Shown piece by piece: positions 1 through 64,000 of a stretch of 64,000 bases of DNA (positions within the stretch are counted from its first letter, which is position 1; each line of letters begins with the position of its first letter). The notes beneath the pieces were generated by a model. It did no database searches. It worked only from the letters and a program-made list of their open reading frames with translations, and had not been told where the DNA came from. The position numbers and the translations under genes were made by a program. The DNA is taken from sequence record NC_100371.1; one strand, given 5' to 3'. The stretch comes from a phage.

Positions 1-832
1 ACTTGTTAGGGTCGTATTTGTTCTTGAAGGTCTGAACCTCGTTAGCCTGTTTTGTCAAGAAAACCTGCGTATCTGTAAAGATTGCAGGATTTACTCTCGC
101 CTGACGTTGAGGGTACCCTGTCGATTGGTTAAACCACTGATTACAAGAGTAATCTCTCATATAGTCATAATCAGAGTATTTGTTTGCATCTTCGTTCCAA
201 CACATATTTAGGTTGGTACCGCCCATGCACACAATGTATTCTGCGATATACTTATCGCTTCTGGTAGGAATACCTATGAACCATCTATTAACAGGCTCAT
301 CCCAAGCTGTGCGCTCATCTTTAACGCAGATAGCAATCCAGTCATGTGTTCCTGTTTTCTTGCATACATCTCGCTTCATACCGTAGTAGAACTCTTTAGT
401 ATTCGGCTCAGGTGCATTTATCAGGTAACTCCATGCCTGATTTGCATAAGTTCCATTGGTTCGCGGGTCATGATCAAAGGCATACATGATGATCCTTTCC
501 CCACCAAGATGTTCGCCAAGAGTAACTTTGACATTCACATCGCCGTAACCATTGCGAACAACATCCATATTATCAATAGAGATGCCCCTAGGGGTGTAGG
601 CAATTTTCAGAGAGCTATCTTCACTGGTGCCTCCAAGTGTAATCCCTATGTTGTTTGTTGTCCCGTCGGCATATCTTACTGTGGCTTCCCAGCGTATTCC
701 GAAATATCCTGCATCATGGCTGACAATTTTCAGTGTACGAGCACCTGGGTGAGGTTTTCCAGGATCAGGCCAAGGGTCTGGGTGTTCGTGGACAGTCAAC
801 GACGTTCCGTTTTGCTCGTTAACCTGCAACAT
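1..832 (-). CDS. tail fibre-like structural protein, partial (runs off window start)
   Basis: Minus-strand frame has no stop codon from 934 down to 1; ATG at 832-830 preceded by GAGGCGG Shine-Dalgarno. Missing from ORF track because no stop lies inside the window; plus ORF 344..886 is its shadow. Confidence 0.5.
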   Translation of the reverse strand, partial: MLQVNEQNGTSLTVHEHPDPWPDPGKPHPGARTLKIVSHDAGYFGIRWEATVRYADGTTNNIGITLGGTSEDSSLKIAYTPRGISIDNMDVVRNGYGDVNVKVTLGEHLGGERIIMYAFDHDPRTNGTYANQAWSYLINAPEPNTKEFYYGMKRDVCKKTGTHDWIAICVKDERTAWDEPVNRWFIGIPTRSDKYIAEYIVCMGGTNLNMCWNEDANKYSDYDYMRDYSCNQWFNQSTGYPQRQARVNPAIFTDTQVFLTKQANEVQTFKNKYDPNK

Positions 833-934
833 TTTACCGCCTCTGCCGTTAGGGTTGAACTCCCATACGGCCTGTGTCTGCACTAAGTTGTTGTAGGTAT
901 TTCGTCTCTGATCATAAATCTCTTGGGTAACATC

Positions 935-2785
935 CTAGGTGACTGATCCAGCATCCATTCTGTGGAGTCGGACCATATACGATGTATCTCCTTCTACCGC
1001 AGGCTGAGTCCCATTCAGCCCGAAGTATACAGTATCGTTAACATGGAACTGCTTGTTTCTACCAACGGTATGCCACTTACCGTCAGAAGGATACGCAGGA
1101 ACTATGGTGTTCCAGTTCAAAGTCCTTGTCGTGTGAGTTCTTCCTGTGCCATGTTTGTCATGATAGGTTATTTTTACAGAGTACAGGCCACGTCTGTTAA
1201 CATTCCTGTTATACTGAGTAACAACAACTTCGTTGGCCCCGCCGTGGTTCCAGTTGGTGGAGAATTGGTAATTTGCATCTGTAACAACCGTACCCGCAGC
1301 ATTTACCAGTTCAATCTTGTCAATAATGAACGTAGCCCCCTCTGGCTGAGGCTTCAATTTCATCTTGACCGTGTCACCAATGTAAATATTGCTAACACTG
1401 CTAACACCGTTAACGTCAAAAATATCATCAACACCCCAACTGTCTACTGGGACATTTTTATACCAATTCTCAGGAACCTCTGTGAACCCCTGACTATTAA
1501 GTCTTCCGCCAAACAGGTTGTTAGAGCCTGCAAAACTTCCCCTTGGGATGCCTGACCACCAAAGTTTACCATTAACAACAGTAAAGGTACCTAAAAAACC
1601 TTCTCTGTGAATGCCCTGGAAATAAACACTCTCTGTCCAGCTAACTGGGAGGCGTTGCTCAACGTATTTGGCTGTGGCAAGAGCTTGATAGTGGATAAAA
1701 TTGGCCCTAGGGTTATTGTTTGCAGATTGTGCGCCAATATCATTACATAAGTTGCGAGAGAATCCGCGATACTGCTTAGTGCCATTATTGAAGAAAATGC
1801 CACTTGTTCCGTACCCACGAGCCATTATTACTTCATGGGTGTAGGTAATATTTAAGGAACGCCATGTATCATCTCCCCAGACATCTTGCCCGTAGAATAC
1901 GTTAACAAGCTGCTGATCATTAGGCTTGTGCATCCTCTGCGTTGCAATTATCGCCCCGTTCGGACCACACATGAATCCTTTCCACTCCTCATCTGCAGGA
2001 ATGCCTTTCAAATCGTTGCGAGTAATCTGAGCAGGGGGCCAAACAAGGTCGTTTCTACTGTTGTTTCTCAGAAAGTCGTATCCAGCAATCCAAAAACCTC
2101 TGGGCCCACCGAAAATAACAGAGTTGTCATGCACCTCGCAGTTGATACTTGGGTTTTTCCAAGGGCCTGTTTCAGGATTTTCCGATGTTTCACCAATCTT
2201 TACAGGGGTTGCATGCTGGTTCTTATCTACATGTAAAGATCCGTAGGTGTTGTTACCAGACCCGTACAGGTGTAAAATGCCGTCACCCTCAGCCTCTGCC
2301 ATAACCCAAACAGTGTTGTTAATACCGCCCATTACCTCGATAAGGCGCTCTGGGTGGGTGTCAAGGTGCAATCCTTGAACAATCTGTTCCGGAAGAGGTG
2401 TCCACTCGTTTACGCAAACATCGTTACCACCTGCCGCAGTGGATCCGATAAGACCTGCAGTGCAGCCGATGTAGAAAAACTGGTTATCAAAAGTCCGGAT
2501 CACAAACGCACGGTCTGCTCTCCACACATGATCAACATTCCAGGCCGTCTCGCTCGGGTAGTTTATAGGGTTACGATCCCCAGTGCGACACTCCCCGAAC
2601 TTGTTATAGCCAGTAATATTAAGCTGACCATCGTCAAAAAGTATAGCTAAGCTATTTACATAAGCTACTGTAGTGCTTGTACCGTCACTGTTGTCTATTG
2701 GGTATGACAGAACAGCAAGTTCCTTAACTCCACCCCTCTTATCGAGGAAATGACGACCAAGTTTTAGCAAAGGGATTGGAAGCAT
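935..2785 (-). CDS. tail fibre or tailspike-like protein (616 aa)
   Basis: Long ORF with GGAG RBS upstream; Gly/Asn/Thr/Trp-rich beta-type composition; sits in a run of fibre-like genes. Function from context only. Confidence 0.4.
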   Translation of the reverse strand: MLPIPLLKLGRHFLDKRGGVKELAVLSYPIDNSDGTSTTVAYVNSLAILFDDGQLNITGYNKFGECRTGDRNPINYPSETAWNVDHVWRADRAFVIRTFDNQFFYIGCTAGLIGSTAAGGNDVCVNEWTPLPEQIVQGLHLDTHPERLIEVMGGINNTVWVMAEAEGDGILHLYGSGNNTYGSLHVDKNQHATPVKIGETSENPETGPWKNPSINCEVHDNSVIFGGPRGFWIAGYDFLRNNSRNDLVWPPAQITRNDLKGIPADEEWKGFMCGPNGAIIATQRMHKPNDQQLVNVFYGQDVWGDDTWRSLNITYTHEVIMARGYGTSGIFFNNGTKQYRGFSRNLCNDIGAQSANNNPRANFIHYQALATAKYVEQRLPVSWTESVYFQGIHREGFLGTFTVVNGKLWWSGIPRGSFAGSNNLFGGRLNSQGFTEVPENWYKNVPVDSWGVDDIFDVNGVSSVSNIYIGDTVKMKLKPQPEGATFIIDKIELVNAAGTVVTDANYQFSTNWNHGGANEVVVTQYNRNVNRRGLYSVKITYHDKHGTGRTHTTRTLNWNTIVPAYPSDGKWHTVGRNKQFHVNDTVYFGLNGTQPAVEGDTSYMVRLHRMDAGSVT

Positions 2786-2796
2786 TGTGTTCTCCA

Positions 2797-2824
2797 GATA
2801 AGAAAACCGCCCCGTCAGGAGCGG
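2797..2824 (-). terminator. intrinsic terminator-like hairpin (minus strand)
   Basis: On minus strand CCGCUCC-UGAC-GGGGCGG (7 bp stem incl. one G-U) followed by UUUUCUUAUCU; lies between stop of 2834..4579 and start of 935..2785. Confidence 0.5.
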
Positions 2825-2833
2825 TCAGATATA

Positions 2834-4579
2834 TTAACGTTGTGCAATAACCACATCCACAATATCACCAACACCACAATATGTCAATTGTAGCAAGGTG
2901 ACACTGTTGGCTTTGTTGTTAATAACAGGAGTAGCCGACAGTATGGCATATTTATCGTGTAAAGTCACGTTGTGGCCTACAGCATCCTGAATGACATAGA
3001 TGATTGCAGTGAACGGGTAAGGTTTATCTTCAGCCGATGTTCCAGGCCATTGCCCTATTGTAAAATCCCCTTTCGCGTGGACAACATACATATTGGCCTG
3101 CCCGTTAGGTGTCCATGTCCCACTAGATGCGTCAGCCTCCTCTAAGTCAAACTCCACCTTCCCTGCATGGAAAGCAGGGGCAGTAATAGTTTTACCAGCT
3201 TCAATTTCTTGAGAGGTGGTTATCTTGCCACTAGAGTTAATGCCATTACAGACAAAGTTGACATTAGAGAAGTCTGGCAGCCACCCAGTCACTGTACCTG
3301 ATATTTCAAGGTTGTGAAGGTGGGTGGTGCCAGTCCCTGCTGCGTTTAAACTAACATCTCCATTTACCTGCAAGTTTCTGGTAACGTTGCAGTTTTCAGA
3401 GTTTGCAGTTGTTGCAGTTAAAGTGGTGGTTGTCAGCTCGGTAATTACACCTTTGTTGGCTGTAAGTCCTTCTCCTTCAAAAGTGGCACGCTCATTCACC
3501 CTCAGAGTATTTAAAGATATGTTCTGGACAGATGCTGTGCCACGAATGACTATAGATCCTCCAACCTCTAAATCTCCATTGATCAGTGCATCTCCCGTGC
3601 TTTCAATATAGCTAGGGTAGATCATGGTGCCATCTACAGAGTAGGTTATCCCTGTAACGGTGCCTGTCACCTCAAGGTTCTTAACCCTAGTGGTCCCATC
3701 AACCTGCAATGTCGGTTCGGTGGCTGCCTTCATGGCATTACCGCGAATGTACACGTAGTCAAAAAAGTTATTACCTAGACCATCAAAATGCACATCGTTG
3801 TTATTAGCCACTGGTTTCCCAGAAGTTATAGTGTCAGCTATAACTCTGTGAGTTGATACTTCATGAGGTTGCAGCTCTGTGCTCCTCCAGTCTGCATGCT
3901 TAGGATCGCTCCACGCAAAAGTCAGTGTAGAAGTATTTGCCGTAAGGATTAGGTTCCTGAAGCGTGCAGTAGAATCTGCTCCATTAACAGGTCCGTGTAA
4001 GGTAAGGGTACCCCCAACTATAGTGTTAGCAAGTTCTGTAAGACCTTTTACCACCAAAGATCCTACAGTAACTTTCATCCCCTCCATGGCTTTAAATATG
4101 CTATCCACATAGTCAACAACAAACTCTGTGTTTGCTATAGACTCGGACTTATCATCCATTGGAGGTGTAGGTACTCTCGGGTCACCTTCGAACCTTGGGC
4201 TGTTAAGTTTTGCGTAGTATTTTGCCATTACTGCAGAGTCGGTGTATAATCTCCAGTTCGGAGATTGTGAAGGATCTGCTGGCATCCTAACCGGGTTAGA
4301 TTTTGACGCTGCTGGAGCGTACCACCACTGAGGGCCTGTATCTCCTTTAAACTCATACAGCTGGTTAAAAACTGTTGTGGATGCACCATACGCCCAAGGG
4401 ATCGGTGGCGTTTTAAAATAAAGGTTGTCAAGCATGGCTTTTCGTACCGTAGGGATAGTGGTCCCATCCTCTACGACAACTTCATCCACAGCGTTACCGT
4501 TGACAACCAAGTGCAAACGTTCAGAATCAACAATTACTTGATCTACCGCCTGCTCGAAGCTTGTCATGTCTTGCGCCAT
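2834..4579 (-). CDS. tail fibre protein with repetitive beta-helix-like segments (581 aa)
   Basis: ORF; repeated V-x-G-x-V/T-G type segments typical of fibre/spike proteins; position in fibre module. Confidence 0.4.
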   Translation of the reverse strand: MAQDMTSFEQAVDQVIVDSERLHLVVNGNAVDEVVVEDGTTIPTVRKAMLDNLYFKTPPIPWAYGASTTVFNQLYEFKGDTGPQWWYAPAASKSNPVRMPADPSQSPNWRLYTDSAVMAKYYAKLNSPRFEGDPRVPTPPMDDKSESIANTEFVVDYVDSIFKAMEGMKVTVGSLVVKGLTELANTIVGGTLTLHGPVNGADSTARFRNLILTANTSTLTFAWSDPKHADWRSTELQPHEVSTHRVIADTITSGKPVANNNDVHFDGLGNNFFDYVYIRGNAMKAATEPTLQVDGTTRVKNLEVTGTVTGITYSVDGTMIYPSYIESTGDALINGDLEVGGSIVIRGTASVQNISLNTLRVNERATFEGEGLTANKGVITELTTTTLTATTANSENCNVTRNLQVNGDVSLNAAGTGTTHLHNLEISGTVTGWLPDFSNVNFVCNGINSSGKITTSQEIEAGKTITAPAFHAGKVEFDLEEADASSGTWTPNGQANMYVVHAKGDFTIGQWPGTSAEDKPYPFTAIIYVIQDAVGHNVTLHDKYAILSATPVINNKANSVTLLQLTYCGVGDIVDVVIAQR

Positions 4580-4588
4580 GATTTCTCC

Positions 4589-4780
4589 TTAAGCTTTTTG
4601 CTCTTCGTTTTTAACGTGGTCAGGGTGCTGGCAACCCCACCGGAGCGAGATGAATTTGCTAATAAGCTGGGGGCAGGCTACTGAAGGTGCGTATATCCAC
4701 GCATACCATTCAGGAAGCGTATCATTGTACCCCATATGAATAAACACCCCAGTCATCACTGCCATGCCTATGTAGACCAT
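4589..4780 (-). CDS. hypothetical small protein (63 aa), possible fibre accessory
   Basis: Short ORF directly downstream of fibre gene 4864..5910; no motif recognised. Confidence 0.25.
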   Translation of the reverse strand: MVYIGMAVMTGVFIHMGYNDTLPEWYAWIYAPSVACPQLISKFISLRWGCQHPDHVKNEEQKA

Positions 4781-4863
4781 AGCTTAGATTGGGACACTTT
4801 CGTAGGGTCATCCGATGCCGCAACCAACCCCCATAAAAACTGAGTTAATTTCATTTACCCTCT

Positions 4864-5910
4864 TTAAGCATAAGATATAGTGATCCATTGACCGTTTACA
4901 AATTTTTGAATGGCACCAGTCCAATAGTCGCCTTGATACGGGTGTTTATAGGCGTAATTGCCGGAGCACATTACATGCCCAGGGTATACTCTTGATTCTC
5001 TGTAGGTGGTTCTGAAACGGTTTGCTATCCTTACATCTTCAACACCCCTACTAGGCATAGGAATAGTAAGGTTACCACTGCTATCTGCGCTACTACCATT
5101 TACCCTGCGGACCACGTTTCTCCCACCAACTGTTGCATATTGACCCCTGGCGGTGTTATCGTTACAATCCACTCTTCCACCTATTTGAGCGCTGCCGCAG
5201 GATTGTTGTCCATTAACAGTGGCTCTTGGTATCGTTACCGCATTAGCATTTGCAGAGGAGCTTTTTGCATCATTGCATTCAAGATTCCCTTGGATAGCCA
5301 GTCTTGCACGGTTGGCAGTTATAGCATTAAGCTTCATAGCCGAAAACACAGGCTGCCCACCAGAAGGTTGAAATCTCCAACGGAAACCGTCTATTTGGTG
5401 AGAAGGATCATCAAGGTCTGTGCCGTCAGCGCCGCCGATGTTGTCCATAATCCAGAAATCCATCATCGTTTTGTCTGGAGTTATGGTGGTGTATATCGCT
5501 GCATTGTCTGTTGACGCGGATGCAAACTCGATTCTTTGAAGACCCAAAGTTTGAGTCTGGGTCATTGTGTCTCCAGTCTTGTCAACATACAGGTCATCCA
5601 TTTCTTCAGGCGAGTATACATTGAGGACTTTACGTGCAGCAGCTTTGTCTGGAACGTCTGCCAGATTATTAGTGACCCTTAAGAATCTATTATCCCATCC
5701 AGGGACAACATCTTCTGTTAAATGCTTTAGCCACGCAGAGAGCATGTGGAGTTCAAAGTTAACAACTTCACATGCTATCCTTTGTGTCATATCCCAACCT
5801 TTCAATCTCTCTTCTTTGTTCGGTTGAGACTTGTTCAACTCTCCTGTATTTTCAAGCACAACATCCTGATTGGCCCAAATATCGAGAGGGATAACTGGTT
5901 TAGTCATCAC
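4864..5910 (-). CDS. tail fibre protein, paralog A (348 aa)
   Basis: N-terminal (PLDIWA...KGWD) and C-terminal (KFVNGQWITISYA) segments shared with 6923..7963; contains VDKTGDTMTQ. Confidence 0.5.
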   Translation of the reverse strand: MMTKPVIPLDIWANQDVVLENTGELNKSQPNKEERLKGWDMTQRIACEVVNFELHMLSAWLKHLTEDVVPGWDNRFLRVTNNLADVPDKAAARKVLNVYSPEEMDDLYVDKTGDTMTQTQTLGLQRIEFASASTDNAAIYTTITPDKTMMDFWIMDNIGGADGTDLDDPSHQIDGFRWRFQPSGGQPVFSAMKLNAITANRARLAIQGNLECNDAKSSSANANAVTIPRATVNGQQSCGSAQIGGRVDCNDNTARGQYATVGGRNVVRRVNGSSADSSGNLTIPMPSRGVEDVRIANRFRTTYRESRVYPGHVMCSGNYAYKHPYQGDYWTGAIQKFVNGQWITISYA

Positions 5911-5997
5911 ATTCTCCTGAGAAAATTCCTTAAGGACTATTTTAACACTTTAGAGAACAAAATGCAAGAACGGCATCCTTACCGTTCTTACCTTTGT

Positions 5998-6312
5998 TTA
6001 CCTTTTACTATGCTCTACAAGCATGTGCAAAATCTTTTGTACATCAGCTCGGATACCGGAGACATCTGTCCTGACATCTTGCTTAAGGTCGTTAATATCG
6101 GCCTCTAGCTTACTTAACCGGGTCTCGATAATGGAATCAAGTCTATCTTTTGTAACCATGCTATTTTTCACTAAAATGAGGTCTTTCTCCAGCTCATCCA
6201 ACCTCTTGGAAATGCCTTTCCATTTGGTGTGCCACTGGTTGAAAGCCCATACACAGATCGGGACAACGGTACCCATGCAGATACCGTACAATGCCGCCAA
6301 ATCCAACTCCAC
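5998..6312 (-). CDS. small membrane protein with N-terminal TM helix and coiled coil (104 aa)
   Basis: Hydrophobic segment ALYGICMGTVVPICVWAF followed by heptad-like charged region (LDELEKDLILVKN...LSKLEADINDLKQDV). Confidence 0.4.
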   Translation of the reverse strand: MELDLAALYGICMGTVVPICVWAFNQWHTKWKGISKRLDELEKDLILVKNSMVTKDRLDSIIETRLSKLEADINDLKQDVRTDVSGIRADVQKILHMLVEHSKR

Positions 6313-6323
6313 AACACCTCCTC

Positions 6324-6908
6324 TTAGAGGGTAGGTCGTTCCGGGAAGAAAATGTCAGGGGCTTTAGATGTATCTATTTCAAGAAGTTTTACCCTGTACA
6401 TTTTCAAATCTCTGATGTTGCGTTTTTGGTCATCAGTAAGATCGTATTCAAGGTCAATCATGTCTTGATAGGCACCAATTCTAGCAGTAGCCCAAGCAAG
6501 TTCTGTCTCTATGACACCCTCTGCCTGTTGAACAAAGAATTCATTGTCTGTGACAAATTCATCACCAACTAAACGCAAAGCGTCGTGGTGGAGCATAATG
6601 TTTTCTGGTACCTCTTCTTTTTTGGCGATAACCACACGAAGACCTGGAGCAGGCCACAAGGCATCAGGTTCTTCTGTAGATGTCTTAAGAATACCCTTCT
6701 CGTCAACAAGTAAGAAGATACAGCCGGGATTTTCTTGTCGCAGTGTTCGTGATTGCACATACCAATCGCCATCATCATTACGTAAAAAATATCCAGTGTA
6801 TGCTGTGTAATCCTCAACCTCCTGAGGAGTCAGCTCCTTGGTCTCCTTGTTGGTGTAGTATTCGCCAGATCCCGGTTGGTAAAGTTTAAACTCTTGAAGT
6901 ATTTTCAT
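6324..6908 (-). CDS. hypothetical protein (194 aa), possible fibre assembly/accessory
   Basis: ORF immediately downstream of fibre paralog B; acidic; no motif recognised. Confidence 0.3.
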   Translation of the reverse strand: MKILQEFKLYQPGSGEYYTNKETKELTPQEVEDYTAYTGYFLRNDDGDWYVQSRTLRQENPGCIFLLVDEKGILKTSTEEPDALWPAPGLRVVIAKKEEVPENIMLHHDALRLVGDEFVTDNEFFVQQAEGVIETELAWATARIGAYQDMIDLEYDLTDDQKRNIRDLKMYRVKLLEIDTSKAPDIFFPERPTL

Positions 6909-6922
6909 GCTAGTCCTCCGAT

Positions 6923-7963
6923 CTACGCATAATTAACAGTGATCCATTGACCATTTACAAGTTTTTGTAAAGGTCCTGCCCAGTAGGTTGAACCACGCAT
7001 CTCTTTTTTATCACCAAAATGCCAACCTGTGACAACGTAGCCGTTGCGAACTGGAGATTCAGAAACACCATCAACAAGTCTTGCACCGATTCTGATATCC
7101 TGTACCCCTGTCTGCGGGATGGTGATCGTTACATCTCCGTTACCGTTAGCCGTCACTCCATTCACAGAGCGCACCACATTTCTGTTACCGACAACACAAT
7201 GCTGGCTTCTTACAACCATACTGTCACAACTTGCACCGCCATTAACATATACGGACCCAGCGGTCAACTGACTAGCCACATTACAGTTGGTGAATGTTGC
7301 TGTGCTGCTGATGGTAAGGTTGTTACACCGCATGTTATCGACAACTTCAACATTACCTACCACTTTCAACAGCGCACGGTTAGCCGTGATCGCGTTCAGG
7401 TACATCAAAGTGAACTCTGGATTAATGTCTGGCTGAGTTGGCTGGAATCTCCAACGAAACGCATCTACTGTAGATGTGCCACCATCATCAAACGCCCCAG
7501 TGTTATCACTTAACCCAAAGTCGAGAGTTGTCTTATCTGGACCAATAGTTGTCTCTATCCAAGCCTTATCTGTCTCGGCAGCTTTAAAGTTGATACGCTG
7601 CAAACCTAAGGGGCCTGTCATTGTATCGCCTGTAACTTTTACATACCTGGCGTCTGCCTCTTCCTTAGTGATAATCCCAAGGTTTCTACGGGCAACAGGA
7701 ATGTTCAAAAGATCGCTCAGGTTATTATCACGTACCAGATAACGGCCCTCTTGGGCAGGGATCTGCTCGTCAGCAATATATTTTGCCCAAGTCCCGAGCA
7801 TATTGAAAATATAGTTAAGTTCTTCACATGACGGCTTTTGACCAAGATCCCAACCTTTTCTCCACAAATCATCAATCGGGCGTAGCCTGTTCTGTCTGTG
7901 GGTGTTAGGCAGAACCTGATCCTCCTCTGCCCAAATCTCTAATGGAAAACTAGGTTTTGACAT
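6923..7963 (-). CDS. tail fibre protein, paralog B (346 aa)
   Basis: Shares N-terminal (PLEIWA...KGWD) and C-terminal (KLVNGQWITVNYA) segments and VKVTGDTMTG with 4864..5910; central region divergent. Confidence 0.5.
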   Translation of the reverse strand: MSKPSFPLEIWAEEDQVLPNTHRQNRLRPIDDLWRKGWDLGQKPSCEELNYIFNMLGTWAKYIADEQIPAQEGRYLVRDNNLSDLLNIPVARRNLGIITKEEADARYVKVTGDTMTGPLGLQRINFKAAETDKAWIETTIGPDKTTLDFGLSDNTGAFDDGGTSTVDAFRWRFQPTQPDINPEFTLMYLNAITANRALLKVVGNVEVVDNMRCNNLTISSTATFTNCNVASQLTAGSVYVNGGASCDSMVVRSQHCVVGNRNVVRSVNGVTANGNGDVTITIPQTGVQDIRIGARLVDGVSESPVRNGYVVTGWHFGDKKEMRGSTYWAGPLQKLVNGQWITVNYA

Positions 7964-7975
7964 TTTATCTCCTGA

Positions 7976-10048
7976 TTATGAGAAGTCTGGCGGAACAACA
8001 TCTTCTACATACCCTTTCAGAGCAACCTGCCCCATATGCAGAACAGTAGAATCTCTGGCGGTAACAGTGATGCTGTCAGACATTACTTGCGGGTATGCCC
8101 ACACATACTGTTTTACCTCAGGGTATCTATACTCTATGGTTGCCATGTTTCCGCAAATACATCTCCATAAAAATTCTTGGTAATTCCTGGTTGGGTCGTA
8201 GCCATATACCGGAGCAAGCTCTTTGCTAGGAACGAACCCTGCAAGGTATTGTATTTCAGACGGTTTCCAACCTAACTTAACGATAGGTATGTTTACAGAC
8301 TCTTTTGCCTTTTCAATACCTCCCTGCATCACCCAATCGTAGCACTCAGTGCAGAAGAAATCAAGAGCACCTGCTTCCTTTTTATATTGGTCAGCAAGGT
8401 TCAGTTTTTGCGTAAGCTCGGTTTCCATAATAGTGGGGAAAAACAGTAAAGCTGTCATCTGAGCCGATGCAGCGTGTGCTTTTATTGCCTTTGAAATGGC
8501 TGCAATACGAGCGCCAAGCTTACCACGACAAAATGCTACATACTTGTCATAAACACCGCCAGTTTTAGGATCGTCAATAGTCCCAATGTCTAGTGCATAT
8601 TCACCAGTCTCATCATAAAACGCCTGCTTTGTAGGGTAGTCATAAATACAAGGCTTACGAGTATCGGTATTGAACCACCACCACGGTTCACCAATCTGCA
8701 TAATCACTGGCAGGTTGTTTCTCATAGCGGCTGATGCAAAATTCTTAAATACTGCAGTAAGGAAATTCATGCCCTCTTCAATGGTTGGAGACAGGAGGTA
8801 ACTACAAGGCGTATAGCCTGTTTTAGCATAGTTATCGTTCCAGTCTCTCTGGGTCCATTCCAACGGACAGGCATCGCTATAAAGCTCAAAGCTTACAGAC
8901 TGCATAACGTCGAAGTCATGTCGTTTGGCATTGTACATAAAATCATCATGCCATTTATAAGCTGCAGCGTTTAGAGCTCCTGTTTTGTTTATAGACCATT
9001 GGGTTCCTGACCATGTGTAGTCATAATAATGGCTCATACCAACATAATGGTTTATGGTTCCTGTATAGCCCAGACGCTTGATATTGCTCAACACCCTTAA
9101 AGGGGATACGTTCCACATATCGTCATATGCTGTGCAGATCCCAACATCGTGTTCTTTCACCTGAATATTGTTAAGTTGCATCATTTTCCAGCCTGTGTCC
9201 GGCTGAAGAAGATCTAGACGCAACTCACACTCTACATTTTCCGTTCTCGGGTCTGTGCTATTACCTACCCAATCTTTAGGCATAAGTGGTATTAGAATCC
9301 TTCTCACCTGCCGAGGATCAACACCCATCATGTTGTTGTTCTGGTCCATCCCGACGCAGTCCTCGAAATCAATATGAATTTCTGCAACATTCTTATCCTC
9401 TGAGATGCTGACAGCATATTGAGCTAAAGGAACATAGATGATTGTACCATCAACAAGGTCTACAGTCATAATCATCTTTTCAGGGGTGGAGAAGTTGCTG
9501 GCATTGGTTATTGACATTCTGAACCAAAGCTTGGTGTTTCTCATCTCGTAGTGATCATCAAATCCAATGCCGAAATGGTCATACTTGTCAACTGTTTCCC
9601 AAATGCACCCAGCCATGCCCCCATATGTTCTTGACACTAAACGGTTAATACAGCAGTTATTATCCGCAACAATACAGGTGCTTTCAGTCTGCTGTGTGGT
9701 TGTAACCCAGTATCTTGGGTGAAACATTCTCTCCTCAACTGTATCCCAAGATATTCTGTCAAGATTCTCATCTGAAACTATTGTACATTTCGCTCTTTGT
9801 GTTCCAATCATAACCCCTTGGGAGTTTGATGAAAACTCCATAAAGAAGCTCCTTGGCAACCTGTTTGGCAATTTGTCAACAATTTCTACAGGGATCTCGA
9901 TACTGGTTGCCCCAACCGGGATAGTTACATCGCCCTCAACATGATCATAATCCCTACCCGGAACTGCAGTATCCTGAACTGTGCGGTAATGAAACCGTGC
10001 AGCCATTGTAGAGTAATCACGGTAAGGTTTAAAAACAGCTGTTGCCAT
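7976..10048 (-). CDS. large tail-associated protein, possible carbohydrate-active enzyme (690 aa)
   Basis: Long ORF rich in Trp/Tyr/Asp, embedded in fibre module; enzymatic role is a guess from composition only. Confidence 0.3.
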   Translation of the reverse strand: MATAVFKPYRDYSTMAARFHYRTVQDTAVPGRDYDHVEGDVTIPVGATSIEIPVEIVDKLPNRLPRSFFMEFSSNSQGVMIGTQRAKCTIVSDENLDRISWDTVEERMFHPRYWVTTTQQTESTCIVADNNCCINRLVSRTYGGMAGCIWETVDKYDHFGIGFDDHYEMRNTKLWFRMSITNASNFSTPEKMIMTVDLVDGTIIYVPLAQYAVSISEDKNVAEIHIDFEDCVGMDQNNNMMGVDPRQVRRILIPLMPKDWVGNSTDPRTENVECELRLDLLQPDTGWKMMQLNNIQVKEHDVGICTAYDDMWNVSPLRVLSNIKRLGYTGTINHYVGMSHYYDYTWSGTQWSINKTGALNAAAYKWHDDFMYNAKRHDFDVMQSVSFELYSDACPLEWTQRDWNDNYAKTGYTPCSYLLSPTIEEGMNFLTAVFKNFASAAMRNNLPVIMQIGEPWWWFNTDTRKPCIYDYPTKQAFYDETGEYALDIGTIDDPKTGGVYDKYVAFCRGKLGARIAAISKAIKAHAASAQMTALLFFPTIMETELTQKLNLADQYKKEAGALDFFCTECYDWVMQGGIEKAKESVNIPIVKLGWKPSEIQYLAGFVPSKELAPVYGYDPTRNYQEFLWRCICGNMATIEYRYPEVKQYVWAYPQVMSDSITVTARDSTVLHMGQVALKGYVEDVVPPDFS

Positions 10049-10734
10049 TAACCCTCCTGTCTAGTTGCGTTTACTGTAATACTTTCACAATAAATGGTTG
10101 TAGTGTCCCAATCAAGTCTTACGTCAGGAACATATAACAAAGTAGCCAGCCCACCAACCCCGAACTGATTTTCTTCCCACACTGATCCAAAGCCGAGAGC
10201 TGTAGAGTCCCCTTCAAAACCAAAAGCTTGTCCTTGCGACTCCGTAAGACGCAAATGACAAGGCAATGGCAGCATATCTAAGATTTGGTCGATAGACTGC
10301 AATATGTCAAAGCAAGTTTTTCTAATGTTTATGTCAAACCTGAAATTGTCACCTTTCCACGTATCGAAATTATCTCTTCCGAACAACTGTCGTAAGGTGG
10401 AGATGACATCTTCGCGAGTACCACCTCTTGATGATGCTGCCTGCTGAATAATCAGCGTAGCACGAAAATCCGCGTCTGAAAGACCATTCCTAAGAATACC
10501 AAGTTGATTACCAACTTCGTCAAGGTATCTCCCGCTGGCATTGTTAAGCAATCTTCCTTCAGCCAAGCCTACCAGCATTTTATCAACATTCTCCAACCTT
10601 TTAAGGTACACGGTTAAGAATGTGACTAAATTAACCTTCTCAGCCAGAAAATCCCCAGAGAGGTAATCAAGACCTCCCTGAACAAAATCTGGCAGAGTGT
10701 GGATGTGGTTGACATCCGACTTAATCTCTGCCAT
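10048..10734 (-). CDS. hypothetical structural protein (228 aa)
   Basis: ORF with start overlapping stop of upstream gene (translational coupling) within tail module. Confidence 0.3.
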   Translation of the reverse strand: MAEIKSDVNHIHTLPDFVQGGLDYLSGDFLAEKVNLVTFLTVYLKRLENVDKMLVGLAEGRLLNNASGRYLDEVGNQLGILRNGLSDADFRATLIIQQAASSRGGTREDVISTLRQLFGRDNFDTWKGDNFRFDINIRKTCFDILQSIDQILDMLPLPCHLRLTESQGQAFGFEGDSTALGFGSVWEENQFGVGGLATLLYVPDVRLDWDTTTIYCESITVNATRQEG

Positions 10735-10745
10735 ATCTCACCGCC

Positions 10746-12236
10746 TTAAATAGTTTGTTGGAAAGTTATATTACTTTCGTCTAGATCAAACACCTCAGTC
10801 ATGTTTGCAACAATATCGTTTGTGGTGTAAGCTTCATCAGAGGCCCCCACAGGTTTGACTTGAATTACAAGTCTGTTAAATCTGCCTATTGACACAGCAG
10901 CCGATGCAGCACCAACCAATTGGATATTGTACAATGTATCTGCAACATCCAGTCCGTTAACAACCTGCAAAAGAGCCTCTACAATGGCATCTTTTTCGGT
11001 TGTAGAAAGCGCAGCACCTGAGTAGGTAATTCTTACATCTAGGCGGTAGGTATTTGCCTTGGAGTAATAAATCCTTTCAGTCTGACCGTCTGATGTGGTA
11101 ATATCGTAGAAGATATTCCCATAAGTTCTGTTTGTGCAAGCTATGGTTTGATACAGCGCCTGACAGATATCCTCTGTTGCACCACCAAACACCACCACTT
11201 GAAACTTATAAGGTGGTATACCTTTCGCATCCGTTTTATCGGTGTTGTTAGAGAACACTCTTACTTTCTCAACACCCTTCACCTCGCTTACAGCGCTAAG
11301 GATTGCAGGACGGGTAGCTTTAGATGTCAACTGTTTAGTGCTGGAAGCTCTTAGGCGATACTCAGAGTCTTTCTCAACATCCCTGCCCTCATTGAATCTT
11401 TCTCGGTTGGTAAGCTTGATAAATCCACTGGGAGTAGGTGACATTGTTGTCACGGTTTCTGCCTCTCTTGACAGCTCACCCGCCTCGTTAGCGATAACAT
11501 CTAGGGTGATAGTTCTTTCCCCTACAATCGGGGATACTCTGAAATCTACCCTGCTATTAAGTCCAACTTGATCAAGATTCGAATTGTACCCTATCCACAA
11601 CGTCCCTGTCAACATATCTATCTGAATTAAATCATCATTCAGCAGGGTTGTATTATCGACAATGAATTGCTTAATCTCGCCGTAAAAGCTTGGCAAATCA
11701 GAAGAGTCCAGAGCCTTATCTGTTAAAACCAGACTTTTTGTTTTGATACTTCCGTCTGTCTGGTTGGTAATTTGAAAGTTGTATTTCCCAATTCTTAGGT
11801 CTGGAGCGTTTATTCTGTGAGCAATAAGATTTCCCGCCACCTGCACATCGTTGCTAAGAACAAAGTTGCCACTGTCCAGCGTATAAGTTTTGGAATCATA
11901 AATCATATTGTACGGCACAGTTGTATTGATTGTCAACTGGCAGGTACCTGATGATTTAGAACGGCCTCTTCGGTAAATACCCTGTCTTCCAAGAAGCTCA
12001 TCCAGGTAAATACCTTCTGCCCCATATAGCGTCTGTGATGCGTATACAGATGCTGCCATAAGAATAAGTTGATATTCTCGCTCGTTGAAAATAGTGGTCA
12101 GCTTATCTGCAACTGAGTTACTTTGTACGTTGAAGTTTTCGCCAAAAGCACGGATCAGGCTTTGCTTAGTTTCAACGATTAGGTCATTTAGGGTTGGTAT
12201 AACGAAACCAGCCTCTGTCAATCCATACTTAGCCAC
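10746..12236 (-). CDS. hypothetical tail/fibre-associated protein (496 aa)
   Basis: ORF downstream of J-like gene; Thr/Ser/Asn-rich. Confidence 0.3.
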   Translation of the reverse strand: MAKYGLTEAGFVIPTLNDLIVETKQSLIRAFGENFNVQSNSVADKLTTIFNEREYQLILMAASVYASQTLYGAEGIYLDELLGRQGIYRRGRSKSSGTCQLTINTTVPYNMIYDSKTYTLDSGNFVLSNDVQVAGNLIAHRINAPDLRIGKYNFQITNQTDGSIKTKSLVLTDKALDSSDLPSFYGEIKQFIVDNTTLLNDDLIQIDMLTGTLWIGYNSNLDQVGLNSRVDFRVSPIVGERTITLDVIANEAGELSREAETVTTMSPTPSGFIKLTNRERFNEGRDVEKDSEYRLRASSTKQLTSKATRPAILSAVSEVKGVEKVRVFSNNTDKTDAKGIPPYKFQVVVFGGATEDICQALYQTIACTNRTYGNIFYDITTSDGQTERIYYSKANTYRLDVRITYSGAALSTTEKDAIVEALLQVVNGLDVADTLYNIQLVGAASAAVSIGRFNRLVIQVKPVGASDEAYTTNDIVANMTEVFDLDESNITFQQTI

Positions 12237-12305
12237 GTCACTCCTCCGGTATGAAAATCTCTACAAGGTATTTTACCAAATTTTGTAACAATAGTCAATC
12301 TGAGC

Positions 12306-12334
12306 ATAAAAATAAACCCCGCCGAAGCGGGGCT
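12306..12334 (-). terminator. intrinsic terminator (minus strand) after J-like gene
   Basis: CCCCGC-UUCG-GCGGGG hairpin followed by UUUAUUUUUAU on minus strand. Confidence 0.6.
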
Positions 12335-12341
12335 TTAAAGG

Positions 12342-15300
12342 TTAGTCGTGAGACTCGTTCCAAGGTCCCTGGAAGCTTGAGTTAGAACGACTAACGATCA
12401 CAGTGGGACAGGAGATTGTGACACCTGTCACGCTAGACGTTGACCACGGTGTGTAAATCTCGATAACAATGTCTATAGTTTGTTCACCCAGACCTGTTAT
12501 CCCTACCGCACACATGCCGTTGTTGTCGTTAAAATACTTCTTGCCAGCAAGGATCTGATGACCAGCTATCCATGCATTCAGCTGGGAGCTGGCAAGAGTA
12601 CCATTCAGTTTAAAGAAGAATGTTACGTTCTTACCCTGACCTGAAACGTTATCTACGTATCTCCACCTCCAACGGCAAACCCTTTGCTGGGAGTTATATA
12701 CTGGAGCACAATCTCCGTAAGTCCTGTGTGCAACGATTGCACCTTCGAACTGGTTAGCACGGATAACGGAAGCTTCTACACGTCCACGGAATGTACCTCC
12801 TGTTGCATCTATGGTCCCTCTAAAGCTACCGTTGTTGGCATAAACATCCCCACGGAAGGTACCACTGGTGGCGTTAACTGCCCCTGTGAAGTTACCTGCA
12901 CTAGCGTTAATGTTACCTTTCACCCACACATCCATAAACTGGGCGTGCCCGTTCTTGTTAATATACCAACCGTATTTGTGGTACCCATTGCCATCGTAGT
13001 TGTTTGACGAAATTTCTTGCGCGATCTTGGCAGAAGAGATCGTGCCGTTCTCTATAAAAGCGTCTTTCAAGAACGCTTGGTTGTTCTTGATTGCGAAAGC
13101 AAGGGTTGCTGTCCCATTGCCCGGGTTGTATACCGCAAAGTTGTTTGCGCTAACCATGAAATATGACTGAACTTGGCCTCCAGAGCCTTCCATGCCTAAC
13201 TGGATACCTGCCACATACTTATTCCCTGCGGAGTCTACCTGTATTTTTGTGCCCCATTGAGCATTTACTTTGCCCTCTAAGTCGGTCACAGCCTTAGATG
13301 TTGTAGCCACTGCAGCTCTGAGCTCTGACACATCCCCAACATCATCAATGATCTCCTGCTTAGCAACAGCAAGTTCTTGACGAATAGCTGACGCTGTGCC
13401 GTTAATAAGATCCACGGTTGCTTTGTTGGTATCGGAAATTGTAGCATCCAGAGCTGTCTTTGTGGAGGTCAGTTTACCATCTAAATCCTTAATCGCCTGT
13501 TTGTTGGTAGAAATCTCCCCACGTGCAGAGGTTATCTGCTCTGACAGTGCAGAGGTTTTCTGATTCAACAAATCGGTGGTGGCCTTGTTGGTATTGGCAA
13601 TCAAGGTATTGAGATCAGTTTTTGCGGTAGTTATCTTACCATCAAGGGTGGTATAGTTTTTAGATACCGTCGCGTTTGTCTGACTAATCTTTTGATCCAG
13701 GGTCTCAGAGGTCTTGTTCAAAAGATCCACTGTCGCTTTGTTGGTGCTCAGGATGCTTGCATCAAGTTCCGTTCTCTGGGTGTTGATCTTGCCATCCAGA
13801 GTTTTATCTCCGGCAAGGTATCCGCTCTCCACACCATCTATTTGTTCTACCAACTCCCCTTTGGCTGCAACCAATTTCTCGTCTAAAGCCTCTGTCTTTT
13901 TGTTCAGAAGATCAGTGGTTGCTTTATTGGTTGTCTCGATCAGGGATGCCAGTCTTCCACTTTCAGTGTTCAGATCGTTGGTGAACTTGTTCTGTGCAGC
14001 AACAAGTTTCCTATCCAGAGCTGTGATATTTCCATTGACATCCTCAAACTTCTGAGTTGTCTCTGTAACTACCGCACCTATCCTATCTCCAAGTTGTTGG
14101 AATGCCTCATCTACCCTTCCGTCCATGTACTTGTTAAGCTCTGTGACACGATTTTCAACCTCCTCGATAGAGGAATCTAAAGTGCTCATCAACTCTTTAT
14201 AAGTTTCTGTCTTTTTAAATTCAGCATCTATCTGAGGCATCAAATCTTCAATAGAGGTGTAGCAGCGTGCAGCGCATTCTACAAACTGAGAACTACCAAA
14301 AGCGTTTGTGGTTCGAATATACCAATAATAAATCTTATCGTTCTGCAGACCTTCAGATGTCCAAGTTGAACCAACACCCATACGGGTGGCTTTTGAAGTA
14401 ACGGTTGCATCACTTGTGTCCGGCAACCTTGTCATACCAGATGTCCAAAAATCATACTGGGTGCTTACACTTGCTAAGTCCCTGCTGTGCGGAATCAAGG
14501 TGATAGCAAAGTATCCCTGCTTAACTTCTACAGAAACAGGAGCTTCAGGTGCTTGAATGTTGAACTCGCAGTAGGCTTCTGGAGATACACCACCTTTATA
14601 AGATGTTGCAACCACGGTTGCTGTGTATGACCCTTTGGTCAATCCTTCTACGCGGACAAACTGCTCGACTGTTTGTGCTGTCCAAATAATCTCTCCGTTC
14701 TTTCTTACCTGCACAATATTTTGAGCATAAGTTCCAACGTTGTCCCAAGCCAAAACACCATGAGTTACTTCCCCAGCTTGAAGAACAGAGTATCTGAAGT
14801 TTTGCGGTTGAGCTACGCCGGACGGGGATATCGGAATATCCACATCTCCAGAATCCGGAAGTTGCCCTGTGGCATCATTCCACTCTTTAGCATCTTGACG
14901 GAGTTTTACCTTGACACCGCCCTTTTTGGTGAACTCCCATTCAAGAACCCTCATTTCTTGGCCCACTATACCAATACTTGGAAGGTCCATCGTAACGTAA
15001 CGCCCAGGCTTAAATTTAAAACCCCGCATATTGCAGGTTACTTCAATAATCCTGCCAGCTCTGGCACGTCTTAAGAATATTGCGGAAACACGCTGAGCCT
15101 GATAAGGACTGGTAACAAAACGATAATCTATATCAATTATCTTTCTTTCTCCGTCCTTCTCTACCCATTCAGGTACGAACACCGACGGGAAGTCTGTTTC
15201 AGAATACCCTTTGGTTGGACTGGTGAATCTTCCGGTTATTGTGTTTGATCTTTTGTCGAAGGAGGCTTCAGGATAGATCTTAACCTCACCGCAAACACAG

Positions 15301-16181
15301 TCCTCACTCAGTGTCATTGTTGCCGGGCCATAGTATGCACCTACCAGTAGACCATATTTGCCAGCCACATAGCTAAGGTCTGCACCACAAGCCTTCAGCA
15401 TCTCTGCCATAATACTTGCTGGTGCTTCGTCCATGTCGAACTCGCCATTAATGGTGTAACGGCGCTCACTGGTTCCGTCCGCGTTTTTTACAGCCTCGTC
15501 GCATATGTTGGCAGCTTCCTTGAAGGACTCCCAGTTGATGGTTTCGTCAGGACATTTAAGGTACGTTCTTAGATAGTCCAGAATCACCAAGGCAGCGTTA
15601 TTGGTATACATCTCTTTACTGATACGAGGATCATAACATTTTTTACCAACCTTGACAAGTGTAACGTTTGGCAACCCAAAAGGAAACTTGTTAGGGTCAA
15701 ACTTAAAGCTGGCACGTAGCCAACTGATACCTCTACCTATCATGTCTGGTGACCACGAAGGGCAGTGTGTTCCCATGAAAGGATCAGAGGTTTTCCTGTC
15801 GTTATGTAACTCCCACGATACCAAATCCCCATACGAGGAAATAGGATTACCGTCGATAAGTATATCTTCTATACCTTCCAAGGGATGATTGGCAAGAACA
15901 ATAGCACAATGAAGGGTTCTGTCCCTGTCCTGCTCCAAAAACGCAAGCAACCCAGATGTGCGTGTCTTCCCATACACTACAGAGCAAGGTGCAGCAGAAG
16001 ATCTGAGAAGTTTTTGTCTATCTTGCTGACTCCTGTAAGATTTGTTTCCTTCGAAAATCTTATCCAGGGTTCTGGTGGTAACAGTGTTCAGGCTGTCAGC
16101 CAGAGCTGCCTTGGATGCGTTCCAGTCATAGCTCGAAGATCTTGCAGAAGCAACGATGTTATCAATCATTGCAATTGGCAT
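12342..16181 (-). CDS. central tail fibre / host specificity protein, lambda J-like (1279 aa)
   Basis: Segments KQGYFAITLIPH, YYWYIRTTNAFGSSQFVE and VAGIQLGMEG...FMVSANNFAVYNPGNG resemble the fibronectin-type region and C-terminal part of lambda gpJ as I recall it; size fits. Confidence 0.55.
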   Translation of the reverse strand: MPIAMIDNIVASARSSSYDWNASKAALADSLNTVTTRTLDKIFEGNKSYRSQQDRQKLLRSSAAPCSVVYGKTRTSGLLAFLEQDRDRTLHCAIVLANHPLEGIEDILIDGNPISSYGDLVSWELHNDRKTSDPFMGTHCPSWSPDMIGRGISWLRASFKFDPNKFPFGLPNVTLVKVGKKCYDPRISKEMYTNNAALVILDYLRTYLKCPDETINWESFKEAANICDEAVKNADGTSERRYTINGEFDMDEAPASIMAEMLKACGADLSYVAGKYGLLVGAYYGPATMTLSEDCVCGEVKIYPEASFDKRSNTITGRFTSPTKGYSETDFPSVFVPEWVEKDGERKIIDIDYRFVTSPYQAQRVSAIFLRRARAGRIIEVTCNMRGFKFKPGRYVTMDLPSIGIVGQEMRVLEWEFTKKGGVKVKLRQDAKEWNDATGQLPDSGDVDIPISPSGVAQPQNFRYSVLQAGEVTHGVLAWDNVGTYAQNIVQVRKNGEIIWTAQTVEQFVRVEGLTKGSYTATVVATSYKGGVSPEAYCEFNIQAPEAPVSVEVKQGYFAITLIPHSRDLASVSTQYDFWTSGMTRLPDTSDATVTSKATRMGVGSTWTSEGLQNDKIYYWYIRTTNAFGSSQFVECAARCYTSIEDLMPQIDAEFKKTETYKELMSTLDSSIEEVENRVTELNKYMDGRVDEAFQQLGDRIGAVVTETTQKFEDVNGNITALDRKLVAAQNKFTNDLNTESGRLASLIETTNKATTDLLNKKTEALDEKLVAAKGELVEQIDGVESGYLAGDKTLDGKINTQRTELDASILSTNKATVDLLNKTSETLDQKISQTNATVSKNYTTLDGKITTAKTDLNTLIANTNKATTDLLNQKTSALSEQITSARGEISTNKQAIKDLDGKLTSTKTALDATISDTNKATVDLINGTASAIRQELAVAKQEIIDDVGDVSELRAAVATTSKAVTDLEGKVNAQWGTKIQVDSAGNKYVAGIQLGMEGSGGQVQSYFMVSANNFAVYNPGNGTATLAFAIKNNQAFLKDAFIENGTISSAKIAQEISSNNYDGNGYHKYGWYINKNGHAQFMDVWVKGNINASAGNFTGAVNATSGTFRGDVYANNGSFRGTIDATGGTFRGRVEASVIRANQFEGAIVAHRTYGDCAPVYNSQQRVCRWRWRYVDNVSGQGKNVTFFFKLNGTLASSQLNAWIAGHQILAGKKYFNDNNGMCAVGITGLGEQTIDIVIEIYTPWSTSSVTGVTISCPTVIVSRSNSSFQGPWNESHD

Positions 16182-16618
16182 TAATACCTCCAGACATCAA
16201 CAACGATAGAATCTTTCATGTCGAACATAAAGATCCCTTTATCACCTTTCGCCCAAATCTGGTTGTTCCAGAACACACCAGCGGTTAGCCCGTTCAGACC
16301 TTTGAAAATAACAATATCACCACGCTGAACCTGTTTAGGAGTATCCAGTCGAGTCAAAAAGAGATCAAAAATAGTAGGCAGGTGTGTGGTTTTGAAACGA
16401 AGCATGCACCATCTCTTGCTTTCCAACTCTGTTTTATATGTTCCTTCAAAGTTAGAAATAAAATCTGTTCCGTATTGGGCATCAACACACTTAGCCGCAA
16501 AGGTGCAGCAATCGTGGAATCCCCATTCAAACGGGACGGTGGCTTCTTCGTCAAACACTTTCCACAATCTTTCTTGCCAGTCTACTAAACGAGGGTGTGT
16601 GCTCATTAAACCTCCCAA
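16181..16618 (-). CDS. tail tip assembly protein (145 aa), possible Cys/His peptidase-like
   Basis: Start overlaps J-like gene start region; contains FHDCCTF; placement like lambda I/K. Confidence 0.3.
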   Translation of the reverse strand: MGGLMSTHPRLVDWQERLWKVFDEEATVPFEWGFHDCCTFAAKCVDAQYGTDFISNFEGTYKTELESKRWCMLRFKTTHLPTIFDLFLTRLDTPKQVQRGDIVIFKGLNGLTAGVFWNNQIWAKGDKGIFMFDMKDSIVVDVWRY

Positions 16619-17172
16619 ATGATCGGGCGGCTTGCCACCTGATCCACATATTTAAAAAATCTGTCATTATCGTTTCTTGAGCTATGGCTTTCCTCTGTGT
16701 ATCGATAAGGAAAACCTCTTAACCAGCTGTTGAAGATGGAAGAGATGGATATAGACAAAGCACTATTCTCCCCTGTCTGAATAGCCATGTCTGTTATAAG
16801 GCCGTCAAACAAGCCATTAGTTGTAACAGGTAAACCATTCTCCATAGCGGTGATATATAACGTGGCACGGCAACCAGAATACTCCGTCTTCAGCAGATCA
16901 CCTACATACTTGGGATCAAACCCGTTCAATGTTGCTACCACAGATCCGAAGTTGGTGGCATCTTTCTCAGACACAGCAGTCAATGTTGCTGATCCACCTA
17001 TTCCTATAAAATGTTGCCCCTCAATCACCACAACACCAGTGCCTGAGCACACCCTGACAGTTCCTGTTGGCAGCTCTAGCTTTGCAGCAATTAAGATCTC
17101 AACACTATCAAGCTCTAGCTTTTCAAGAAATAAATTATCTAATGGCGCTCTTATCATCTTAGAAATCCTCAA
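16606..17172 (-). CDS. tail tip protein (188 aa)
   Basis: ORF overlapping neighbours in an M-L-K-I-J-like run; no motif recognised. Confidence 0.3.
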   Translation of the reverse strand: MRISKMIRAPLDNLFLEKLELDSVEILIAAKLELPTGTVRVCSGTGVVVIEGQHFIGIGGSATLTAVSEKDATNFGSVVATLNGFDPKYVGDLLKTEYSGCRATLYITAMENGLPVTTNGLFDGLITDMAIQTGENSALSISISSIFNSWLRGFPYRYTEESHSSRNDNDRFFKYVDQVASRPIIWEV

Positions 17173-17749
17173 AGAAGTTGATAACTATATTGTCACCTTT
17201 CTGCATAGCATCAACCTTTTGCTTAATCTTATAGAGATCCCTGATATGAAATCTACCCTTCGGAGATTGAGTTATTATCTTCATAGTATCTCCTGCGGCA
17301 ATAGGTTTCCTAAGTCTTGGTGATATGTTTATAACAGCTGCCCCCACACCATCACTTCGCACTGAGGATGTTACAACTTTCAACTCATCATTGACAGATA
17401 TTTTATCCCCAGCCCTGACTATATCTCTGTTCGGTTCCCAACCAACCGTCTTCAAAAAATCGTCATTACCAGTTGGTCCTAGAGCGATTGGCTCATTGGA
17501 AGTAACTGAATGACCATAGGCCTTGATAAGAAAAATGTTTCCATCTTTGTAAACCTGATCAACAAAACTTTTAAGCTCCAATAGCTGGGACTCACTTATA
17601 TTGGAAACCGTCAAAGTTCCTTTCCAGTTGGGCGTGGCATAGGTTACTTTTTGCGTCTTACCTGTAAACGGGCTTTTAAACGTAACAATATCTGCCAGCA
17701 ACTCCAATCTAATATCTGGAAGATATCTAGGTCTTTCCCATAAAAACAT
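17159..17749 (-). CDS. minor tail protein (196 aa)
   Basis: ORF in tail-tip run; size resembles lambda gpL-class proteins; weak. Confidence 0.3.
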   Translation of the reverse strand: MFLWERPRYLPDIRLELLADIVTFKSPFTGKTQKVTYATPNWKGTLTVSNISESQLLELKSFVDQVYKDGNIFLIKAYGHSVTSNEPIALGPTGNDDFLKTVGWEPNRDIVRAGDKISVNDELKVVTSSVRSDGVGAAVINISPRLRKPIAAGDTMKIITQSPKGRFHIRDLYKIKQKVDAMQKGDNIVINFFEDF

Positions 17750-17810
17750 TATGCCTCCAGGTTAAACAATTATGATAGTTATTTTACCAGATTTTAAGTT
17801 AATACGCAAT

Positions 17811-17841
17811 ACAAACAAAAAGCCCTCGCCGAAGCGAGGGC
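17811..17841 (-). terminator. intrinsic terminator (minus strand)
   Basis: GCCCUCGC-UUCG-GCGAGGGC hairpin followed by UUUUUGUUUG on minus strand, just downstream of 17855..18187. Confidence 0.6.
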
Positions 17842-17854
17842 AATACTTTATACT

Positions 17855-18187
17855 TTAAAGTGCTTCCAAGGTAGATACTGATGGGTCGAACATGTTCAAC
17901 CTTATCGGATCTACAATTTTTCCGCTTTTAGAGATGATATTTTCTGCATCTTCGTCCAGAGCCAGAACGTTGACATAAAACAATTTACTTTTCTCGCAAA
18001 CTGGGTAGACAACCATGTTGCCAAACTCATCCTCGGCCTCATAAGTGTCTTCAGTTTCTGTGTAAATGAACCCGACAACCTCTACAAGAAGGGTGTTTTG
18101 CAACACCTCATTCTCGTAAAAGCCGATTTCGTCCATGAAACCGTTAAAATCCTCCCTACCAGTAAACCCAAGGGTAAAAGTATTCAT
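17855..18187 (-). CDS. minor tail protein (110 aa)
   Basis: Small acidic ORF overlapping stop of the 1479-aa gene; size like lambda gpM. Confidence 0.3.
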   Translation of the reverse strand: MNTFTLGFTGREDFNGFMDEIGFYENEVLQNTLLVEVVGFIYTETEDTYEAEDEFGNMVVYPVCEKSKLFYVNVLALDEDAENIISKSGKIVDPIRLNMFDPSVSTLEAL

Positions 18188-21100
18188 TATTCAACACTCT
18201 CCATCATAAGCTGGGTGTCGGTCAATGCAGAGTTCCAAACTCTTACATCTTTAATATGACCAAACAAATGTCTTTCACCTGTCGCCGTTTGACCTCCGAG
18301 ACGGATGAGAGCGCCTCCTGCCAGGAATTCCCAAGAAGATTGCGTTTCCGTACTCACCAATCCGTTAGCAAAAGAGCAGGTTTTACCGTCATCTTTTATC
18401 CTGAACCCAATTTTCAATTTACGTGTTTTAGCCATCTCATAGACACGTCTGTTTGAACCGCCAATATCACAATATGGATAACCATCTTCTGCAATATTTG
18501 CTGCAGAGCCAAATCCCATGATAAATGCAGCACCGTATTGGTGGCCCTCTGTATCAATAACTCTAGGAGCTGCGTTAGGAGCTTTTCCCCAACCTCTCCA
18601 GTTGGCATCCACCGTAGCGGCGATGGTGAACGGTCTAGGTGCTAAATTATCAGTCATTGGGAATTTACAAAGGTCTGCTGCCCTAGTCACTGGTGAAGAC
18701 CCTGTAGGGATAAACGAGGACTCACAAGATCCTAACTCGAACTGAGGTATTGCGACGTCAACCCAATCCCCTACGGCATGTTGAGAACCATCCGGTGGGG
18801 CAATCTGGAACTGGCACCCAATATTCATGTCAGAGTCCACTGCCTCAAACGTAGCAACAACTCTTATCCAAGCAGGTCCGGCTGTTTGCCATCTCTCAGC
18901 TTTTACTTTAATTCTCCCAGCTGCAACACCTGTTGTTTTAACTTCAAGTGTTGACAGGTTAACATAGGCATCACCTTGGAATACTGTGGTGGATCCGTTA
19001 TACATGTCAAATCTTACACGCAGTCTCTGGTGAGCTTTACCACCTCTTGCAATAATAGACCCAGTACAAAATTTCTCAGCACCTGTTACATCTGCACCAC
19101 GGGTGGCTGGAACTGTAGCCAGGTTTAACGCTGTTGTTTCTACACCGGATACGTTGCTTACTGTAAATCTTGCACCTTTTGTGCCGTTGGTGTTTGTTAC
19201 AGTGTTACCGACCGTAATCTGTGACTGGGCTCCCCATTTGCTCGGATCTTCACTGTTAAGCATCAGATTTGTCCTTTGACCTTCAATGAGCAGACCATCT
19301 CTTTCGAAACGTGGTTGGTTTGCCTGTGCAACAGCCATGACACCGCGCTTAGTGAAATAGGTTGCGGTAGAAGGTCTGGAGAAGATCATCTCCCCCTCAC
19401 CTAACACAGGTTTCAGGTTAGAGGTTAAAGGTAGCCACAGATCTGGCATAACTGGGGCAGTTGTACTTTCTGGGAAGCTAGTTCTCTTCCAAGGGCTCCA
19501 GTTCATTCCACTGCCAGTGTTATTATAATACCTTTCCCACGTTCCACCAAGATACATTTTATATATCTGGACACACCCTGTACCCTCGTTGGCAGAGTTT
19601 CTAAGCACGATAAGCGTACCAGCCATCTGCTGTCCTGGTGGGTAGTGTCTCTCCGCTGTGGCGTTGGCATTTGCCTCTTGATGGTAAATACCTTCGCGAT
19701 CCGCTTTGTAATCGTTAAGGTCGCTAGTTCCCAACCCTTGTCCACGGTGCTGAATAACTTTGTTCCACGCTCTGTGGTTACCCTGCTCTATGGAACGGGT
19801 GTACAGCTGATCTAAACGACCTGCCATCTGGAAAGCATAGTTTCCAGAAAATGCCACAGACAACCCACCAACAACCATTGAACCTTCAGGCCCGTTGACG
19901 TTGCCAGCCAGTATTTTGGACGGATTATTATTTCCGAACTGGTTGTTCCAGTCTGCACCTGTGTGGCATACAAAACCACCTGGGGCCGAGAAAGTACCGT
20001 CTTTGTTGAAATTGTAGAATCTGTGAGCTGTGCCAACAACATCGCGAACAATAACTTGACCCGCTTCTGGAGTAGATCTGAACTCTGCCTGACCTTTGAG
20101 ACCAGCACCATTGCCGCATTTAGAGGTAAATGTGCCGTTAGTCAGATCCTCTGTCCCATCTGATGCACACTGGAATCCTGCATTAGAGAATAACGCCTTT
20201 CTAGGACTGCTGTAGCACAAATAGTCAATACCGTCTGCCCATAGCTCGACTTTCGGCATGTTCATTTTGCTCATCACTGCATAGCGTTCAGCAGTGCCTA
20301 TATAGTGCCACTGTGTGCCGCCGCCAGTGTAGAACCCAGAAGTACCTTTGAAGTCAACAATAGGTCTGGTGTTTGTATTGTTATCTCCAAGAACAGCAAG
20401 ATTCAAGTCTGCCGACTGGAGAGGTGAAACGAACTTAACACCGTCCTGATTGTTTGTTACAGAGCCGACCTGATAATCTTGCTCTCTGGTAAACACTTCG
20501 ACAACATTTCTACTTGCGTATATGCTAACAGGGAAAGCACGAGCCTCTACATAGAAAGCAACATACTCTTGTTTACCCCTTGTTGGAGCAACCATCCCAA
20601 GAATTGCTTTTTCATTCTGGTAGAAATTTACTACCCCGTAGAAAGAGTCTCCTCTGTCTGTCCAACCACCAGTTCTATAGTGACACTGCAAGGTGGCGCA
20701 GTTCATAGGGTCACCGCCAGATGAAGATCTGGTAACTATGGTAATATCAGTGCCAGTTGCTGGAGCATAGTACGGATCTGTTCTGACGATGATCGGGTAG
20801 TATTTCCCATCTTCCATTCCTGCGGTTCTTGGCAGTGTTAAGAAGTCTTTTACACCTGCTGCTATAGGAACTTTGAACAGATTCTGAGCATCTGCTAAAG
20901 TTGTAGCCCCAGTGCCGCCTGCGGCTTGAGGTAAAGGTTCCCACTTGGCCTTCCGGTTGTTATACACACCCCATTCCAGAGTGCCGTTACCGGATTCATC
21001 CATCCCTCCATCCCAAACGACCATTTTTGCGGCTTTCTTGGATCCCCAGAACCCTCTTTCTGCTCCTGAACTACGGATCCATTCCCCAAGTCCCCAGTTT

Positions 21101-22626
21101 GTCAGCTGACCAGTGAGATCCCCAACCTGCATGTATTTAGGACAATCTAATACGCCATCCTCACGGAATCCTAAATATCTATGAGTTTCAGATCCTTTTG
21201 CACCTTTGTGGAGGTGAATTGTTAACCAAGCCTTATTATCGTTTCTTACCTCGGAGTAGATCCTATACCCATGCTCAAGAACACCGTCGGTGTCATATTT
21301 ATCCCCATGGAGAATACCTGAAGCAGATTTAACATCTCCTGAGTATTGAGCCAAGTAAAGGTGCCCGAAAGCAGGGGAGTTGTTTTTACCAAGGCCGATA
21401 TGAGATCTGAAGGTGTCATCATTCCGAGGTCTGACCATCGGCTGCCATGCAGTCCACTGGTTTGTGTTGGCCTGATAGGTTCTCAAATACCAAACATCTA
21501 CGTTAGAGAATGGATAGTATTCCTGACGACAGCCAGTGCCACCGTTAGCATTGTTCTGCCAAACAATCAGGTGACCAGCACCAGAACCTGCAGGGTAACC
21601 ATTTGCCTCAGTTGCATTAGCGGTTATCGGCTGGTAGTATATGCCGTCCTGATTACCAGTCAAGTTATTGATATTGAAATTTGCCTCAAGGGCTGCACGT
21701 TGCTTATAGAAAGCACCGATATTGATACGGACTCCAGCGGCATCTCTAGCTCCTGTACCGCCTTGCTCTATAGCAAGAGGTTGCCACGAGGCTGTTTGTT
21801 GGTTCCACATGCCCCAACGGCCTGCTGCATCAAGCTGCAAATACCCTGCCGTGTTTAAATCATCTCCGGCACGGATAACTGTTCTTGTTGGGTTGTTTGC
21901 CTCTAGGCGTTTAAATTCATCACGAAGTGCTATTCTTTTTGTTGTTGCCACACCGTTGGTCACTGCAATGGTGTACATGGCTCCGGAGGTAGCGCCACGG
22001 AAAATACCATCAACAGTTGTAGTATCACGACGAGATACCACACCGTTCAGAAATTTTTCACCAGCTGCTTCAGAAGGGTAGTTAGTAGTTCTTCCCTCTT
22101 CAATAACTGCAGGACCCACAAAGTTGACAAGGTGAATAACATCGCCTACAGTATGCACTGTACCAAAATCTACCCGCTGTGCAAGTGCTTTAGCATCGTT
22201 GGCTGTCTGAACAGTAACATCCATTACATCCTGGACAGACTGCCCTTCGGCTGTCATGATCATAGATGCGCCAATGGTAGATTCCAGCTCCTCCCTTAAG
22301 GACGGATCTGTATATACCATCCATGCAGCGTCAGTAATCCCCCCGTCGGAGTACGGTGAAGACAGTGCAGGAACAGTGTGTGGAAATTCGCCTTTCCAAC
22401 GCAGGTAGAGGTCTTCCTCTTCGAAGTAGGCAAAATCCATTGGGCCGTTTAACTTACCACCTTCCTTAAAGGAGATTACATGAGAAACAGTCCCATCCAC
22501 ATGGACAACATCGCCAATTTTTACACGACGGGTCAGGTCTGGTTGTTGAACAACCAGGTAATCATCCTCTGTCACTGCGGTAGTGGCAGGAAGAGATTCA
22601 ATTCTGACAACTTTAATATCAGCCAT
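18187..22626 (-). CDS. giant tail fibre protein (1479 aa) with internal duplication
   Basis: N-terminal ~100 aa homologous to N-terminus of 25263..25931; duplicated segments (ANATEANGYPAGSGAGHLIVWQNNANGGTGC vs ANANATAERHYPPGQQMAGTLIVLRNSANEGTGC; WQPLAIEQGGTGARDAAG vs WEPLPQAAGGTGATTLADA). Confidence 0.5.
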   Translation of the reverse strand: MADIKVVRIESLPATTAVTEDDYLVVQQPDLTRRVKIGDVVHVDGTVSHVISFKEGGKLNGPMDFAYFEEEDLYLRWKGEFPHTVPALSSPYSDGGITDAAWMVYTDPSLREELESTIGASMIMTAEGQSVQDVMDVTVQTANDAKALAQRVDFGTVHTVGDVIHLVNFVGPAVIEEGRTTNYPSEAAGEKFLNGVVSRRDTTTVDGIFRGATSGAMYTIAVTNGVATTKRIALRDEFKRLEANNPTRTVIRAGDDLNTAGYLQLDAAGRWGMWNQQTASWQPLAIEQGGTGARDAAGVRINIGAFYKQRAALEANFNINNLTGNQDGIYYQPITANATEANGYPAGSGAGHLIVWQNNANGGTGCRQEYYPFSNVDVWYLRTYQANTNQWTAWQPMVRPRNDDTFRSHIGLGKNNSPAFGHLYLAQYSGDVKSASGILHGDKYDTDGVLEHGYRIYSEVRNDNKAWLTIHLHKGAKGSETHRYLGFREDGVLDCPKYMQVGDLTGQLTNWGLGEWIRSSGAERGFWGSKKAAKMVVWDGGMDESGNGTLEWGVYNNRKAKWEPLPQAAGGTGATTLADAQNLFKVPIAAGVKDFLTLPRTAGMEDGKYYPIIVRTDPYYAPATGTDITIVTRSSSGGDPMNCATLQCHYRTGGWTDRGDSFYGVVNFYQNEKAILGMVAPTRGKQEYVAFYVEARAFPVSIYASRNVVEVFTREQDYQVGSVTNNQDGVKFVSPLQSADLNLAVLGDNNTNTRPIVDFKGTSGFYTGGGTQWHYIGTAERYAVMSKMNMPKVELWADGIDYLCYSSPRKALFSNAGFQCASDGTEDLTNGTFTSKCGNGAGLKGQAEFRSTPEAGQVIVRDVVGTAHRFYNFNKDGTFSAPGGFVCHTGADWNNQFGNNNPSKILAGNVNGPEGSMVVGGLSVAFSGNYAFQMAGRLDQLYTRSIEQGNHRAWNKVIQHRGQGLGTSDLNDYKADREGIYHQEANANATAERHYPPGQQMAGTLIVLRNSANEGTGCVQIYKMYLGGTWERYYNNTGSGMNWSPWKRTSFPESTTAPVMPDLWLPLTSNLKPVLGEGEMIFSRPSTATYFTKRGVMAVAQANQPRFERDGLLIEGQRTNLMLNSEDPSKWGAQSQITVGNTVTNTNGTKGARFTVSNVSGVETTALNLATVPATRGADVTGAEKFCTGSIIARGGKAHQRLRVRFDMYNGSTTVFQGDAYVNLSTLEVKTTGVAAGRIKVKAERWQTAGPAWIRVVATFEAVDSDMNIGCQFQIAPPDGSQHAVGDWVDVAIPQFELGSCESSFIPTGSSPVTRAADLCKFPMTDNLAPRPFTIAATVDANWRGWGKAPNAAPRVIDTEGHQYGAAFIMGFGSAANIAEDGYPYCDIGGSNRRVYEMAKTRKLKIGFRIKDDGKTCSFANGLVSTETQSSWEFLAGGALIRLGGQTATGERHLFGHIKDVRVWNSALTDTQLMMESVE

Positions 22627-22640
22627 TCTTTCTCCTGAAA

Positions 22641-22657
22641 GGGGGCAAACAGCCCCC
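22641..22657 (-). terminator. hairpin (attenuator-like) immediately upstream of RBS of 1479-aa fibre gene
   Basis: GGGGGC-UGUUU-GCCCCC on minus strand followed by UUUCAGGAGAAAGAAUG (RBS and start of 18187..22626). Confidence 0.4.
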
Positions 22658-22663
22658 TATATG

Positions 22664-25261
22664 TTAAAGGTACAATCCACGGTATTGAGCATAAAGACCC
22701 AGACCGCGAAGGATTTCGCCAGAGTGATAGCCAACCGGATCAGAAACTGCCCAGCAGCCGTTTAAAATATTATCCCCGTTAATGAAGTGGTGCTTTTGCA
22801 GTAACTTCACACAGGCCTCTACAACAATATCTATTTGAGGTATTGTCTCTGAATACCCGCAAAGACCTAGCCAGCAGCAACCTGCAAGCCATTCACCTAC
22901 CACCCACATCCTGTCACCTCTGTCTTGATAAGAGTATCCACCAGAGGTGTTAAAGTCTGTAGGCAAATTTCCTGAATGGGATGACTGGAATCTGTTGAGG
23001 AACCATGCCCATTTCTGGCAGAACAGGAATAGTCTTTCATCAACAGGCTCTTTATGTTTCTTGAGCTCATATATTGTGCGGCACGCAGCAACAAAAGATC
23101 TTGACTGGAGTTTAGAGTTATCTACCATCTCCCACCAACCAGTCAACCCTTCATTACCTCTCTGCCATACATAACGTGAGGCAACTGGACCCTCTGTCTT
23201 AAATGTATTGTTATACCAGACTTGAGAGTCATACAGAAAGCCTATTGTATTTGACAATCTATGGCGGTCTATGTTTTCTGCGCCCATGCAGTAGACTGCT
23301 GGGTATTGCATACCAGGGTAGGGCCAATTTGGCCTTTCCTCTAAGAGATAATTTTCCTTATCTATCACCTTTCCGGCAGGGAACACACCCGGCGTGTGCC
23401 TGTATGCACCTTGCTTGTAGTTTCTGACATAACAATCGCCAACCTTAGCGGTCGATTCTGTCTTGCTTGCCATCCATACACTAAACCAAATTAGGTAAGC
23501 ATCTCTATCTGCAACATAAAATTGCGGTAGCGTGTTGACGCAATACAGATCAAACAAGCCATTGCCTATCTGCCTGTCGCTCAGACTGAAATCTACAGAG
23601 GTGATCCCCTTGGTGTTAGCAAAGAAAGGTTTAATCTCCTCTTCGGTGTGATGAGGTTGTGTAGGGTCTAGTTTAAAATCTCCCAGAGTAAGAGTTTCTG
23701 TTATCCATTGTCCATTAGTGGCATATAGATCAGCATACCATAACCAACGGTCTTTGTCAAGAAATTTGACCCTTACCATCTCATCATCTGATCGATAAGT
23801 CACTGAGTTTAAAGAAATCTCTCTTCCAAAATTGAAAGTTACTTTGCCTTTTACTATATTGCAACGGGTGAAGTTGTCAGAGTGGTTGTAAATGTCGGTA
23901 TCATACTGCATACTAACACTAGCGCCACCGCTTACGGCAATGTTTTCCTCTTTTGGCAAGAGATATGGGTTACCGTCTTTACCAACCACCTCTACAAAAT
24001 CAGTAACCTTGGCAACTGTTTCTGTTACCTCTGCCCCTCCAAAAGGGACACCTATTCTGTACTGTTTTTTGTTATTGTTGCCATCATTAAGGATGAAATG
24101 TGGCTGGAACAGAACCCCTTCTCCTCCGAAATTCATAACAATTTCAGCATCTCTGCCTATTTTGTATGTAGTCCCTTTTTGGATTATTTCGCAAGGCTGG
24201 CGTGCGTTCATTCTAAAATTGATATATCCGTCACTATCCCTACTTATGACAGGTACTGTTCCTGCAACTAGACAAGTGCCATCTGTGAACGGGGCCTTAA
24301 TCAACGTGGTCTTTCTGAACAGCTTGTCGTAGGCATTTATATCACTAAAATTAAGCAACTTATTGTAAGACTGCTTAAACGCGGTGTAATACTTTTCCTC
24401 ACCTGTCAGGGTGTAGAGTTGATAACAAGCGTCACACCACATCTCTTCCCCATCTAACTCTGGGGCTTGATTGTCTGCAACCACGTTTATAGGATTTACA
24501 ATTACAGGGGATCCAGCAGGTATCACCGATCCGCCCTGCTCTTGAGGCAATCTCACACAATAGGTAACCTTGTGGTTGCCTGTAACACCCTTATCTTGCA
24601 GTTGGATTGTGCCGAACTCTGCAGACGTATGACCACTGTCGGCTATGCTACCGTTGGCCCAATAGCGGTTACCATCCCATGCTATATACCACTCAACCCA
24701 CCAACTTAATCCGGAAGTTGTCCAATTAGGATTAGCATCTGTGCCGCCGTAAACATCAGAGTCTACAGTGTTTCTTCCTAAAACACCGTTATACGCCTGA
24801 AAAGCCTTGTCCAAGTATTCTCCCCATGTCGGGGATCCTGCTGGTATTTTTCCTCTACCTTTGTTAAAAGACACAACCACATCTTTAAACCCACCATGTG
24901 ATGGAACTCCATCTGTGGATAACGGGTAGTGGGACAATCTTTGCATTTTACTTTCTACTGCATATACGCCCAGAAGATGACTGTTGTAGGCTTCCCAAGC
25001 CTCTTTGGCCCTGTCTAGATAAAAATCGCTTTTTGATGCCCTGTATGCCTCAATGTATCCCAGAATCAACACAGCTTGGGACTCATGCATTGCCCAATCA
25101 TTATTTATCTTACTCCCTGACCAACCTGACGCTATAAGTCCATCCTGGTTTACCAGTTTGTTCTGTGTAGGGAGATTGGTAATACCTGTGTTGTTATCGA
25201 GGCACTTCCTGTGCCCCTCGATCATCTGAAATACGTTATCAATGTTGTGTTGAATACGCAT
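22664..25261 (-). CDS. large tail-associated protein, possible glycan-degrading receptor-binding protein (865 aa)
   Basis: Long Trp/Tyr/Asn-rich ORF between baseplate-like genes and giant fibre; enzymatic role is a guess. Confidence 0.3.
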   Translation of the reverse strand: MRIQHNIDNVFQMIEGHRKCLDNNTGITNLPTQNKLVNQDGLIASGWSGSKINNDWAMHESQAVLILGYIEAYRASKSDFYLDRAKEAWEAYNSHLLGVYAVESKMQRLSHYPLSTDGVPSHGGFKDVVVSFNKGRGKIPAGSPTWGEYLDKAFQAYNGVLGRNTVDSDVYGGTDANPNWTTSGLSWWVEWYIAWDGNRYWANGSIADSGHTSAEFGTIQLQDKGVTGNHKVTYCVRLPQEQGGSVIPAGSPVIVNPINVVADNQAPELDGEEMWCDACYQLYTLTGEEKYYTAFKQSYNKLLNFSDINAYDKLFRKTTLIKAPFTDGTCLVAGTVPVISRDSDGYINFRMNARQPCEIIQKGTTYKIGRDAEIVMNFGGEGVLFQPHFILNDGNNNKKQYRIGVPFGGAEVTETVAKVTDFVEVVGKDGNPYLLPKEENIAVSGGASVSMQYDTDIYNHSDNFTRCNIVKGKVTFNFGREISLNSVTYRSDDEMVRVKFLDKDRWLWYADLYATNGQWITETLTLGDFKLDPTQPHHTEEEIKPFFANTKGITSVDFSLSDRQIGNGLFDLYCVNTLPQFYVADRDAYLIWFSVWMASKTESTAKVGDCYVRNYKQGAYRHTPGVFPAGKVIDKENYLLEERPNWPYPGMQYPAVYCMGAENIDRHRLSNTIGFLYDSQVWYNNTFKTEGPVASRYVWQRGNEGLTGWWEMVDNSKLQSRSFVAACRTIYELKKHKEPVDERLFLFCQKWAWFLNRFQSSHSGNLPTDFNTSGGYSYQDRGDRMWVVGEWLAGCCWLGLCGYSETIPQIDIVVEACVKLLQKHHFINGDNILNGCWAVSDPVGYHSGEILRGLGLYAQYRGLYL

Positions 25262-25262
25262 C

Positions 25263-25931
25263 TTAGATAGCTCCTGCGATGATCAGTGCCCCGTACCAAG
25301 TTAGTCCATTATCATATGTTTCCAACTTGAAAATGTCTGTTGCACCAGCTGTAAATGTTAGGATAGGATCTCTTCCGTAGGCCCATTTAACATTGTCAGG
25401 CCAATAAACTTTGTTACCACCAGAGGTCTGCGTTATGCATACAGTTATAGTTCTTGCCACTCCGTCGAGCCCTTCTGTTTGATTTTCAAAAGAGATTGTG
25501 GTGTTTGAAGTGAGCCGAACTTTAAACGTGTCTGCAACGTCAAGATCCATGTCAAGTTGACCACCAATAGAGCCGTAATCAACTATCCTACCTGAAGAAG
25601 TTGCAGCAAGCTCTCCAAAAACAGACCATGCTTTTGCAGACACACCTCCGGCACCCTCTACAGTGGAATCTGGGAGGATTATTTTAGGATAATCTCCATT
25701 CCATGTGTAGTAGCGCTTAGTTTCCGGATCATAAGCAAAATCCTTCTTGCTCTTAAGATAACCGCCCTCTGTGAAATAAACTATTTTAGTAATGCTAAGA
25801 TCATTGACAACATCATCAATCTTAGCCTTTCTTGTCCCGTCAGTCTGGTTGACAACCAAGAAGTCATCACTCAAGACTGTTTCTGCATCTTCAAGATCTG
25901 GGATTGGTATTGTAGGATAAGCTACAGCCAT
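25263..25931 (-). CDS. tail protein sharing N-terminal anchor domain with giant fibre (222 aa)
   Basis: Residues ~10-110 align with N-terminus of 18187..22626 (FLVVNQTDGTRKAKIDDVV vs YLVVQQPDLTRRVKIGDVV; FTEGGYLKSKKDFAY vs FKEGGKLNGPMDFAY). Confidence 0.45.
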   Translation of the reverse strand: MAVAYPTIPIPDLEDAETVLSDDFLVVNQTDGTRKAKIDDVVNDLSITKIVYFTEGGYLKSKKDFAYDPETKRYYTWNGDYPKIILPDSTVEGAGGVSAKAWSVFGELAATSSGRIVDYGSIGGQLDMDLDVADTFKVRLTSNTTISFENQTEGLDGVARTITVCITQTSGGNKVYWPDNVKWAYGRDPILTFTAGATDIFKLETYDNGLTWYGALIIAGAI

Positions 25932-25940
25932 GATTTCTCC

Positions 25941-26657
25941 TTAGTTAACATCAATAGCACGACCAGACTGGTTGGCAATAGCCTCATCATTAGAGGTAGC
26001 AATAACACCAGAATATTCGCGCTCATCTGGAGCAAGCGTCCAGGTATTGCGGTTAATGGTTTGTTCTGCATCAGTCATCAGCAGATCTTTATCCTGAGTC
26101 AACAGAGAACCTACAGGGATCGGGTTTTCCATCTCAGGACCAGCATACTGGTTCCACCACGTAGCATCCCCAGTTCTAGGCAATCTGAAATTGATCAGGT
26201 AGTACAGTTTATTAGCCCACTTAATCCAACCTTCATCATCACAAAGAGAGGTTGCCCCGTCATCAGGCTGTGGGTAGGTAAACTGATCAAGACCTACGAA
26301 AGCCAGCCTTACAATCTCGTTCTCCTTGGTAACAACCTCAAAGAACGCTTGGTATGTTCTCGATCTTCGATCCATAGTAGACTGGAAGTTTATGATGTTT
26401 AGCACATCTGGCTCTTGTCTTGCCACTTCCATAATCTTGTTATCAAGAACAGTCTTCATGACCTTCTTACTGAGAAAGTCCATATAAGGGAAACCAAACA
26501 ACTCATCAAAGTACCAGCTCCCCTTCCATGTATTAAACCTCATCCACAGGCGCTGGCGCAGACTTACTTGGTTTGAATCTATCAACTCAAGACCTTTGTC
26601 TATCGCCAAATCACCTGTCTGTGGGTCCATCAATATATCACTATAAAGCGTAGCCAT
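25941..26657 (-). CDS. baseplate-like protein (238 aa)
   Basis: Position just downstream of spike-like gene; no motif recognised. Confidence 0.3.
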   Translation of the reverse strand: MATLYSDILMDPQTGDLAIDKGLELIDSNQVSLRQRLWMRFNTWKGSWYFDELFGFPYMDFLSKKVMKTVLDNKIMEVARQEPDVLNIINFQSTMDRRSRTYQAFFEVVTKENEIVRLAFVGLDQFTYPQPDDGATSLCDDEGWIKWANKLYYLINFRLPRTGDATWWNQYAGPEMENPIPVGSLLTQDKDLLMTDAEQTINRNTWTLAPDEREYSGVIATSNDEAIANQSGRAIDVN

Positions 26658-26669
26658 TCAAGCCCTCTA

Positions 26670-27347
26670 TTAGTGCGGTCCACTTGTCTCGCCATCAGGG
26701 CAAGAGTGGGTATGACCTTTATATTCTGCATAGAATGAGTCCAAATCCACACCAGCAGCCGTTATAATTCTACCTGATGGGTCTATTGTGGCACCATTCA
26801 TTCTGATATTTCCATCCACAGCAGCTCGTAAATTGGCAGCCCCGTTGGTGAAAGAAAACTCCCCGCTACTGTCGCACCGTAATGTTCCACCAGGTGTTTG
26901 AAGCTCAAAATCACCAGAAGGTGTCAGCTTAAAATAAACCCTATCATTCCATAACTCCACATTATCAGGATCGATCTGTAAAGCGTTAGAGTCTGAATGA
27001 ACAGAGGTTATTGCCCACCCTGGAAACAGGCCGTGAGTTTGTTGATCATCATTATTGTTTTCATTTCTCTCTGAAAACTGCAATCCTACAACATCACCAG
27101 CCTTAATAGGAAGTGTTAACCTTGCCTTCCCGCTGTTTGCAGACATCACCTGGATTGGCACATCATAGATAAGAGGGTATCTCTCAACATCCCCGTCATC
27201 AAACGTGGTTTCAGCTATTGGCTGCACTGCTGCGGAGGGGATACTGTAATCTACACTGACAACTCTGGCCCTGATACTGGTGTGGTAGTCCCTCATTATT
27301 TTTTCTATAAAGGATCTTACAGCAGCATCTTTCCTATTAATTGCCAT
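26670..27347 (-). CDS. baseplate central spike-like protein (225 aa)
   Basis: Size and position like gpV/gp5-type spikes; C-terminus YKGHTHSCPDGETSGPH has an HxH motif as found at spike tips. Confidence 0.4.
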   Translation of the reverse strand: MAINRKDAAVRSFIEKIMRDYHTSIRARVVSVDYSIPSAAVQPIAETTFDDGDVERYPLIYDVPIQVMSANSGKARLTLPIKAGDVVGLQFSERNENNNDDQQTHGLFPGWAITSVHSDSNALQIDPDNVELWNDRVYFKLTPSGDFELQTPGGTLRCDSSGEFSFTNGAANLRAAVDGNIRMNGATIDPSGRIITAAGVDLDSFYAEYKGHTHSCPDGETSGPH

Positions 27348-28348
27348 TATACCTCCTCAGTTTTGTCAACAACTCCACCCACTGTTTCCCCAAGGCCAAG
27401 CTCTGTAGTGTAATCACCACCTTCTATGGTGCCCTTATGATGGACTGTGATCACCTTATAGAAGCCTGTGTATTGCCTACTTTTAAGATAAATGGTGGAC
27501 TCTGGGAGGATAGCCCCGTTAAGACATGTGGTTACAGTAAGACCAACATCCTCTCTCGGGTTTTTCTTTTTCTTCTTACTTGTGCCACCTTTCGCAGCAG
27601 CTTTAGCTTTTCGTTTTTTAGCAGGTTCTGGGTTTTTAGGTGTGGGTGAACCGTGCATCCCAGACTCTGCACTTATTTCAAACACAGAGTCCTTGAACCT
27701 TTTTCCAACCTTGGTCCAATATAAAGCCCCGTCCTGAACGCTAAATGTTGAGTTTGTCAGCCTTGCAAACCTGCGCAGGTTCTCTGCGGTGTTTCCGGAG
27801 AAAGCCATAGAGTATTGCAAAGTTTGGTTTCCAAAACCAACAACCCTCCCTTTTGGCAAGTTCATATCCTTCAGCAGGTCATTAAGCACAGAGTTCAGAG
27901 GTGTACCTTTCTGATAAGATCTTGTGCTTTGGCACTTAATGATGTTCTCAGTGCCATCCCCAAAGATGAACTTAGTTTTTCTGGTAGGGCCTTCCCATCT
28001 GTCCTCAACAAACTCTACAGTTCCGGAGAATATCAACTGGTTCTCATTATCATAGCCAGCCTCAAACATAACTGCAAGAGCATCAGCTTGATGCATATCT
28101 AGATAGTTAACTGTATCGTCAGACAGGTTGTAAACTGTCACATAGCCTTTGTTTGGCTCTTTGGTATTGTCCTTTTGTATGTCAAACTCTATATTGGCAG
28201 CACCAGTGTCCGAGCTAATCTCATAAACTCCGGAATCACTTTCTCCTTTCTTTTCAACAGATTTCGGGATATTGGTTTTTGATTTACCACCATGCTCTAC
28301 AGGGCGACCAAATAACAATCGCCATGTTCTACGTCTGTACTCTGCCAT
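27347..28348 (-). CDS. baseplate hub-like protein (333 aa) with Lys-rich linker
   Basis: ORF with PAKKRKAKAAAKGGTSKKKKKNP segment; position after tape measure as in P2/Mu-type baseplates. Confidence 0.3.
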   Translation of the reverse strand: MAEYRRRTWRLLFGRPVEHGGKSKTNIPKSVEKKGESDSGVYEISSDTGAANIEFDIQKDNTKEPNKGYVTVYNLSDDTVNYLDMHQADALAVMFEAGYDNENQLIFSGTVEFVEDRWEGPTRKTKFIFGDGTENIIKCQSTRSYQKGTPLNSVLNDLLKDMNLPKGRVVGFGNQTLQYSMAFSGNTAENLRRFARLTNSTFSVQDGALYWTKVGKRFKDSVFEISAESGMHGSPTPKNPEPAKKRKAKAAAKGGTSKKKKKNPREDVGLTVTTCLNGAILPESTIYLKSRQYTGFYKVITVHHKGTIEGGDYTTELGLGETVGGVVDKTEEV

Positions 28349-28728
28349 TATTCTAACCCTTGCTGTTCCTTGTAAAGATCAACTGGAGTACCGTATACAA
28401 GTTGCAACTCAGATCTTGCTCCAAGGTTGTATCTTCCAACTCTCCCCCAATATTGATCGTCTTTAAACGACAGCGCCATCAATCTACCTTTCGGTAAATC
28501 GTCTCTGTAATGCAGTCCGTCTAGAATATCTTGACAAGCTGTTACTTTTCTGGTTACTAAAGGGCTGTCACCTACCGGACCAAGAGATAACCACCAGGAC
28601 TCATCCCTCTCATTCCATTGCATACGCATTTCATACGTCTCATTGTCTAAAACAACACGCATGGTTTGATCAGGAAAGCCGTCAATGTCCCACACAAAGG
28701 TGATTATGCACCAATCTTTAAGCTCCAT
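28348..28728 (-). CDS. baseplate/tail assembly protein (126 aa)
   Basis: Small Trp-rich ORF with start overlapping stop of downstream gene. Confidence 0.3.
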   Translation of the reverse strand: MELKDWCIITFVWDIDGFPDQTMRVVLDNETYEMRMQWNERDESWWLSLGPVGDSPLVTRKVTACQDILDGLHYRDDLPKGRLMALSFKDDQYWGRVGRYNLGARSELQLVYGTPVDLYKEQQGLE

Positions 28729-28739
28729 TGCACGCCCCC

Positions 28740-29651
28740 TTATTTTCCGTTAACTTTGTTGTAGTTTCCCTGCTCAGATGGGACTATGGTAGAAGGTCTT
28801 CCATATTCCTGATAGTACCAATCCGCAGCAGATTGGGTGACACCGTTTTCATCTGTCCACATCATAGATTTGTATGGCTGCCACTCTTCTGCGGCATTTG
28901 TGGATGCAGTGTCTGCAAATGCCCCTGTGTCCCTCTTGTTACCTACGTTACTGCCATTCTTACAGTCGTTGACAGCACCTTTTTGCTGGGTCTTGCCTAC
29001 TTTCTTAGGGTTGCTGTATACAGTTGCATTAACAACCTTGTTCAAGTAGAATGTGCGGAACTCTGTAAGTTCTACATCAAACACCATCGCAGCACCTTCA
29101 CCAACAGACTTGTTGGCAGAAAGGCTGGTTATGATGTAGTTCTCAAGGAGTCTTTCCTCGGTAACCAAAGAAACCAACTGGCGCTTATTAATGATCTCAG
29201 TCAAAGCCTCCAGTGCAGCGCCTGGTCGCATAGATGCTGCAGGATTTTTAGAGTCAGTATTCCTGTCAATGTAGTTTTGCTCATAGATTATATGTGGTGA
29301 TGTATTTACCCTACCAGTAAAAGAAAATACACCATCTTTAATTACAGCGTGGTCTGACAGAGTAGATTTATCTTCCACCGCAAACCCAGTTTTATCAACA
29401 GAATGTTTGAAAGAGTAGTTCTCAACCTGATCGAAGATAATGGCAAGATCGTTAGTAAAGTTTTTACCCTTCATCTCCATATTGCGACCACCATAGTTAA
29501 GACCGCTGACAAACATAGTGTACTTTACATCGCTTTCAGTTTGCTGCTCTGCCTTTTCAGCCTTTGGAGATTTAACCTCTTGAGGCTTGTACAGGTCTTT
29601 TTCATCAACTATATTGCTTGGCATAACCTCTCCAGGACACTCCGATACCAT
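28740..29651 (-). CDS. tail protein downstream of tape measure (303 aa)
   Basis: ORF immediately after tape measure gene; function from position only. Confidence 0.3.
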   Translation of the reverse strand: MVSECPGEVMPSNIVDEKDLYKPQEVKSPKAEKAEQQTESDVKYTMFVSGLNYGGRNMEMKGKNFTNDLAIIFDQVENYSFKHSVDKTGFAVEDKSTLSDHAVIKDGVFSFTGRVNTSPHIIYEQNYIDRNTDSKNPAASMRPGAALEALTEIINKRQLVSLVTEERLLENYIITSLSANKSVGEGAAMVFDVELTEFRTFYLNKVVNATVYSNPKKVGKTQQKGAVNDCKNGSNVGNKRDTGAFADTASTNAAEEWQPYKSMMWTDENGVTQSAADWYYQEYGRPSTIVPSEQGNYNKVNGK

Positions 29652-29692
29652 CTAGATATTGTATCATAAAATAGCCGTTTTTACAACACCGA

Positions 29693-29717
29693 TAAAATAA
29701 AGGGGGCCGGAGCCCCC
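29693..29717 (-). terminator. intrinsic terminator (minus strand) after tape measure gene
   Basis: GGGGGC-UCCG-GCCCCC hairpin followed by UUUAUUUUAU on minus strand. Confidence 0.6.
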
Positions 29718-29730
29718 TATGTGCCGTTTA

Positions 29731-32067
29731 TTACCAAAGATCTGTTGACATAAAGTTAATATCTTTGTTGTTCTCCCACTCAAGTTTTGCATCAATTATT
29801 TTGTTAAACTCGCCCTCATTTATTGAAATAGTGATTTTCCCATCACTGATCTCTAAAGGTAGCATTTCCATAGTTCTTAATTGAGAAGCAAAACCAGGGC
29901 CACCTGGCAACGGAAGAGTACCGCCAAGTAAGGTGTCCAAAGGATCAACAAACCCGTTACCTCCCGATATGATATCTTTGCGAATCATATCGCTGATAGT
30001 ATCCAGTTGCTGATTTCTCTCACTCAGTGGGTTGAAACGGTCATTAAATAACTCTCCGGCGCTCAATATTGTACCGATAATACCCAGCTTACCAAGCAGG
30101 CCAACTTTACCACCAGGTGTCTTGAGGCCACCTCCACCTTTTCCTGCCGCGCCACCACCACCAGATCCTTCTGCAGTAGCTGCACCTGCTGCTCCAGCTG
30201 CGCCTCTTATAGAGCTAAGGAATTTAAAGGTTTTTACAAGCATAGATGCCATGACAAAACCTTTTGTTAGGGCGTTGACGACCAGCATGATGGCAGCAGC
30301 AAAACCTGCCCATTTAGCATAACTAAAGGTGTCATGAAGCTCTTCAGAATATTCCTTCGTCTTAGCTGTTATGAATCCCCATTTAATCCCCCATTCAAGG
30401 AAAAACAGGCGGATCTTGACTATGGTATTGTTTAGTTCACCAACTACCCAGTTGAGGCCTCTCACAAACCCGCTAACAAAATCACCAGAGGCATCCCACA
30501 CAAATTGCAAAGTCTCACCAGTGCGAATCAGTGTATAATAGAACTCTGTTAGTTCGTCAGCCCAACGGGTGAACAGTTTCTGACGGGACAGTTCGATGAA
30601 GGTTTTCAGCCTGTTTTCTGCCAACACGTTAGACTTCTGCATTCTCTCATAACCAGCTGCAGATGCCTCGTTCATGTACTTAGCCACATACTTCATGATC
30701 TTGGCTGTTTTAACCTCGCCTTTCTTCATCATGTCCATGAACTGATCCATGGAGAGTTCAGAAAGACCAAAAGCCTCTTTGGTGGCCTTGATAAAAGGTT
30801 CATATGCCCCAGGTAACGCTTCAGCAAGCTGTTGCTTAAGTTCTTCGGACATTACCTGCCCTTTACCGAGCATTTGCTGGATTGCCATAATACCGCGCTG
30901 GTATTTTACCTCATCAGCACCATAAGCAGCAGCATACTGGGAGTATGCAGAGAATAGCTCATGGACCTCTTGGTTTGTCATCTGGTTTTTGGCGTTTACC
31001 GCCATCTGGGCGTAACCTTGAAGACCAGATTTGAGATCAAAACCAAGACGCATAGCCTCTTGCTGGACAAACGCAACCTCACTGTTGGCTTTGTTTGGAT
31101 CTCCAGTAACAGCAGTAAGAGCAGCACTTGCCCCCTCCATCATGTGACCAGATCTGTTCACAGCAGTAAATCCAGAGAAAGCCGTATACGCAGCTGTTGC
31201 ATTAATAACAGATCTACGTAAGTCTCTCATGGCATCGCCTAGTGTAAGCGTTTGGCTGGTGGCGCTTTTAAATCCAGACTGCAGCGCTGACAGGTGGGCG
31301 TTAAAGGTTGACTTTTTCATCTCTCCGCGAGCAAACCTAGACTCTAACTCTGAGTATCCAGGCAAGCTTCCACGGAATCCGGCTCCATACTTGGCAGAAA
31401 GTCTTATTGCAGAGTTGTAGAGGTGGGTTCTCCTTGCCTCACGATCCGACATAAGCCTATTATCCATACCAGCTTTACTGTCCCTTCTTAGCTGTCTATG
31501 ATAACGATTCATAGCTGCTGTCTGAGCTTTCACAAGGTTAGGGTCGGAAGCCACACCACCCATATTAGGGTTACCGGGGATATACTTGAAAGATTTGGCA
31601 TTAGCCAAAACTCTTGCCTTAGGTGCCTTATAACCGCCGTAAGACACTGGTGCAGATTTGGCAACCTTTTTGGCCTCTTTAGCTTGCTGCTGGTAGAACT
31701 TACGCATCCTAGCCATTTCTGGATTTTTAGCGGTAAGATTACCTACAGCTTGTTTACGTCTCGCGTTCTCCCTACGTTCTATTGCAGCCCTTACTGCAGC
31801 CTCTTTCTTGGCTTGTGTTACGCTCTCCCTGTGCAGTTTAGCATTTGCCTGAGATTGCTGTCTGGCAACCCGCTGCATTGTTTGCTGGGTTTTAACAGCC
31901 ACTGCCTGCCATCTACTCATTGGGTTGGCTGAGTTAAAATCCTCGCCCAGTTTCCTGAACTCCCTCCCAATACTGCGAATTTTCTCTACAGCTTTTTTGT
32001 AGGAGGAGTTCTCTATCTCAAAGCCAATCTTGTTGACTGTTGTGGCAACTATTTTGTTTGTAGCCAT
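29731..32067 (-). CDS. tail tape measure protein (778 aa)
   Basis: Alpha-helical Ala/Gln/Lys-rich N-terminal half, hydrophobic segments, Gly-rich tract (GAAGAAGAATAEGSGGGGAAGKGGGG); preceded by chaperone pair. Confidence 0.7.
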   Translation of the reverse strand: MATNKIVATTVNKIGFEIENSSYKKAVEKIRSIGREFRKLGEDFNSANPMSRWQAVAVKTQQTMQRVARQQSQANAKLHRESVTQAKKEAAVRAAIERRENARRKQAVGNLTAKNPEMARMRKFYQQQAKEAKKVAKSAPVSYGGYKAPKARVLANAKSFKYIPGNPNMGGVASDPNLVKAQTAAMNRYHRQLRRDSKAGMDNRLMSDREARRTHLYNSAIRLSAKYGAGFRGSLPGYSELESRFARGEMKKSTFNAHLSALQSGFKSATSQTLTLGDAMRDLRRSVINATAAYTAFSGFTAVNRSGHMMEGASAALTAVTGDPNKANSEVAFVQQEAMRLGFDLKSGLQGYAQMAVNAKNQMTNQEVHELFSAYSQYAAAYGADEVKYQRGIMAIQQMLGKGQVMSEELKQQLAEALPGAYEPFIKATKEAFGLSELSMDQFMDMMKKGEVKTAKIMKYVAKYMNEASAAGYERMQKSNVLAENRLKTFIELSRQKLFTRWADELTEFYYTLIRTGETLQFVWDASGDFVSGFVRGLNWVVGELNNTIVKIRLFFLEWGIKWGFITAKTKEYSEELHDTFSYAKWAGFAAAIMLVVNALTKGFVMASMLVKTFKFLSSIRGAAGAAGAATAEGSGGGGAAGKGGGGLKTPGGKVGLLGKLGIIGTILSAGELFNDRFNPLSERNQQLDTISDMIRKDIISGGNGFVDPLDTLLGGTLPLPGGPGFASQLRTMEMLPLEISDGKITISINEGEFNKIIDAKLEWENNKDINFMSTDLW

Positions 32068-32085
32068 GCTTTCCTCATAATAAAA

Positions 32086-32117
32086 AGGGCCAGATCCCAG
32101 AAAAGGAATCCGGCCCT
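32086..32117 (-). terminator. hairpin/attenuator between chaperone genes and tape measure gene
   Basis: AGGGCC...GGCCCU stem with 20-nt loop followed by UUUUAUUAUGAGGAAAGC-AUG (tape measure RBS/start) on minus strand. Confidence 0.4.
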
Positions 32118-32121
32118 TAGA

Positions 32122-32370
32122 TTATCCTCTCCTGCGCTTAGCTTTCGCAGCAGCTGCGGCAGCCTTCTGCTCCCGCTCCATTTCCCTGTTTTGGACGGTA
32201 TCTAGGAATTCTTCGATATCAAGATACTCACAGAGCTTCAGGAAATACGCCATATCTGCAAGATTTAGCGATTCAAAATTTTCCCCTTTGAAATTCTTGA
32301 GCACCCTGCACCAAAGAAAGTCGAACCAGTTAAGTGAACTGTTCTTGGCTGCCCACTCACTGGCCCTCAC
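32122..32370 (-). CDS. tail assembly chaperone, -1 frame extension (T-like part of a G/GT pair)
   Basis: ORF in -1 frame relative to 32382..32855; its frame stays open upstream across the slippery site near 32481-32490; C-terminus Ala/Lys/Arg-rich. Confidence 0.5.
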   Translation of the reverse strand: MRASEWAAKNSSLNWFDFLWCRVLKNFKGENFESLNLADMAYFLKLCEYLDIEEFLDTVQNREMEREQKAAAAAAKAKRRRG

Positions 32371-32381
32371 AACAACCTTGC

Positions 32382-32855
32382 TTATTCCTGCTCTTCCGGA
32401 GTCTGATCCAGATTGTTCACCTGCTGGATCATACCCATCTGCTGTAACATCTCCAGAAGGCTTCCTAAACCGTCTTGTGTGAAAAAACAGCCGTAGTTAA
32501 CCTCCAGAACCTTACCTGCCAGCTTAATCATCTCCAGCAGATGCCCTGCAAACACAACATCAGGGTTAAGCTTATCCACACCATCCACGGTAATATCTTC
32601 GAACAAGATTTTAAATAACTCTTCAATAGAGTTATCATCAAGTTCTTGGAACAGGTAAGCCAGGGCTGTAGGAAGGACCTCTGCCATATTCTGACCGCCT
32701 GAGAGAATAGATCCACCGATAGCACCTAGTGGGACAGCCACAATCTTACCGATTTTAGGCATGTTTTTCATTGCTTTCATCGGTCCCCAGTGAGTGATCA
32801 CAAAGTTGTGCCCTGCTAAATCAATCTCTGTTGTAGGTCTAAAGTTTATAGCCAT
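32382..32855 (-). CDS. tail assembly chaperone (G-like, 157 aa)
   Basis: Acidic ORF between tube-like gene and tape measure gene; contains slippery UUUUUUC near its 3' end. Confidence 0.55.
   Translation of the reverse strand: MAINFRPTTEIDLAGHNFVITHWGPMKAMKNMPKIGKIVAVPLGAIGGSILSGGQNMAEVLPTALAYLFQELDDNSIEELFKILFEDITVDGVDKLNPDVVFAGHLLEMIKLAGKVLEVNYGCFFTQDGLGSLLEMLQQMGMIQQVNNLDQTPEEQE
32481..32490 (-). promoter_or_regulatory. candidate -1 programmed ribosomal frameshift site (U UUU UUC)
   Basis: Minus strand reads GGC UGU UUU UUC ACA in frame of 32382..32855; the -1 frame is open from here into 32122..32370. Confidence 0.45.
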
Positions 32856-33018
32856 TTTATAGCATCCTTATTAGTCATGTTGTGCACCATATTTGTGTAT
32901 TTTACCATGATTATAATGCATTGTCAATTTAACCTTTCAAGCAATCCAAAAATGGTGTGTCAAAACCATAAAAGCAAAAAGCCCCACCCGAAGGTGAGGC
33001 TTATACTAAAGTGTGCCC

Positions 33019-33492
33019 TTAGATAATGCCTGCAAGACCTGCGAGGCCAGTGAGAGCACCAGTGATGTTGTCACGGTTGAGCCATGCATCCAGAATACCG
33101 ATATCCCAGTCCAGCTGACCTACTTCGGTTCCGTAAGTGAGGTCAGGCTGTTTTTGGATCCAACCGATTGTAGCAATACCAGGACCCTGGCTACCTTCCA
33201 GCAGAACCGGGAAGAATACCAGACCAGTAATAGATGCCTGTTTCTGCCAGTCAGAAAGGTAAGCGTTCCATACAGAAGTGTTCTGCAAAGACACAGTCAT
33301 AACACCGGATTGGTTACGAGACAGGGCCGCAGACATTTCGCCATCCACACCAACATGAGGGTAGATGTTGTCTTCGTTTCTTGAAACAACGATCTTGGTG
33401 TCAGCAGCGAAGCCAGTGACACGCTGCTGCATCAGGTACAGTTTGACCTTTTTAGGGTCATAAGCATAAGGAGTTAAAATTTGAGTTTCCAT
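33019..33492 (-). CDS. tail tube-like protein (157 aa)
   Basis: Small ORF directly downstream of sheath-like gene and upstream of chaperones/tape measure; size typical of tube proteins. Confidence 0.45.
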   Translation of the reverse strand: METQILTPYAYDPKKVKLYLMQQRVTGFAADTKIVVSRNEDNIYPHVGVDGEMSAALSRNQSGVMTVSLQNTSVWNAYLSDWQKQASITGLVFFPVLLEGSQGPGIATIGWIQKQPDLTYGTEVGQLDWDIGILDAWLNRDNITGALTGLAGLAGII

Positions 33493-33502
33493 CTAGTCTT
33501 CC

Positions 33503-34879
33503 TTATTCAGTCATTGCAACAGCATTGGTGGATTTAGAACCAACTTTGTCCAGAAGGACGTTGATCCGGATACGAACGAAGTGCAGGGCGTTGTTATACA
33601 CCAGTTCTACTTTCACACCTTCCAGAACACGAGCAGCCAACTGATTGGTTGGGATCTCTGCACGTTTAGGAACTGTGATAATCGGGTCGTAGAACACATT
33701 GTTGTCTTCGTCAAAACCTGTCAGGATCGCGCCATTCTTAATGCCAGTATTGATCGGGTTGTTCATCAGAACAGACTTGATAACCGGAAGATCATCATCA
33801 GACATCTTCATGCTTAAACCCATATTGGAGCGGCGATGCATGTACCCAAACATGGATTCTTCAGATCTGAACTTGATCCAGTGTGCAAAACGAATAGCGT
33901 CTGCATACTGACCTGAAGCACACTTACCTTCCCAGAAAGCGCCAACACCGTTAATCATTCTGTAGAAGTTAACGTGGTTTTCCCAAATCGCCATACGCTG
34001 AGTTAAAGTCAGAGATGGTGCAATCACACCCGGCATCTGTTTTAAGTGCAAGCTGTCACCGTAGGACGGATCGTTGGATGCCATAGCACCTATGATACCA
34101 CCCTCCGGGAAGTCCTTATCTGCACGAGGATCGTACATGCCAACACTGTCATATTGTGCAGCTTTCAGTTTGGTAGCGATGTTGCTATCTTTGCCAGTCA
34201 CATCTTCTGCAGTAGAGTAGACGTGCAGCTTGTAGTTGGCCTGAGCCCACTTAGCACATGCTTCAATGTCGGTGTGGTCTTCATGGCACAGGAAGTACCA
34301 ATTGTCCCGCTCAGCATTGATCTTATCAACTACTGTAGAAGGTTTTTCAGAATTGGCGATATTCTTGATTGTATAGTTACCAGTATGATAACCAACAGTG
34401 CAGTTACCAGTGATGGTGATAACACCTTCTTCAGCCTCTACAGTGATACCGTCCAAATTATCATCTGCTTCGATTTTAGTCTTCATTGACTCTGCAATCT
34501 GAGTTGCACCTGTTCCACCAGAGATAGGCACTATCAGAGAGGTATTGTAGCCACCTTTTGCAATAGTCATTACGACATCGGTATCGGCTGCGGCAGCAAT
34601 ACCTTTAAAGTCTACAGTGGTTTTTTCTTTGGCCTGTCTGCCGATCATAACATATTGTGGAGGGAATACACCACCAAAAGCTTTTGCTGCAAACTCATAC
34701 GCTGCAGAGCCTTGTGCGAAACCATCTTCCACCATCTGATCCAGCTCCGCATATACGCGAGCTCGCTCAGTAAAGTTGTTGTGGATAGCGATGAACAGGG
34801 GAGTTTCGAAACCTACAGTGTCAATAGGTTGGGTTCCGAGGTTAACTGTAACATCTACCACTTTATCTAAATATGGCAT
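33503..34879 (-). CDS. tail sheath-like protein (458 aa)
   Basis: Size and position (neck genes, then this, then tube-like gene, chaperones, tape measure) match contractile-tail gene order; no motif confirmation. Confidence 0.45.
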   Translation of the reverse strand: MPYLDKVVDVTVNLGTQPIDTVGFETPLFIAIHNNFTERARVYAELDQMVEDGFAQGSAAYEFAAKAFGGVFPPQYVMIGRQAKEKTTVDFKGIAAAADTDVVMTIAKGGYNTSLIVPISGGTGATQIAESMKTKIEADDNLDGITVEAEEGVITITGNCTVGYHTGNYTIKNIANSEKPSTVVDKINAERDNWYFLCHEDHTDIEACAKWAQANYKLHVYSTAEDVTGKDSNIATKLKAAQYDSVGMYDPRADKDFPEGGIIGAMASNDPSYGDSLHLKQMPGVIAPSLTLTQRMAIWENHVNFYRMINGVGAFWEGKCASGQYADAIRFAHWIKFRSEESMFGYMHRRSNMGLSMKMSDDDLPVIKSVLMNNPINTGIKNGAILTGFDEDNNVFYDPIITVPKRAEIPTNQLAARVLEGVKVELVYNNALHFVRIRINVLLDKVGSKSTNAVAMTE

Positions 34880-34951
34880 TTGTTTCCTCTTAATATCTGT
34901 GCACGGATATCAAACACGCAGTGTAATCATTACACTACACAATTATAACGA

Positions 34952-35503
34952 TTACTGACCACTGTCTGTAACCGCTTTACCAGAATTGGGTGAAGGGAAG
35001 TGTGTGGTTATTTCAGCCTTAATTCCCTGAAGATCCTCAAAAGCCCCAATGTCTGTCTCAACAAACCTTACGTTAAATGTCAGCATTACGGTGGCTCTAT
35101 TTTCATACGTCTGCTTATTCAACGGCACCCTTTGAGGTGAAATTGTTGAATTGTTAGAGTAGGCAAAGCACGATCCCAGAGGGAAATACTTGTCATAAAA
35201 CATTGGAAGGTTTATTGCTTGCAATACTCTGCTAAGTGCAGCATATGCCCTGCCGCGATAAGCTGTTAACAGATAAGAAACAGTGTAACTGTGGGTGACG
35301 TAAGCATTACCCTCCGCATCTTGAAACTCATTATCTTCCCAAGTGGTGGGATTGATCGCCAGGGTTTGCAAAAGTACAAACTCACCTTCCGGCTTCGGTA
35401 TGGTAGAGCTTTCTGCCAGAACTACAGTTCTTCCTGTGGCAACCTTGACAAGCTTAGCGATGGTTGTTTCAAGATCAGAAAAAACTTTTTCGAAAGCTTC
35501 CAT
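34952..35503 (-). CDS. neck / tail completion protein (183 aa)
   Basis: ORF between head and tail modules. Confidence 0.3.
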   Translation of the reverse strand: MEAFEKVFSDLETTIAKLVKVATGRTVVLAESSTIPKPEGEFVLLQTLAINPTTWEDNEFQDAEGNAYVTHSYTVSYLLTAYRGRAYAALSRVLQAINLPMFYDKYFPLGSCFAYSNNSTISPQRVPLNKQTYENRATVMLTFNVRFVETDIGAFEDLQGIKAEITTHFPSPNSGKAVTDSGQ

Positions 35504-35928
35504 CAGTTTTCTCCTTCAGGCTCTTCTACCACAAAAAATCTATATCTTCCACCACCAGACGTGACATAAGCATCACATTTTAAAACGGTAAACCACTTCA
35601 GGTCACCACGGATGTCAGGCAGTTGAATTTGATCAGCCATTGCATATGTTCCTTCGTCTGGACTATACAACCTGGTTGAGGAGTAAACTGTAAAAGCCTC
35701 GTACTGTCTGTCACCCTCAGGATTTATTTGAGAGGAGTAATCTTTAGCTGCCCTTCCTGTCAACGGCTGCACAACACATTCTAAGACATCAAACTCTTCA
35801 TACTCAAGTTCTAACCCCTCGTTAGCAAAAGGACCACCAACTGTTTTGTTATACACTCTGTGGCGACCTTTGAATGTTTTGCGAGGTATTAGCCTGTTCT
35901 TTCCTATCAGCTTATAACCTGCTGCCAC
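35503..35928 (-). CDS. neck / head-tail joining protein (141 aa)
   Basis: ORF with overlapping start/stop with neighbour, between head and tail modules. Confidence 0.3.
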   Translation of the reverse strand: MAAGYKLIGKNRLIPRKTFKGRHRVYNKTVGGPFANEGLELEYEEFDVLECVVQPLTGRAAKDYSSQINPEGDRQYEAFTVYSSTRLYSPDEGTYAMADQIQLPDIRGDLKWFTVLKCDAYVTSGGGRYRFFVVEEPEGEN

Positions 35929-35943
35929 TCAACCCCCTTATTT

Positions 35944-36414
35944 TTACTGTCCAATTTTAAAGGTTGCAGATTCAAGCAGCACATCGTAATGCCGCATAGC
36001 CTCGTTGAAGCCCTTCTCTTGTGCCCACTGCTCACTAACAGTGGGGTTACTAAACTGACCAGCCTCAATAACAAACTGGATAGCTTTGGCCCCTGTATCC
36101 CCCATCTGCCTAAGAACAGCCTCTGCACTTGATCCTCTAGCCATAGCTCTCAACAATTTTTCTGTTAAGGTCTGCAGTTGCGTGCTGTGAAATGCAAAGG
36201 CCGTCTCCATGAAATTGCGAACAGGCAGCCCGTTCCAACCGAAGTTGTGAATAGCTGCCAATGTTGCCATATTTAAGCCTGACGGGTGAGGTTCATCATA
36301 AAAGCCGTAGGTTATTGTTTTGCTTTCAAGTTTCACAAGGTCTTTATAAAAGCGATCTAAACGCTTTAGGTTGAACCTTGTTTGACATTTAACCTTTAGC
36401 ATTATATTCCTCAC
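35944..36414 (-). CDS. head completion / neck protein (156 aa)
   Basis: ORF between head and tail modules. Confidence 0.3.
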   Translation of the reverse strand: MRNIMLKVKCQTRFNLKRLDRFYKDLVKLESKTITYGFYDEPHPSGLNMATLAAIHNFGWNGLPVRNFMETAFAFHSTQLQTLTEKLLRAMARGSSAEAVLRQMGDTGAKAIQFVIEAGQFSNPTVSEQWAQEKGFNEAMRHYDVLLESATFKIGQ

Positions 36415-36455
36415 TAATGTATTTTACCACAAAGATACATCAAAAGCAACAATTT

Positions 36456-37133
36456 TTAAAAACTGCGTTTGCGTCTTGGGTGGCGAGGAGGTTGATTATT
36501 TAGACCACTGATAGGTGTAATCCCTTGAACATCGAACGGGCCGTTACTGTTTTCATTAAATTTAACCCGAATTCCCTCGTCTACACGAACACCGCCGATG
36601 ATAATCATTCTGCTATAAGCATCTAGCTCAGAGTCTACATAATCTGGGTGTGCCAGCAGCCAATCAAGAAAATCTTTCCACTGGGCGTAGGAAGATCCAC
36701 CACGAATCTCTATGGTCTCATCACCTATTTTTTCCAGACGAGAAGTTATACTTGCATTACCACTAGAAACTTCCTGCATCATCAGCCACCGCACAAGCTG
36801 CACAAGCACATTGTACTTAAGCAGGGGTAGCTTATCGGGGTCTGCCGGATAGTTTAGTTTCAGCTTCTCCATGTCAAGGAATGTTTTAATTACCTCATCA
36901 GGGAGTGTTTCCTCATCAACATTGCCAAGCAATAACCTCATAATATCGATAAGAGGTTGGTCTGGATCAGGTTCCGGAGGCACAGGATCTTCTTTTGGTG
37001 GTTCTTCTGGGGTATCGACTACACCATCATGGTTAGGCGGTGACGGGATAATCTCTTCATCTTCATACCATGCCATTTGAAAATACCTCGTAAAAATAAA
37101 GCCCCATTCCTGATTTGGAAGGGGCCTTAACAA
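36456..37133 (-). CDS. hypothetical head-associated protein (225 aa)
   Basis: Acidic Pro-rich ORF downstream of capsid gene. Confidence 0.3.
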   Translation of the reverse strand: MLRPLPNQEWGFIFTRYFQMAWYEDEEIIPSPPNHDGVVDTPEEPPKEDPVPPEPDPDQPLIDIMRLLLGNVDEETLPDEVIKTFLDMEKLKLNYPADPDKLPLLKYNVLVQLVRWLMMQEVSSGNASITSRLEKIGDETIEIRGGSSYAQWKDFLDWLLAHPDYVDSELDAYSRMIIIGGVRVDEGIRVKFNENSNGPFDVQGITPISGLNNQPPRHPRRKRSF

Positions 37134-37135
37134 AA

Positions 37136-37990
37136 TTATGCCAGTGCAGCCTCAAAATCTTTCATCATATTTTGGAAAGTTTTTGCCTTACTTAAGGTAA
37201 CACCGTGCTCTTTAGCGAAGGTTTGGAGTGCATCTTTCGAACCACTCTTGTCATCTTCGTTGTTAAGAGCTGCGGCTTGCTGCAGTATGGCATCAACATC
37301 GCCGTGAGAAGATCTTGATTCTTGTGCCTGTTCAGGATCCTGCTCAGTACCTTCCGTACCCTCCGGTGCGGTCGGACCCGGTGATTCCTCACTGCCACCA
37401 CCAGGTTCAGTAGGGCCTACAGGTGGCTCCGGCTCTGGTTCAGGTTCTGGGGCTACTGTAGAAGTCAGACCAAGATTTACAACCTGAGAACGTTTCTTAG
37501 GCCACTCAATGGTGAAAGTCTGGGTATCTTCTGCATAAGCAACATCGCATTGCTCATCGTTTATGGTCACTTTTTTGGGCATCCCTTCAGGGTCCCACAG
37601 ATGACCTTCTGCCACTGAAACTTTGAAAGCGGCATCTACCTCTTTAAACACTGACGGGGTGAGTGTGATATTGACATCACCGCTTTGCAGTGTTAAAGTG
37701 CTTTCATCAAGGTTCTCTGTGAAGAACAGAAGAATAACACCCATACGGATAGTTGAGATACCAGTATCAATTGGCAGGCCTGTGTGTTTTGCAATCTTCT
37801 CGAAGAAGTCTACAATCGTTCTGCACGGATAGTGAACACTGCCAATAACGAATTCTGTTGGTGGCAGCAGGGCTGATAAACCAACATTGATTTCTGGATT
37901 GTATTGTGCTAAAAATTGATAAAAACTTAACTGATTGTTGAAAACTCTTAATAGAGGATCATACTCGACTGGATATACGGCTCTCTTCAC
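37136..37990 (-). CDS. hypothetical head-associated protein with PEPEPEPEP linker (284 aa)
   Basis: ORF downstream of major capsid gene; low-complexity Pro/Glu linker and acidic tail. Confidence 0.3.
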   Translation of the reverse strand: MKRAVYPVEYDPLLRVFNNQLSFYQFLAQYNPEINVGLSALLPPTEFVIGSVHYPCRTIVDFFEKIAKHTGLPIDTGISTIRMGVILLFFTENLDESTLTLQSGDVNITLTPSVFKEVDAAFKVSVAEGHLWDPEGMPKKVTINDEQCDVAYAEDTQTFTIEWPKKRSQVVNLGLTSTVAPEPEPEPEPPVGPTEPGGGSEESPGPTAPEGTEGTEQDPEQAQESRSSHGDVDAILQQAAALNNEDDKSGSKDALQTFAKEHGVTLSKAKTFQNMMKDFEAALA

Positions 37991-38016
37991 GGGACACTCC
38001 TGTTAAACCCTAATAA

Positions 38017-38046
38017 GTAAAAAGGGGAGGGGAGAACCCCCTCCCC
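38017..38046 (-). terminator. strong intrinsic terminator (minus strand) after major capsid gene
   Basis: GGGGAGGGG-AGAA-CCCCCUCCCC hairpin (written as on plus strand) followed on minus strand by UUUUUACUU. Confidence 0.65.
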
Positions 38047-38070
38047 ATATGGGATGAATCACATTAGTGA

Positions 38071-39093
38071 TTATTCACTTTTCAGAGTTACTTTAACAAC
38101 CAGCTCTGGGCGGGTGTTAACTGCCAGCATGGAAGTTTCAGATTCGATTTTCTGTTCTCTCAGGTAGGCAGAGTGTTTATACCACATATACAGCTCTTGA
38201 GCTGGGGTATTTGCATCTTCCAGAGTGTCAGCCGGAGCAAAGTGCAGCTGGAACATCTGATCGATACCCATAGGCATCAGACGAGCCTCACCGTCCGGAA
38301 TGTTGCCAGAGATGTCTTCGATGAAGGTCATACCCTTGTGTTCAAACACACGGTAAATGCTCTGTTCACCACCTGCACCCAGACGACGACGCAGCGGTTC
38401 CTGAGAAGAGCTGTAGTAGGTGTAAGCCAGCTCTACCAGCGGGTGATGAACCAGTGCTGAGAAGAATTTCGGAGAGCACAGCGCGATGATGTTGTAAGCA
38501 CCAGCGTTGTCACCAGCCTGCAGAGCAATGTGCAGACGTGCATCTTCGATTACTTCCATCGGGTCCTGTGCTGCATTTTTAGGATCGATTTCGATAGATT
38601 TCTGGGAAACGCCCCACAGTTTGTAATAGTCATACTGACAGGTGGTGTCGCCAGGGGCATATGATTTACCCAGAACTGCAGCAAACAGTGCTTTTTCACG
38701 CAGAGTTTCGTGGGTCAGACGGATACGACGAACCACACGGGTAACTACGTCCTGAACAGTTTTCGGTGCATCAGGGGTGAAGTAGCGACGGAAGTTCTGA
38801 ACATCCGCAGCGGTGATGCCTTTATCCAGCGGGAAGAACGGGATGTTCAGGTTTTTGATCTGAGCACGTTCGCTACCAACGTAGTTACGTTCACCACCAC
38901 GGCGACGTGCAGCAATATCACCAACCACTTCATCTACACGTTCAATCTGTGCGATTGTTGAGGTGCCTAGATGAGTTTCAAACAGATCCATACCAGTGAT
39001 CAGTCGGAATTGGCGCGGAACCAGTTCAAGAGTAGCACCTAAATCAACAATACCAAAATCATCTTTACGGGTGTTAGCCATTATTTTCTCCAA
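38071..39093 (-). CDS. major capsid protein (340 aa)
   Basis: Order scaffold-decoration-this gene as in lambda Nu3-D-E; size like HK97-fold capsid proteins; strong terminator follows. Confidence 0.6.
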   Translation of the reverse strand: MEKIMANTRKDDFGIVDLGATLELVPRQFRLITGMDLFETHLGTSTIAQIERVDEVVGDIAARRRGGERNYVGSERAQIKNLNIPFFPLDKGITAADVQNFRRYFTPDAPKTVQDVVTRVVRRIRLTHETLREKALFAAVLGKSYAPGDTTCQYDYYKLWGVSQKSIEIDPKNAAQDPMEVIEDARLHIALQAGDNAGAYNIIALCSPKFFSALVHHPLVELAYTYYSSSQEPLRRRLGAGGEQSIYRVFEHKGMTFIEDISGNIPDGEARLMPMGIDQMFQLHFAPADTLEDANTPAQELYMWYKHSAYLREQKIESETSMLAVNTRPELVVKVTLKSE

Positions 39094-39127
39094 ATAACTT
39101 TAAAATTTATTTCCCAAAGATCTAGGA

Positions 39128-39502
39128 TTATTCCTGAACTTTGTTGCCTTTGGCTTCAAGCTCTGCCAGAACTGCTTCAGCTGCCGCTGTGCCGCCAGCA
39201 ACTTTCAAATGAGCTTTAGCGAAGGTTACACCGCGAACAGCAACAACCAGCTTGTACTTCTCGCCAACTTTCAGCGGTTCTGCAAGATTTACACGACCAG
39301 CAGAGTCGGGCAGAAGCGCACGGTCAACCAGCACACCAAAGGTGTCTGAACCATCTTGATTAGCCAGAGTACCGGTTTTGGTAACTACTGCGCCAGCAAC
39401 GTGATCAGCAGTGAGAGTGATTTCAATTTCTTTAAAGTTGAAACCTGCATCGCTAGAATCAACTTTGCCGAGCACGATATCAGAATATTGAGTGGTGATC
39501 AT
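39128..39502 (-). CDS. head decoration protein-like (124 aa)
   Basis: Small Gly/Ala/Val-rich ORF between scaffold and capsid genes. Confidence 0.45.
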   Translation of the reverse strand: MITTQYSDIVLGKVDSSDAGFNFKEIEITLTADHVAGAVVTKTGTLANQDGSDTFGVLVDRALLPDSAGRVNLAEPLKVGEKYKLVVAVRGVTFAKAHLKVAGGTAAAEAVLAELEAKGNKVQE

Positions 39503-39523
39503 TATTTTCCCCTATTAAACAAA

Positions 39524-40504
39524 TTATTTATTGGATTCTTTACGTGCGCGAGCCAGAGCTTTAGCGACGTTTTCAGCAATAATGTCTTCAGCAGATTTAG
39601 CAATGTCGTCCACCACGACATCACCATCTTTACCTTGCTCTGTGGTTGCGAACTCTTCTTTAGCTTTTTCAACTTTAGCTTCCAGTTCAGCAATACGAGC
39701 TTGAGCTTTTTCCAGCAATTCAACAACAGGGGCGTTAGCTTTATCCAGCATGAATTCGACCAGAGATGCGTGGTCTTCTTCAGTGGTGAAGCTTAACGCC
39801 TGAGCTTTTTCCAGCATTTTAGCTTTTTCAACTTCTACCTGAGCCTTGATGATTTCTTCAGCTTTTTCATTGGTAGCTTTCAGTTCTTCGAACTGTTTCA
39901 GCAGGTCCAGGTACTCTTGAGACTTGGTTACGTCTTCCACCGGATTCTCCTCGGTATTTGCGGATTTATCAACATTGTCCACAGCGTCTGTAACAACTTC
40001 TTCTGTGGTTTCCTGTGCCGCTTTAATAAGTTTCCCTTCTTCATCGAAGAGATCAGCGGTCATCTGCTCAAAAACTTGTTGGGTTTTCAGCAGAGTGTAT
40101 TGGTCAACAATACTTAAATCTTTACCTTCTTTAGCAGCTTTGTGAATGGTTACGTTATCACAACGTTCTTCTAACCACTGCACACAAGCCTCTGCATCAG
40201 CCTGTGCCCACTCCCAATCTGGGTGTTCTTTTGCCCAAGCTTCTTCCTCAATCTCGAACCCAAGCAGGTGAGCCAGTGCCTTAGCATCGTCATACCACAT
40301 ATCGAAAAAACGACGCAGGTATTCTTCAAAGCTAAGTTCAACAGTAACTTGGCGAAGAGCCTTAACGATATCCTCTGTTAACTGCTCAGGCTTAAGATCG
40401 CTCTTCATTAAAAGAGATACAGGTCTGTTGTTAGCGCTATAACCTTGCGCCTTATGGCACAGGGCAATCCCCTTCTCTTTAATAGTGATTGTTTTTTCAG
40501 ACAT
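39524..40504 (-). CDS. capsid scaffolding protein (326 aa)
   Basis: Highly acidic, heptad-rich Glu/Lys/Ala C-terminal half (ELEAKVEKAKEEF...); position between portal-side genes and capsid gene. Confidence 0.55.
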   Translation of the reverse strand: MSEKTITIKEKGIALCHKAQGYSANNRPVSLLMKSDLKPEQLTEDIVKALRQVTVELSFEEYLRRFFDMWYDDAKALAHLLGFEIEEEAWAKEHPDWEWAQADAEACVQWLEERCDNVTIHKAAKEGKDLSIVDQYTLLKTQQVFEQMTADLFDEEGKLIKAAQETTEEVVTDAVDNVDKSANTEENPVEDVTKSQEYLDLLKQFEELKATNEKAEEIIKAQVEVEKAKMLEKAQALSFTTEEDHASLVEFMLDKANAPVVELLEKAQARIAELEAKVEKAKEEFATTEQGKDGDVVVDDIAKSAEDIIAENVAKALARARKESNK

Positions 40505-40923
40505 TATTCATTGCCCTCTTCTACAACACTGATCCCGAAATTTACGTTGGTAATTTCGCCCGTCTCTTCATCAACATTGCCTGTTGCCTGAATGCTTAGG
40601 CCACCAACAATGCCAGCCTTCTTAGCTTCCCATAATTCAGGATTATTGTATTTAACTTTAGCAACCCAAGAGCCAGCCTTGATGACCTGCTCAGTACCAA
40701 TTACTACAACATCAAACTCTTCTTGAATCCACGTCTTTTCAATAGTGAAAGCATCTGTAGAGGTCAAGTGGAAAAGGTTTTCAGAAACTAGGCCTGCGGC
40801 GTATGCTGCGTCCCAATTATCTTTAGCCTTTTTGATGGTGTCTTTACTCATCCACTCACCGTGAGCGTCTTTAGTGTCCGGTTCGTAGATGATTTCGTAG
40901 GAAATCATTTCTTCCTGTGGCAT
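40504..40923 (-). CDS. head morphogenesis protein, possible prohead protease (start uncertain)
   Basis: ORF track start at 41076 overlaps portal; internal ATGs at 40935/40923/40905 have better RBS (GGGGA, AGGAAG). No protease motif seen. Confidence 0.3.
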   Translation of the reverse strand: MPQEEMISYEIIYEPDTKDAHGEWMSKDTIKKAKDNWDAAYAAGLVSENLFHLTSTDAFTIEKTWIQEEFDVVVIGTEQVIKAGSWVAKVKYNNPELWEAKKAGIVGGLSIQATGNVDEETGEITNVNFGISVVEEGNE

Positions 40924-40990
40924 CTTATTCCCCATGTGGATTATTTTATCACGCCAAAGGAGGTTTTGCAACCCCCTGTGTTGATAATTT

Positions 40991-42547
40991 TTAATTTTCC
41001 ATGTTGGATATGGAATTATCTCTGGTTGATGACATCTTAGAAGTGCCGTTGCCAGTGGATCCTGCAGCCATTCCATCGCCAGCTCTACTGATGTCCTGGC
41101 CCAAGAGCTTCATTAGCTCTTCCTGATCCATGTCCTCGTCAAATCTTTCATCAAACCCACCTACTTCAAGAATCTTATTAATTACTGCAGGAGTTTTTGG
41201 CAAGTAACCTACAGCACCGATCCTCTGGACAAACTTGGAGAAGCTCTCCATGTCCACCTCTTCAATCAGGCCAGGTTTCAGTTTAGGCATATCATCATCT
41301 TCAAGGATGATACCATTCAATGCCAGAAGCTGTGGAATAAGATCTTTATTGAAGGCCTCAGTGATAATATCTATATCACGCTGAACAAAATGACCATGGA
41401 TAGACTGTTTTGACTCAGACAGAGAGAAGGATCCAACGTTATCGTTACCGAGGTTAATAAAGCCAGCACCGAAACGGTCAAGAATCGCCTTCTTACGGGC
41501 ATCAATCAAATCTTTAGTGGAATACTGCTTACCCATACCGTCAACCCCCTTCAGGGTCATGGAGTAAAGCTCTTTACCAGACTTATCTCTATCAGACGGA
41601 AGTATAAAGAAACTTTGCTCCCCACTATGGGCGTTTGCTGCGTCCAACATAAGATCTGCAACCATTCTCCCTTCCATCGAATTCGGGTCAATGCTGGCCT
41701 TGTTCAAAATATTGGAAGGAATTTTCAGCTCAAGCACACCACCAAGGTCTTTGGAGCAGCCAACAACCTCAAGGTTTTCAATCAAAACTTTCTCACGGAA
41801 AGATCTGTAGCAACCTATCATCGGTGACACACCTGCAGGATTAGATTCTGTTCCTGACAGAGTCATGAGCATAAGCTTTTTAGCAGGGATGAAAATTTCA
41901 GGCTCATTAAAGCCTTTTGAAGGCATTGCAGCGAGAGGTCCAGCCCAGCGTGCATTCTGAGTGTTTAGAAATGCATTAGGTGACTGATAAATACCTGTCA
42001 GTGTTCTGCTATTCTTGTCAAAGACAAACGGCTCTGATCTGGACAAACTGGCCTGTGGTCGGAATGCAATTTTATCAATAAGAAGCATCCCGGCATATTT
42101 ACCTTCTTTCTCTCTGCGGTATACTTTCTCAAACAGTGAAAAACCATACTCGTTAAAGGTAGCTGCGCTTCTTGCAATATCTCGAAGAGTTTGTTGGTTT
42201 GCCAAATTACGCAAAGAATACTCTATAAGCTCGGCGGCTTTCTTAGAGTCTTCACTTTTAACATTATAAAGGATCTTAAAATCATTGAATGCTTTCGTGA
42301 TGAAAACATATTTTGTATCTAAGGCAGTAGCAACTGTGGAATCACATTTCATAGTCTCCACTGTGGCAATCAGCTGAGGCCAACGCAATTCCTCAACCAT
42401 CATAGATTGTGATTCTGCCATAATTTGGGAAAGTGCGCCAGAACCGATCTCACTCATACGAACATTATGAGTTGGTGCGCCTGCGTTCCCAGATTTATTC
42501 ACAGTTTTGGCTGTGGCGTTGTGTTTCCTGCGGTTCTTTTTGGACAC
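40991..42547 (-). CDS. portal protein (518 aa, GTG start)
   Basis: Large ORF immediately downstream of terminase large subunit; GAGGGG RBS 9 nt upstream of GTG. Confidence 0.55.
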   Translation of the reverse strand: MSKKNRRKHNATAKTVNKSGNAGAPTHNVRMSEIGSGALSQIMAESQSMMVEELRWPQLIATVETMKCDSTVATALDTKYVFITKAFNDFKILYNVKSEDSKKAAELIEYSLRNLANQQTLRDIARSAATFNEYGFSLFEKVYRREKEGKYAGMLLIDKIAFRPQASLSRSEPFVFDKNSRTLTGIYQSPNAFLNTQNARWAGPLAAMPSKGFNEPEIFIPAKKLMLMTLSGTESNPAGVSPMIGCYRSFREKVLIENLEVVGCSKDLGGVLELKIPSNILNKASIDPNSMEGRMVADLMLDAANAHSGEQSFFILPSDRDKSGKELYSMTLKGVDGMGKQYSTKDLIDARKKAILDRFGAGFINLGNDNVGSFSLSESKQSIHGHFVQRDIDIITEAFNKDLIPQLLALNGIILEDDDMPKLKPGLIEEVDMESFSKFVQRIGAVGYLPKTPAVINKILEVGGFDERFDEDMDQEELMKLLGQDISRAGDGMAAGSTGNGTSKMSSTRDNSISNMEN

Positions 42548-42564
42548 AAGCTTTACCCCTCAAA

Positions 42565-42599
42565 ACAGTATAACAAAATAGCCCTCGTGTCAGAGGGCT
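42565..42599 (-). terminator. hairpin between terL and portal gene (terminator/attenuator-like)
   Basis: AGCCCUC-UGACAC-GAGGGCU on minus strand followed by AUUUUGUUAUACUGUUUUG. Confidence 0.4.
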
Positions 42600-42649
42600 A
42601 GTATCTCCGATTACTCTATTCTACCACATCTAATTAAGATTGGCAACAC

Positions 42650-43741
42650 TTAGATAAAACGCTTGAACATAGAAGGTGATGAGATTGATGGAATCACACA
42701 AGGCAGCGCTACCTCCTCTTTCTCCAGGAAATTAATCGCAGAAGCTACACAGTCGGCCCAGTCGTCTTTTCTGTTAAATGTTGATCTTTCCCCGTTGAAC
42801 TTTTCAAGTTCAGTCAGAAATGCTTCCAGAGTGTCAGGATGGAAACTGGATTTTACAATCCTCACCATTCCTTGTTGGGCAAGATTGGCAAAAGGTGAGA
42901 ACCTTGTCAGTTTAGATTTGTTGGAAGGCATTGGATCTTCTTCAACCCTGAACCCTTCGGCGAGCAAGGATCTGGACGAGGTTAAGAATTCACTCTTACC
43001 TGCCTGACCGGGGTCCACAGAAAATACGATTATGCAATCATCTCCATCAAACTGCGCCTGTTTCCTGATGATCACATCTCGTTCCCCAGCCTTTTTACAG
43101 AACTTACCTTCCAGACCTGTGGAATACCTACCGTCATCCACGTTCTCAGGACAATAATCTCCGGACAGGTAATAAAAGCCGTCGCTATCTTTACTTACCT
43201 TAACACTGGCGGTAAAGTCAGGAAATTTATTACCGGAAGTTCTCTCGGTTCCTGCTTTATCCCATGCCCTGCAAGATACTGATCCAAGAGGTACTCTATC
43301 GGCATCACGAAGGAAAGATCTTTGGAAATAGTTTGCACCCTCAGGTTTGGCAAACCAGTTGCCATGAAGAAGCTGGGCTTTTTCAAGCTCTGGCAGACCT
43401 TCAAGGAAAGCAAGGTATTCTGGGTTGTCTCTCAAGCAGACAGGGTTATCGAAAATTGTTGCTCCTATAAACGAGAATGACAACGGTCTTGGCTTGATCT
43501 CCACACCCAGTCCGTTAACCGTGGTGTATTTCTCTATTAACTCTTCTTTAGAGTCTCCCCAAATAAATTCACCGTCGCGTCGGATAAAATATCTTTTCTT
43601 ACCACATTTCTCCGGATCTGGATACCCTTCATCGTCCAACCACCACCTGACCAGTTTGGCAAGCATGTGTTCTGAGTCGGGGTTACAACTGATAACCATT
43701 CTTGATGGATACTTTGACTGAGATCGCAGACGAGACATCAA
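42650..43741 (-). CDS. terL: terminase large subunit, exon 2 (C-terminal part; 5' boundary approximate)
   Basis: Begins near SRMVISCNPD (motif III-like) and continues through a nuclease-type region; reading frame is open upstream into the intron, exact 3' splice site not determined. Confidence 0.65.
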   Translation of the reverse strand: MMSRLRSQSKYPSRMVISCNPDSEHMLAKLVRWWLDDEGYPDPEKCGKKRYFIRRDGEFIWGDSKEELIEKYTTVNGLGVEIKPRPLSFSFIGATIFDNPVCLRDNPEYLAFLEGLPELEKAQLLHGNWFAKPEGANYFQRSFLRDADRVPLGSVSCRAWDKAGTERTSGNKFPDFTASVKVSKDSDGFYYLSGDYCPENVDDGRYSTGLEGKFCKKAGERDVIIRKQAQFDGDDCIIVFSVDPGQAGKSEFLTSSRSLLAEGFRVEEDPMPSNKSKLTRFSPFANLAQQGMVRIVKSSFHPDTLEAFLTELEKFNGERSTFNRKDDWADCVASAINFLEKEEVALPCVIPSISSPSMFKRFI

Positions 43742-44654
43742 ATAGTCTATCTGCTCCCATTCGAATTGCGTCGTTTATGTTCGGGCAAGGTCGCTAGTCT
43801 TGCCCCGCCATTTTCAGGCAGCTGCATGTCTCCATGCAGACCAGACTATATCTTATGAATGTGCAAATACTCTGCTGCTCTAAGAATGGTTTCCTCATCC
43901 TCTTGGAAGAAACCTAAAGCTCTGTTGCATTTATCACAAAGCAACCCTCTTACAGCACCAGTTTTATGGTCATGATCAACACAAAAGAAATCTCTGTACC
44001 CTTGCGTCCTATACTCATCAAGAGATATTCTACAAATGGCACACTTATGATCTTGATCTGAGAGTAAGCGATAGTATTCATCTTTTGTTATGTGAAATTT
44101 CTTCTCAATCTGATAAAACTTTTCACACATCTTACACCTGTTCGTAACCAGATACACTTTACCATAGTCACGTTTTGTGTAAAAACTATCAGCAAGCATA
44201 CTTTCATGACAAGATTTACATTCAAAAAGCTCACCTTTCTTCAGTAAGTCTTGAATAAAAGATGCTGCATCATCTCTCTTAACCATATTTTTGTTTCTAC
44301 GAGATCCATTCTTCCTGTAGTACATATAGCATTCCTTGCATGTACCGGAGTATCCATCCTTGCTCTTAGATGATAAAAAGAAATCATCAAGAGGTAGAAC
44401 TCTTTGGCAATCCATACATTTTTTAGTATTACACATTCACCCTCCCGTTTCGAATCGCTTGATTCTACGTCTTTCGACTAGTCGTTGAACGTTCATCCTT
44501 TCGGATGCTTCGCTGCGGATTATCTAAATTAACACACTGTTACCATACCTTCGATCTCTCTTCGAAGCCTCTATCATGTTACCATGACAGGTTGGTGGTG
44601 TCAATAATAAAGATTTCCCCGCAATTAGGGAGGTTTTACGAGAGCTACAAATTA
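43742..44654 (-). mobile_element. group I intron (td-like) in terL, carrying HNH homing endonuclease ORF
   Basis: Minus strand begins UAAUUUGU... right after exon codon GGU (in-frame UAA); contains P-like AAUUGCGGGGAAA, Q-like AAUCCGCAGC, R-like GUUCAACGACUAGUC and S-like AAGAUAUAGUCU in canonical order. Confidence 0.7.
43846..44436 (-). CDS. HNH homing endonuclease (intron-encoded, 196 aa)
   Basis: Own GGGAGGG RBS; several CxxC zinc-finger pairs and HNH/EndoVII-type motif CVDHDHKTGAVRGLLCDKCNRALG; stop codon UAG lies inside the S element. Confidence 0.7.
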   Translation of the reverse strand: MCNTKKCMDCQRVLPLDDFFLSSKSKDGYSGTCKECYMYYRKNGSRRNKNMVKRDDAASFIQDLLKKGELFECKSCHESMLADSFYTKRDYGKVYLVTNRCKMCEKFYQIEKKFHITKDEYYRLLSDQDHKCAICRISLDEYRTQGYRDFFCVDHDHKTGAVRGLLCDKCNRALGFFQEDEETILRAAEYLHIHKI

Positions 44655-45080
44655 ACCCTCATCGAAGCAAACCATGGTGTACTCAAGTCCTTGATGGTTA
44701 AGCTTATCTTGGACATACTCCATGTGGCAGTATTTTACAACAGCTCCTTTTTTGCTCCTGTCCCACTTGCCAGTGCTCGGATCAAACCGTGGAAAAATAA
44801 ACTTATGATCCTTCTCTCTGAACTTTGGTTTAATGTTTTCAGGCAGATCACTGTAAATAGCTACTGCTTTAGGCCATAGCCCACCCTCACCTTCCAACTG
44901 TGGAGTTGTTCTTCGGAACATAACCACAGAGCTGTGTGGGTCATCAATAATTTTAAGCGGCATCAACTGCAGGAGGAACGACTTACCTGACCCAGCCGCA
45001 CCACCAATGACAAGAATGTCTGCATCGTTTTCCAGGATCATCTTCTGCTTTTCAGAACACGGTCCGTAAATCTTAGACAT
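44652..45080 (-). CDS. terL: terminase large subunit, exon 1 (N-terminal ATPase part)
   Basis: Walker A ILVIGGAAGSGKSF and Walker B MVCFDEG; ORF ends at TAA directly after DEG, which I read as the first intron codon. Confidence 0.7.
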   Translation of the reverse strand: MSKIYGPCSEKQKMILENDADILVIGGAAGSGKSFLLQLMPLKIIDDPHSSVVMFRRTTPQLEGEGGLWPKAVAIYSDLPENIKPKFREKDHKFIFPRFDPSTGKWDRSKKGAVVKYCHMEYVQDKLNHQGLEYTMVCFDEG

Positions 45081-45367
45081 TAACCTCTCTCCTTTGGAAA
45101 CAGTGTTCTAATATAGTCTTGCAAAATGATCAATTTAGCCCTATCATTACTGCAAGACAGGTTATTATCCCTCATAATGCCAGAATTCACCGCATCAGGC
45201 GCACCTTTCTTTAAAGGTATAGCTTTAGCAGGAGGCTTCATAGCACCCTCGGGAGGTTTAACAATCAACCTTCCTACATCCGGAGGGTCAATCTTGTATT
45301 CTCTCTCAACGCTGGTTGCACACCCACACAATAACAAGCACAAAACAACCAGTGCAGTAACTCTCAT
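45080..45367 (-). CDS. o-spanin-like outer-membrane lipoprotein (95 aa)
   Basis: Signal peptide with Cys-containing lipobox-like LLLCGC; Pro-rich (PPDVGRLIVKPPEGAMKPPAKAIP); overlaps i-spanin stop by 4 nt. Confidence 0.5.
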   Translation of the reverse strand: MRVTALVVLCLLLCGCATSVEREYKIDPPDVGRLIVKPPEGAMKPPAKAIPLKKGAPDAVNSGIMRDNNLSCSNDRAKLIILQDYIRTLFPKERG

Positions 45368-45762
45368 CGAACCTCCTGATTGATACTCTCATTATAAATA
45401 TCTATTAGCTGATCAGGAAGTGTTGACTTCTTACCTTCAGGAGATTGGAGGTAGATAATCTGCTTTTCTTTGCCTGCCTTCTCAGCCATATTTAATTTAT
45501 CCTGTAGATCAGAAAGAGATTTTTCAAGGTTTTTAACCTCCTCTGCGTGGCCCATTTTAATTTTGTCGGCCTGCTTTTGTTGTTGGTCAAGGATCCGTTC
45601 CCACTTTAACTCTGTTGCTGACACACCTTCTTGATAAGCATCATTGAGCTTAGAGTTAAACCAATACACGGCCCCAAGATAAGCCATACCTATAGCCGCT
45701 GCAAAAACTAAACCTTTTATGATCCCTCTGTGTTTACTCATCAATGTTAAAACTGAAATCAT
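45364..45762 (-). CDS. i-spanin-like protein (132 aa)
   Basis: N-terminal TM helix (GIIKGLVFAAAIGMAYLGAVYWF) followed by coiled-coil region; GGAG RBS. Confidence 0.5.
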   Translation of the reverse strand: MISVLTLMSKHRGIIKGLVFAAAIGMAYLGAVYWFNSKLNDAYQEGVSATELKWERILDQQQKQADKIKMGHAEEVKNLEKSLSDLQDKLNMAEKAGKEKQIIYLQSPEGKKSTLPDQLIDIYNESINQEVR

Positions 45763-45781
45763 TTTTAAGGCTCCAGAAACG

Positions 45782-45812
45782 AAAAAACCCCGCAGCTATA
45801 CAGCTAACGGGG
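45782..45812 (-). terminator. intrinsic terminator (minus strand) downstream of tRNA cluster
   Basis: CCCCG...CGGGG stem with inner AGCU/AGCU pairing followed by UUUUUUCG on minus strand. Confidence 0.55.
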
Positions 45813-45868
45813 CGGGTTAAAATTGAGTAACCTAAATAGATCGAAACTAACTAAAAGGAGACTAATAC

Positions 45869-46138
45869 TTATCGAGGCACTCGGTGGATGATTCTGACAG
45901 TAACCGCATTCTCATTCATCAAGTAAGCATCCACATCTCTGTAAATATAAAACTTCTGCTCGCTATCAACAACACAAGCTACTGCCCCTTCAGAGTTGTC
46001 TTCAAAGAAGACCACAACTGCATCGCAGCTTAGTTCATGATACGACTCTCGAAGATTTACAGCAAGAGGGTTGAAATCGTCACGAAGATCTAAAGTATGG
46101 GTTGGATTTACACGTTCTACAATTTTAAGTGTATACAT
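45869..46138 (-). CDS. hypothetical protein (89 aa)
   Basis: ORF between tRNA cluster and terminator. Confidence 0.35.
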   Translation of the reverse strand: MYTLKIVERVNPTHTLDLRDDFNPLAVNLRESYHELSCDAVVVFFEDNSEGAVACVVDSEQKFYIYRDVDAYLMNENAVTVRIIHRVPR

Positions 46139-46184
46139 TTTAAAGGTTCCTTTTGTGTGTATATATTTAAAGTATAACTAAAGG

Positions 46185-46261
46185 TGGTCTCCACGGAGTG
46201 ATTCGAACACTCGACCTCCTGATCCCAAATCAGGCGCTCTACCAAGCTGAGCTACGCGGAG
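46185..46261 (-). tRNA. tRNA-Pro (anticodon UGG)
   Basis: Manual fold: acceptor CUCCGCG/CGUGGAG, anticodon arm CCUGA-UUUGGGA-UCAGG, T-arm GAGUG-UUCGAAU-CACUC, encoded CCA. Confidence 0.75.
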
Positions 46262-46272
46262 TATTTATTATT

Positions 46273-46347
46273 TGGTGGCCCTGGGTGGAATTGAACCACC
46301 GTCTGGCGATTATGAGTCGCTTGCTTGAACCTTCCAGCTACAGGGCC
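46273..46347 (-). tRNA. tRNA-Met (anticodon CAU; could be Ile-lysidine type)
   Basis: Manual fold: acceptor GGCCCUG/CAGGGCC, anticodon loop CUCAUAA, T-arm GGUGG-UUCAAUU-CCACC, CCA. Confidence 0.7.
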
Positions 46348-46348
46348 A

Positions 46349-46424
46349 TGGTGCTGATGGCAGGACTTGAACCTGCAACCTATTGATTACAAATCAATTG
46401 CACTGCCAATTGTGCTACATCAGC
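46349..46424 (-). tRNA. tRNA-Thr (anticodon UGU)
   Basis: Manual fold: acceptor GCUGAUG/CAUCAGC, anticodon arm AUUGA-UUUGUAA-UCAAU, T-loop UUCAAGU, CCA. Confidence 0.7.
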
Positions 46425-46430
46425 AAAAGG

Positions 46431-46527
46431 TGCTAGGTGATGGAATCGAACCATCTATGTATTCAACGACTACCTCGTCTATTTTCAGGATTAAAAATCC
46501 TCGCCCTTGCCAAAGGGCTTACCTAGC
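46431..46527 (-). tRNA. atypical tRNA-like gene (97 nt; Lys-like UUUUUAA loop; identity unresolved)
   Basis: Perfect 7-bp acceptor GCUAGGU/ACCUAGC, D-arm GCCC-UUUGGCAA-GGGC, T-arm GAUGG-UUCGAUU-CCAUC, but 46 nt between D- and T-arms; no encoded CCA. Confidence 0.4.
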
Positions 46528-46625
46528 TCAGCATGTTGACCATGTTGCTAGTCGGCGATGACGACTGTAACATTTGATAATCCGGTTCTGCTTCCGGCTT
46601 TCGCTTAATTACAAGGTCAACAATA

Positions 46626-46716
46626 TGGCAGAGGATAATGGAATCGAACCATCATCGAGTCATCCTCAACGGGACGGTTTTCAAGACCGCTTGAGCACCA
46701 TTGCTCCCTACCCTCT
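46626..46716 (-). tRNA. tRNA-Ser (anticodon UGA), class II
   Basis: Manual fold: acceptor AGAGGGU/AUCCUCU, anticodon arm GCGGU-CUUGAAA-ACCGU, long variable arm, T-loop UUCGAUU, CCA. Confidence 0.7.
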
Positions 46717-46830
46717 TTTATAAACAATACTGATAATGACACTGATTTTCGAGCAGTTAGTGACTAGTATAAACGACGATAAATATCAATGCCATTATCT
46801 GTATGATTTATGCATTTAAAAATATAAATT

Positions 46831-46918
46831 TGGTGGTGAGTGATGGAGTCGAACCACCCGAATCGCAATGATAACAGATTTACAGTCTGCCCCGCTACCC
46901 CTACGGAATTAACTCACC
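46831..46918 (-). tRNA. tRNA-Tyr (anticodon GUA), class II
   Basis: Manual fold: acceptor GGUGAGU/ACUCACC, anticodon arm GCAGA-CUGUAAA-UCUGU, long variable arm, T-loop UUCGACU, CCA. Confidence 0.7.
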
Positions 46919-47048
46919 TAAATACTAATATTTAAATTCTTTTTAAAATAGCTAGTGTTCTAACCACTAACTATGAGGTATCGGTAAAGTGGTTACCGCC
47001 ACTTGCCGAAGATTTACTCTGCTAAAGTAAGCTACATTAAAAAGAACT

Positions 47049-47123
47049 TGGCACCCCGTACTGGACTCGAACCAGTGTCAACGGCTTAGAAGGCCGCTGC
47101 TTTATCCACTAAGCTAACAGGGC
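47049..47123 (-). tRNA. tRNA-Arg (anticodon UCU)
   Basis: Manual fold: acceptor GCCCUGU/ACGGGGU (two G-U pairs), anticodon arm GCGGC-CUUCUAA-GCCGU, T-arm ACUGG-UUCGAGU-CCAGU, CCA. Confidence 0.65.
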
Positions 47124-47181
47124 ACTGGGTGGCTTTCTTTTACACCTGAGCCGCCAGAAAAGGTGGGAGACCATGTTTATA

Positions 47182-47210
47182 ATATTACACTGTTAGGCAA
47201 AGTTTGTCAA
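47182..47210 (-). promoter_or_regulatory. sigma70-like promoter for tRNA cluster (minus strand)
   Basis: Minus strand TTGACA, 17 nt spacer, TAATAT, about 55 nt upstream of tRNA-Arg 5' end. Confidence 0.5.
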
Positions 47211-47219
47211 GAAAATATT

Positions 47220-47558
47220 TTAACTATTGCCAACAGGCTGTATTTCTGTGGTAAATGGCATAAAAGGTGCTGGTTTTTCAGCCTCTTCCACTACCACCTC
47301 TTCCTCTTCACCAAACATCTCATCATATTCTTCCTGCATTCTGTCTGCCTTATCAAGAACATACTCTGCAATGCTTTGACGAATATTTTGTTTGGTTTTC
47401 GGGTCCAACATCAGCTCTCTTAAAACTTTGTGAGCTTCTGGAACCATCGCTATAAAAGATTCCTTCATATCAAGAATGTTCTTCTCTAGCTGAATGGCGT
47501 TGGACTCCTCTTTCAGAGGTCTGCCTCTACGGCGACGCTTTTTAGTTGTATCCGCCAT
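47220..47558 (-). CDS. hypothetical basic/acidic DNA-binding-like protein (113 aa from internal ATG)
   Basis: Protein starts MADTTKKRRRRGRPLK (AT-hook-like RGRP) and ends with acidic EEEEVVVEEAE; ORF track start at 47678 likely too far upstream. Confidence 0.35.
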   Translation of the reverse strand: MADTTKKRRRRGRPLKEESNAIQLEKNILDMKESFIAMVPEAHKVLRELMLDPKTKQNIRQSIAEYVLDKADRMQEEYDEMFGEEEEVVVEEAEKPAPFMPFTTEIQPVGNS

Positions 47559-47903
47559 GTTTCCTCCATTATCACGTGATAGGTGGATTTTATCACGGCA
47601 AATACTGATTGTCAAGTTCGCCGCAGGGTGGTATTCCCTGCGACTTGCCCAGCGTCCTGGACCAGCAAGACCCAACAAGTGGGTTACCAGATACCCATTA
47701 CCGCGCTCTGGCTCGACCTTATTACAGGTTGGCTGGGGTCACATCGTCATGTGCTGGCTGCCCCTACCATTTTAAGTGTGGTGCACTATCAAGCCCTCTA
47801 AGGGGAACTCAGCCTTCTCCGAACCCTGTTTCAAAGCATCCGGAGATAAAGCCATCAAACTCATCTTTAAATTGGATATTCATCATGATACACGAAAACA
47901 ACC

Positions 47904-48146
47904 TCATTGTAAAGCACAAATAAATAAAACATACTTAATTTGTTTGTTATCAGGCTCAGGGTAGAAGTAGAAGATCTTGCTATCACCGATCTGAACACCA
48001 CCATCCCAACAGCATAACCCATAACCAGTATTCATACAAGCTAAGTCGTTGGCAAAATCTATTGCATCATCTAGTGCACGAAATTCACCTTCATCTTCTA
48101 AATAATCCTCATTCATGGAACGGAAAACGAGCTTAACCTTAAACAT
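47904..48146 (-). CDS. hypothetical protein (80 aa)
   Basis: ORF only. Confidence 0.3.
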   Translation of the reverse strand: MFKVKLVFRSMNEDYLEDEGEFRALDDAIDFANDLACMNTGYGLCCWDGGVQIGDSKIFYFYPEPDNKQIKYVLFICALQ

Positions 48147-48222
48147 AGCATTACCTGTAGACCTCGTAAGTTAAAATTGTATCACATCATATTGCAGATC
48201 TTATCAGGTAACATTATTTTTG

Positions 48223-48411
48223 TCAACAGATTCCGGCCTTATCCCTCCTGTCTGCGTATTCTTTAATCGCAACCTCACCTGCATTGGTAACCAGATCTTC
48301 AAAGTAATTCTCAAGCTCCTCGTCAATGTCCGGTGACCAGCTCTTTTTCCTGTCAGTGTGAATTGCAGACTTGTTGAACTTATTACAATTCTTTGCTACC
48401 GGATTGTTCAT
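48223..48411 (-). CDS. hypothetical protein (62 aa)
   Basis: ORF only. Confidence 0.25.
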   Translation of the reverse strand: MNNPVAKNCNKFNKSAIHTDRKKSWSPDIDEELENYFEDLVTNAGEVAIKEYADRRDKAGIC

Positions 48412-48421
48412 TAAGCTCTCC

Positions 48422-49000
48422 TCAACGTTCGTAGTAAATCTTATTCAACATTACCTCATCGTTTGCAGAAAGGATATCAAGATATGCATCACCAAATCTG
48501 CCTGCAACAACCTCTGCATGATACATCACTTCGTTAACATCGTCAAGAGTGATAACCGGATGACCATATCTTTCTGAATATTGTCTCAGTGTGCGATGTA
48601 ACGAGTCGTCATCATATGCAGACTTTTTAATATCACAAACACGACGAATGGCCTTGATGTCGAAAAAACCTGTGCGATACCACCCAAGAAAAAAGTTCCG
48701 TGTAGTGTCAACATCTACATCAATACCATTAAGAACCTTATCTACAAGATAGCTGTCATCCTTTGGACTAGCGTCCTTAGTGCGAATGTAGTTGCCATCT
48801 TTTCCAGGTGATAGCTCCTTCTCATCACCAACCTGCATGCCATCATTTGGCGGTGTTAGCCACTTATCAGGATGCTTACGATCACGAGCGTTAGAATGAT
48901 TACGCTGGAAACCTGGCTTCCACTTGAAAGTTTTCTCCATCTGTTCTTCATTCTGATAACGTTTTGCAATCTTTTCACTGGCATCTTTGCGTGAACTCAT
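48422..49000 (-). CDS. hypothetical protein (192 aa)
   Basis: ORF with start overlapping upstream ORF stop; no motif recognised. Confidence 0.35.
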   Translation of the reverse strand: MSSRKDASEKIAKRYQNEEQMEKTFKWKPGFQRNHSNARDRKHPDKWLTPPNDGMQVGDEKELSPGKDGNYIRTKDASPKDDSYLVDKVLNGIDVDVDTTRNFFLGWYRTGFFDIKAIRRVCDIKKSAYDDDSLHRTLRQYSERYGHPVITLDDVNEVMYHAEVVAGRFGDAYLDILSANDEVMLNKIYYER

Positions 49001-49140
49001 AGCAGACTCCTCTTCAAGTTATAGAAAAACTCACTGTATCGCTTTGTAACGAGCTTTTCTATCAAACTGGTGCGATTGCCTTACTTGGTATAGTTTATAT
49101 AGCTGTGGAGCGATTTAGGGGCCTTCTTGTCAGTTTCCAC

Positions 49141-49375
49141 ACATAAACTTTATCCGAACTCGCGCGGGAGGCTCTCAACCGACTCCTTCCGGCGCTGGCA
49201 AGCTTTCGTCGGTGGTCCACATTAGTGCTCGGCCTTTGGCCTGCGCTATCGCTTCGCTCCCACACATGTTAACAGTCCTGCATGTATGCACTTCTGTTAT
49301 TGTGTGCACTATGGAGGCCCGGCATCTCGCCCCTCGTAGGCGAGTGCCAATGAAGGGCCGACACTACCCATAATA
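49141..49375. other. GC-rich hairpin-dense island in intergenic region
   Basis: Composition shift versus AT-rich flanks; multiple local dyads (CCGAC...GUCGG, GGCC-UUU-GGCC, CUCGCC-CCUCGUA-GGCGAG); no ORF of 60 aa or more. Confidence 0.3.
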
Positions 49376-49505
49376 AGTAATAAATTTAAAACATGGTACT
49401 TAGGATCTAGTATATTCTACATAAGTTAAGTATATGTACTTTAGTACCATAAGTACTAGATCTTTTATTTTTTATTATTTAGTTATTTTAGTTATATTCT
49501 TTATG

Positions 49506-49587
49506 TGTCCGTATCACGGACAGTTAGTGTCCGTATTACGGGCAGATGTGTCCGCGTGACGGACAGTAGTGTCCGTATCACGGACAG
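49506..49587. repeat. four tandem 21-22 bp iteron/operator-like repeats with internal dyad symmetry
   Basis: TGTCCGTATCACGGACAG at 49506 and 49570 (identical), variants at 49528 (TGTCCGTATTACGGGCAG) and 49549 (TGTCCGCGTGACGGACAG); period 22/21/21 bp; AT-rich tract with inverted repeat AGATCTAGTA at 49402-49462 just upstream. Confidence 0.6.
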
Positions 49588-49661
49588 TTACTAACCTCTG
49601 TTCCAGAGTGAACATAAAACATACAAATCCTTATAGTACAGATGTTTAAGTTTTTACTGGT

Positions 49662-50012
49662 CTAACCAGTTGTTGACATTCGAATAACTTCTTCTGGTGG
49701 CAAAACTTTGGAAAATGTGCATCTTTTACCTCTCCCTTGTGTGGATATTTCAACCACTCCTGCACATTCTAAAGTTTTAACGCACGCTGCTGCTTTTGTT
49801 TTCTTTATCCCAACATCTGCTGCAATTTTCCTGGTGCTGGGTGTGAAGCGTGAATTTTCTCCAAGCTTATACCAGTTGTGCAGGTAGCAGTATACGATCT
49901 TGTCATATAAGTCAAGAACAATAACCTCCCCAGTTGTGCCATTCAAAACTTTTGACATAGACAGTATTTCAAGGGGGACTTTAAGATATAGCAGCTTATC
50001 CCCATCTTTCAT
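49662..50012 (-). CDS. helix-turn-helix DNA-binding protein (116 aa)
   Basis: Segment FTPSTRKIAADVGIKKTKAAACVKTLECAGVV resembles a winged-helix/HTH; adjacent to the repeat array. Confidence 0.4.
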   Translation of the reverse strand: MKDGDKLLYLKVPLEILSMSKVLNGTTGEVIVLDLYDKIVYCYLHNWYKLGENSRFTPSTRKIAADVGIKKTKAAACVKTLECAGVVEISTQGRGKRCTFSKVLPPEEVIRMSTTG

Positions 50013-50059
50013 ATCTCCTGATTCTCCTTGTGTGGCAATTTTCTTTAAAATAGCAGGGA

Positions 50060-50614
50060 TTACTCCCCGCTGTCAATAGCAAGACTCATTGCAATACGGT
50101 ATGCCTCTTCTAATGGTAAGAGTCTCCCCCACACATCCCAACCGACATCAAACTGCCTGCCAAACAACTGCTGTGTGGTTCCGTGAGCATGACCGAACAG
50201 TTGGACTGATCCGTGAGGCTTTCTGTTCCACTTTGCAAACTGGTAATGGCTCATACAGATCAAATTCTTGTTGTGGCGAAGCTCGTAATAATCTACAACC
50301 TCATGACCGAACTCTTTCATAATTCTGACAGTCGTCCTTGTGTCATGGTTACCACGAACAAGAATAATATGTCCGTTCAACATATTTAGAACATCTGGAA
50401 GCAATTTGTTGATATTCTTATCATTAGTGCACGCAATATCCCCCAAGTGAAACACAGTGTCTGCAGGTGACACAACAGAGTTCCACTTGGTGATGATTCC
50501 CGCATTCATACTGTCAAGATTGTGATCATACTGAGATCTGTGTTTTTGACATGAGTCGAACTCCATTACCCGCTGGTGGAGAAAGTGTGTGTCGCTTGTT
50601 ACAAAGTATTTCAT
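50060..50614 (-). CDS. calcineurin-like metallophosphoesterase (184 aa from ATG at 50614)
   Basis: Motifs SDTHF, GDI, GNHD, GHAHG; start with GAGGAA RBS; ORF-track start at 50719 would overlap the kinase. Confidence 0.6.
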   Translation of the reverse strand: MKYFVTSDTHFLHQRVMEFDSCQKHRSQYDHNLDSMNAGIITKWNSVVSPADTVFHLGDIACTNDKNINKLLPDVLNMLNGHIILVRGNHDTRTTVRIMKEFGHEVVDYYELRHNKNLICMSHYQFAKWNRKPHGSVQLFGHAHGTTQQLFGRQFDVGWDVWGRLLPLEEAYRIAMSLAIDSGE

Positions 50615-50621
50615 ACATTCC

Positions 50622-51032
50622 TCATTTAAGTTTAATGCAGTTTTTAAGCTGGCGTTCCATACGATCCACAACCCTGTCTGGAACATCATGAATGCTTTTA
50701 TTACCATGGCGGTTTTCAACCACGATCACGGTATAACTATATCCATGACTGATCGCCATGTCAATATATTCTTGCACATATTTTTCTTTTGTAAACGTAT
50801 TACTTACCACGATACGGTCGTAGCCCATACGCATCATATCTTCTACGTTATCTTTGCACCATTTTGCTGCAAGTGTTACTTTACTTGCATCCCAATTGTA
50901 ATTGCCGTCATCGTCGTACCAGAACATATCGTTCTCAAAATGTGGATACAGACCTTCTAAAGATAGCGCATTTGCCAGTGTTGATTTGCCAGACCCTGGT
51001 AGACCACGCACGATATATAGCATTTTAGACAT
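50622..51032 (-). CDS. P-loop polynucleotide-kinase-like kinase (137 aa from ATG at 51032)
   Basis: Walker A IVRGLPGSGKSTLA near N-terminus; GGAGAG RBS upstream of ATG at 51032. Confidence 0.5.
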   Translation of the reverse strand: MSKMLYIVRGLPGSGKSTLANALSLEGLYPHFENDMFWYDDDGNYNWDASKVTLAAKWCKDNVEDMMRMGYDRIVVSNTFTKEKYVQEYIDMAISHGYSYTVIVVENRHGNKSIHDVPDRVVDRMERQLKNCIKLK

Positions 51033-51150
51033 AGTAACTCTCCGTTTTAATTTTAATGATAGTATACCTAACTGTTTTGTTAATTTCAAGTGTTGACACC
51101 AGGTTATTTGTGTGGCAGAATAAAGGGACAAAATGACAAATGAGGAATGT

Positions 51151-52068
51151 ATGATGAAGTATTTTAATGCAGACGACCTGGTTGACAAAGGTCTTGTAAC
51201 CAGCAGATATTACCCAGATCTTGGATTAAAGATCTACAAATATGCCAGAAAAGTATTCTACAACAATTTATGGCATTTGTCTCCGCGTTTACTAGAGTGC
51301 CGAGGCATTGTTGTCGGTAATGAAGGAAATGTTGTGGCATGGCCCTTCACAAAAGTGTTTAATTTGGGAGAAAACTCCACCAACCTGCCTGACAATAAAC
51401 TTGTGACGGCGGTAGAGAAAAAGAACGGATTCCTTGGTGTGGTATCATCTCATAAAGGTGAACTATTGTTTTCAACAACCGGGTCTCTTGATTCTCCATA
51501 TTGTAACCTTGCAAAGGAAACCATCCAGGAGCAATGTGGTAATTTAGATCTTATCAAGAAGGTTATGGGCCATGAAAACATGACATTCATGTTTGAAATT
51601 TGTCACCCTTCAGATCCGCATATTGTTCAGGAAGATCATGGCGCATATTTGATAGGTTGCAGATATAATGATTCTGGAATAATGCTACCAGAAGCAGCTT
51701 TAGATGGGATTGCCAAATACCTTGGTGCAAAACGTCCTCACACTGTGCGTGAAATTCCGTTCAGCTATGCAAAAGAATTAGCTGCAGAAACAAGGGGTGA
51801 AGGGTATATGATCCGTAAGCCTTACTACCCTTATGACCTGCAACTAAAGATCAAGTCTCCCTACTATCTGGCACGGAAGGCCGTAATGAGGTGTAGAGCT
51901 TGGAAGATTTGGGATGATGATATCTTTAAACGTGTTGACGAAGAGTTTTACGGCATGGTAAACTTCATTCGTAGGAACTACACAGAAGATGTGTGGAATT
52001 GCCTCCTGGAGCAGGAACGCCGTGAGATACTTGACTGCTATTTCCACAACGAGGACTATATGCAATGA
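51151..52068 (+). CDS. RNA ligase-like nucleotidyltransferase
   Basis: Motif I-like VEKKNGFLG (KxNG as in Rnl1/tRNA-ligase type); GAGGAA RBS before ATG 51151; divergent from kinase/phosphatase pair. Confidence 0.5.
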   Translation: MMKYFNADDLVDKGLVTSRYYPDLGLKIYKYARKVFYNNLWHLSPRLLECRGIVVGNEGNVVAWPFTKVFNLGENSTNLPDNKLVTAVEKKNGFLGVVSSHKGELLFSTTGSLDSPYCNLAKETIQEQCGNLDLIKKVMGHENMTFMFEICHPSDPHIVQEDHGAYLIGCRYNDSGIMLPEAALDGIAKYLGAKRPHTVREIPFSYAKELAAETRGEGYMIRKPYYPYDLQLKIKSPYYLARKAVMRCRAWKIWDDDIFKRVDEEFYGMVNFIRRNYTEDVWNCLLEQERREILDCYFHNEDYMQ

Positions 52069-52415
52069 AGAAGTTGATTGTGTGGCTTGATGATTTTAGA
52101 GATCCGTCAGATTATGGACTACCAGACGCTCTGTGGCTGAAGAATTCTTCTGAGTTTATGGATTTTCTTAATGATAAGAGAAAGCTCTACAGACGCGTAT
52201 CTGAGTGGTATTTTGACAATGATCTAGGGGAAGTGCTTGAAGGGTACGACTGCTTCTCTGCGCTAGAGGAGAAACTTGTATTCGGAAAGCCACCACTTAT
52301 TGACAACGTGATTATTTTCGTGCATACTTCTAATCCATCGGCAGCTCGTAAATTTATGCTTGCTGCTGACTCATTCAAGAAGTTTGGAATAGAGATCAAA
52401 CAAAACATCTACTAA
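52065..52415 (+). CDS. hypothetical protein (116 aa), translationally coupled to RNA ligase
   Basis: ATGA start/stop overlap with RNA ligase gene; no motif recognised. Confidence 0.35.
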   Translation: MKKLIVWLDDFRDPSDYGLPDALWLKNSSEFMDFLNDKRKLYRRVSEWYFDNDLGEVLEGYDCFSALEEKLVFGKPPLIDNVIIFVHTSNPSAARKFMLAADSFKKFGIEIKQNIY

Positions 52416-52423
52416 GGACATTT

Positions 52424-53185
52424 ATGCGACGACTTATTGTTATTTCTGGTGCTGGCTTGAGCGCAGAATCTGGGATCCCAACTTTTCGTTCTGGTCAAAC
52501 TGCAATGTGGGAGAATTTCAGCATCGATGAGGTGTGTAACATCCACACCTTTGCCAAGAACTACTATAAGGTGCATGACTTTTACAATGCACGGCGTGTA
52601 GCTCTGGGCAGTGTTGATCCTAACCTTGCACATCTCCGGATCGCTGAGTGGTATTCACGTTGGTCTGGTCGTGTGATCAACCTGACAACCAATGTAGATG
52701 ATTTGCTGGAGCGTGCTGGTGTTAAACATGAAGATATCTTACATGTCCACGGGTATTTGCCTGAAATCACCTACGAAGATGCTGAAGGTAATGATGTAAT
52801 TAAAAATATCGGATACACGGAGGTAGATACAGGCAAGTATACTTGGGTTAAGCCCAATGTGGTGTTCTTCGGTGAGGTTGCTCCTAAGTATACAGACATG
52901 TATGACCTATTGACATCTCTTACCAGCAATGATATGGTGATCCTGGTGGGTTGTTCTAACACAGTTATTAATTTTAACTGGGAATTGTTTCCTGCTACTT
53001 GTAAAGGCACAAAACTACTGATTGTAAACAAGTATGATTCGCAGAGTGCAGATGGAAGCGGCATTTCACGTAGCGACCTTTATCAATATGAGGATCGCGG
53101 GATCCCGGTTTGGTTTAACGGGGCGGTTGATGCTTTCTCTGATAAAACATTCATTGAGACCGTAGAAAACTTTATGGAACTTTAA
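52424..53185 (+). CDS. Sir2 (sirtuin-fold) family protein lacking zinc-ribbon cysteines
   Basis: Motifs GAGLSAESGIPTFR, NLTTNVDDL, catalytic-type HG (LHVHGYL), VGCSNT; no CxxC pairs where the sirtuin Zn module would be. Confidence 0.6.
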   Translation: MRRLIVISGAGLSAESGIPTFRSGQTAMWENFSIDEVCNIHTFAKNYYKVHDFYNARRVALGSVDPNLAHLRIAEWYSRWSGRVINLTTNVDDLLERAGVKHEDILHVHGYLPEITYEDAEGNDVIKNIGYTEVDTGKYTWVKPNVVFFGEVAPKYTDMYDLLTSLTSNDMVILVGCSNTVINFNWELFPATCKGTKLLIVNKYDSQSADGSGISRSDLYQYEDRGIPVWFNGAVDAFSDKTFIETVENFMEL

Positions 53186-53198
53186 AAGGAGACCTTTA

Positions 53199-53912
53199 AT
53201 GCTGAATACCAAATTAATTGACAACCTGGAAAAACTGTCCCAGCCTGAAAACTACCTTTGGTCTGCCAACTGGGTGGAAAACTGGAACCGTGTAGCAGCT
53301 AAAGTGAAAAAATCATACACACCATTCGAACTTCAGCTGAGTTTCATTGAGGAAGAGTTCAATGAGGTTTTGGAAGAGTTGGAGAAAGGTGATGGTGGGG
53401 ATCATCTCCTAAAAGAGGCCTGCGATCTTCATGTTGTCACAAGTTATGCCGCTTATCTTGTTAACGATAACCATGAAAAGTGGTCAAACCTGTTTGATAA
53501 TCCGCGAGGTCTTAAGTTTAAGATCGGTGAATTTTATGATACACTGATCGCTGCGAAAAATACCTCTAAGCAAAGAGCGTCTGCTTACCGCTTAGCAGAG
53601 TTGTCAACAGCTTTGCTGTTCCAGCTTCGCGGTGATGTGTGCGGGATGATGCGGAAGGTTCTAAAATCTAATGACAGCAAGTTTGCACGCGTCAACCATC
53701 TGCGGTATTCACACGGTGCCAGTGCAGATATGCCTGCTGAACAACTCATCGAGTTGGAGATTAAAGATCTTGAGCGACGCTTTGATGGTCGCTATGAAGG
53801 TTTTGTTGCTAAAGAAGAATTCTACAACGGAAATAAAGTTATCATATTCCTTGACAGTAAAGGTAAGATTATGAAGCCTTCAAGCTTCAAAGATGTAACA
53901 GAATATATTTAA
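53199..53912 (+). CDS. MazG-like nucleotide pyrophosphohydrolase domain protein (237 aa)
   Basis: N-terminal EEEFNEVLEELEKGD...EACD matches the MazG/HisE E-x2-E...E-x2-D pattern; C-terminal half unassigned. Confidence 0.4.
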   Translation: MLNTKLIDNLEKLSQPENYLWSANWVENWNRVAAKVKKSYTPFELQLSFIEEEFNEVLEELEKGDGGDHLLKEACDLHVVTSYAAYLVNDNHEKWSNLFDNPRGLKFKIGEFYDTLIAAKNTSKQRASAYRLAELSTALLFQLRGDVCGMMRKVLKSNDSKFARVNHLRYSHGASADMPAEQLIELEIKDLERRFDGRYEGFVAKEEFYNGNKVIIFLDSKGKIMKPSSFKDVTEYI

Positions 53913-53918
53913 TAACAT

Positions 53919-53947
53919 AGCCGGGGCGATCCCGGCTTTACTTGTTT
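53919..53947 (+). terminator. intrinsic terminator (plus strand)
   Basis: AGCCGGG-GCGAU-CCCGGCU hairpin followed by UUACUUGUUU, 7 nt after stop of 53199..53912. Confidence 0.6.
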
Positions 53948-53976
53948 CGGAAAGTATGCAAGTGAGGTAGAAAGTT

Positions 53977-54285
53977 ATGTACAAGCACTCCAGAGATCTT
54001 GAAAACGATGATGTGTTTGGGGATCAGATGAAAGAATTGGTTAAACTTATAGGTAGGATAGAGGATAAGTTTGACACTAAGATCTACATCGACAGTAAAG
54101 TATTCAACCACAAAATATGGACAAATCTGTGTGTTGGACTGCATGGAGATAAAGATGTGGTAAATTTGGTTGTAATTAAGTTCATAGTGTGGCAGAATAA
54201 AACTATAAATTATTACGATCCACACCCACTTGTTTACCCGATAAAAGACCTATTAGAGAAGGAGGACTGCAATGCAGTTATTTAA
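53977..54285 (+). CDS. hypothetical protein (102 aa)
   Basis: ORF only. Confidence 0.3.
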   Translation: MYKHSRDLENDDVFGDQMKELVKLIGRIEDKFDTKIYIDSKVFNHKIWTNLCVGLHGDKDVVNLVVIKFIVWQNKTINYYDPHPLVYPIKDLLEKEDCNAVI

Positions 54286-54541
54286 TCTTGCTAAACCTGT
54301 AGAAGCACACCAGTTTGACGGAAGCTCTTCATCAGTATCTGATCTGCAACGGTGGATTGATACAGGTGTGTTTACACCGTCACCTGTTCGGACCAGAGAT
54401 ATTCTTCGCATGTGTGAGCTTGTCGAGCCGTTTGGTAACCTGGTCTTGTACCAAGGGGATTGGTTAGTTGACTTTATGGGAGACTGGTTGGTAATTAGCA
54501 AAGAAGAGATGTTTAAAATTTTTAAGGAAGAGGCTGAGTAA
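54272..54541 (+). CDS. hypothetical protein (89 aa)
   Basis: ORF with overlapping start/stop with neighbours. Confidence 0.3.
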   Translation: MQLFNLAKPVEAHQFDGSSSSVSDLQRWIDTGVFTPSPVRTRDILRMCELVEPFGNLVLYQGDWLVDFMGDWLVISKEEMFKIFKEEAE

Positions 54542-55824
54542 TGCATCAGATCAAAACAACACTGTACGCACTGAACAAAGATGGCAGCTACCAACAGTGG
54601 AAAGTATTCACGGATGGTGATAAGGTTATCGTAGAGTTTGGCAAGCTTGATGGTAAACTGCAATACAAAGAGACGATCTGCACACCTAAGAACGTGGGTC
54701 GTGCCAATGAAACTACAGCTGAGCAACAGGCTGAGCTGGAAGCGATCAGTAAGTGGGAAAAACAAGTCCGTCTGGGGTATGTTGAAAATATGGAAGATTG
54801 CGAGCAGGGTGTTGACCTTTTACCCATGTTGGTGCATGACTACCTGAAGCGTGGAAAGGCACTTAAATTACCTTGCTGGATTTTGCGTAAGTTAGATGGC
54901 CTTCGTCTACTGGTTGTTTTCCAAAACGGTGAGCCTAAATTTATTTCCCGTGGTAATAAGTCCTACCCTATTCAAGGAAAGCTTCTGGAGCAACTTCGTT
55001 CTTTCCACTTCACCACCGGGATTAAACAGCTCGACGGAGAGATCTATATTCATGGTCTGCCTCTGCAGAAAATAGTGTCTCTTGCTAAACGGTGGCGCAC
55101 ACAGGAAGAGATTCAGGCCGAGATCGATAAAGACTACGAGGCAGATAAAAAACGCCGTCATGCCGCAATTAAGGCAGGCTTATCAACATACAAAAACTTC
55201 AATAAGGTAGATATTCCTGTTGATGTTGAGCCTGTTCGTGATGATTTGCGTTACGGAGGGTACTGTAGCTATGACTTAGAGTATCATATTTTCGACATCC
55301 CTAGTGACAAGGTATGGTGGGATCCAGAAACAGAATCTGGACGATGCAAGGATCTTATGGATGCAGAAGATACCATTACCACCCTGATGCTTGACCATAT
55401 CAAGGTTGTTGACGCAGAGCTTGCGTACACAGTTGATCATTGCGAAGAATCTGTTGGTGTATTCATGTCCGAAGGATATGAAGGTACTATCATGCGTAAC
55501 TTCTGTGGTAAATATGAATATGGTCAGCGAACATCTGAAGCATTGAAATGGAAAAAGTTCAACGATGCTGAGGTGAAAGTTATTGACGTTGAGAAAGATA
55601 AGAATGATGAAGGTGTTCTTATCTGCGTTGACAAGGAAGGTATCGTTGTTAAAATGAAGATGAAAGGCACGCACGAGGAGCGTAGCTATGACAGGATGCA
55701 GGAAATGATCGGCAAGTTTATCACCTTCAAATATCAAGCAAGGACAGAAGACAACAACTACCAATTCCCTGTCGGCATCTGCGTCCGAAATGTTAACCCT
55801 GACACTTGGGAGGTTCTGGAATGA
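54541..55824 (+). CDS. ATP-dependent DNA ligase
   Basis: Motif I KLDGLR (KxDGxR) at about residue 118; size compatible with phage ATP ligases. Confidence 0.55.
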   Translation: MHQIKTTLYALNKDGSYQQWKVFTDGDKVIVEFGKLDGKLQYKETICTPKNVGRANETTAEQQAELEAISKWEKQVRLGYVENMEDCEQGVDLLPMLVHDYLKRGKALKLPCWILRKLDGLRLLVVFQNGEPKFISRGNKSYPIQGKLLEQLRSFHFTTGIKQLDGEIYIHGLPLQKIVSLAKRWRTQEEIQAEIDKDYEADKKRRHAAIKAGLSTYKNFNKVDIPVDVEPVRDDLRYGGYCSYDLEYHIFDIPSDKVWWDPETESGRCKDLMDAEDTITTLMLDHIKVVDAELAYTVDHCEESVGVFMSEGYEGTIMRNFCGKYEYGQRTSEALKWKKFNDAEVKVIDVEKDKNDEGVLICVDKEGIVVKMKMKGTHEERSYDRMQEMIGKFITFKYQARTEDNNYQFPVGICVRNVNPDTWEVLE

Positions 55825-55948
55825 TGTAGGAATGTTTAGTAGATAATGGTAGCCAATTGAATGATGGTTTTTCAATTGGCACCTACATAACCACATTATG
55901 CAGTGTTGTTGATCTGGTTAGTTATGAGTAAACTGGAGAGTATGAAAA

Positions 55949-56419
55949 ATGAAACTTGATAAAAATGTTCAACGAAAAGCTTTCTTGGATATGATCGCAT
56001 ATTCAGAAGGTACAGATAATGGTAGACAACCTACCAAGGATCGGGGCTATGATGTCATAGTCGGTGGCAAGCTGTTTAGCGATTACAGTAAGCATCCAGG
56101 TGTTTACGTTAAGCTAAATGCTAAACTTACCTCCTCTGCTGCTGGGCGTTACCAGATTTTGGAGAAGTTTGCTAAACACTATATGGAACAGTTAGGATTA
56201 CCAGATTTTGGCCCTGCCAGTCAGGACAAGATTGCATTGCAACTGATCCGTGAGTGTAAGGCTCTCACTGACATTGACGAAGGTCGCATCCACGAAGCTA
56301 TCCGCAAATGCCGTTCCCGCTGGGCTTCGTTACCCGGTGCCGGATACGGTCAGCATGAACAGAAGATTGAGAAGTTGATCGAGGTGTTTAAAAAGGCAGG
56401 CGGCATTGTCCTAGATTAA
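55949..56419 (+). CDS. endolysin, lambda R-like lytic transglycosylase
   Basis: Near-identical blocks to lambda R as I recall it: QRKAFLDMIAYSEGTDNGRQ, GYDVIVGG, AGRYQ, WASLPGAGYGQ. Confidence 0.8.
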   Translation: MKLDKNVQRKAFLDMIAYSEGTDNGRQPTKDRGYDVIVGGKLFSDYSKHPGVYVKLNAKLTSSAAGRYQILEKFAKHYMEQLGLPDFGPASQDKIALQLIRECKALTDIDEGRIHEAIRKCRSRWASLPGAGYGQHEQKIEKLIEVFKKAGGIVLD

Positions 56420-56482
56420 TCATTGACATGACCACATGGACGTGGTATTGTTACCTAGTAAAATGTTAAGAAGGGTTTAACC

Positions 56483-56689
56483 ATGAAAGATTTTCTGTTG
56501 GCAATTTTGTTCATGGCAGCATGTCTGGCCTGTGGTGTCGTGTTTGCAGGTGAAACAGCGTATCTTGTCGATGTATATCGGGACAATGGTAAACGTATTT
56601 GCCTTTATGAAACAAGCCAAGGTGAGCTCTACGAGCTTGTTAAACAAGGCGAGGCTGGATCTTGTCCTCGGACTCACTTCTTCGAATAA
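56483..56689 (+). CDS. small membrane protein, candidate holin or lysis accessory (68 aa)
   Basis: Single N-terminal hydrophobic segment FLLAILFMAACLACGVVFA; directly downstream of endolysin. Confidence 0.3.
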   Translation: MKDFLLAILFMAACLACGVVFAGETAYLVDVYRDNGKRICLYETSQGELYELVKQGEAGSCPRTHFFE

Positions 56690-56699
56690 GGTTGGTAGT

Positions 56700-56918
56700 A
56701 TGGCTTTAGAAGGCACTGATTATATTCACGATTACCGTGGGAGTGCAGTGTATGTGGGCGATACTGTTGCAGTATACTACGGTTATGGTTCCCTAGAAAC
56801 AGCGAAGGTCATACAGATCAAGAATGACCGTGCTAAGCTTGAAGTTTATTACTCTAATGGTGAAAGATCGATTTCTAAGTGGAAAGATGGTCATTGTATG
56901 GTCAAATTGGAGGGCTGA
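56700..56918 (+). CDS. hypothetical protein (72 aa)
   Basis: ORF from ATG 56700; ORF-track start at 56532 probably too far upstream. Confidence 0.3.
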   Translation: MALEGTDYIHDYRGSAVYVGDTVAVYYGYGSLETAKVIQIKNDRAKLEVYYSNGERSISKWKDGHCMVKLEG

Positions 56919-57382
56919 TGGAAGACGGACGTTTAATGAAGTCTGAACGCAGGCTTATTGTGCAGCTGATCCCAGAAACAGCTTGGTATAATAATCTCCG
57001 AAACGCTGTGAAGAAGAGTGAGTGGGATAAGATCCGTAAGAAGTGCTACAGAGAAGCCAACTATACTTGTGAGGTGTGCGGCGGTAAAGGCAGCAAACAT
57101 CCGGTGGAGTGTCATGAACTTTACACTTTCGAAGAGGGAGTGATCCGGCTTGTCGGACTGATAGCGTTGTGCCCAGATTGTCACACATCGGTGCATCCTG
57201 GGTTAGCAAATATCCGTGGAAAGTATGCTCAGGCAGTTAATCAGTTGGCTAAGGTGAATAAGATCACCAAGGGTATGGCAGAGGCCTATTACCGAGACTG
57301 CTTTGCAGAATGGCGGGAGCTTAGCAAAGTTCCTGAATGGAGAACTGACTTTTCGTGGATAGAGGGTTACCTTGATGGCTAA
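56918..57382 (+). CDS. HNH-like zinc-finger nuclease family protein
   Basis: CEVCGG...ECHELY...LCPDCHTSVH pattern; GGAGGG RBS; ATGA overlap with upstream ORF. Confidence 0.35.
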   Translation: MEDGRLMKSERRLIVQLIPETAWYNNLRNAVKKSEWDKIRKKCYREANYTCEVCGGKGSKHPVECHELYTFEEGVIRLVGLIALCPDCHTSVHPGLANIRGKYAQAVNQLAKVNKITKGMAEAYYRDCFAEWRELSKVPEWRTDFSWIEGYLDG

Positions 57383-57665
57383 GAAACCTGTAAAAGAGAA
57401 ATTTGATAAGACAGCTTTTGTATTCGATACACCTCTGGACGACATTATTAGAGGTATGCAAGCACTGTATCGAAAGGCTGAATCTGAGCAGTTGTCTGAA
57501 TCAGAACTTTACTGGCTTGGTTGGTGGGAGTTAAACCTGCCTAAAGCTGAAAGTTCTTGTCTGAGAACTGTTAAAACGTGCGCCCAAGAAAACGCCGCAC
57601 TTGGAATCTACCACAAAAGGAAAAGATCAACAAAAAGCTCTCCAAGAAAGACTAAAAAGTCTTGA
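57372..57665 (+). CDS. hypothetical protein (97 aa)
   Basis: ORF only; basic C-terminus. Confidence 0.3.
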   Translation: MMAKKPVKEKFDKTAFVFDTPLDDIIRGMQALYRKAESEQLSESELYWLGWWELNLPKAESSCLRTVKTCAQENAALGIYHKRKRSTKSSPRKTKKS

Positions 57666-57691
57666 CAAAAGTGCTATTAATCTGATATTAT
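57662..57691 (+). promoter_or_regulatory. sigma70-like promoter
   Basis: TTGACA (57662-57667), 18 nt spacer, TATTAT (57686-57691); GGAG RBS and ATG of 57725..58033 follow. Confidence 0.5.
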
Positions 57692-57724
57692 CAGTCAGAT
57701 ATTTATAAACTAGGAGAACTAGAC

Positions 57725-58033
57725 ATGCTTAAAATTTTTATTGTTGAAGATAAAGATATTGTCCAGTTGTATGCAAACGAGAATCATAAAGGTATGATCC
57801 TGAAGAAGGCAAGCAACCTTCATGAAAACACCATTCAACCTGGCGATGTAATTAAGATCTGTGGCTATCTGATACCAGACTCCTTGATGAAAATAACCCA
57901 CCACTGGGGGTCTAATCCGTTCCTTTTTGAAAAATATTGGGATGTTGAGTCGCTTATTGCAGAGAGTGATGATGCATTCCATTACAGCATCCAACCATCT
58001 TGCAGAGTAACTAACAGGAGGGTCTTTGAGTAG
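57725..58033 (+). CDS. hypothetical protein (102 aa)
   Basis: ORF with RBS downstream of promoter-like site. Confidence 0.35.
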   Translation: MLKIFIVEDKDIVQLYANENHKGMILKKASNLHENTIQPGDVIKICGYLIPDSLMKITHHWGSNPFLFEKYWDVESLIAESDDAFHYSIQPSCRVTNRRVFE

Positions 58034-59165
58034 AGAATATCCGCTTATTGAGTCCATAGATTGTCTAGCTGATCTTCTTGAACCTGACGCTATAGTTTAT
58101 TATGACTTCGATCAGGTTGCATACCAAGCTGCAGCAAGCTGTGAAAAAAGGACAATTGAGGTAACACATAAAGCCTCCGGACGTAAGAAGGTGTTTAAAA
58201 CACGAACAGAGTTTTGGGGGAGGCAGAAGAACGCAGTTGGCGGCTGGTTAAAGGCTGAGAACACCAACCGTGAAGCTGCATGTAAAAAAGCTGGCAAGGA
58301 GTTTATTCCGTGGACACGAGAAGATTTCGATGTCTTGGATATCCAAACCCCTGATCCTGTAGAGAACTGCTTGCACACAATTAAGTGTAAAGCTAATGCA
58401 GTCCTTAACTATCTCGGTATTCCTGAAGATCGGTGCGTAGGGGTGCTTGGAGGAACAGGCAATTTCAGACTAGATCTTCCCATGCCGGAACGATATAAAG
58501 CCAACCGTAACAATACTCTTCGACCACTGTTGCTTGAAGATGCAAGACAGTATCTACAAAAGCAATATAACGCTCAAGTGATCAACGGTATTGAAGCTGA
58601 CGACTGGTTAGCTATCCAGCAATTTGAAGGTTGGAACCACTACCAGAAAACAGGAAAGTTCAACAAGTTTATTATCTCTATAGATAAGGACCAGCGAACA
58701 CTTCCTGGGCTTGTATTCGATCCGATGAGGAACGATAAAGGTGATTTTGTAAGAGAGACACCTATGCTCATTGATAACGGTATGGGTAACATATTCATGA
58801 AACCAAACGGCGATGTTGGTGGGTATGGAATGTTGTTCTTCGGTTATCAAATGCTGTGTGGTGACTCGGCTGACAATATTAAGCCTTACCAAGGGCTTAT
58901 TGGTAAAGGAAAGTTTGGAGATGCATCTGCATTCTCCTTACTGTCTCAGTGCAGCACACCGAAAGAGATGTGGTTAGCAATTATTGATCAGTATAAAAAA
59001 TGGTTTCCGAAAGGTGCCGTTAAGTATACTGATTTCAATGGTATCGACCGTAGGATTTCCGTAGGCCAGTGGATGAGTATAATTTTTGACTGTTTGTATA
59101 TGAAGCGAACATTCAATGATCAAACAAAACTTGTTAACGTTCTTAGAAATGTTGGAGCAATTTGA
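58026..59165 (+). CDS. 5'-3' exonuclease / flap endonuclease (T4 RNase H, T5 D15 family), TTG start
   Basis: Motifs INGIEADDWLAIQ and LCGDSADNIKPYQG typical of FEN/5' nuclease family; AGGAGG RBS before TTG. Confidence 0.6.
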   Translation: MSREYPLIESIDCLADLLEPDAIVYYDFDQVAYQAAASCEKRTIEVTHKASGRKKVFKTRTEFWGRQKNAVGGWLKAENTNREAACKKAGKEFIPWTREDFDVLDIQTPDPVENCLHTIKCKANAVLNYLGIPEDRCVGVLGGTGNFRLDLPMPERYKANRNNTLRPLLLEDARQYLQKQYNAQVINGIEADDWLAIQQFEGWNHYQKTGKFNKFIISIDKDQRTLPGLVFDPMRNDKGDFVRETPMLIDNGMGNIFMKPNGDVGGYGMLFFGYQMLCGDSADNIKPYQGLIGKGKFGDASAFSLLSQCSTPKEMWLAIIDQYKKWFPKGAVKYTDFNGIDRRISVGQWMSIIFDCLYMKRTFNDQTKLVNVLRNVGAI

Positions 59166-59488
59166 TGACTAAAAATTCTGTAGATAATGCAATTATGGAA
59201 GCTGTTTTTGAGGATGATCATACAACAGGGACCCTTAAAACAAAAAATACATTTATTGTTGCTACAGGTATGTGGCGGTTGTATGAAGATGACACTATTG
59301 CATACATCCTGTATACTGATGATTACGCAGATGATCGTGTATGGTCTGCTGTTTTAAAAGAAGATTGCGAGCTGATTGAGGGCGAGCGGTTATGCATGTT
59401 TACCAGCGTGGAAACAGACGTTAAGCTTTGCTCTCTTGTGCTATTCAAAGACAAAGCTTATTCTCCAGATGAAGAGGAAACAGCATGA
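59162..59488 (+). CDS. hypothetical protein (108 aa)
   Basis: ORF with overlapping start/stop with neighbours. Confidence 0.3.
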   Translation: MMTKNSVDNAIMEAVFEDDHTTGTLKTKNTFIVATGMWRLYEDDTIAYILYTDDYADDRVWSAVLKEDCELIEGERLCMFTSVETDVKLCSLVLFKDKAYSPDEEETA

Positions 59489-60114
59489 GAGAAAGACTGC
59501 TGTCTATAGACCAGTCTCTTACCCACACAGCCTGTGTTGTATGGGACGATGGTAAGCCTGTTCATAAGATTGTGTTACGCACACAAAGCTCATCTGCAAA
59601 AGAGAAGAAACCAGGGACGGTTTCTTTTGCAACAGCTGCTGAGCGTATTGACTGGATCTGCAAACAGGTTAGATATTATATCCACACGCACGGAGTCGAT
59701 ACTGTGGTTATGGAAGGGCTTTCCTTTGGATCGCGAGGTGATGCCACACGTGAGCTGGCTGGGTTGTTTTACGGTCTTGAAGTTATGCTTTGGGATGCTT
59801 TAGCAGATTGTGAAAATGACGGCCTGTTTAAGGTTCACACAGTGACACCAACAACTGCCAAAAAGTTTGCTCGTAGTCATCTTCCTGAAGAACTTGCTTT
59901 TGAGGAGAAGAAAAAGCTTGACAAAAGGACAGGTAAAGAGCATACTGTGAAGAAACCTGTTACGATGGATAAAAAGTTGATGGTTAAGGCCTGCGAAGTA
60001 TCTGAACCCGGGTTCCTGGATGGGATCAACTTGGTACAAGGTAAGGCCGATCTCGCAGATGCTTATTGGATAGGCAGGGCGCATCTGGAGGGATTATCGC
60101 AAAGCGTAAAATAA
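59485..60114 (+). CDS. RuvC-like Holliday junction resolvase
   Basis: N-terminal LSIDQSLTHTACVVWDD, MEGLSFG and C-terminal DAYWIGRAH acidic-residue pattern consistent with RuvC/RNase H fold resolvases. Confidence 0.45.
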   Translation: MRERLLSIDQSLTHTACVVWDDGKPVHKIVLRTQSSSAKEKKPGTVSFATAAERIDWICKQVRYYIHTHGVDTVVMEGLSFGSRGDATRELAGLFYGLEVMLWDALADCENDGLFKVHTVTPTTAKKFARSHLPEELAFEEKKKLDKRTGKEHTVKKPVTMDKKLMVKACEVSEPGFLDGINLVQGKADLADAYWIGRAHLEGLSQSVK

Positions 60115-60201
60115 GAAAGAAAGCTGTCAAAGCCCCCGTTCATAGCGGGTGGCTAAAAGATTCTAAGGACATAGCTAACTTTCGGAAAGAATTGTCAGAA
60201 G

Positions 60202-60671
60202 AGCAGGATGGTCTTGATCCGATCTTGTGCGAACCACTTCGTAAGCCTTGTTTAGATCATGATCATCTGACTGGTCGTTGCAGGGGTGTTTTGTCCCAAT
60301 GCACTAATACCTTTGAGGGGTATGTGCTTAAATACTGGATGAAATACTGTAACGAGTATACAGATTGCAGTTTATCAGAGGCGTTACGCCGGATGGCTGA
60401 CTATCTGGAGAAAGACTACAGCGACTTCCCGCTCCACAAAAACTACAGAGATGATATGACAAAGTTCTTGAGGAGATGCTCTAAAGCTACGATTATTGCA
60501 CGTGCAGAATCAGATCTCGGTCTTGTCATTAATTCAGAGTATACCAAGCATGAGGCTATTGAGGCCTACATGCAGGAGTTTATAAAGAAAACTGAGGAGA
60601 GAGATTTCTATGGGGACGAAAAAGGTATTCAATCCTTGCGATTCAGTTCTGATCAGGATGAAATACCGTAA
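60202..60671 (+). CDS. endonuclease VII-like (T4 gp49-type) HNH nuclease; start uncertain (TTG 60202 or 60066)
   Basis: CEP...CLDHDHLTGRCRGVLSQCTN matches EndoVII core as I recall it; no in-frame ATG near 5' end. Confidence 0.5.
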
Positions 60672-60831
60672 CTGGAAAGGTGTTGTTGCAGATCGCTGCG
60701 TTACTGAGCCTAATTTATGGTTTGGCTCTACAGAGTATCATAAAGAAGAGCAGTGGTTGATGCATGCATTTGACGTAGATAAGGGCGAATACCGTGACTT
60801 CGCTTTAAAAGACATTCTTCAGTTTTACTAA
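60658..60831 (+). CDS. hypothetical small protein (57 aa)
   Basis: ORF from ATG 60658 overlapping end of EndoVII-like gene. Confidence 0.2.
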   Translation: MKYRNWKGVVADRCVTEPNLWFGSTEYHKEEQWLMHAFDVDKGEYRDFALKDILQFY

Positions 60832-60843
60832 GGAATCTTAACG

Positions 60844-61827
60844 ATGATGACAAAGTTAACTCTTGAGCAAATTTTAACACTAAAGCAACAGGGATACACT
60901 AATAGACAAATTGCTCGTGAATTTTTAGGGCGTGAGTCGCGTGAGAGCTGGATCCGACTACAGCTTAAACGTGCACAAGAGAATATGTCAGAGATTGTAG
61001 GAGAGGCAACGGAGCGCTTCCTTGAAGAACACAAAGGCGCTAAAGTTTGGGTGTATGATACAGAGACATCCCCAACAAACGGCTGGTTCTTTGGGCACTA
61101 TAAGACCAACATTCAAACCTGCGGTATTGAAATTATGCCTTATATGCTAACTTTCGCAGGTAAATGGTTAGACAGCCCTAGTGTGGTCGACTGTGCTCTT
61201 CCTGATTACAAAATGTGGGGCGAGGATATCCACAACGATCTTGAACTGATTCAAGATTTGTGGTATTATCTGGATAAATGTGATGTTGCAGTAGCGCACA
61301 ACTCTGGTTTTGACTGTGGATGGGCCAACCAACGATTTGCATTTCACGGTTTACCACCAACAAGTCCATACAAAGAGGTTGACACCCTCAAGATGATTAA
61401 AAAGGCATTCCGTTTGAATGCAAACACGTTAGAGTATGCATGTAAATACTTCCAACTGGCCCGACAGAAGCTGATTGACCACACATTTGAAATGTGGATC
61501 AAGTGTGTTCATGGTGATCTTGAGGCGTTTAAACAGATGCGGGAGTATAATGTTGGGGACATCTTGTCTCTTGAAGGCCTGTATTTGCTGGCGCGTCCGT
61601 TTGCTAAGCAGCACCCTAACATGTCGTTGTACTACCAAGATGAGGAGTCAAAAGTTCGTTGCCCACGTTGTGGTGGAGAACACCTTCACGAGGAAGAAGC
61701 TTTGGCGTATACTCAGCTGAGTGCATTTAAAACATACCGCTGCGAAGGTTGTGGATCTGTTGTTCGTGATCGTAACAACATCCGTACTAGGGAAGAGATG
61801 AAAAACACCCTTATTCAGATAATCTAA
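60844..61827 (+). CDS. DEDD-type 3'-5' exonuclease with C-terminal Cys4 zinc finger
   Basis: Exo I-like VWVYDTETSP and Exo II-like VAHNSGFD motifs; CPRCGG...CEGCG near C-terminus. Confidence 0.5.
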   Translation: MMTKLTLEQILTLKQQGYTNRQIAREFLGRESRESWIRLQLKRAQENMSEIVGEATERFLEEHKGAKVWVYDTETSPTNGWFFGHYKTNIQTCGIEIMPYMLTFAGKWLDSPSVVDCALPDYKMWGEDIHNDLELIQDLWYYLDKCDVAVAHNSGFDCGWANQRFAFHGLPPTSPYKEVDTLKMIKKAFRLNANTLEYACKYFQLARQKLIDHTFEMWIKCVHGDLEAFKQMREYNVGDILSLEGLYLLARPFAKQHPNMSLYYQDEESKVRCPRCGGEHLHEEEALAYTQLSAFKTYRCEGCGSVVRDRNNIRTREEMKNTLIQII

Positions 61828-61833
61828 CAAATA

Positions 61834-61863
61834 GAGGGAGGCTTGCGCCTCCCTTTTCCTTTT
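61834..61863 (+). terminator. intrinsic terminator (plus strand)
   Basis: GAGGGAGGC-UUGC-GCCUCCCUU hairpin followed by UUCCUUUU; directly after stop of exonuclease gene. Confidence 0.55.
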
Positions 61864-61872
61864 GGAGGCACT

Positions 61873-62679
61873 TTGAGCAAGAAAGAGTCCAACGACAAAT
61901 ATTACACAGACCCCGAGTATGCAGAATATCTTGTTGGTAAAGTAAAAGGTAAGTATGGGAATTGTGCATACGTTGAGCCTTCTGCTGGAAAGGGTTCTTT
62001 TTCAAAACTATTTTCAGAGATACTGTCGTATGATTTGGTACCAGATCCTGAATTTGAAGGCCCAACCCCGTGTATTAAGGCAAACTTCTTAGAGGTGTAC
62101 CCCAAGGCCGATGTATTCATAGGTAATCCTCCATTCGGCAAAAATTCGTCTTTAGCTTGCAAGTTCTTTAACCACTGTGCATCATTGCTAGAGCCTGGTG
62201 GAGCTATAGCCTTCATCTTGCCACGGACTTTTGAAAAAATATTTTTTGCAAACAAACTGGACATGTCGATGCACCTTATTTACAGCGAAAGGTGCCCCAA
62301 GAACTCGTTTTTACTTAACGGCAAACCTTATGACGTGCCATGTGTTTTCCAAATTTGGGAGAAAAAGGTGTGCAATAGGGACCCTGTAGAGATCGGGGAG
62401 AATAAGTTATTTTCTTTTAGCACACCGGACGATTACGACTTCTGTATAAGACGTGTTGGGTATAATGCTGGGAAAGTATTGGGAGAGGATGACCCAAAAT
62501 CTGAAGAATCAACATATTTCATAAAATCTTTAGTTGATGGTGTTGACAGAGTGTTTGCTGAGTGCTATTCTTCTTTTCAAGAAGAAGCAGGTAAGACTGC
62601 TGGAATGAAGAGTATAGGCAAGAAAGAACTACAATACATTTTGGAGACCAGGTATGATCAAAAGTATAGACTTGACTAA
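61873..62679 (+). CDS. DNA N6-adenine methyltransferase (TTG start)
   Basis: Motif I EPSAGKGSF and motif IV FIGNPPFG; GGAGG RBS 4 nt before TTG 61873, downstream of the terminator. Confidence 0.55.
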   Translation: MSKKESNDKYYTDPEYAEYLVGKVKGKYGNCAYVEPSAGKGSFSKLFSEILSYDLVPDPEFEGPTPCIKANFLEVYPKADVFIGNPPFGKNSSLACKFFNHCASLLEPGGAIAFILPRTFEKIFFANKLDMSMHLIYSERCPKNSFLLNGKPYDVPCVFQIWEKKVCNRDPVEIGENKLFSFSTPDDYDFCIRRVGYNAGKVLGEDDPKSEESTYFIKSLVDGVDRVFAECYSSFQEEAGKTAGMKSIGKKELQYILETRYDQKYRLD

Positions 62680-63112
62680 AGAGCTTACTGATGCAAAAGC
62701 TTTTGGTGAGACAGCTGTGCAAAGGGGGCAGGCTATGGGGCTGGCACTACCTTTTGTCTTAAAAGAGCATTTTACAGATTTTCAGCTTATCCGTGGTGAA
62801 AAGGGGATGCTTATTCTGGAGCATAAGCTGAGTAAGAAACGTTATAAAGTTGTTTTTAATTCTAAAGCTCCAACAAAACTTGGATTCAGAACTTACAATC
62901 TCAACCCTTCTTATACTAAGGGTGTTGGAAGAGTGGAACAGCAACATCTCAGTGCTAGAGCTTCTTTAGCCCCTTTGATGCTAAATTTCTCAGGTGTTGC
63001 TTTGGGATACCTGGATAAGAAAAGAGTTCTTCATGTTCGTTTTACAGACTTCGTAACGCTTTTAGCTAACAACGAAGTAGATGAAAAGGGACGTGTAAAA
63101 ACAAACTTCTAA
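62654..63112 (+). CDS. hypothetical protein (152 aa)
   Basis: ORF only. Confidence 0.3.
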   Translation: MIKSIDLTKELTDAKAFGETAVQRGQAMGLALPFVLKEHFTDFQLIRGEKGMLILEHKLSKKRYKVVFNSKAPTKLGFRTYNLNPSYTKGVGRVEQQHLSARASLAPLMLNFSGVALGYLDKKRVLHVRFTDFVTLLANNEVDEKGRVKTNF

Positions 63113-63127
63113 TAACGTGCAGTATGA

Positions 63128-63331
63128 TTGGAGACCGCAATGACACCAGAGTTAACAATTCCAGACAGCTTTTCAGAAAGCTTTATCCCAGAAATGATGA
63201 AGAAGATGCAATCACTGCTTGATCAGATTGAGGAGGCTGTTTGGGAAGACGATGCTGTAGTAGCTAACGAGCTGGTAGATAAGTGTAAAAGTATTATTGA
63301 TGCAATTGAAGAATACCACGGAGGTTTTTAA
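63128..63331 (+). CDS. hypothetical acidic protein (67 aa)
   Basis: ORF only. Confidence 0.3.
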   Translation: METAMTPELTIPDSFSESFIPEMMKKMQSLLDQIEEAVWEDDAVVANELVDKCKSIIDAIEEYHGGF

Positions 63332-63933
63332 TGGATATTATTGTTCTTAATGCTCCACCAAGTTCTGGAAAAGACCATATCGCAGATCTTTTGTTGGAAG
63401 CCATTCCAAACTCGCATCACCGCGAGGTAAAGGAAATGCTATTCAGTGTGGCAATTAAGGCAGCGGGTATTTCACCACAGTTGTGGAATGCACTCTATGA
63501 TCGCCGCTACAAAGAAGAACCGTGCCCGTTCTTAATGATAGACGGCAAGCATGTTTCTCCGCGAGAATGGATGATCCATTGTAGTGAAAATCTGATTAAA
63601 CCTATCTTTGGTGAAGACGCTTTCGGTAAGGCCGCAGTCGCATCCTTGAAGAAAGATTTCCCTGAAGGTAAAGGGGTTGTTGTTTACTCCGATGGTGGCT
63701 TCAAAGAGGAGCTGGCATGCCTTGGCGAGTACGCATACAGCACAGGTGGCGATCTTCTACTGTTCCGTATCCACCGTGCAGGATATGATTGGGGAAATGA
63801 TTCCAGAACTTACCTTAGCCTAGAGAAGAACGGGATAAAAGGTATCGAGTTTGATGTTGTTAACCCTGAGGGGTCTCCTTGGGAGTGCGCATCTGAGATT
63901 GTGTGCAAGTATATTGATGCTAAAGAGGTCTGA
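63331..63933 (+). CDS. P-loop nucleotide kinase, dNMP kinase-like
   Basis: N-terminal IVLNAPPSSGKDHIADL resembles the glycine-rich loop of T4 gp1-type dNMP kinases; weak. Confidence 0.4.
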   Translation: MDIIVLNAPPSSGKDHIADLLLEAIPNSHHREVKEMLFSVAIKAAGISPQLWNALYDRRYKEEPCPFLMIDGKHVSPREWMIHCSENLIKPIFGEDAFGKAAVASLKKDFPEGKGVVVYSDGGFKEELACLGEYAYSTGGDLLLFRIHRAGYDWGNDSRTYLSLEKNGIKGIEFDVVNPEGSPWECASEIVCKYIDAKEV

Positions 63934-64000
63934 GAACAATGCTGATCGGAACTGATGTAGATTTAACACTGGTAGACTCAGGAACAGCATGGTGGGAGTG

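Follow-up and report, generated by a model that had tools for sequence, protein, structure and literature searches.

The DNA analysed here is a stretch of 64,000 nucleotides from record NC_100371.1 (the window), which belongs to a Vequintavirus (rV5-like) myophage of E. coli. Phage B9-1 (Vequintavirus) shares 97% nucleotide identity with it across 22.5 kb, many Vequintavirus genomes share 93-97% across the full 22.5 kb, and EmilHeitz and MaxBurger match the window gene by gene. The proteins of Bas54 are 96-99% identical to those of the window. The tail genes named in a first-pass annotation of this DNA are present on the minus strand, at the positions that it gave.

Contractile tail and baseplate genes

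The following features surround the region of interest:

33503..34879, minus strand: tail sheath, 458 aa (DUF3383, 9e-12; PHROG 205 'tail sheath', 2e-118)
33019..33492, minus strand: tail tube (KPP10_Orf10)
29731..32067, minus strand: tape measure protein, TMP (TMP_3)
26670..29651, minus strand: true axial complex of four genes (Pfam/PHROG; positions from phi92/phiTE cryo-EM), namely the next four lines
28740..29651, minus strand: tube initiator (Dit_like)
28348..28728, minus strand: plug/spacer (Pam3_gp18)
27347..28348, minus strand: hub (phi92/phiTE orthologue)
26670..27347, minus strand: central spike (phi92/phiTE orthologue)
25941..26657, minus strand: sheath initiator, gp25-like (PHROG and phi92/phiTE orthology)
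17855..25931, minus strand: fibre genes of 222, 865 and 1479 aa and a 110-aa ORF, outside the cassette described below
10048..12236, minus strand: wedge 1 (496 aa, Baseplate_J) and wedge 2 (228 aa), directly downstream of the cassette

The window encodes an ordinary contractile tail whose simple baseplate is of the Pam3/Mu/phi92 type. The sheath had been proposed from its size, with a profile comparison as the check. The profiles support it: besides PHROG 205, the solved phiTE sheath 9cb9_A (9cb9_A/9cba) matches 33503..34879 at E 1e-144, and phi92 gp130 matches the 458-aa ORF at 9e-48. The phiTE homologue has been solved in both the extended and the contracted state. The tube-sized ORF is the tube gene, and the tape measure gene was also correctly recognised. 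In rV5, of the same genus, the tail is contractile by electron microscopy (PMC3606486). The idea of a contractile tail that carries a siphovirus-type J module was therefore right, and its alternative, a siphovirus with an elaborate tip, is ruled out by the true sheath.

The genes earlier described as baseplate- and spike-like form a full contractile baseplate by Pfam and PHROG, with sheath initiator, Baseplate_J/gp6-like wedge, hub and central spike. The tube initiator, plug, hub, spike, sheath initiator and two wedges each have a phi92/phiTE orthologue (gp135-139 and gp145/146 in phi92), with identities of about 26-35% to phi92 and 40-57% to phiTE, and the places of these counterparts in the baseplate are fixed by cryo-EM. 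The tube initiator-hub-spike proteins are essential in Bas54, and the same set is resolved on the tail axis in phi92 and phiTE.

The siphovirus-type tail-tip cassette

Positions 12342..17749 are one siphovirus-type tail-tip cassette, composed of a distal tail protein (Dit), a gpL-like protein, a gpK-like protein and a hub-J fusion. Its genes and boundaries are:

17822..17841, minus strand: intrinsic terminator, GCCCTCGC-TTCG-GCGAGGGC followed by a T run; 5' boundary of the cassette
17769..17797, minus strand: putative promoter-like site, TTAAAA-17-CATAAT (consensus match only)
17159..17749, minus strand: gene 1, siphovirus-type Dit, 196 aa (fold, PHROG 1302)
16606..17172, minus strand: gene 2, gpL-like hub protein, 188 aa (Foldseek)
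16181..16618, minus strand: gene 3, DUF6950, gpK-like with probable NlpC/P60-type fold, 145 aa (Pfam, 1e-33)
12342..16181, minus strand: gene 4, J-like protein, 1279 aa (Pfam, lambda J and T5 pb3 profile)
12314..12335, minus strand: intrinsic terminator, AAGCCCCGC-TTCG-GCGGGGTTT followed by a T run; 3' boundary of the cassette
12270..12298, minus strand: promoter-like site, TTGACT-17-TAAAAT with TG, predicted for the wedge gene

The cassette occupies a variable slot with the sheath-initiator gene on one side and the wedge genes on the other, accessory fibre and tip genes being inserted downstream of the former. The terminator at 17822..17841 ends the upstream fibre genes, a GGAGG ribosome-binding site precedes the Dit gene, and the terminator at 12314..12335 lies directly after the J stop codon. 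A separate, terminator-bounded transcription unit is thus predicted. The wedge gene that lies downstream is essential, yet transposon insertions in J are viable, and this fits a wedge gene read from a promoter of its own. The cassette starts about 12 kb past the end of the TMP gene, with nine other genes between them, and fails to show the direct adjacency to and co-transcription with TMP expected of a siphovirus module, a terminator flanking it on each side. The distance between the end of TMP and the start of the J-like gene is about 13.5 kb, not about 10 kb as first estimated. The J-like gene itself had been reported, but the extent of the module was understated, since a whole cassette of Dit, hub, putative peptidase and J is present. 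Four small tail-tip-like ORFs had been placed before J. Three belong to the cassette (196, 188 and 145 aa); the fourth, the 110-aa ORF (17855..18187), belongs to the allele of the upstream 1479-aa fibre and is missing in cassette-bearing relatives with a different fibre allele.

The 196-aa protein matches PHROG 1302 'distal tail protein', and its AF2 model (pLDDT 86.5) finds pb9 of DT57C/T5 as best Foldseek match (8hqz_H, 2e-8; 7qg9_V, 4e-8; TM 0.6-0.66). The gpL-like gene yields 188 aa from the TTG at 17172 or 183 aa from the ATG at 17157, the start annotated in relatives. Its AF2 model is of moderate quality (pLDDT 75.9) and matches T5 pb3 (7zqp_b, 1e-6) and lambda gpL (8iyk_L, 4.8e-5), with further matches to JBD30 (8rk3_O), T1 (9l9p_J) and the RcGTA hub (6tba_7A); as modelled, the 188-aa protein has the tube-like fold of a gpL-type hub. 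Its aligned sequence has only two cysteines, and across the relatives no Cys column is invariant. The gpK-like protein is of 145 aa from a TTG start and 141 aa from the ATG at 16606. A DUF6950 profile built from 88 family representatives gave top PDB matches that are all NlpC/P60 endopeptidases, weak in score (MepS/Spr, E 0.009-0.013). The FExGxxDC and AQxGD motifs of the 145-aa protein align with lambda gpK, and Cys33 is invariant in the family. No conserved His was seen at the canonical catalytic position in the DUF6950 family profile and alignment.

The J-like protein contains the Pfam domains Ig_J, Ig_J_second and Phage_Tail_Tip and matches the lambda J chain 8iyk_J at 3.6e-28, in line with its first assignment. 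It joins a domain of baseplate-hub type to two Ig/FN3 domains, a variable-length coiled coil, a tip fibre like that of lambda J and a C-terminal domain. A profile of the N-terminal part finds the hub pb3 of T5/DT57C (E 1e-12 / 4e-13). The alignment with HK97 J reaches aa 1272 and the C-terminal domain is HK97 J-like; both this domain and the fibre tip are retained and conserved. By analogy with lambda and HK97, we infer that the J C-terminus would bind the receptor. A hydrophobic N-terminal segment is absent from the J-like protein, whose best 19-aa Kyte-Doolittle window is 0.31, against 1.85-2.31 in five siphovirus J homologues. This loss fits a tip that no longer needs to form a membrane conduit.

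Relatives, selection and host-dependent requirement

The genes that follow TMP in the Seuratvirus VogelGryff are colinear with the cassette: the first three are 32, 38 and 45% identical to the Dit, gpL-like and gpK-like proteins, and VogelGryff J is 54% identical over aa 48-721 of the J-like protein. The same order after TMP occurs in four more siphoviruses, so that the cassette abuts TMP in 5/5 siphovirus relatives examined, Seuratvirus-like and Vibrio siphoviruses among them. In IMG/VR, the L-like gene is found together with Dit-, K- and J-like genes in 77 of 80 loci, all on contigs of at most 81 kb except three Vequintavirus contigs. None of the tail loci of phi92, phiTE, SSE121, TH18, KPP-1 and A73 contains the cassette. 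Phage records with a wedge protein of at least 95% identity number 116, as do those with the J-like protein at 60% identity or above, and the cassette is confined to the genus Vequintavirus.

The four families are present in the Queuovirinae (Seuratvirus/Nonagvirus) and in Vibrio/Providencia siphoviruses in the order of the window and with similar sizes, the Queuovirinae-type module having proteins of about 195, 195, 135-145 and 880-1290 aa. The window differs in that its cassette is far from TMP, where it forms a separate unit with a terminator at each end among the baseplate and fibre genes of a myovirus operon, and in a J that lacks the hydrophobic segment and has a longer coiled coil of variable length. 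With the lambda tip (gpM, gpL, gpK, gpI, gpJ; 8IYK) the window shares the Ig and tip-fibre domains of J, the gpL fold in the 188-aa protein, and the gpK Cys and GD motifs in the 145-aa protein. However, a gpI equivalent is absent, the K-like gene being followed directly by the J-like gene without a fifth gene; with its two domains Dit belongs to the T5 pb9 type and not to the 109-aa gpM type, and hhalign of the window Dit with lambda gpM was not significant; the receptor-binding domain of the J-like protein resembles HK97, not lambda. The 188-aa protein also lacks the conserved cysteine cluster of lambda gpL. In lambda, this cluster binds iron-sulfur.

The T5/DT57C tip (7QG9, 7ZHJ, 8HQZ) provides the best Dit fold match (pb9) and the best J hub profile match (pb3), but it has hub pb3 and fibre pb4 as separate proteins plus the receptor-binding pb5, whereas in the window a single protein has hub, fibre and a probable receptor-binding end. 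Orthologous sheath, tube, axial set, sheath initiator, wedges and several fibres are found in phi92 (Justusliebigvirus) and phiTE (Certrevirus). In phi92 accessory fibre genes fill the same slot between sheath initiator and wedge, and in phiTE these two genes are adjacent; the tip cassette is found in neither. In the RcGTA baseplate, four genes follow the same logic in the same order, namely Dit g12, hub g13, peptidase g14 and megatron g15. In its solved structure (6TBA), the 292-aa hub 6tba_7A matches the window protein of 188 aa, the only one compared by fold. The RcGTA particle, however, is non-contractile and its four proteins are the axial tip.

The cassette is under strong purifying selection, with dN/dS of 0.01-0.10, the range of the essential wedge gene, and every relative examined has the four ORFs intact. 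In published HIDEN-SEQ transposon data for Bas54 on K-12, bas54_0028, 0030 and 0031 were non-essential and 0029 was intermediate. Between K-12 and CFE311 the log2FC of bas54_0028 to 0031 was -6.4, -5.1, -5.3 and -6.4, with zero reads on CFE311 at the TA sites shown for bas54_0031, and bas54_0024 to 0027 rose (log2FC +3.7 to +6.5). Insertions in the cassette were tolerated on CFE303. The Bas54 cassette is thus dispensable on K-12 and CFE303 and indispensable on the uropathogenic isolate CFE311, where the neighbouring fibre set turns dispensable. Insertions in the Dit-, L- and K-like genes may act via polar effects on J, so the CFE311 requirement is attributable to the cassette and not gene by gene.

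Possible role of the cassette products

Most likely the products are an accessory host-range device and not the central tail tip. We consider it probable that a normal contractile tail has received a complete siphovirus tip cassette by insertion and uses it as an alternative receptor-binding device. The ancestor of the genus Vequintavirus would have gained all four genes at once, through recombination with a siphovirus that infected the same cell. The products may still assemble a tip-like complex of Dit hexamer, gpL-like trimer and J trimer that no longer has its own tube or tape measure protein, and the virion would carry this complex as a second means of binding receptors. The conserved tip at the C-terminus of J would bind a receptor important where the other fibres find no ligand, and binding would act through the usual trigger, a baseplate rearrangement that sets off sheath contraction. 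The complex appears independent of the 222/865/1272-aa fibre branch, because this branch can be lost on a host that requires J. As for its form, we lean slightly towards a 'tail tip without a tail', in which Dit ring and hub sit on the baseplate, peripherally or over the spike, as a switchable, host-specific adsorption organelle that would work beside the conventional fibres.

Data on virions come from other members of the group. The 1279-aa orthologue of the J-like protein in rV5, gp37, was found in purified virions with thin mass spectrometry coverage (4.2%, one strong tryptic peptide); 19 proteins were detected and the three small cassette proteins are not among these. Cryo-EM of Bas49 and Bas54 resolved three fibres only and did not locate the J-like protein. 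A Dit hexamer lacks an obvious docking partner off the tail axis, a point against an accessory device. The window encodes a single tube, which belongs to the contractile tail, and the end of this tube is held by the separate tube initiator, hub and spike.

The first-pass annotation had called J a central fibre. On this reading the Dit/hub complex would sit on the tail axis, either around the central spike as a sleeve or docked beneath it, which would make the virion a contractile tail whose spike is topped by an axial fibre in the style of lambda. In its favour, the natural docking faces of a tip complex (top of the Dit ring, lumen of the hub) are made for a six-/three-fold axis. Low coverage of the J-like protein, among the least covered of the rV5 virion proteins, fits 3 copies rather than 18, and no data fix a peripheral site. 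We nevertheless regard this position as unlikely: a complete and essential tube initiator-hub-spike set already holds the axis, the spike tip is free in phi92 and phiTE, whose baseplate proteins are orthologous, and no tip complex of about 0.6 MDa on the axis is described for the reconstructed baseplates of Bas49 and Bas54. The cassette is also a separate transcription unit, dispensable on K-12 and absent from phi92, phiTE and four further relatives. Conditional essentiality alone cannot separate adsorption from later steps, and with an NlpC/P60-like protein in the cassette the complex could be needed after adsorption to cross capsule, outer membrane or cell wall, for example through the K-like protein or a hub domain. 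Such a penetration aid is improbable, however, given that DUF6950 does not conserve the canonical catalytic His and that the membrane-type segment of siphovirus J is lost, while the fibre tip and C-terminal domain are kept; moreover, a fibre set that is dispensable exactly where J is essential looks like a switch of receptor binders.

That reciprocal behaviour likewise points to host recognition rather than to an intracellular, non-virion role that matters in CFE311, such as counter-defence or superinfection exclusion. CFE311 does impose defence-related conditional essentiality on other Bas54 genes, and the virion evidence for the J-like protein is weak, but all four proteins have structural tail-tip folds and gp37 peptides occur in purified rV5 virions, which leaves this role a very slim chance. 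Dispensability on K-12 and CFE303 would also suit an inert relic of an old siphovirus recombination; with intact ORFs in every relative, dN/dS like that of an essential gene and an absolute requirement on CFE311, this idea has virtually no likelihood. The dN/dS values and the CFE311 requirement refute an inert relic.

Exchange of tail modules is generally assumed to stay within one type of tail. In this case a whole siphovirus tip assembly has apparently crossed into a myovirus; it was kept by strong selection, and in Bas54 it decides the infection of a clinical uropathogenic strain, CFE311. A 'tail tip without a tail', if true, would be a receptor-binding apparatus new to structural work on myoviruses. 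Phages similar to rV5 are common candidates for therapy and biocontrol, and the self-contained, terminator-bounded cassette is a natural target for host-range engineering. The current labels of the four genes are inconsistent ('tail fiber', 'baseplate protein', 'cell wall hydrolase', 'lateral tail fiber with FN3 domain', 'tip attachment protein J') and hide the fact that they are one unit.

Contractile tail and the slot of the cassette

The phage is an rV5-like Vequintavirus of E. coli. All window genes from about 8 to 50 kb are on the minus strand, and a 22.5-kb span of this block has 97% identity to Escherichia phage B9-1 and 93-96% to more than 100 other Vequintavirus genomes. About 20 'Campylobacter phage' records (GenBank MG065635-MG065676, host Campylobacter jejuni) match the whole 22.5 kb at 94% identity; their host label looks doubtful. 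The GC skew flips from negative to positive near 51 kb (window about 50000..52000), which is consistent with a switch in transcription direction where the structural gene block ends.

A contractile tail was seen in rV5 by electron microscopy (PMC3606486). The first-pass annotation had made the tail type depend on whether the ORF at 33503..34879 encodes a sheath or a non-contractile major tail protein. The sheath call was borne out, since the profile matches are sheaths: PHROG 205 'tail sheath' (2e-118), phi92 gp130 (9e-48) and the phiTE sheath (9cb9_A/9cba, E 1e-144), the last with structures from both extended and contracted tails. Reading along the coding strand, the sheath gene is followed by genes for the tube, a pair of chaperones and the tape measure protein (TMP), and then by a Dit_like tube initiator, a Pam3_gp18 plug, hub, central spike and gp25-like sheath initiator. 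Two wedge proteins are encoded past the fibre genes. Orthologues of the tube initiator, plug, hub, spike, sheath initiator and wedges are found in phi92 (gp135-139, gp145/146) and phiTE, where their baseplate places were established by cryo-EM (PMC13450770; PMC11972413). The sheath matches, together with this baseplate set, predict a contractile tail for the phage of the window.

Between the fibre genes and the wedge genes there is a cassette of four genes, flanked on both sides by a strong terminator.

Features of the tail region (window coordinates, strand, description)
33503..34879, minus, tail sheath, 458 aa, Pfam DUF3383
17841..17822, minus, terminator with TTCG tetraloop flanking the cassette, promoter-like site next
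17159..17749, minus, Dit-like protein, 196 aa
16606..17172, minus, L-like protein, 188 aa
16181..16618, minus, K-like protein, 145 aa
12342..16181, minus, J-like protein, 1279 aa, with Ig_J, Ig_J_second and Phage_Tail_Tip domains
13240..14230, minus, variable coiled coil of J (aa about 650-980), length differing among Vequintavirus alleles
12335..12314, minus, terminator with TTCG tetraloop flanking the cassette, promoter-like site next

The sheath-initiator gene abuts the wedge gene in phiTE, TH18 and A73, and the slot between the two contains only fibre genes in phi92, SSE121 and KPP-1, so that the cassette is absent from the tail locus in all six relatives. Wedge proteins with at least 95% identity are encoded in exactly 116 phage records, and J-like proteins with at least 60% likewise in 116. 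These counts and the six relatives show the cassette to be a Vequintavirus-specific insertion in a slot of variable content.

Siphovirus-type tip genes in a contractile-tailed phage

The cassette is a complete siphovirus tip set: besides a Dit and two hub components, it encodes a K-like protein and a central fibre. It is a second tip set on top of the phage's own tube initiator, hub and spike. VogelGryff, a Seuratvirus siphovirus, has genes of 194, 194 and 144 aa directly after its TMP gene, followed by the J gene; the window ORFs of 196, 188 and 145 aa are colinear with these (32, 38 and 45% identity). Four more siphoviruses have this arrangement, with ORFs of about 195, 195 and 135 aa between TMP and J. 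An IMG/VR scan seeded with the L-like alignment gave 80 loci, all with the Dit-like gene and 77 with the K-like and J-like genes. Of these, only the three Vequintavirus contigs have the wedge gene as well. The other loci are on contigs of up to 81 kb, most having a TMP-sized ORF (700-1165 aa) among those immediately upstream. Unlike this siphovirus family, the window cassette does not adjoin the TMP gene. Four small tail-tip-like ORFs had been counted initially; the three above hold, whereas the fourth, of 110 aa, was rejected as a gpM-like tip protein, as it has no post-TMP counterpart and is missing from some relatives that keep the cassette.

The J-like protein matches the lambda J chains in the PDB (3.6e-28). 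Its nearest relatives outside Vequintavirus are siphovirus tail-tip J-like proteins, not myovirus ones: Seuratvirus SLUR76 and VogelGryff (identity about 53%, starting at residue 48), with Providencia and Vibrio siphoviruses next. A profile of residues 1-500 matches the baseplate hub pb3 of T5 (E 1e-12) and DT57C (4e-13), in agreement with the hub-like HHpred matches published in 2013 for rV5 gp37 (PMC3606486). Lenient Pfam/NCBIfam scans added only a sub-threshold Phage-tail_3 match in the N-terminus. The C-terminus can be aligned with HK97 J up to residue 1272, seven short of the last. At least three lengths of J occur in Vequintavirus (1199, 1279 and 1381 aa), differing only in the central coiled coil. 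Conservation is 98-100% in the hub and in the C-terminal 300 residues, so that the alleles vary in fibre reach but share hub and tip. In all five siphovirus J homologues compared, the protein starts with a segment hydrophobic enough for a membrane (hydropathy 1.85-2.31 in the best 19-residue window). In contrast to these members of its subfamily, Vequintavirus J has a polar N-terminus (0.31 for the best 19-residue window). This would be expected if the complex no longer serves as a DNA conduit, and fits a changed role.

The three small proteins were assigned by fold and profile. The AlphaFold2 model of the 196-aa protein, built from 40 diverse homologues (pLDDT 86.5), had as top Foldseek matches the pb9 distal tail protein of T5/DT57C (E 2e-8 to 4e-8, TM 0.6-0.66), followed by the JBD30, Chi and R4C Dits. 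The 188-aa model (pLDDT 75.9) matches T5 pb3, JBD30 chain O, lambda gpL, the T1 tail-tip protein 9l9p_J and the RcGTA hub. The 145-aa protein belongs to DUF6950 (1e-33), and with a profile of 88 representatives of this family the top PDB ranks are all NlpC/P60 endopeptidases, with E values no better than about 0.01. Lambda gpK can be aligned at the FExGxxDC and AQxGD motifs of the 145-aa protein. The Cys is invariant in the family but the canonical catalytic His is not conserved, hence the enzymatic activity is uncertain. Single-sequence PDB searches with the three proteins gave nothing useful, and with six-sequence profiles the DT57C Dit came first without significance (E 0.85), the other two proteins giving noise. 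A first word-indexed homologue search found only close relatives, and usable alignments required seeding with siphovirus homologue alignments. With hhalign, the Dit-like and L-like profiles gave no significant alignment to the single sequences of lambda gpM and gpL; the kinship of these two proteins to lambda therefore rests on fold, not on sequence. Mechanical ORF calls for 16606..17172 and 16181..16618 begin at an upstream TTG (188 and 145 aa), whereas relatives are annotated from the ATG at 17157 and 16606 (183 and 141 aa). With these ATG starts the genes adjoin as closely as is usual for co-translated tail genes.

Databases already list the phage and its genes and use the label 'tip attachment protein J', and a literature search found no paper pairing Vequintavirus with this label. 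In the searchable literature we did not find stated a complete siphovirus tip cassette colinear with Queuovirinae-type phages, its nature as a discrete genus-specific insertion, or the loss of the hydrophobic N-terminus in a myovirus J copy. The parts of the cassette are those of the known siphovirus tip complex; their context and use differ from that family's.

Host-dependent requirement of the cassette

The cassette is under purifying selection. Among four Vequintavirus genomes, dN/dS was 0.01-0.10 for all four genes, indistinguishable from that of the essential wedge gene. Function is seen most directly in public transposon-sequencing data for phage Bas54 (MaxBurger; bioRxiv 10.1101/2025.11.20.689424); its genes bas54_0028 to 0031 encode proteins with 96-99% identity to those of the cassette. 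On E. coli K-12 three of these genes are non-essential and one is intermediate, while the flanking baseplate genes are essential. On the uropathogenic isolate CFE311 the four genes are depleted relative to K-12 (log2FC -6.4, -5.1, -5.3 and -6.4; adjusted p reported as 0), and the bas54_0031 TA sites shown in the CFE311 sheet have zero reads at all. Insertions in the three upstream genes may act by polarity on J. In the same comparison bas54_0024 to 0027, encoding the sheath initiator, the 222-aa protein and two large fibres, are up (+3.7 to +6.5). The E. coli isolate CFE303 tolerates cassette insertions, as judged from per-site counts. The cassette is needed on the natural host CFE311 but on neither K-12 nor CFE303, and the adjacent fibre set shows the opposite pattern. 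The conditional essentiality is already in the preprint, where the four genes are not described as a tail-tip module (bioRxiv 10.1101/2025.11.20.689424).

The per-site counts were used for CFE303 because the sheet Data S6 of supplementary file 9, headed 'resampling_K-12_vs_CFE303', holds the CFE311 run: its console command and input file are those of CFE311, and its values are identical to rows further down the file, presumably sheet S7. The true CFE303 table seems absent from the supplement.

The sheath initiator gene bas54_0024, orthologue of 25941..26657 (238 aa), is essential on K-12 and tolerates insertions on CFE311, its mean read count rising from 0 to 92. At its C-terminus the window protein extends about 60 aa past the part alignable to phiTE and TH18, and in phiTE the long fibre is anchored by a helix formed by the C-terminus of the sheath initiator. 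By analogy, the tolerated insertions may remove only the anchor helix.

Probable place on the virion and fibre exchange

The products would assemble as in siphoviruses, with a Dit hexamer, an L-like trimer and a J trimer, and the tip complex would be carried on the virion. The rV5 gp37 (1279 aa) was detected in purified virions at a low coverage of 4.2% (PMC3606486), and the single strong tryptic peptide is from the hub domain. On hosts such as CFE311, the conserved C-terminus of J probably binds a decisive receptor; a role after adsorption is the less likely alternative. An inert relic is refuted by the low dN/dS and the conditional essentiality on CFE311.

The fibre branch of 222, 865 and 1272 aa is dispensable on CFE311, and therefore the complex cannot hang from it. 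The phi92, phiTE and Bas49/Bas54 cryo-EM papers give no location for the J-like protein; in the Bas49/Bas54 maps three fibres are assigned, but J is not. We favour a peripheral site, because the axis is taken by the essential hub and spike, no axial tip complex has been reported for Bas49/Bas54, and loss of the cassette leaves the virion unharmed. For the same reasons a complex on the tail axis seems unlikely, but we retain it, given that a Dit ring is made for an axis and that the low mass-spectrometry signal would suit one complex per virion. The siphovirus-type J module in a contractile tail proposed in the first-pass annotation thus stands, whereas its description as central is not supported, the axis already holding hub and spike.

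The 1479-aa fibre resembles the VogelGryff lateral tail fibre in its distal part, to which its C-terminal 420 aa (18193..19449) have 43% identity. The 110-aa ORF (17855..18187) weakly matches the small ORF after the VogelGryff fibre. This pair is allele-specific: isim, YN3 and MaxBurger have another fibre allele, lack the 110-aa ORF and keep the cassette. Apart from the cassette, the pair is thus another sign of exchange with this siphovirus group. The N-terminal anchor of the siphovirus lateral fibre, which might have explained docking, was sought in the window and not found; only the distal part and the small downstream ORF are present. The gene bas54_0041, encoding a large intimin-domain lateral fibre, shows partial depletion on CFE311 (log2FC -2.2). 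No other structural gene outside the cassette shifts in this direction, which makes the fibre a candidate partner or anchor.

Follow-up and report, generated by a model that had tools for sequence, protein, structure and literature searches.

A shared N-terminal module and repeated shaft modules in the lateral tail fibre proteins of an rV5-like phage

The window analyzed here, 64,000 nucleotides of phage record NC_100371.1, carries a locus for tail and baseplate proteins of a Vequintavirus, an rV5-like E. coli myovirus. Across the entire 7.7 kb, 72 records are 92-96% identical to the window in nucleotides, and both the annotation and the gene order match the Vequintavirus genomes CarlMeissner, HMD-6, and rV5. 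The locus has the sheath-initiator gene on one side and the lambda-J-like module on the other, a conserved position that identifies it as the lateral tail fibre locus of the genus. We call its genes S, M, and G; all three run on the minus strand throughout, and the coordinates given for this region in an earlier, sequence-only reading were correct (Table 1). The gene string, which continues with a 110-aa ORF behind G, ends at a terminator-like hairpin with a stem of eight pairs, seven of them G-C. In rV5, gp41, gp42, and gp43 were each found in virions by mass spectrometry (PMC3606486). The best explanation is that the locus encodes the receptor-binding part of the baseplate of an rV5-like myovirus.

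Table 1. Genes, protein segments, and other features of the locus (positions in the window).
Feature	Position	Strand	Remarks
S (rV5 gp43 orthologue)	25263-25931	minus	222 aa
S aa 1-47, N-terminal "plug" peptide common to G	25791..25931	minus	
S aa 48-105, Tail_spike_N domain	25617..25790	minus	PF18668
S aa 113-222, C-terminal beta-sandwich, putative M-docking domain	25266..25595	minus	
M (rV5 gp42 orthologue)	22664-25261	minus	865 aa; phrog_2871 "tail protein"
G (rV5 gp41 orthologue), giant fibre	18187-22626	minus	1479 aa
G aa 1-45, N-terminal plug peptide	22492..22626	minus	
G aa 46-105, Tail_spike_N domain	22312..22491	minus	PF18668
G aa 271-300, collar motif 1 (WGMWN...WQPLAIEQGGTGA)	21727..21816	minus	repeat pair z 12.1
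G aa 306-399, pyocin-knob domain 1	21430..21711	minus	holds NGGTGC
G aa 552-581, collar motif 2 (WGVYN...WEPLPQAAGGTGA)	20884..20973	minus	
G aa 595-760, central globular domain	20347..20844	minus	pLDDT 60-85 (AF2)
G aa 958-1052, pyocin-knob domain 2	19471..19755	minus	holds NEGTGC; final module ahead of the head
G aa 1060-1479, exchangeable lectin-like head	18190..19449	minus	NF048003
110-aa ORF	17855..18187	minus	overlaps G stop (TAATG); phrog_1361
Terminator-like hairpin	17822..17841	minus	GCCCTCGC-TTCG-GCGAGGGC, then T-run

The sequence-only reading had proposed that about 100 N-terminal residues are homologous between S and G. In BLASTP, S 8-105 and G 7-105 were 38% identical (E 2e-18), and the Smith-Waterman score of 176 compared with 28.3 ± 5.0 for shuffled sequences (z 29.6), a value that none of 1000 shuffles equalled; the homology is thus confirmed. 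Both proteins matched the Pfam family Tail_spike_N (PF18668; S aa 51-104, G aa 46-103) at 40.4 bits each (E 3.1e-10, gathering threshold 25 bits), and the precomputed Pfam label is identical on all G and S homologues. In G, the domain is followed by a conserved LREEL...GAS...VQD segment reaching to about aa 145. The domain is related in sequence to the solved N-terminal domains of the CBA120 tailspikes and G7C gp63.1: for S, the PDB sequence matches were Sf11 gp13 (9OCC) and CBA120 TSP1, TSP3, and TSP4, and for the N terminus of G they were 9OCC (E 2.4e-10), 9D84, 9LNA, 4QNL, and 4OJ5. [quoted passage not shown]

Upstream of the Pfam domain, the plug peptide of S aligned with G 1-45, with GAP31_221 and GAP31_223, and with Bas62_0024 of a phi92-like phage. 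A peptide HMM run on six-frame ORFs of at least 60 aa from the window and six further loci (L001 and L003-L007) matched those proteins only, with E values from 3e-26 to 5e-23, and neither this HMM nor phmmer with the N-terminal regions found a third plug carrier in that set. Likewise, among the matches listed for tblastn with S, each Vequintavirus or Seunavirus genome had exactly two sites. The peptide of about 45 aa is the sole part conserved across all three genera; the phi92-like S, a protein of 157 aa, keeps residues 1-45 and has no Tail_spike_N domain. At the level of sequence, the shared stretch is therefore composed of two units, an N-terminal peptide of about 45 aa and the Tail_spike_N domain. 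In Seunavirus GAP31, the N-terminal module heads a tailspike-like protein of 712 aa that occupies the slot of G, the modules being 35-47% identical to one another. Alignments thus give good support to one module heading three bodies: the small beta-sandwich of S, the long fibre of G, and the tailspike-like protein of GAP31. The last is annotated as a "putative fusion protein", and its Seunavirus homologues carry the label "colanic acid degradation".

The modelled contact of a related tailspike offers a guide to how the two units may act. Among PDB sequences, Sf11 gp13 matched the shared domain best (E 2.4e-10), and it belongs to the only solved virion that contains a sequence relative. It is docked on the distal tail protein through residues 4-59 (9OCC, PMC12724387). 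The region aligned with S and G comprises residues 67-157, so that the tail contact lies N-terminal to it. In the CBA120 tailspikes, the part related to Tail_spike_N sits about 100 residues in from the N terminus. Because of these two observations, the Pfam domain may be a neck rather than a contact surface. Sf11 is a siphovirus in which a helical contact segment engages a helix in the distal tail protein, whereas for the S/G peptide strands are predicted with low confidence; the partner of the plug in a myovirus baseplate must differ from that of Sf11. Structure prediction, a check suggested in the sequence-only reading, was informative for one end of S: AF2 left residues 1-46 unresolved (pLDDT 26-33) but modelled the C-terminal domain, aa 113-222, at pLDDT 84-90.

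This C-terminal domain ties S to its neighbour. The M start codon lies 1 nt past the S stop, and an AGGAG occurs within the end of S. An S-type C-terminal domain ends a protein of 157-269 aa in nine contexts with differing virion types; in 9/9 of them the small-protein gene abuts or overlaps a homologue of M, with the C-terminal domain conserved upstream of each. These nine cases were taken from among the closest relatives of S and do not form an unbiased sample. The M homologues are 865-982 aa long, and longer in Fifi318 (annotated 3219-6246+). M is 26-34% identical over nearly full length to those of GAP31, JohannJBalmer, ISAO8, SE131, an Aeromonas prophage, and two metagenome contigs; it is 27% identical to the truncated ISAO8 gp39 fragment over aa 12-774 and matches Fifi318 gp31 in two pieces (27-32%). 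All align from the first 10-20 residues or so, leaving M without a lineage-specific N terminus, and searches of Pfam, NCBIfam, and PDB sequences found nothing related to M, even with a five-sequence profile. The N termini of the small proteins, on the other hand, vary by lineage: besides the Vequintavirinae plug, they include a T7-type tail-fibre N-terminal domain (PF03906, protein P0006) and others unrelated to both. Together, the sequence comparisons suggest that S is probably an adaptor carrying its neighbour M, rather than only a second fibre. The sequence-only reading had seen in the shared module a common attachment domain with different distal parts; the three bodies agree with this, while S probably needs to be read as more than a second fibre.

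A protein search with S alone returned four close relatives, an alignment query being needed for more. In a library of 1.84 billion proteins, the family of the S C-terminal domain comprised 3750 clusters at E<=1e-3; among the best 150 of these, the match ended within 12 aa of the C terminus in 124. Because the family is very large and includes tandem copies within large proteins, the domain is not always a carrier of M.

The shaft of G contains two kinds of repeated modules. The sequence-only reading had noted an internal duplication at two motif pairs, which lie at aa 281 and 562 (WQPL.../WEPL..., a collar type with the motif W-x-P-L...GGTGA) and at aa 361 and 1013 (NGGTGC/NEGTGC). By Smith-Waterman, G 251-420 scored 91 against 531-640 (z 12.1) and 134 against 931-1060 (z 17.2), and 0 of 1000 shuffles reached either value; the corresponding phmmer domain E values were 7.6e-06 and 1.5e-10. 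The control pair, 531-640 against 931-1060, was not significant (z 0.7). Both repeat pairs are thus real, but the collar and knob types are unrelated to each other and do not represent one segmental duplication. The repeats were detectable by phmmer and by Smith-Waterman with shuffles and lie beyond the reach of BLASTP at default settings, which found nothing off the diagonal in a self-comparison of G. Given this result and the 43-53% nucleotide identity of the copies, with exact runs of at most 6 nt, the repeats are, on sequence grounds, old and diverged. A recent tandem duplication was rejected for the same low DNA identity and the lack of relation between the two repeat types.

The identity of the modules was addressed by profile and fold comparisons. 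A profile of seven knob copies matched the solved structures 6CT8 (E 8.4e-06), 6CL6 (1.1e-05), and 6CL5 (4.3e-05), and fold comparison placed the G domain in the pyocin-knob fold. The central domain matched phrog_745 and phrog_36614 at G 601-703; with tblastn, its aa 595-724 and 602-700 also matched other coliphages, in their genes for side tail fibres. For G aa 240-1060, AF2 gave a poor model (mean pLDDT 45.9), usable only at the knobs and the central domain.

Natural length alleles of G are joined exactly at the two motif pairs. An allele of 1198 aa corresponds to G without aa 289-569, an in-frame deletion of 843 bp with its left joint in collar motif 1 and its right joint in collar motif 2, as seen in phage S127 BCL3. 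In this GenBank genome, the crossover falls within 16 nt coding for GGTGA, and the window matches its flanks at 96.5% and 97.5% identity. The allele occurs in one finished GenBank genome and about 15 clusters. An allele of 827 aa lacks aa 363-1014 (1956 bp, in frame); its junction falls in the N-G/E-G-T-G-C codons, with the right joint in pyocin-knob domain 2, and the allele sits on a fully syntenic 23-kb contig. Two further alleles, of 1623 and 1446 aa, vary in how many GGTGA units they have. Many of the alleles come from public read sets that were assembled automatically. With copies only 43-53% identical in DNA and exact runs of at most 6 nt, the deletions appear to be short-homology events within the motif codons that were kept by selection, while ordinary homologous recombination is unlikely; in its classical form we rejected it as their source on account of these short exact matches. 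The length variants might also differ in host range.

The distal end of G varies between genomes. G aa 1113-1317 matched the NCBIfam model NF048003 (GTA_spike_fiber, "head spike fiber") at 74.9 bits (E 1.1e-20; curated cut-off 36 bits), with a weak match to Laminin_G_3. The Pfam search of G gave no PF13884 (Peptidase_S74) match, so that the head is not of the S74 type. In other Vequintavirus alleles, the head is replaced by Peptidase_S74 (as in sister alleles P0075-P0098) or Collar, with the breakpoint at G aa 1048-1060, in or just after knob 2. The 110-aa ORF is present in 34 Vequintavirus-like records, and the full-length head in equally many; in lambdoid and T1-like phages the ORF recurs directly behind the genes for side tail fibres, and it is absent after the S74 allele of rV5. 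By their co-occurrence in sequence, the lectin-like head and the ORF are a cassette that travels together.

We consider the following architecture fairly probable as a whole. The plug, meaning the first 105 or so residues, over which S and G are paralogous, would fix each S and G trimer to equivalent sockets at the periphery of the baseplate; its probable partners would be the wedge proteins (496 aa, 10746-12236; 228 aa, 10048-10734) or a neighbouring fibre. The beta-sandwich of S, about 110 aa, would carry M, which is made from the adjacent, coupled gene and would have no anchor of its own. S would then be an adaptor in contact with M, and the two would form a two-part appendage. The shaft of G would run from collar motif to pyocin knob, collar motif, central domain, and second knob, and then into the exchangeable lectin-like head, with the 110-aa ORF as its accessory gene. 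Collar and knob modules would serve as structurally equivalent, in-register joints, at which recombination between modules or with other fibres could yield viable fibres varying in length and head type. This may be how the lineage varies this receptor-binding protein.

Several other readings of these data were weighed. S could be a self-sufficient short fibre with a receptor-binding beta-sandwich tip, and M an independent, baseplate-associated enzyme of the same cassette. We consider this unlikely: the N terminus of the small protein changes by lineage, the genes abut or overlap in all nine contexts, and the M homologues, having no lineage-specific N terminus, show no other visible route onto podovirus-type, myovirus, and unclassified virions. 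Less likely still is that the shared 105 residues are a generic trimerization or neck module and no anchor, with attachment elsewhere or through another protein. The internal position of the related part in CBA120 tailspikes, the upstream tail contact modelled for Sf11, and a phi92-like S that does without Tail_spike_N all fit such a neck. However, the homology of S and G begins at residue 7 and takes in the 45 residues that precede the Pfam domain, the very part that all three genera conserve; proteins of this kind generally attach by their N termini (RBPseg, PMC12143355); and S consists only of the plug region and the M-associated domain, with no other part left for anchoring.

That the internal similarities and the short alleles are artefacts of a Gly/Thr-rich composition and of collapsed assemblies is very improbable. 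The empty default self-BLASTP of G and the automatic origin of many alleles would fit this, but the z scores of 12 and 17 were reached by no shuffle, the control pair stayed at background, and the knobs matched solved pyocin structures independently. Furthermore, the joints are in frame, the 1198-aa allele stands in a finished genome as well as in many clusters, and the repeats are too diverged for assembly collapse. Compared with these alternatives, we favour the reading with two paralogous plugs, an S-M appendage, and jointed G shafts.

An extension of this reading seems to us possible but somewhat doubtful. The S-type C-terminal domain and the M-like protein would form a portable two-gene receptor-binding cassette, re-targeted by swapping the N terminus of the adaptor, and the plug peptide would identify the proteins that fill a single class of socket on the baseplates of Vequintavirinae and phi92-like phages. 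In that case, phi92 gp140 and the next, M-like protein, which we take as equivalents of S and M from their synteny with the phi92-like JohannJBalmer, become candidates for the unassigned fibre density of phi92. In the 2026 structure of phi92, fibre II and gp140 were left unplaced, and the BASEL paper described the assignment of genes to fibres in Vequintavirinae and phi92-like phages as still unclear (PMC8594841). These phages are prized for their broad host range. One plug common to the gp43 and gp41 types, with gp43 probably carrying gp42, narrows the fibre assignment. For engineering, residue 105 or thereabouts provides a concrete fusion point for receptor-binding proteins on these phages, and the natural deletion alleles show which shaft joints tolerate the loss of modules, a guide to shorter or chimeric fibres. 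The shared plug and the repeated modules are real but ordinary tail-fibre modularity, and they leave the general view of phage fibre evolution unchanged.

The closest known system is the lateral tail fibre locus of rV5 and other Vequintavirus genomes, which has orthologues of all three genes at 92-96% nucleotide identity in the same order. In this genus, the fibre is one of three that vary between genomes and combines a shaft of pyocin-knob and D42 modules with alternative heads; the window has the lectin-like allele with the 110-aa ORF, and rV5 itself an S74 head. RBPseg describes class TC12 Vequintavirinae fibres with a mobile "pyocin knob" (D7) and D42 modules, a lectin-like head in EmilHeitz and an S74 head in MaxBurger, and, by cryo-EM, a place next to the baseplate wedge (PMC12143355). 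Cryo-EM maps of an rV5-like phage are available as EMD-51868 and EMD-51869. From the head types and the S74 head of rV5 gp41, its RBP_10 and RBP_11 are probably orthologues of G. In the rV5 and Vequintavirus literature (PMC3606486, PMC8594841, PMC12143355), we found no statement on the N-terminal paralogy of gp43 and gp41, the pairing of S and M, or the deletion alleles.

More distant systems share single parts with this locus. They include the branched tailspike systems of CBA120 (TSP1-4) and G7C (gp63.1/gp66), a type of assembly with T4 gp10-like docking (XD) domains, whose solved tailspike N termini are the relatives of Tail_spike_N named above. In the R-type pyocin fibres (6CL5, 6CL6, 6CT8, and 6CU2), two knobs stand adjacent to each other just before the foot, whereas in G some 560 residues separate them and the second borders on an unrelated head. 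T5-like lateral fibres are 32-36% identical to G aa ~170-1046; for G aa ~1047-1473, identity is 31-47% to the heads that side or lateral fibres carry in T1-like, T5-like, and lambdoid phages. T5-type L-shaped or lateral fibres and lambdoid or T1-like side fibres have their own N-terminal attachment regions; G has the Vequintavirinae plug instead, with shaft and head grafted onto it. In K1E, K1-5, and SP6-like podoviruses, a small tail-fixed protein carries a large anchorless enzyme. The proposed S-M pair, in which contact is presumed, resembles this adaptor-plus-enzyme arrangement in plan and has no sequence relation to it.

The genes for the 222-aa protein (S), its 865-aa neighbour (M), and the 1479-aa giant fibre (G) occupy a 7.7-kb span that had nucleotide matches in 122 phage records; with the rV5-like myoviruses of E. 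coli (Vequintavirus), identity along the entire span was 92-96%. Every gene of the tail/baseplate locus lies on the minus strand, with tape measure, tube initiator, plug, hub, central spike, and sheath initiator genes upstream of S. The ATG of M lies 1 nt past the stop of S, with AGGAG within the 3' end of S. Beyond the hairpin that follows the 110-aa ORF come a lambda-like tip module, its J-like gene last, then wedge proteins and more fibres. The S, M, and G orthologues (products of ORF43, ORF42, and ORF41) were detected by mass spectrometry in rV5 virions (PMC3606486). The hairpin in the M-G gap, which was not called by the terminator scan, might attenuate read-through into G.

Features of the tail/baseplate locus and of its surroundings
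Feature	Coordinates	Strand	Description
S	25263-25931	minus	222 aa; rV5 ORF43
S-type C-terminal domain	25266-25595		aa 113-222 of S
M	22664-25261	minus	865 aa; rV5 ORF42
M-G gap	22627-22663		37 nt; GC-rich hairpin GGGGGC-TGTT-GCCCCC then TTTC, just 5' of the G ribosome-binding site
G	18187-22626	minus	1479 aa; rV5 ORF41
110-aa ORF	17855-18187	minus	overlaps G stop (TAATG)
Terminator-like hairpin	17822-17841		strong; 3' of 110-aa ORF
Tip module	12342-17749	minus	siphovirus-style tail-tip module within myovirus baseplate gene cluster
Tip module protein		minus	196 aa; distal tail protein (relatives' annotation)
Tip module protein		minus	188 aa; minor tail or baseplate protein (relatives' annotation)
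Tip module protein		minus	145 aa; DUF6950
Tip module protein		minus	1279 aa; lambda-J-like, Phage_Tail_Tip and Ig_J domains
690-aa fibre	7976-10048	minus	N4-type 'non-contractile tail sheath protein' N-terminal and TIM-barrel domains (PF23844, PF23845, E 7e-80), Calx-beta
Skew and orientation switch	about 50000-52000		~51 kb; GC-skew sign change, gene orientation minus to plus

The sequence-only reading had proposed that S and G share an N-terminal attachment domain with different distal parts. The homology was borne out: residues 8-105 of S aligned with residues 7-105 of G at 38% identity (BLASTP, E 2e-18), and the Smith-Waterman score of 176 lay far above that of 1000 shuffles (28.3 +/- 5.0; z 29.6). 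Both proteins passed the Pfam gathering score for PF18668 Tail_spike_N (S 51-104, G 46-103) and matched, by sequence, the solved tailspikes Sf11 gp13 (9OCC), CBA120 TSP1, TSP3, and TSP4, and G7C gp63.1. None of the other ORFs in the window carried the module, and a tblastn search with S found two places per genome in the Vequintavirus and Seunavirus records listed.

An alignment of S-type proteins from three genera shows that the shared region is built of two layers, a 45-aa peptide and Tail_spike_N. The 223-aa S homologue of Seunavirus GAP31 carries the complete module, while in the 157-aa homologue of the phi92-like phage JohannJBalmer residues 1-45 lead directly into the C-terminal domain, without Tail_spike_N. 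An HMM of the peptide matched only S-type proteins and proteins encoded in the position of G (E 3e-26 to 5e-23). In GAP31, the gene in that position encodes a 712-aa product that begins with the same ~130 residues, and matches of G in Seunavirus phages are confined to aa 1-134. From its sequence and from Seunavirus annotations, where the gene is assigned to colanic-acid degradation, we read the body of this product as a putative tailspike. One N-terminal module thus precedes at least three different bodies, the pattern expected of an attachment module. The proposal of a common attachment domain is supported in part, and is refined to peptide plus Tail_spike_N. As for the contact itself, in the siphophage Sf11 residues 4-59 of gp13 bundle with a distal tail protein helix, and the homology with S and G begins only past them, at residue 67; this solved precedent points to the extreme N terminus. 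Because phi92 fibres are seated on the wedge protein gp145 or on each other, the partner in Vequintavirus is, by analogy, likely to be the wedge or a neighbouring fibre.

Small proteins that end in the C-terminal domain of S (pLDDT 84-90) are found in phages of very different kinds. We found nine contexts, seven from phages and two from metagenome contigs, in which a small S-type gene directly adjoins the gene of an M homologue or overlaps with it (BLASTP against M, E 1e-59 to 1e-174, mostly spanning nearly all of M): the window itself, Seunavirus GAP31, phi92-like JohannJBalmer, autographivirus ISAO8, Ounavirinae phage Fifi318, Grimontviridae phage SE131, an Aeromonas prophage, and the two contigs, both with head and adaptor genes of the SU10 type. 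The N termini of the small proteins are lineage-dependent, one homologue (P0006) carrying the Pfam T7 tail-fibre N-terminal domain, and the M homologues are conserved right from their start. M itself had no Pfam or PDB relative by sequence. In our reading, S probably serves as the adaptor of M. With 3750 clusters at 50% identity (E<=1e-3), the domain family is very large, so we make this claim only for the subfamily nearest S. Among the best 150 clusters, the match ended <=12 aa from the C terminus in 124, with a median protein length of 270 aa. Some family members are 1400-2000-aa proteins with three to five tandem copies, indicating that the domain is also used beyond small adaptor-like proteins.

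An internal duplication had also been proposed for G. Both motif pairs (aa 281 and 562; aa 361 and 1013) exceeded all shuffles (z 12.1 and 17.2, as compared to 0.7 for a control pair), and they proved to be two different units. One pair is a collar-like motif, WG-x-W...W-x-P-L...GGTGA; the other falls within a ~95-residue pyocin knob domain, for which a seven-copy profile matched the R-type pyocin fibres 6CT8, 6CL6, and 6CL5 (E 8e-6 to 4e-5). Because the copies share only 43-53% DNA identity, the repeats are an old modular repetition.

Natural alleles of G are joined exactly at these motifs. A 1198-aa allele lacks aa 289-569; in S127 BCL3, a GenBank phage, the crossover falls within the 16 nt coding GGTGA, and its flanks match the window at 96.5% and 97.5% identity. 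An 827-aa allele, on a fully syntenic 23-kb contig, lacks aa 363-1014 and is joined at the N-G/E-G-T-G-C codons of both knobs. A 988-aa allele combines the 289-569 deletion with an S74 head, and alleles of 1623 and 1446 aa differ in the number of GGTGA units. Exact nucleotide matches between repeat copies are <=6 nt, and thus the deletions are short-homology events; we infer that they survive since the joints are structurally in register.

G is a mosaic, with tblastn matches in four layers: aa 1-134 matched putative Seunavirus tailspikes, conservation within Vequintavirus extends over aa 1-1048, aa ~170-1046 matched T5-like lateral fibres (32-36% identity), and aa ~1047-1473 matched side or lateral fibre heads of T1-like, T5-like, and lambdoid phages (31-47%). 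This lectin-like head, which matches NCBIfam GTA_spike_fiber, is replaced in other alleles by a Peptidase_S74 or Collar head directly after the second knob; rV5 has the S74 head and lacks the 110-aa ORF. That ORF occurs in 34 Vequintavirus-like records, the same count as for the full-length head, and also 3' of side tail fibre genes of lambdoid and T1-like phages. Head and ORF thus form one cassette, in which the ORF may encode an assembly factor or a distal adhesin.

Links of the gp43 N terminus to the P22 tailspike N-terminal domain and of the gp41 C terminus to the K1F endosialidase chaperone were already drawn for rV5 (PMC3606486). The BASEL paper (PMC8594841) lists the gene of G among three allelically variable fibre genes and calls the gene-to-fibre assignment unclear. 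RBPseg (PMC12143355) describes class TC12 fibres in two Vequintavirinae phages, with mobile 'pyocin knob' and D42 modules, a lectin-like head in one phage and an S74 head in the other, and cryo-EM density adjoining the wedge; we infer that these are G orthologues. Reports on other fibre families describe knob-domain recombination, and fibre modularity and knob recombination are thus known as general phenomena. What seems to be added here is the explicit N-terminal paralogy of S and G, which has a core of 45 aa, the recurrence of an S-M cassette in different lineages, and the existence of deletion alleles whose joints lie at the repeats.

The tip module, G, and the 110-aa ORF are absent at the same position in GAP31 and JohannJBalmer. 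The 690-aa fibre is the deacetylase-type fibre that is tied to recognition of enterobacterial common antigen in the BASEL paper (PMC8594841). The switch at ~51 kb separates the block of structural genes from one transcribed divergently. Last, ~18-25 GenBank 'Campylobacter phage' records (MG0656xx; H14-H16, H20, H21, and others), which give Campylobacter jejuni as the host, share 92-98% identity with this E. coli rV5-like locus, and their labels look doubtful, for example through coliphage carry-over in preparations.

What the first reader, a model, noticed from the sequence alone, without database searches (positions are those of the whole stretch)
32122..32855. Candidate -1 programmed frameshift in the tail assembly chaperone pair
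The 157-aa chaperone ORF contains UGU UUU UUC (heptamer U UUU UUC) at 32481-32490. The -1 frame is open from this site through the downstream 82-aa ORF, which would give a fusion of about 240 aa with an Ala/Lys/Arg-rich tail. This mirrors the conserved G/GT arrangement upstream of tape measure genes.
Basis: partly seen in the sequence, partly recalled or inferred. Interest (0 to 1): 0.5.

Follow-up and report, generated by a model that had tools for sequence, protein, structure and literature searches.

The report
Tail chaperone frameshift in rV5-like phage
This E. coli phage almost certainly makes a short and a long version of its tail-assembly helper protein by letting a few ribosomes slip back one base at a UUUUUUC run, a well-known phage trick that has simply not been annotated in this phage group.

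Summary
On the minus strand, the 157-aa tail assembly chaperone gene (32855..32382, Pfam PF21822) contains UGU UUU UUC at 32489..32481. The heptamer is U_UUU_UUC at 32487..32481. The -1 frame opens 9 nt upstream and runs 119 codons to a stop at 32124..32122, just before the tape measure gene. The predicted fusion is 244 aa.

The window is a Vequintavirus (rV5/FV3-like, 96-98% identical). Comparative evidence strongly supports a programmed -1 ribosomal frameshift:
- All 51 distinct relatives carrying the site (28-100% protein identity) keep TTT-TTC after a codon ending in T, although Phe codons elsewhere are about 1:1.
- The -1 frame is stop-free in every one of them.
- The T region has dN/dS 0.03.
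- The 82-aa ORF's GTG start is lost in close relatives.
- Rheinheimera phages use G_GGA_AAG instead.

Felix O1-like homologues (Meda, Mordin) already carry this frameshift as a joined CDS in GenBank at the same heptamer. A 2025 paper describes it for two related families. No Vequintavirus record inspected annotates it.

No downstream RNA structure was found. An upstream GGAGG may stimulate slippage. Nothing has been tested experimentally.

Verdict: real, ordinary, a new member of a known kind; mainly an annotation correction.

The parts
32899..32927 (-). Sigma-70-like promoter TTGACA-17-TAAAAT (TG-extended, 11 of 12 matches) in the 163-nt gap upstream of the chaperone gene
   Evidence: The rV5 record annotates a promoter (P51) at the equivalent place. 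This is a consensus match only.
32382..32855 (-). Tail assembly chaperone 'G' ORF in the 0 frame: 157 aa, 17.25 kDa, pI 4.5
   Evidence: Pfam PF21822 Phage_TAC_15 scores 84.5 bits against a cutoff of 22, E=1e-23, residues 15-129. phrog_3840 'tail assembly chaperone'.
32501..32505 (-). [quoted passage not shown]
   Evidence: Read from the sequence. It lies within the 6-17 nt range shown experimentally to be stimulatory (PMC4066793). GAGG or GGAG is present in 40 of 51 distinct homologues. The Glu codon here is GAG 42: GAA 8, against 187: 448 elsewhere in these genes. Function is inferred, not shown.
32481..32487 (-). Slippery heptamer U_UUU_UUC (codons UGU UUU UUC = 32489..32481); proposed site of the -1 slip with tRNA-Phe in both the P and A sites
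   Evidence: Invariant in 51 of 51 distinct homologues. U_UU.U_UU.C is among the efficient -1 motifs in E. coli (PMC4066793).
32382..32481 (-). Overlap zone. The 0 frame encodes the 32-aa acidic C-terminal tail of G. The -1 frame encodes the start of a Gly/Ser/Asp/Pro-rich linker beginning HTRRFRKPSG
   Evidence: The 0 frame is constrained (dN/dS 0.06). The -1 reading is unconstrained apart from the absence of stops. The [RH]F[RQ][RK]P motif directly after the site is conserved across families.
32122..32481 (-). 'T' segment in the -1 frame (119 codons plus stop at 32124..32122): linker, about 60-aa predicted helical core, and basic tail KAAAAAAKAKRRRG
   Evidence: dN/dS is 0.03 over the 85 codons beyond the G stop. 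phrog_10409, unknown function. Alignment A3 across 17 lineages.
32122..32370 (-). 82-aa ORF (GTG start) annotated as a separate 'hypothetical protein' in relatives; here read as the 3' part of GT, not a separate gene
   Evidence: The GTG is absent in the 90%-identity clade (L054-56) and in L058, where gene callers call nothing, yet the frame and protein sequence are kept.
32122..32855 (-). Predicted GT fusion CDS: join of 32855..32481 and 32481..32122 with base 32481 read twice; 244 aa, 27.13 kDa
   Evidence: The diagnostic tryptic junction peptide is VLEVNYGCFFHTR.
32085..32118 (-). Terminator-like hairpin (14 pairs plus T-run) between the T stop and the tape measure start
   Evidence: The rV5 record annotates a rho-independent terminator here.
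32979..33002 (-). Terminator-like hairpin directly after the tube gene
29731..32067 (-). Tape measure protein gene (778 aa), immediately downstream
   Evidence: Pfam PF20155 TMP_3, E=4e-18.
33019..33492 (-). Tail tube gene (157 aa), immediately upstream
   Evidence: Pfam PF11681, E=4e-9. Annotated as tail tube in HeinrichReichert.

Best explanation
This is a G/GT-type programmed -1 ribosomal frameshift in the tail assembly chaperone gene of a Vequintavirus (rV5-like) myophage.

Most ribosomes read the 0 frame to the stop at 32384..32382 and make the 157-aa chaperone G. A minority slip back one base when UUU is in the P site and UUC is in the A site of U_UUU_UUC (32487..32481, minus strand). 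Both codons are read by tRNA-Phe, which re-pairs with UUU/UUU. Those ribosomes then read CAC ACA AGA and onward in the -1 frame. The product is a 244-aa GT protein: the complete PF21822 domain (residues 1-125), a flexible Gly/Ser-rich linker, a small helical T domain and a basic tail.

The 82-aa 'hypothetical protein' ORF is the 3' end of GT, not a separate gene.

By analogy with lambda gpG/gpGT and P2 gpE/E+E', the shared G part would coat the tape measure protein. The rare T domain would recruit the tube protein, so the slip frequency fixes the G:GT ratio needed for tail assembly.

What is shown: the anatomy, its conservation, and selection on the -1 frame. What is inferred: that ribosomes actually slip here, the efficiency, a stimulatory role for the upstream GGAGG, and the binding partners.
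For: 1. Context. The window is 96-98% identical to rV5/FV3-like phages. Gene order is sheath, tube, TAC, -1 ORF, TMP.

2. G is a bona fide TAC: PF21822, 84.5 bits against a cutoff of 22. The Pfam match ends at residue 129 in G and 126 in the fusion, so the slip falls exactly at the domain's end.

3. The heptamer is the only one in G and sits 9 nt after the -1 frame opens.

4. Conservation. Across 58 loci (51 distinct) from Vequintavirus, Seunavirus, Klebsiella phages, Avunavirus, Certrevirus, Phapecoctavirus, Justusliebigvirus, Plateaulakevirus and metagenomic clades:
- The first Phe codon is TTT in 51 of 51 and the second is TTC in 51 of 51.
- The preceding codon always ends in T, although its amino acid varies (TGT, CCT, TCT, AGT).
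- Phe codons elsewhere in the same genes are 215 TTT: 191 TTC.

5. The -1 frame is stop-free from the site to just before the TMP gene in every locus. The probability, given the same G protein and codon usage, is 0.001-0.33 per clade. The product over 18 representatives is 8e-17.

6. The T-only region has dN/dS 0.03 at dS 1.26, as constrained as G itself at 0.05.

7. The GTG start of the 82-aa ORF is lost in the 90% clade and in L058. Annotated starts differ between genera.

8. Different slippery sequences occur at the equivalent place in relatives. Barba phages have G_GGA_AAG, Vibrio qdvp001 has A_AAT_TTT, and Otagovirus has G_GTT_TTT.

9. Ounavirinae PF21822 homologues Meda and Mordin carry a joined 'frameshift product' CDS. 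Its length equals a -1 slip at the same in-phase T_TTT_TTC.

10. U_UU.U_UU.C is among the efficient -1 motifs in E. coli and gives >0.1% frameshifting without any stimulator (PMC4066793).

11. A published comparative case exists for related families (PMC12846349).

12. It is the only heptamer in the 64-kb window followed by a -1 ORF of >=60 codons.
Against: - There is no experimental evidence for this phage or any Vequintavirus. The rV5 genomics and proteomics paper does not mention a frameshift or chaperone. TACs are absent from virions, so virion proteomics would not see GT.
- No significant or conserved downstream stem-loop or pseudoknot was found. For 75 nt downstream, z-scores range from -1.7 to +1.1 across 25 lineages, and the window's own 101 nt gives z=-1.6. 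Rfam finds nothing.
- The window does have a GTG with a weak AAGG 5 nt upstream, so some independent initiation cannot be excluded.
- The 51 sequences are phylogenetically related, so the counts overstate independence.
- The viral-contig search pattern required the ...FF peptide. It was blind to codon choice but not to lineages lacking FF.
Confidence: 0.9

Rival explanations
1. Two separate genes. The 82-aa ORF is translated on its own from GTG 32370, and the U-run is an incidental Phe-Phe dipeptide.
For: This is how every Vequintavirus GenBank record inspected annotates it. A GTG with AAGG 5 nt upstream exists in the window. The ORF matches its own PHROG, phrog_10409.
Against: - The GTG is absent in the 90%-identity clade and in L058 while the protein sequence upstream of it is retained. 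The first in-frame start there would cut off the conserved N-terminal third of the T core.
- Annotated starts vary between genera, from 44 to 88 aa.
- The -1 frame stays open about 100 nt upstream of any start in all lineages.
- The [RH]F[RQ][RK]P motif directly after the heptamer is conserved in the -1 frame, even where the 0-frame peptide differs.
- The heptamer's synonymous positions are invariant.
Confidence: 0.05
2. Transcriptional slippage. RNA polymerase adds an extra U at the T6 run, and standard translation of the edited mRNA yields the same fusion.
For: The site is a homopolymer run. Slippage on A/T runs is known in bacteria and phages (review PMC5009743).
Against: - The run is only six T. 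Efficient polymerase slippage usually needs longer runs (my background knowledge, not tested here).
- The last base is invariably C rather than T, which keeps the run short.
- Relatives use non-homopolymeric heptamers at the same place: G_GGA_AAG in Barba phages and A_AAT_TTT in qdvp001. These fit tRNA re-pairing but not polymerase slippage.
Confidence: 0.04
3. Chance coincidence of a heptamer with an open alternative frame, with no biological function.
For: In-frame X_XXY_YYZ motifs are common, at about 1 per 370 codons in this window.
Against: Conservation of the site, the open frame and the -1-frame protein sequence holds across lineages down to 28% identity.
Confidence: 0.01

Closest known systems
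Felix O1-like (Ounavirinae) tape measure chaperone frameshift, as annotated in Salmonella phage Meda (MH586731) and Citrobacter phage Mordin (NC_041977)
   Same: The G protein belongs to the same Pfam family, PF21822. The same in-phase T_TTT_TTC lies at the same place, the end of the domain (...NFGSFF against ...NYGCFF). The shift is -1 in both, and the position between tube and tape measure genes is the same. The BLASTP alignment of the two fusions runs through the junction.
   Different: G proteins are only about 24-30% identical. T-domain homology is not demonstrable by profile comparison (hhalign E 0.003, probability 10%). The overlap is shorter, about 14 codons against 32. The frameshift is annotated there and not in Vequintavirus records.
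Conserved -1 PRF with a GTTTTT motif in TAC genes of Vandenendeviridae (Pakpunavirus and relatives) and Andersonviridae (Viruses 2025, PMC12846349)
   Same: The argument and architecture are the same: a TAC-N/TAC-NC pair, a poly-T slip site at the 3' end of TAC-N, and an uninterrupted -1 frame across divergent genera. The Otagovirus TAC is PF21822 and shares the RFRRP motif after the site.
   Different: That paper's TAC-locus alignments covered Vandenendeviridae and Andersonviridae; in the passages I read, Vequintavirinae is named only as a related clade. In Otagovirus the site is G_GUU_UUU, with A-site re-pairing only, rather than a full X_XXY_YYZ heptamer.
Lambda gpG/gpGT (Levin 1993; Xu, Hendrix and Duda 2004, 2013, 2014, as summarised in PMC5009743)
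   Same: Two overlapping ORFs lie between the major tail gene and the tape measure gene. A -1 slip on a simple heptamer extends G with a T domain, and no strong RNA stimulator is evident. The presumed role is to fix the G:GT ratio for tail assembly.
   Different: Lambda is a siphovirus. There is no detectable sequence similarity. The heptamer is G_GGA_AAG (tRNA-Gly/tRNA-Lys) rather than U_UUU_UUC (tRNA-Phe twice). In lambda the slip is at the very end of G (my background knowledge, not checked here), whereas here it is 32 codons before the stop.
P2 gpE/gpE+E'
   Same: Both are contractile-tailed phages with a -1 slip on a T-run heptamer (TTTTTTG in P2, as I recall) in the chaperone gene between the tube and tape measure genes.
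   Different: The protein family is different and the last base of the heptamer differs. The efficiency is reported as 2-3 fold higher than lambda (PMC5009743), whereas it is unknown here.
dnaX / IS911-type -1 frameshift signals
   Same: An SD-like GGAGG lies upstream of the heptamer within the experimentally stimulatory 6-17 nt range.
   Different: No downstream hairpin was found. The SD-like element overlaps conserved Leu-Glu-Val codons and is missing in Certrevirus, the Klebsiella clade and the Aeromonas phage.

Membership tests
G/GT-type tail assembly chaperone frameshift (Xu, Hendrix and Duda 2004) | A pair of overlapping ORFs located between the major tail/tube gene and the tape measure gene | tested here: met
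   Tube 33492..33019, G 32855..32382, -1 ORF down to 32122, TMP 32067..29731.
G/GT-type tail assembly chaperone frameshift (Xu, Hendrix and Duda 2004) | The downstream ORF is in an alternative frame that is open back into the 3' part of the upstream ORF | tested here: met
   The -1 frame is open from 32496, a 112-nt overlap with G. The +1 frame is closed, with a 19-codon window.
G/GT-type tail assembly chaperone frameshift (Xu, Hendrix and Duda 2004) | A slippery sequence in the correct phase inside the overlap | tested here: met
   T_TTT_TTC at 32487..32481 is the only X_XXY_YYZ in G. The motif is shift-prone in E. coli (PMC4066793).
G/GT-type tail assembly chaperone frameshift (Xu, Hendrix and Duda 2004) | The arrangement is conserved among relatives despite sequence divergence | tested here: met
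   58 loci down to 28% identity. Alternative heptamers occur in Barba phages and qdvp001.
G/GT-type tail assembly chaperone frameshift (Xu, Hendrix and Duda 2004) | Two proteins (G and GT) are actually produced in a fixed ratio, and both are needed for tail assembly | not testable with these tools
   Needs a western blot or mass spectrometry, plus phage genetics.
G/GT-type tail assembly chaperone frameshift (Xu, Hendrix and Duda 2004) | The G part binds the tape measure protein and the T part binds the tube or major tail protein | not testable with these tools
   Inferred from lambda (PMC5009743). The fusion could not be submitted for structure prediction.
Pfam PF21822 Phage_TAC_15 | A score above the curated gathering threshold | tested here: met
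   84.5 bits against 22, E=1.1e-23. All 73 database homologues also carry PF21822.
Ounavirinae 'tape measure chaperone frameshift product' (Meda, Mordin) | The same slip site at the homologous position of a homologous G | tested here: met
   An in-phase T_TTT_TTC follows ...NFGSFF. The annotated join lengths of 212 and 213 aa are reproduced by a -1 slip there. The Ounavirinae TAC tested against Pfam (Hafnia phage SarahDanielle, L059) is PF21822. Meda and Mordin were found by tblastn with that protein and were not themselves scanned against Pfam.
Ounavirinae 'tape measure chaperone frameshift product' (Meda, Mordin) | A homologous T domain | tested here: inconclusive
   hhalign of A3 against A4 gives E 0.003 but probability 10% over 73 columns. 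The shared [RH]F[RQ][RK]P motif is at the junction.
Stimulated -1 PRF signal (dnaX/IS911 type) | An upstream SD-like sequence 6-17 nt before the motif | tested here: met
   [quoted passage not shown] There is a GAG codon bias at this site. The stimulatory function itself was not tested.
Stimulated -1 PRF signal (dnaX/IS911 type) | A downstream stem-loop or pseudoknot 5-9 nt after the motif | tested here: not met
   MFE z-scores range from -1.7 to +1.1 in 25 lineages with no shared structure. The window gives z=-1.6, with the stem starting 19 nt downstream. No Rfam match.
Programmed transcriptional slippage | A long homopolymer run whose phase is irrelevant, with relatives keeping a homopolymer | tested here: not met
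   The run is only T6 followed by an invariant C. Relatives use G_GGA_AAG and A_AAT_TTT.

The most novel reading that the evidence does not exclude
One ancestral frameshift site has been held at the same codon, the end of the PF21822 domain, across a very large group of contractile-tailed phages. The group includes Vequintavirinae, Stephanstirmvirinae, Ounavirinae/Andersonviridae, Vandenendeviridae, Plateaulakevirus, Barbavirus and Vibrio and Acinetobacter phages.

The conserved features flanking the heptamer may form a frameshift-tuning signal that works without a downstream RNA structure. Those features are the upstream GAGG/GGAG, kept by synonymous choice, and the GGUUU / [RH]F[RQ][RK]P element 8-10 nt downstream. 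The downstream element could act through a second U_UUC slip site or through the nascent peptide.
Probability: 0.15. Interest if true: 0.4.

Novelty: new member of a known kind. Interest (0 to 1): 0.2.

Why it matters
The main value is annotation. About 120 Vequintavirus genomes, and several hundred genomes in related genera, list the T region as a separate 'hypothetical protein' or leave it blank. Many of these are phage-therapy and biocontrol candidates. A search of 5.8 billion predicted proteins returned none that covers the fusion. Recognising one joined CDS removes a spurious gene and names a tail-assembly protein.

More broadly, the data extend a recently described conserved slip site from two phage families to Vequintavirinae, Stephanstirmvirinae and others. 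They also give a clean natural series: U_UUU_UUC, G_GUU_UUU, G_GGA_AAG and A_AAT_TTT at one homologous position. That series could be used to study how slip-site choice sets the G:GT ratio. It does not change the understanding of frameshifting or of tail assembly.

Tried and rejected
- Downstream RNA stimulator. I folded the 101 nt after the heptamer (z=-1.6, stem starting 19 nt downstream). I also folded 75 nt in 25 lineages (z from -1.7 to +1.1, no common hairpin). Rejected as unsupported.
- Rfam scan of 32000..33050. The only match was a sub-threshold GcvB hit (E 0.15), which is chance.
- Search for an annotated or natural in-frame fusion. The 244-aa fusion was searched against 5.8 billion proteins. 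All 73 hits are 149-159 aa G proteins covering at most 62% of the query.
- T part alone. Only 3 clusters of about 80-aa ORFs were found.
- Structure. Structure prediction refuses the composite fusion. The T part with a 4-sequence alignment gave mean pLDDT 50.8, so I ran no fold search. Only the coil-then-four-helices pattern is noted.
- PDB sequence and profile searches. Nothing significant was found. 5ir0_A 'ORF19' scores E=0.053 to the G profile, which is a lead only.
- T-domain profile comparison between the Vequintavirus-type and Ounavirinae-type groups. Inconclusive.
- MiataMamis annotates the T region as two tiny ORFs, which suggested a broken frame. The sequence is in fact intact, so this is an annotation artefact.
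- The +1 frame is closed, so a +1 or -2 shift is rejected.
- The rV5 paper was checked for any prior mention of the frameshift. None was found.
Full report
**1. What is in the sequence**

All genes in this part of the window run on the minus strand. In order of transcription they are:
- sheath, 34879..33503 (Pfam DUF3383)
- tube, 33492..33019 (PF11681)
- a 157-aa ORF, 32855..32382
- an 82-aa ORF, 32370..32122
- a 778-aa tape measure protein, 32067..29731 (PF20155)

The 157-aa protein matches Pfam PF21822 (Phage_TAC_15, tail assembly chaperone) at 84.5 bits against a cutoff of 22, over residues 15-129. It also matches PHROG 3840, 'tail assembly chaperone'. The 82-aa ORF matches only PHROGs of unknown function.

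Codons 123-125 of the chaperone are TGT TTT TTC at 32489..32481. The heptamer T_TTT_TTC (32487..32481) is therefore in the X_XXY_YYZ phase. It is the only such heptamer in the gene.

The 82-aa ORF is in the -1 frame. That frame has 16 stops in the 125 codons before the site. It opens 9 nt upstream of the heptamer (32496) and then has no stop for 119 codons, until 32124..32122. A -1 slip gives a 244-aa, 27.1-kDa protein:
- residues 1-125 of the chaperone
- then HTRRFRKPSG...
- a Gly/Ser/Asp/Pro-rich stretch
- a core (ISKVVVRASEWAAKNSSLNWFDFLWCRVLKNFKGENFESLNLADMAYFLKLCEYLDIEEFLDTV)
- the tail KAAAAAAKAKRRRG

**2. Is it more than chance?**

A heptamer by itself is not significant. ORFs of >=150 aa in the window contain 50 in-frame X_XXY_YYZ motifs in 18,547 codons. 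Only two of these have a -1 frame that runs past the 0-frame stop. Only this one is followed by a -1 ORF of >=60 codons.

**3. What the window is**

The 5.2-kb tail module is 96-98% identical to more than 100 Vequintavirus genomes, including rV5, FV3, slur16 and HeinrichReichert. These records annotate the chaperone and the 82-aa ORF as two CDSs, or leave the second unannotated. The rV5 RefSeq record draws ORF50 overlapping ORF51 by 109 nt. No join was seen in any Vequintavirus record whose feature table I opened. Nor did the feature names of the 60 of 121 records listed suggest one.

A search of 5.8 billion predicted proteins with the 244-aa fusion returned 73 hits. All are 149-159 aa and all cover <=62% of the query. 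The search therefore found the fusion neither as an annotated protein nor as a natural in-frame gene.

**4. Comparative test**

I collected 58 loci that carry the site, 51 of them distinct. They come from annotated phages, IMG/VR contigs and metagenome assemblies. They span these groups:
- Vequintavirus
- two metagenomic clades at 90% and 75% protein identity
- Seunavirus
- Klebsiella phages
- Avunavirus
- Certrevirus
- Phapecoctavirus
- Justusliebigvirus
- Plateaulakevirus
- several unnamed lineages, down to 28% identity

(a) *Heptamer.* It is invariant. The first Phe codon is TTT in 51 of 51 and the second is TTC in 51 of 51. The preceding codon always ends in T although the amino acid changes (TGT 30, CCT 16, TCT 4, AGT 1). 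Elsewhere in the same genes Phe is 215 TTT: 191 TTC. The IMG/VR scan was seeded on the peptide ...NYG[CP]FF. It was therefore blind to codon choice, but it could not find lineages without FF.

(b) *Open -1 frame.* In every locus the -1 frame is stop-free from the heptamer to a stop just before the tape measure gene (110-149 aa). I resampled synonymous codons of the 0-frame tail using each gene's own usage. This gives a stop-free -1 frame with probability 0.001-0.33 per lineage. The product over 18 clade representatives is 8e-17, though these are not fully independent.

(c) *Selection on T.* The 85 codons beyond the G stop have dN/dS 0.03 against the 90% clade, with dS 1.26. This is as constrained as the chaperone itself (0.05). 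Inside the overlap, the 0 frame is the constrained one (0.06). The -1 reading behaves as a free linker whose only requirement is the absence of stops.

(d) *Independent start.* The GTG that starts the 82-aa ORF is absent in the 90% clade and in L058. Gene callers called nothing between the chaperone and the tape measure gene there. The first in-frame start would remove the conserved N-terminal third of the T core. Annotated starts in other genera give ORFs of 44 to 88 aa.

(e) *Other heptamers at the same place.*
- Rheinheimera Barba phages lack the T-run but have the lambda heptamer G_GGA_AAG in phase in the open window. It leads into a homologous T (VFRIPSGD... against RFRKPSGD...).
- Vibrio phage qdvp001 has A_AAT_TTT.
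- Otagovirus has G_GTT_TTT and Acinetobacter Ab15 has T_GTT_TTT.

(f) *Junction motif.* A short -1-frame motif, [RH]F[RQ][RK]P, directly follows the site in most lineages. This includes Ounavirinae, where the 0-frame peptide at that place is different. That argues the -1 frame is translated from the site itself.

(g) *Nucleotide conservation.* Conservation peaks from about 20 nt upstream through the heptamer. This 56-nt block is the only part of the 734-nt region that megablast still aligns between Vequintavirus and Avunavirus.

**5. Relation to what is known**

TACs of Ounavirinae (Felix O1-like), Otagovirus (Vandenendeviridae), Ab15 and qdvp001 all match PF21822.

Its length (213 and 212 aa) is reproduced exactly by a -1 slip at an in-phase T_TTT_TTC after ...NFGSFF. 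BLASTP of the window's fusion against Meda's aligns residues 15-137 with 10-133, that is, through the junction.

A December 2025 paper argues for a conserved -1 frameshift with a GTTTTT motif in the TAC locus of Vandenendeviridae and Andersonviridae. It notes their relatedness to Vequintavirinae, but in the passages I read its TAC-locus analysis covers only the first two families (PMC12846349). The rV5 genome paper does not mention a frameshift.

T_TTT_TTC was also proposed for the TAC pair of Pseudomonas Mu-like siphophages, 43 codons before the stop (PMC4378225). In E. coli, U_UU.U_UU.C belongs to the efficient H_HH.U_UU.Y class and gives more than 0.1% frameshifting without any stimulator (PMC4066793).

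The general paradigm is lambda gpG/gpGT. It is conserved in long-tailed phages, with G binding the tape measure protein and T binding the tail tube subunit. It is summarised in PMC5009743.

Profile comparison of the T domains of the Vequintavirus-type and Ounavirinae-type groups is inconclusive (E 0.003, probability 10%).

**6. Stimulatory elements**

No downstream structure stands out. The window's 101 nt fold with z=-1.6, and the main stem starts 19 nt after the heptamer. Across 25 lineages the 75-nt downstream folds have z from -1.7 to +1.1 and share no hairpin. Rfam has nothing.

[quoted passage not shown] This is inside the 6-17 nt range in which SD-like sequences were shown to stimulate -1 frameshifting (PMC4066793). 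GAGG or GGAG is present in 40 of 51 distinct homologues. The Glu codon that forms it is GAG 42: GAA 8, against 187: 448 for Glu elsewhere in these genes.

This is suggestive of selection for the element. However, it is confounded by relatedness and by the conserved Leu-Glu-Val peptide. It is also absent from Certrevirus, the Klebsiella clade and the Aeromonas phage.

**7. Context**

The G/GT pair looks like its own small transcription unit:
- a terminator-like hairpin after the tube gene (33002..32979)
- a near-consensus promoter (32927..32899)
- a 14-bp terminator-like hairpin between the T stop and the tape measure start (32118..32085)

This matches the promoter and terminator annotated in rV5.

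**8. Mechanism and rivals**

The best-supported reading, at about 0.9, is a ribosomal -1 slip with tRNA-Phe in both the P and A sites. It yields a minority GT product whose frequency sets the G:GT ratio.

- *Independent initiation of the 82-aa ORF* (about 0.05) is contradicted by points 4b, 4d and 4f above, although it could coexist at low level in this phage.
- *Transcriptional slippage* (about 0.04) is unlikely for a T6 run capped by an invariant C. It does not fit the non-homopolymeric heptamers in relatives.
- *Chance* is effectively excluded.

The roles of G (coating the tape measure) and T (recruiting the tube protein) are inferred from lambda and were not tested. The T part alone modelled poorly (pLDDT 50.8), showing only a disordered first 29 residues and four helices. 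The fusion could not be submitted. No solved structure matches.

**9. Verdict**

The finding is real and correctly interpreted, but it is an ordinary instance of a long-known phage recoding device. Within its own protein family the same site is already annotated in Felix O1-like phages and described in a recent paper.

What is new is its recognition in Vequintavirus and several neighbouring genera, where databases list a spurious separate gene. The natural series of alternative heptamers at one homologous position is also new. Novelty: new member of a known kind. Interest: about 0.2.

Noticed in passing
window 32085..32118 (-) and 32979..33002 (-), promoter 32899..32927 (-): The chaperone pair sits in its own promoter-terminator unit. 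A 14-bp terminator-like hairpin lies directly between the T stop and the tape measure start, so tape measure expression would need read-through or another promoter.
   Followed up: partly
window 32472..32478 (-) and homologous positions in L005-L064: GGTTT[CA]G, 8-10 nt after the heptamer, is conserved across families. It encodes Gly-Phe/Leu in frame 0 and the Phe of the [RH]F[RQ][RK]P motif in frame -1. In most lineages other than Vequintavirus it also forms an in-phase U_UUC tetramer, a possible second slip site. I could not separate protein-level from RNA-level constraint.
   Followed up: partly
phage records MG065639-MG065682: About 20 GenBank records named 'Campylobacter phage' with host C. 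jejuni are 98% identical to E. coli Vequintavirus genomes, or to Justusliebigvirus in one case. They carry no annotation. The host label looks doubtful.
   Followed up: no
L051 1-1397 and L052 1-1444 (human gut metagenome contigs, 75% clade): In two contigs of this clade a 512-621 aa gene with DUF723 (PF05265) repeats lies immediately upstream of the chaperone. L053 of the same clade has the tube gene nearby. This may be a mobile-element insertion between the tube and chaperone genes.
   Followed up: no
L011 2120-2758 (Rheinheimera phage Barba5A): A reverse-strand 'putative DNA binding protein' gene is inserted between the T stop and the tape measure gene. This breaks the usual TAC-TMP adjacency.
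   Followed up: no
L003 3040-3278 (Escherichia phage MiataMamis): The T region is annotated as two tiny ORFs (32 and 44 aa) although the -1 frame is intact and identical in length to the window's. This is an annotation artefact of automatic gene calling.
   Followed up: yes
window about 63085 (+), ORF starting about 62654 and ending about 63112: This is the only other in-frame heptamer in the window (A_AAG_GGA) whose -1 frame runs past the 0-frame stop, by 43 codons. It is a poor slip motif and is probably chance.
   Followed up: no
PDB 5ir0_A ('Uncharacterized protein ORF19', 161 aa): There is a marginal full-length match of the chaperone profile (E 0.053, profile positions 7-136 against chain residues 8-132). 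It may be a solved structure of a PF21822-type chaperone.
   Followed up: no
L061 3029-3828 (Vibrio phage qdvp001): This PF21822 chaperone is 192 aa with a long N-terminal extension. Its only in-phase heptamer in the open -1 window is A_AAT_TTT, 37 codons before the stop.
   Followed up: partly
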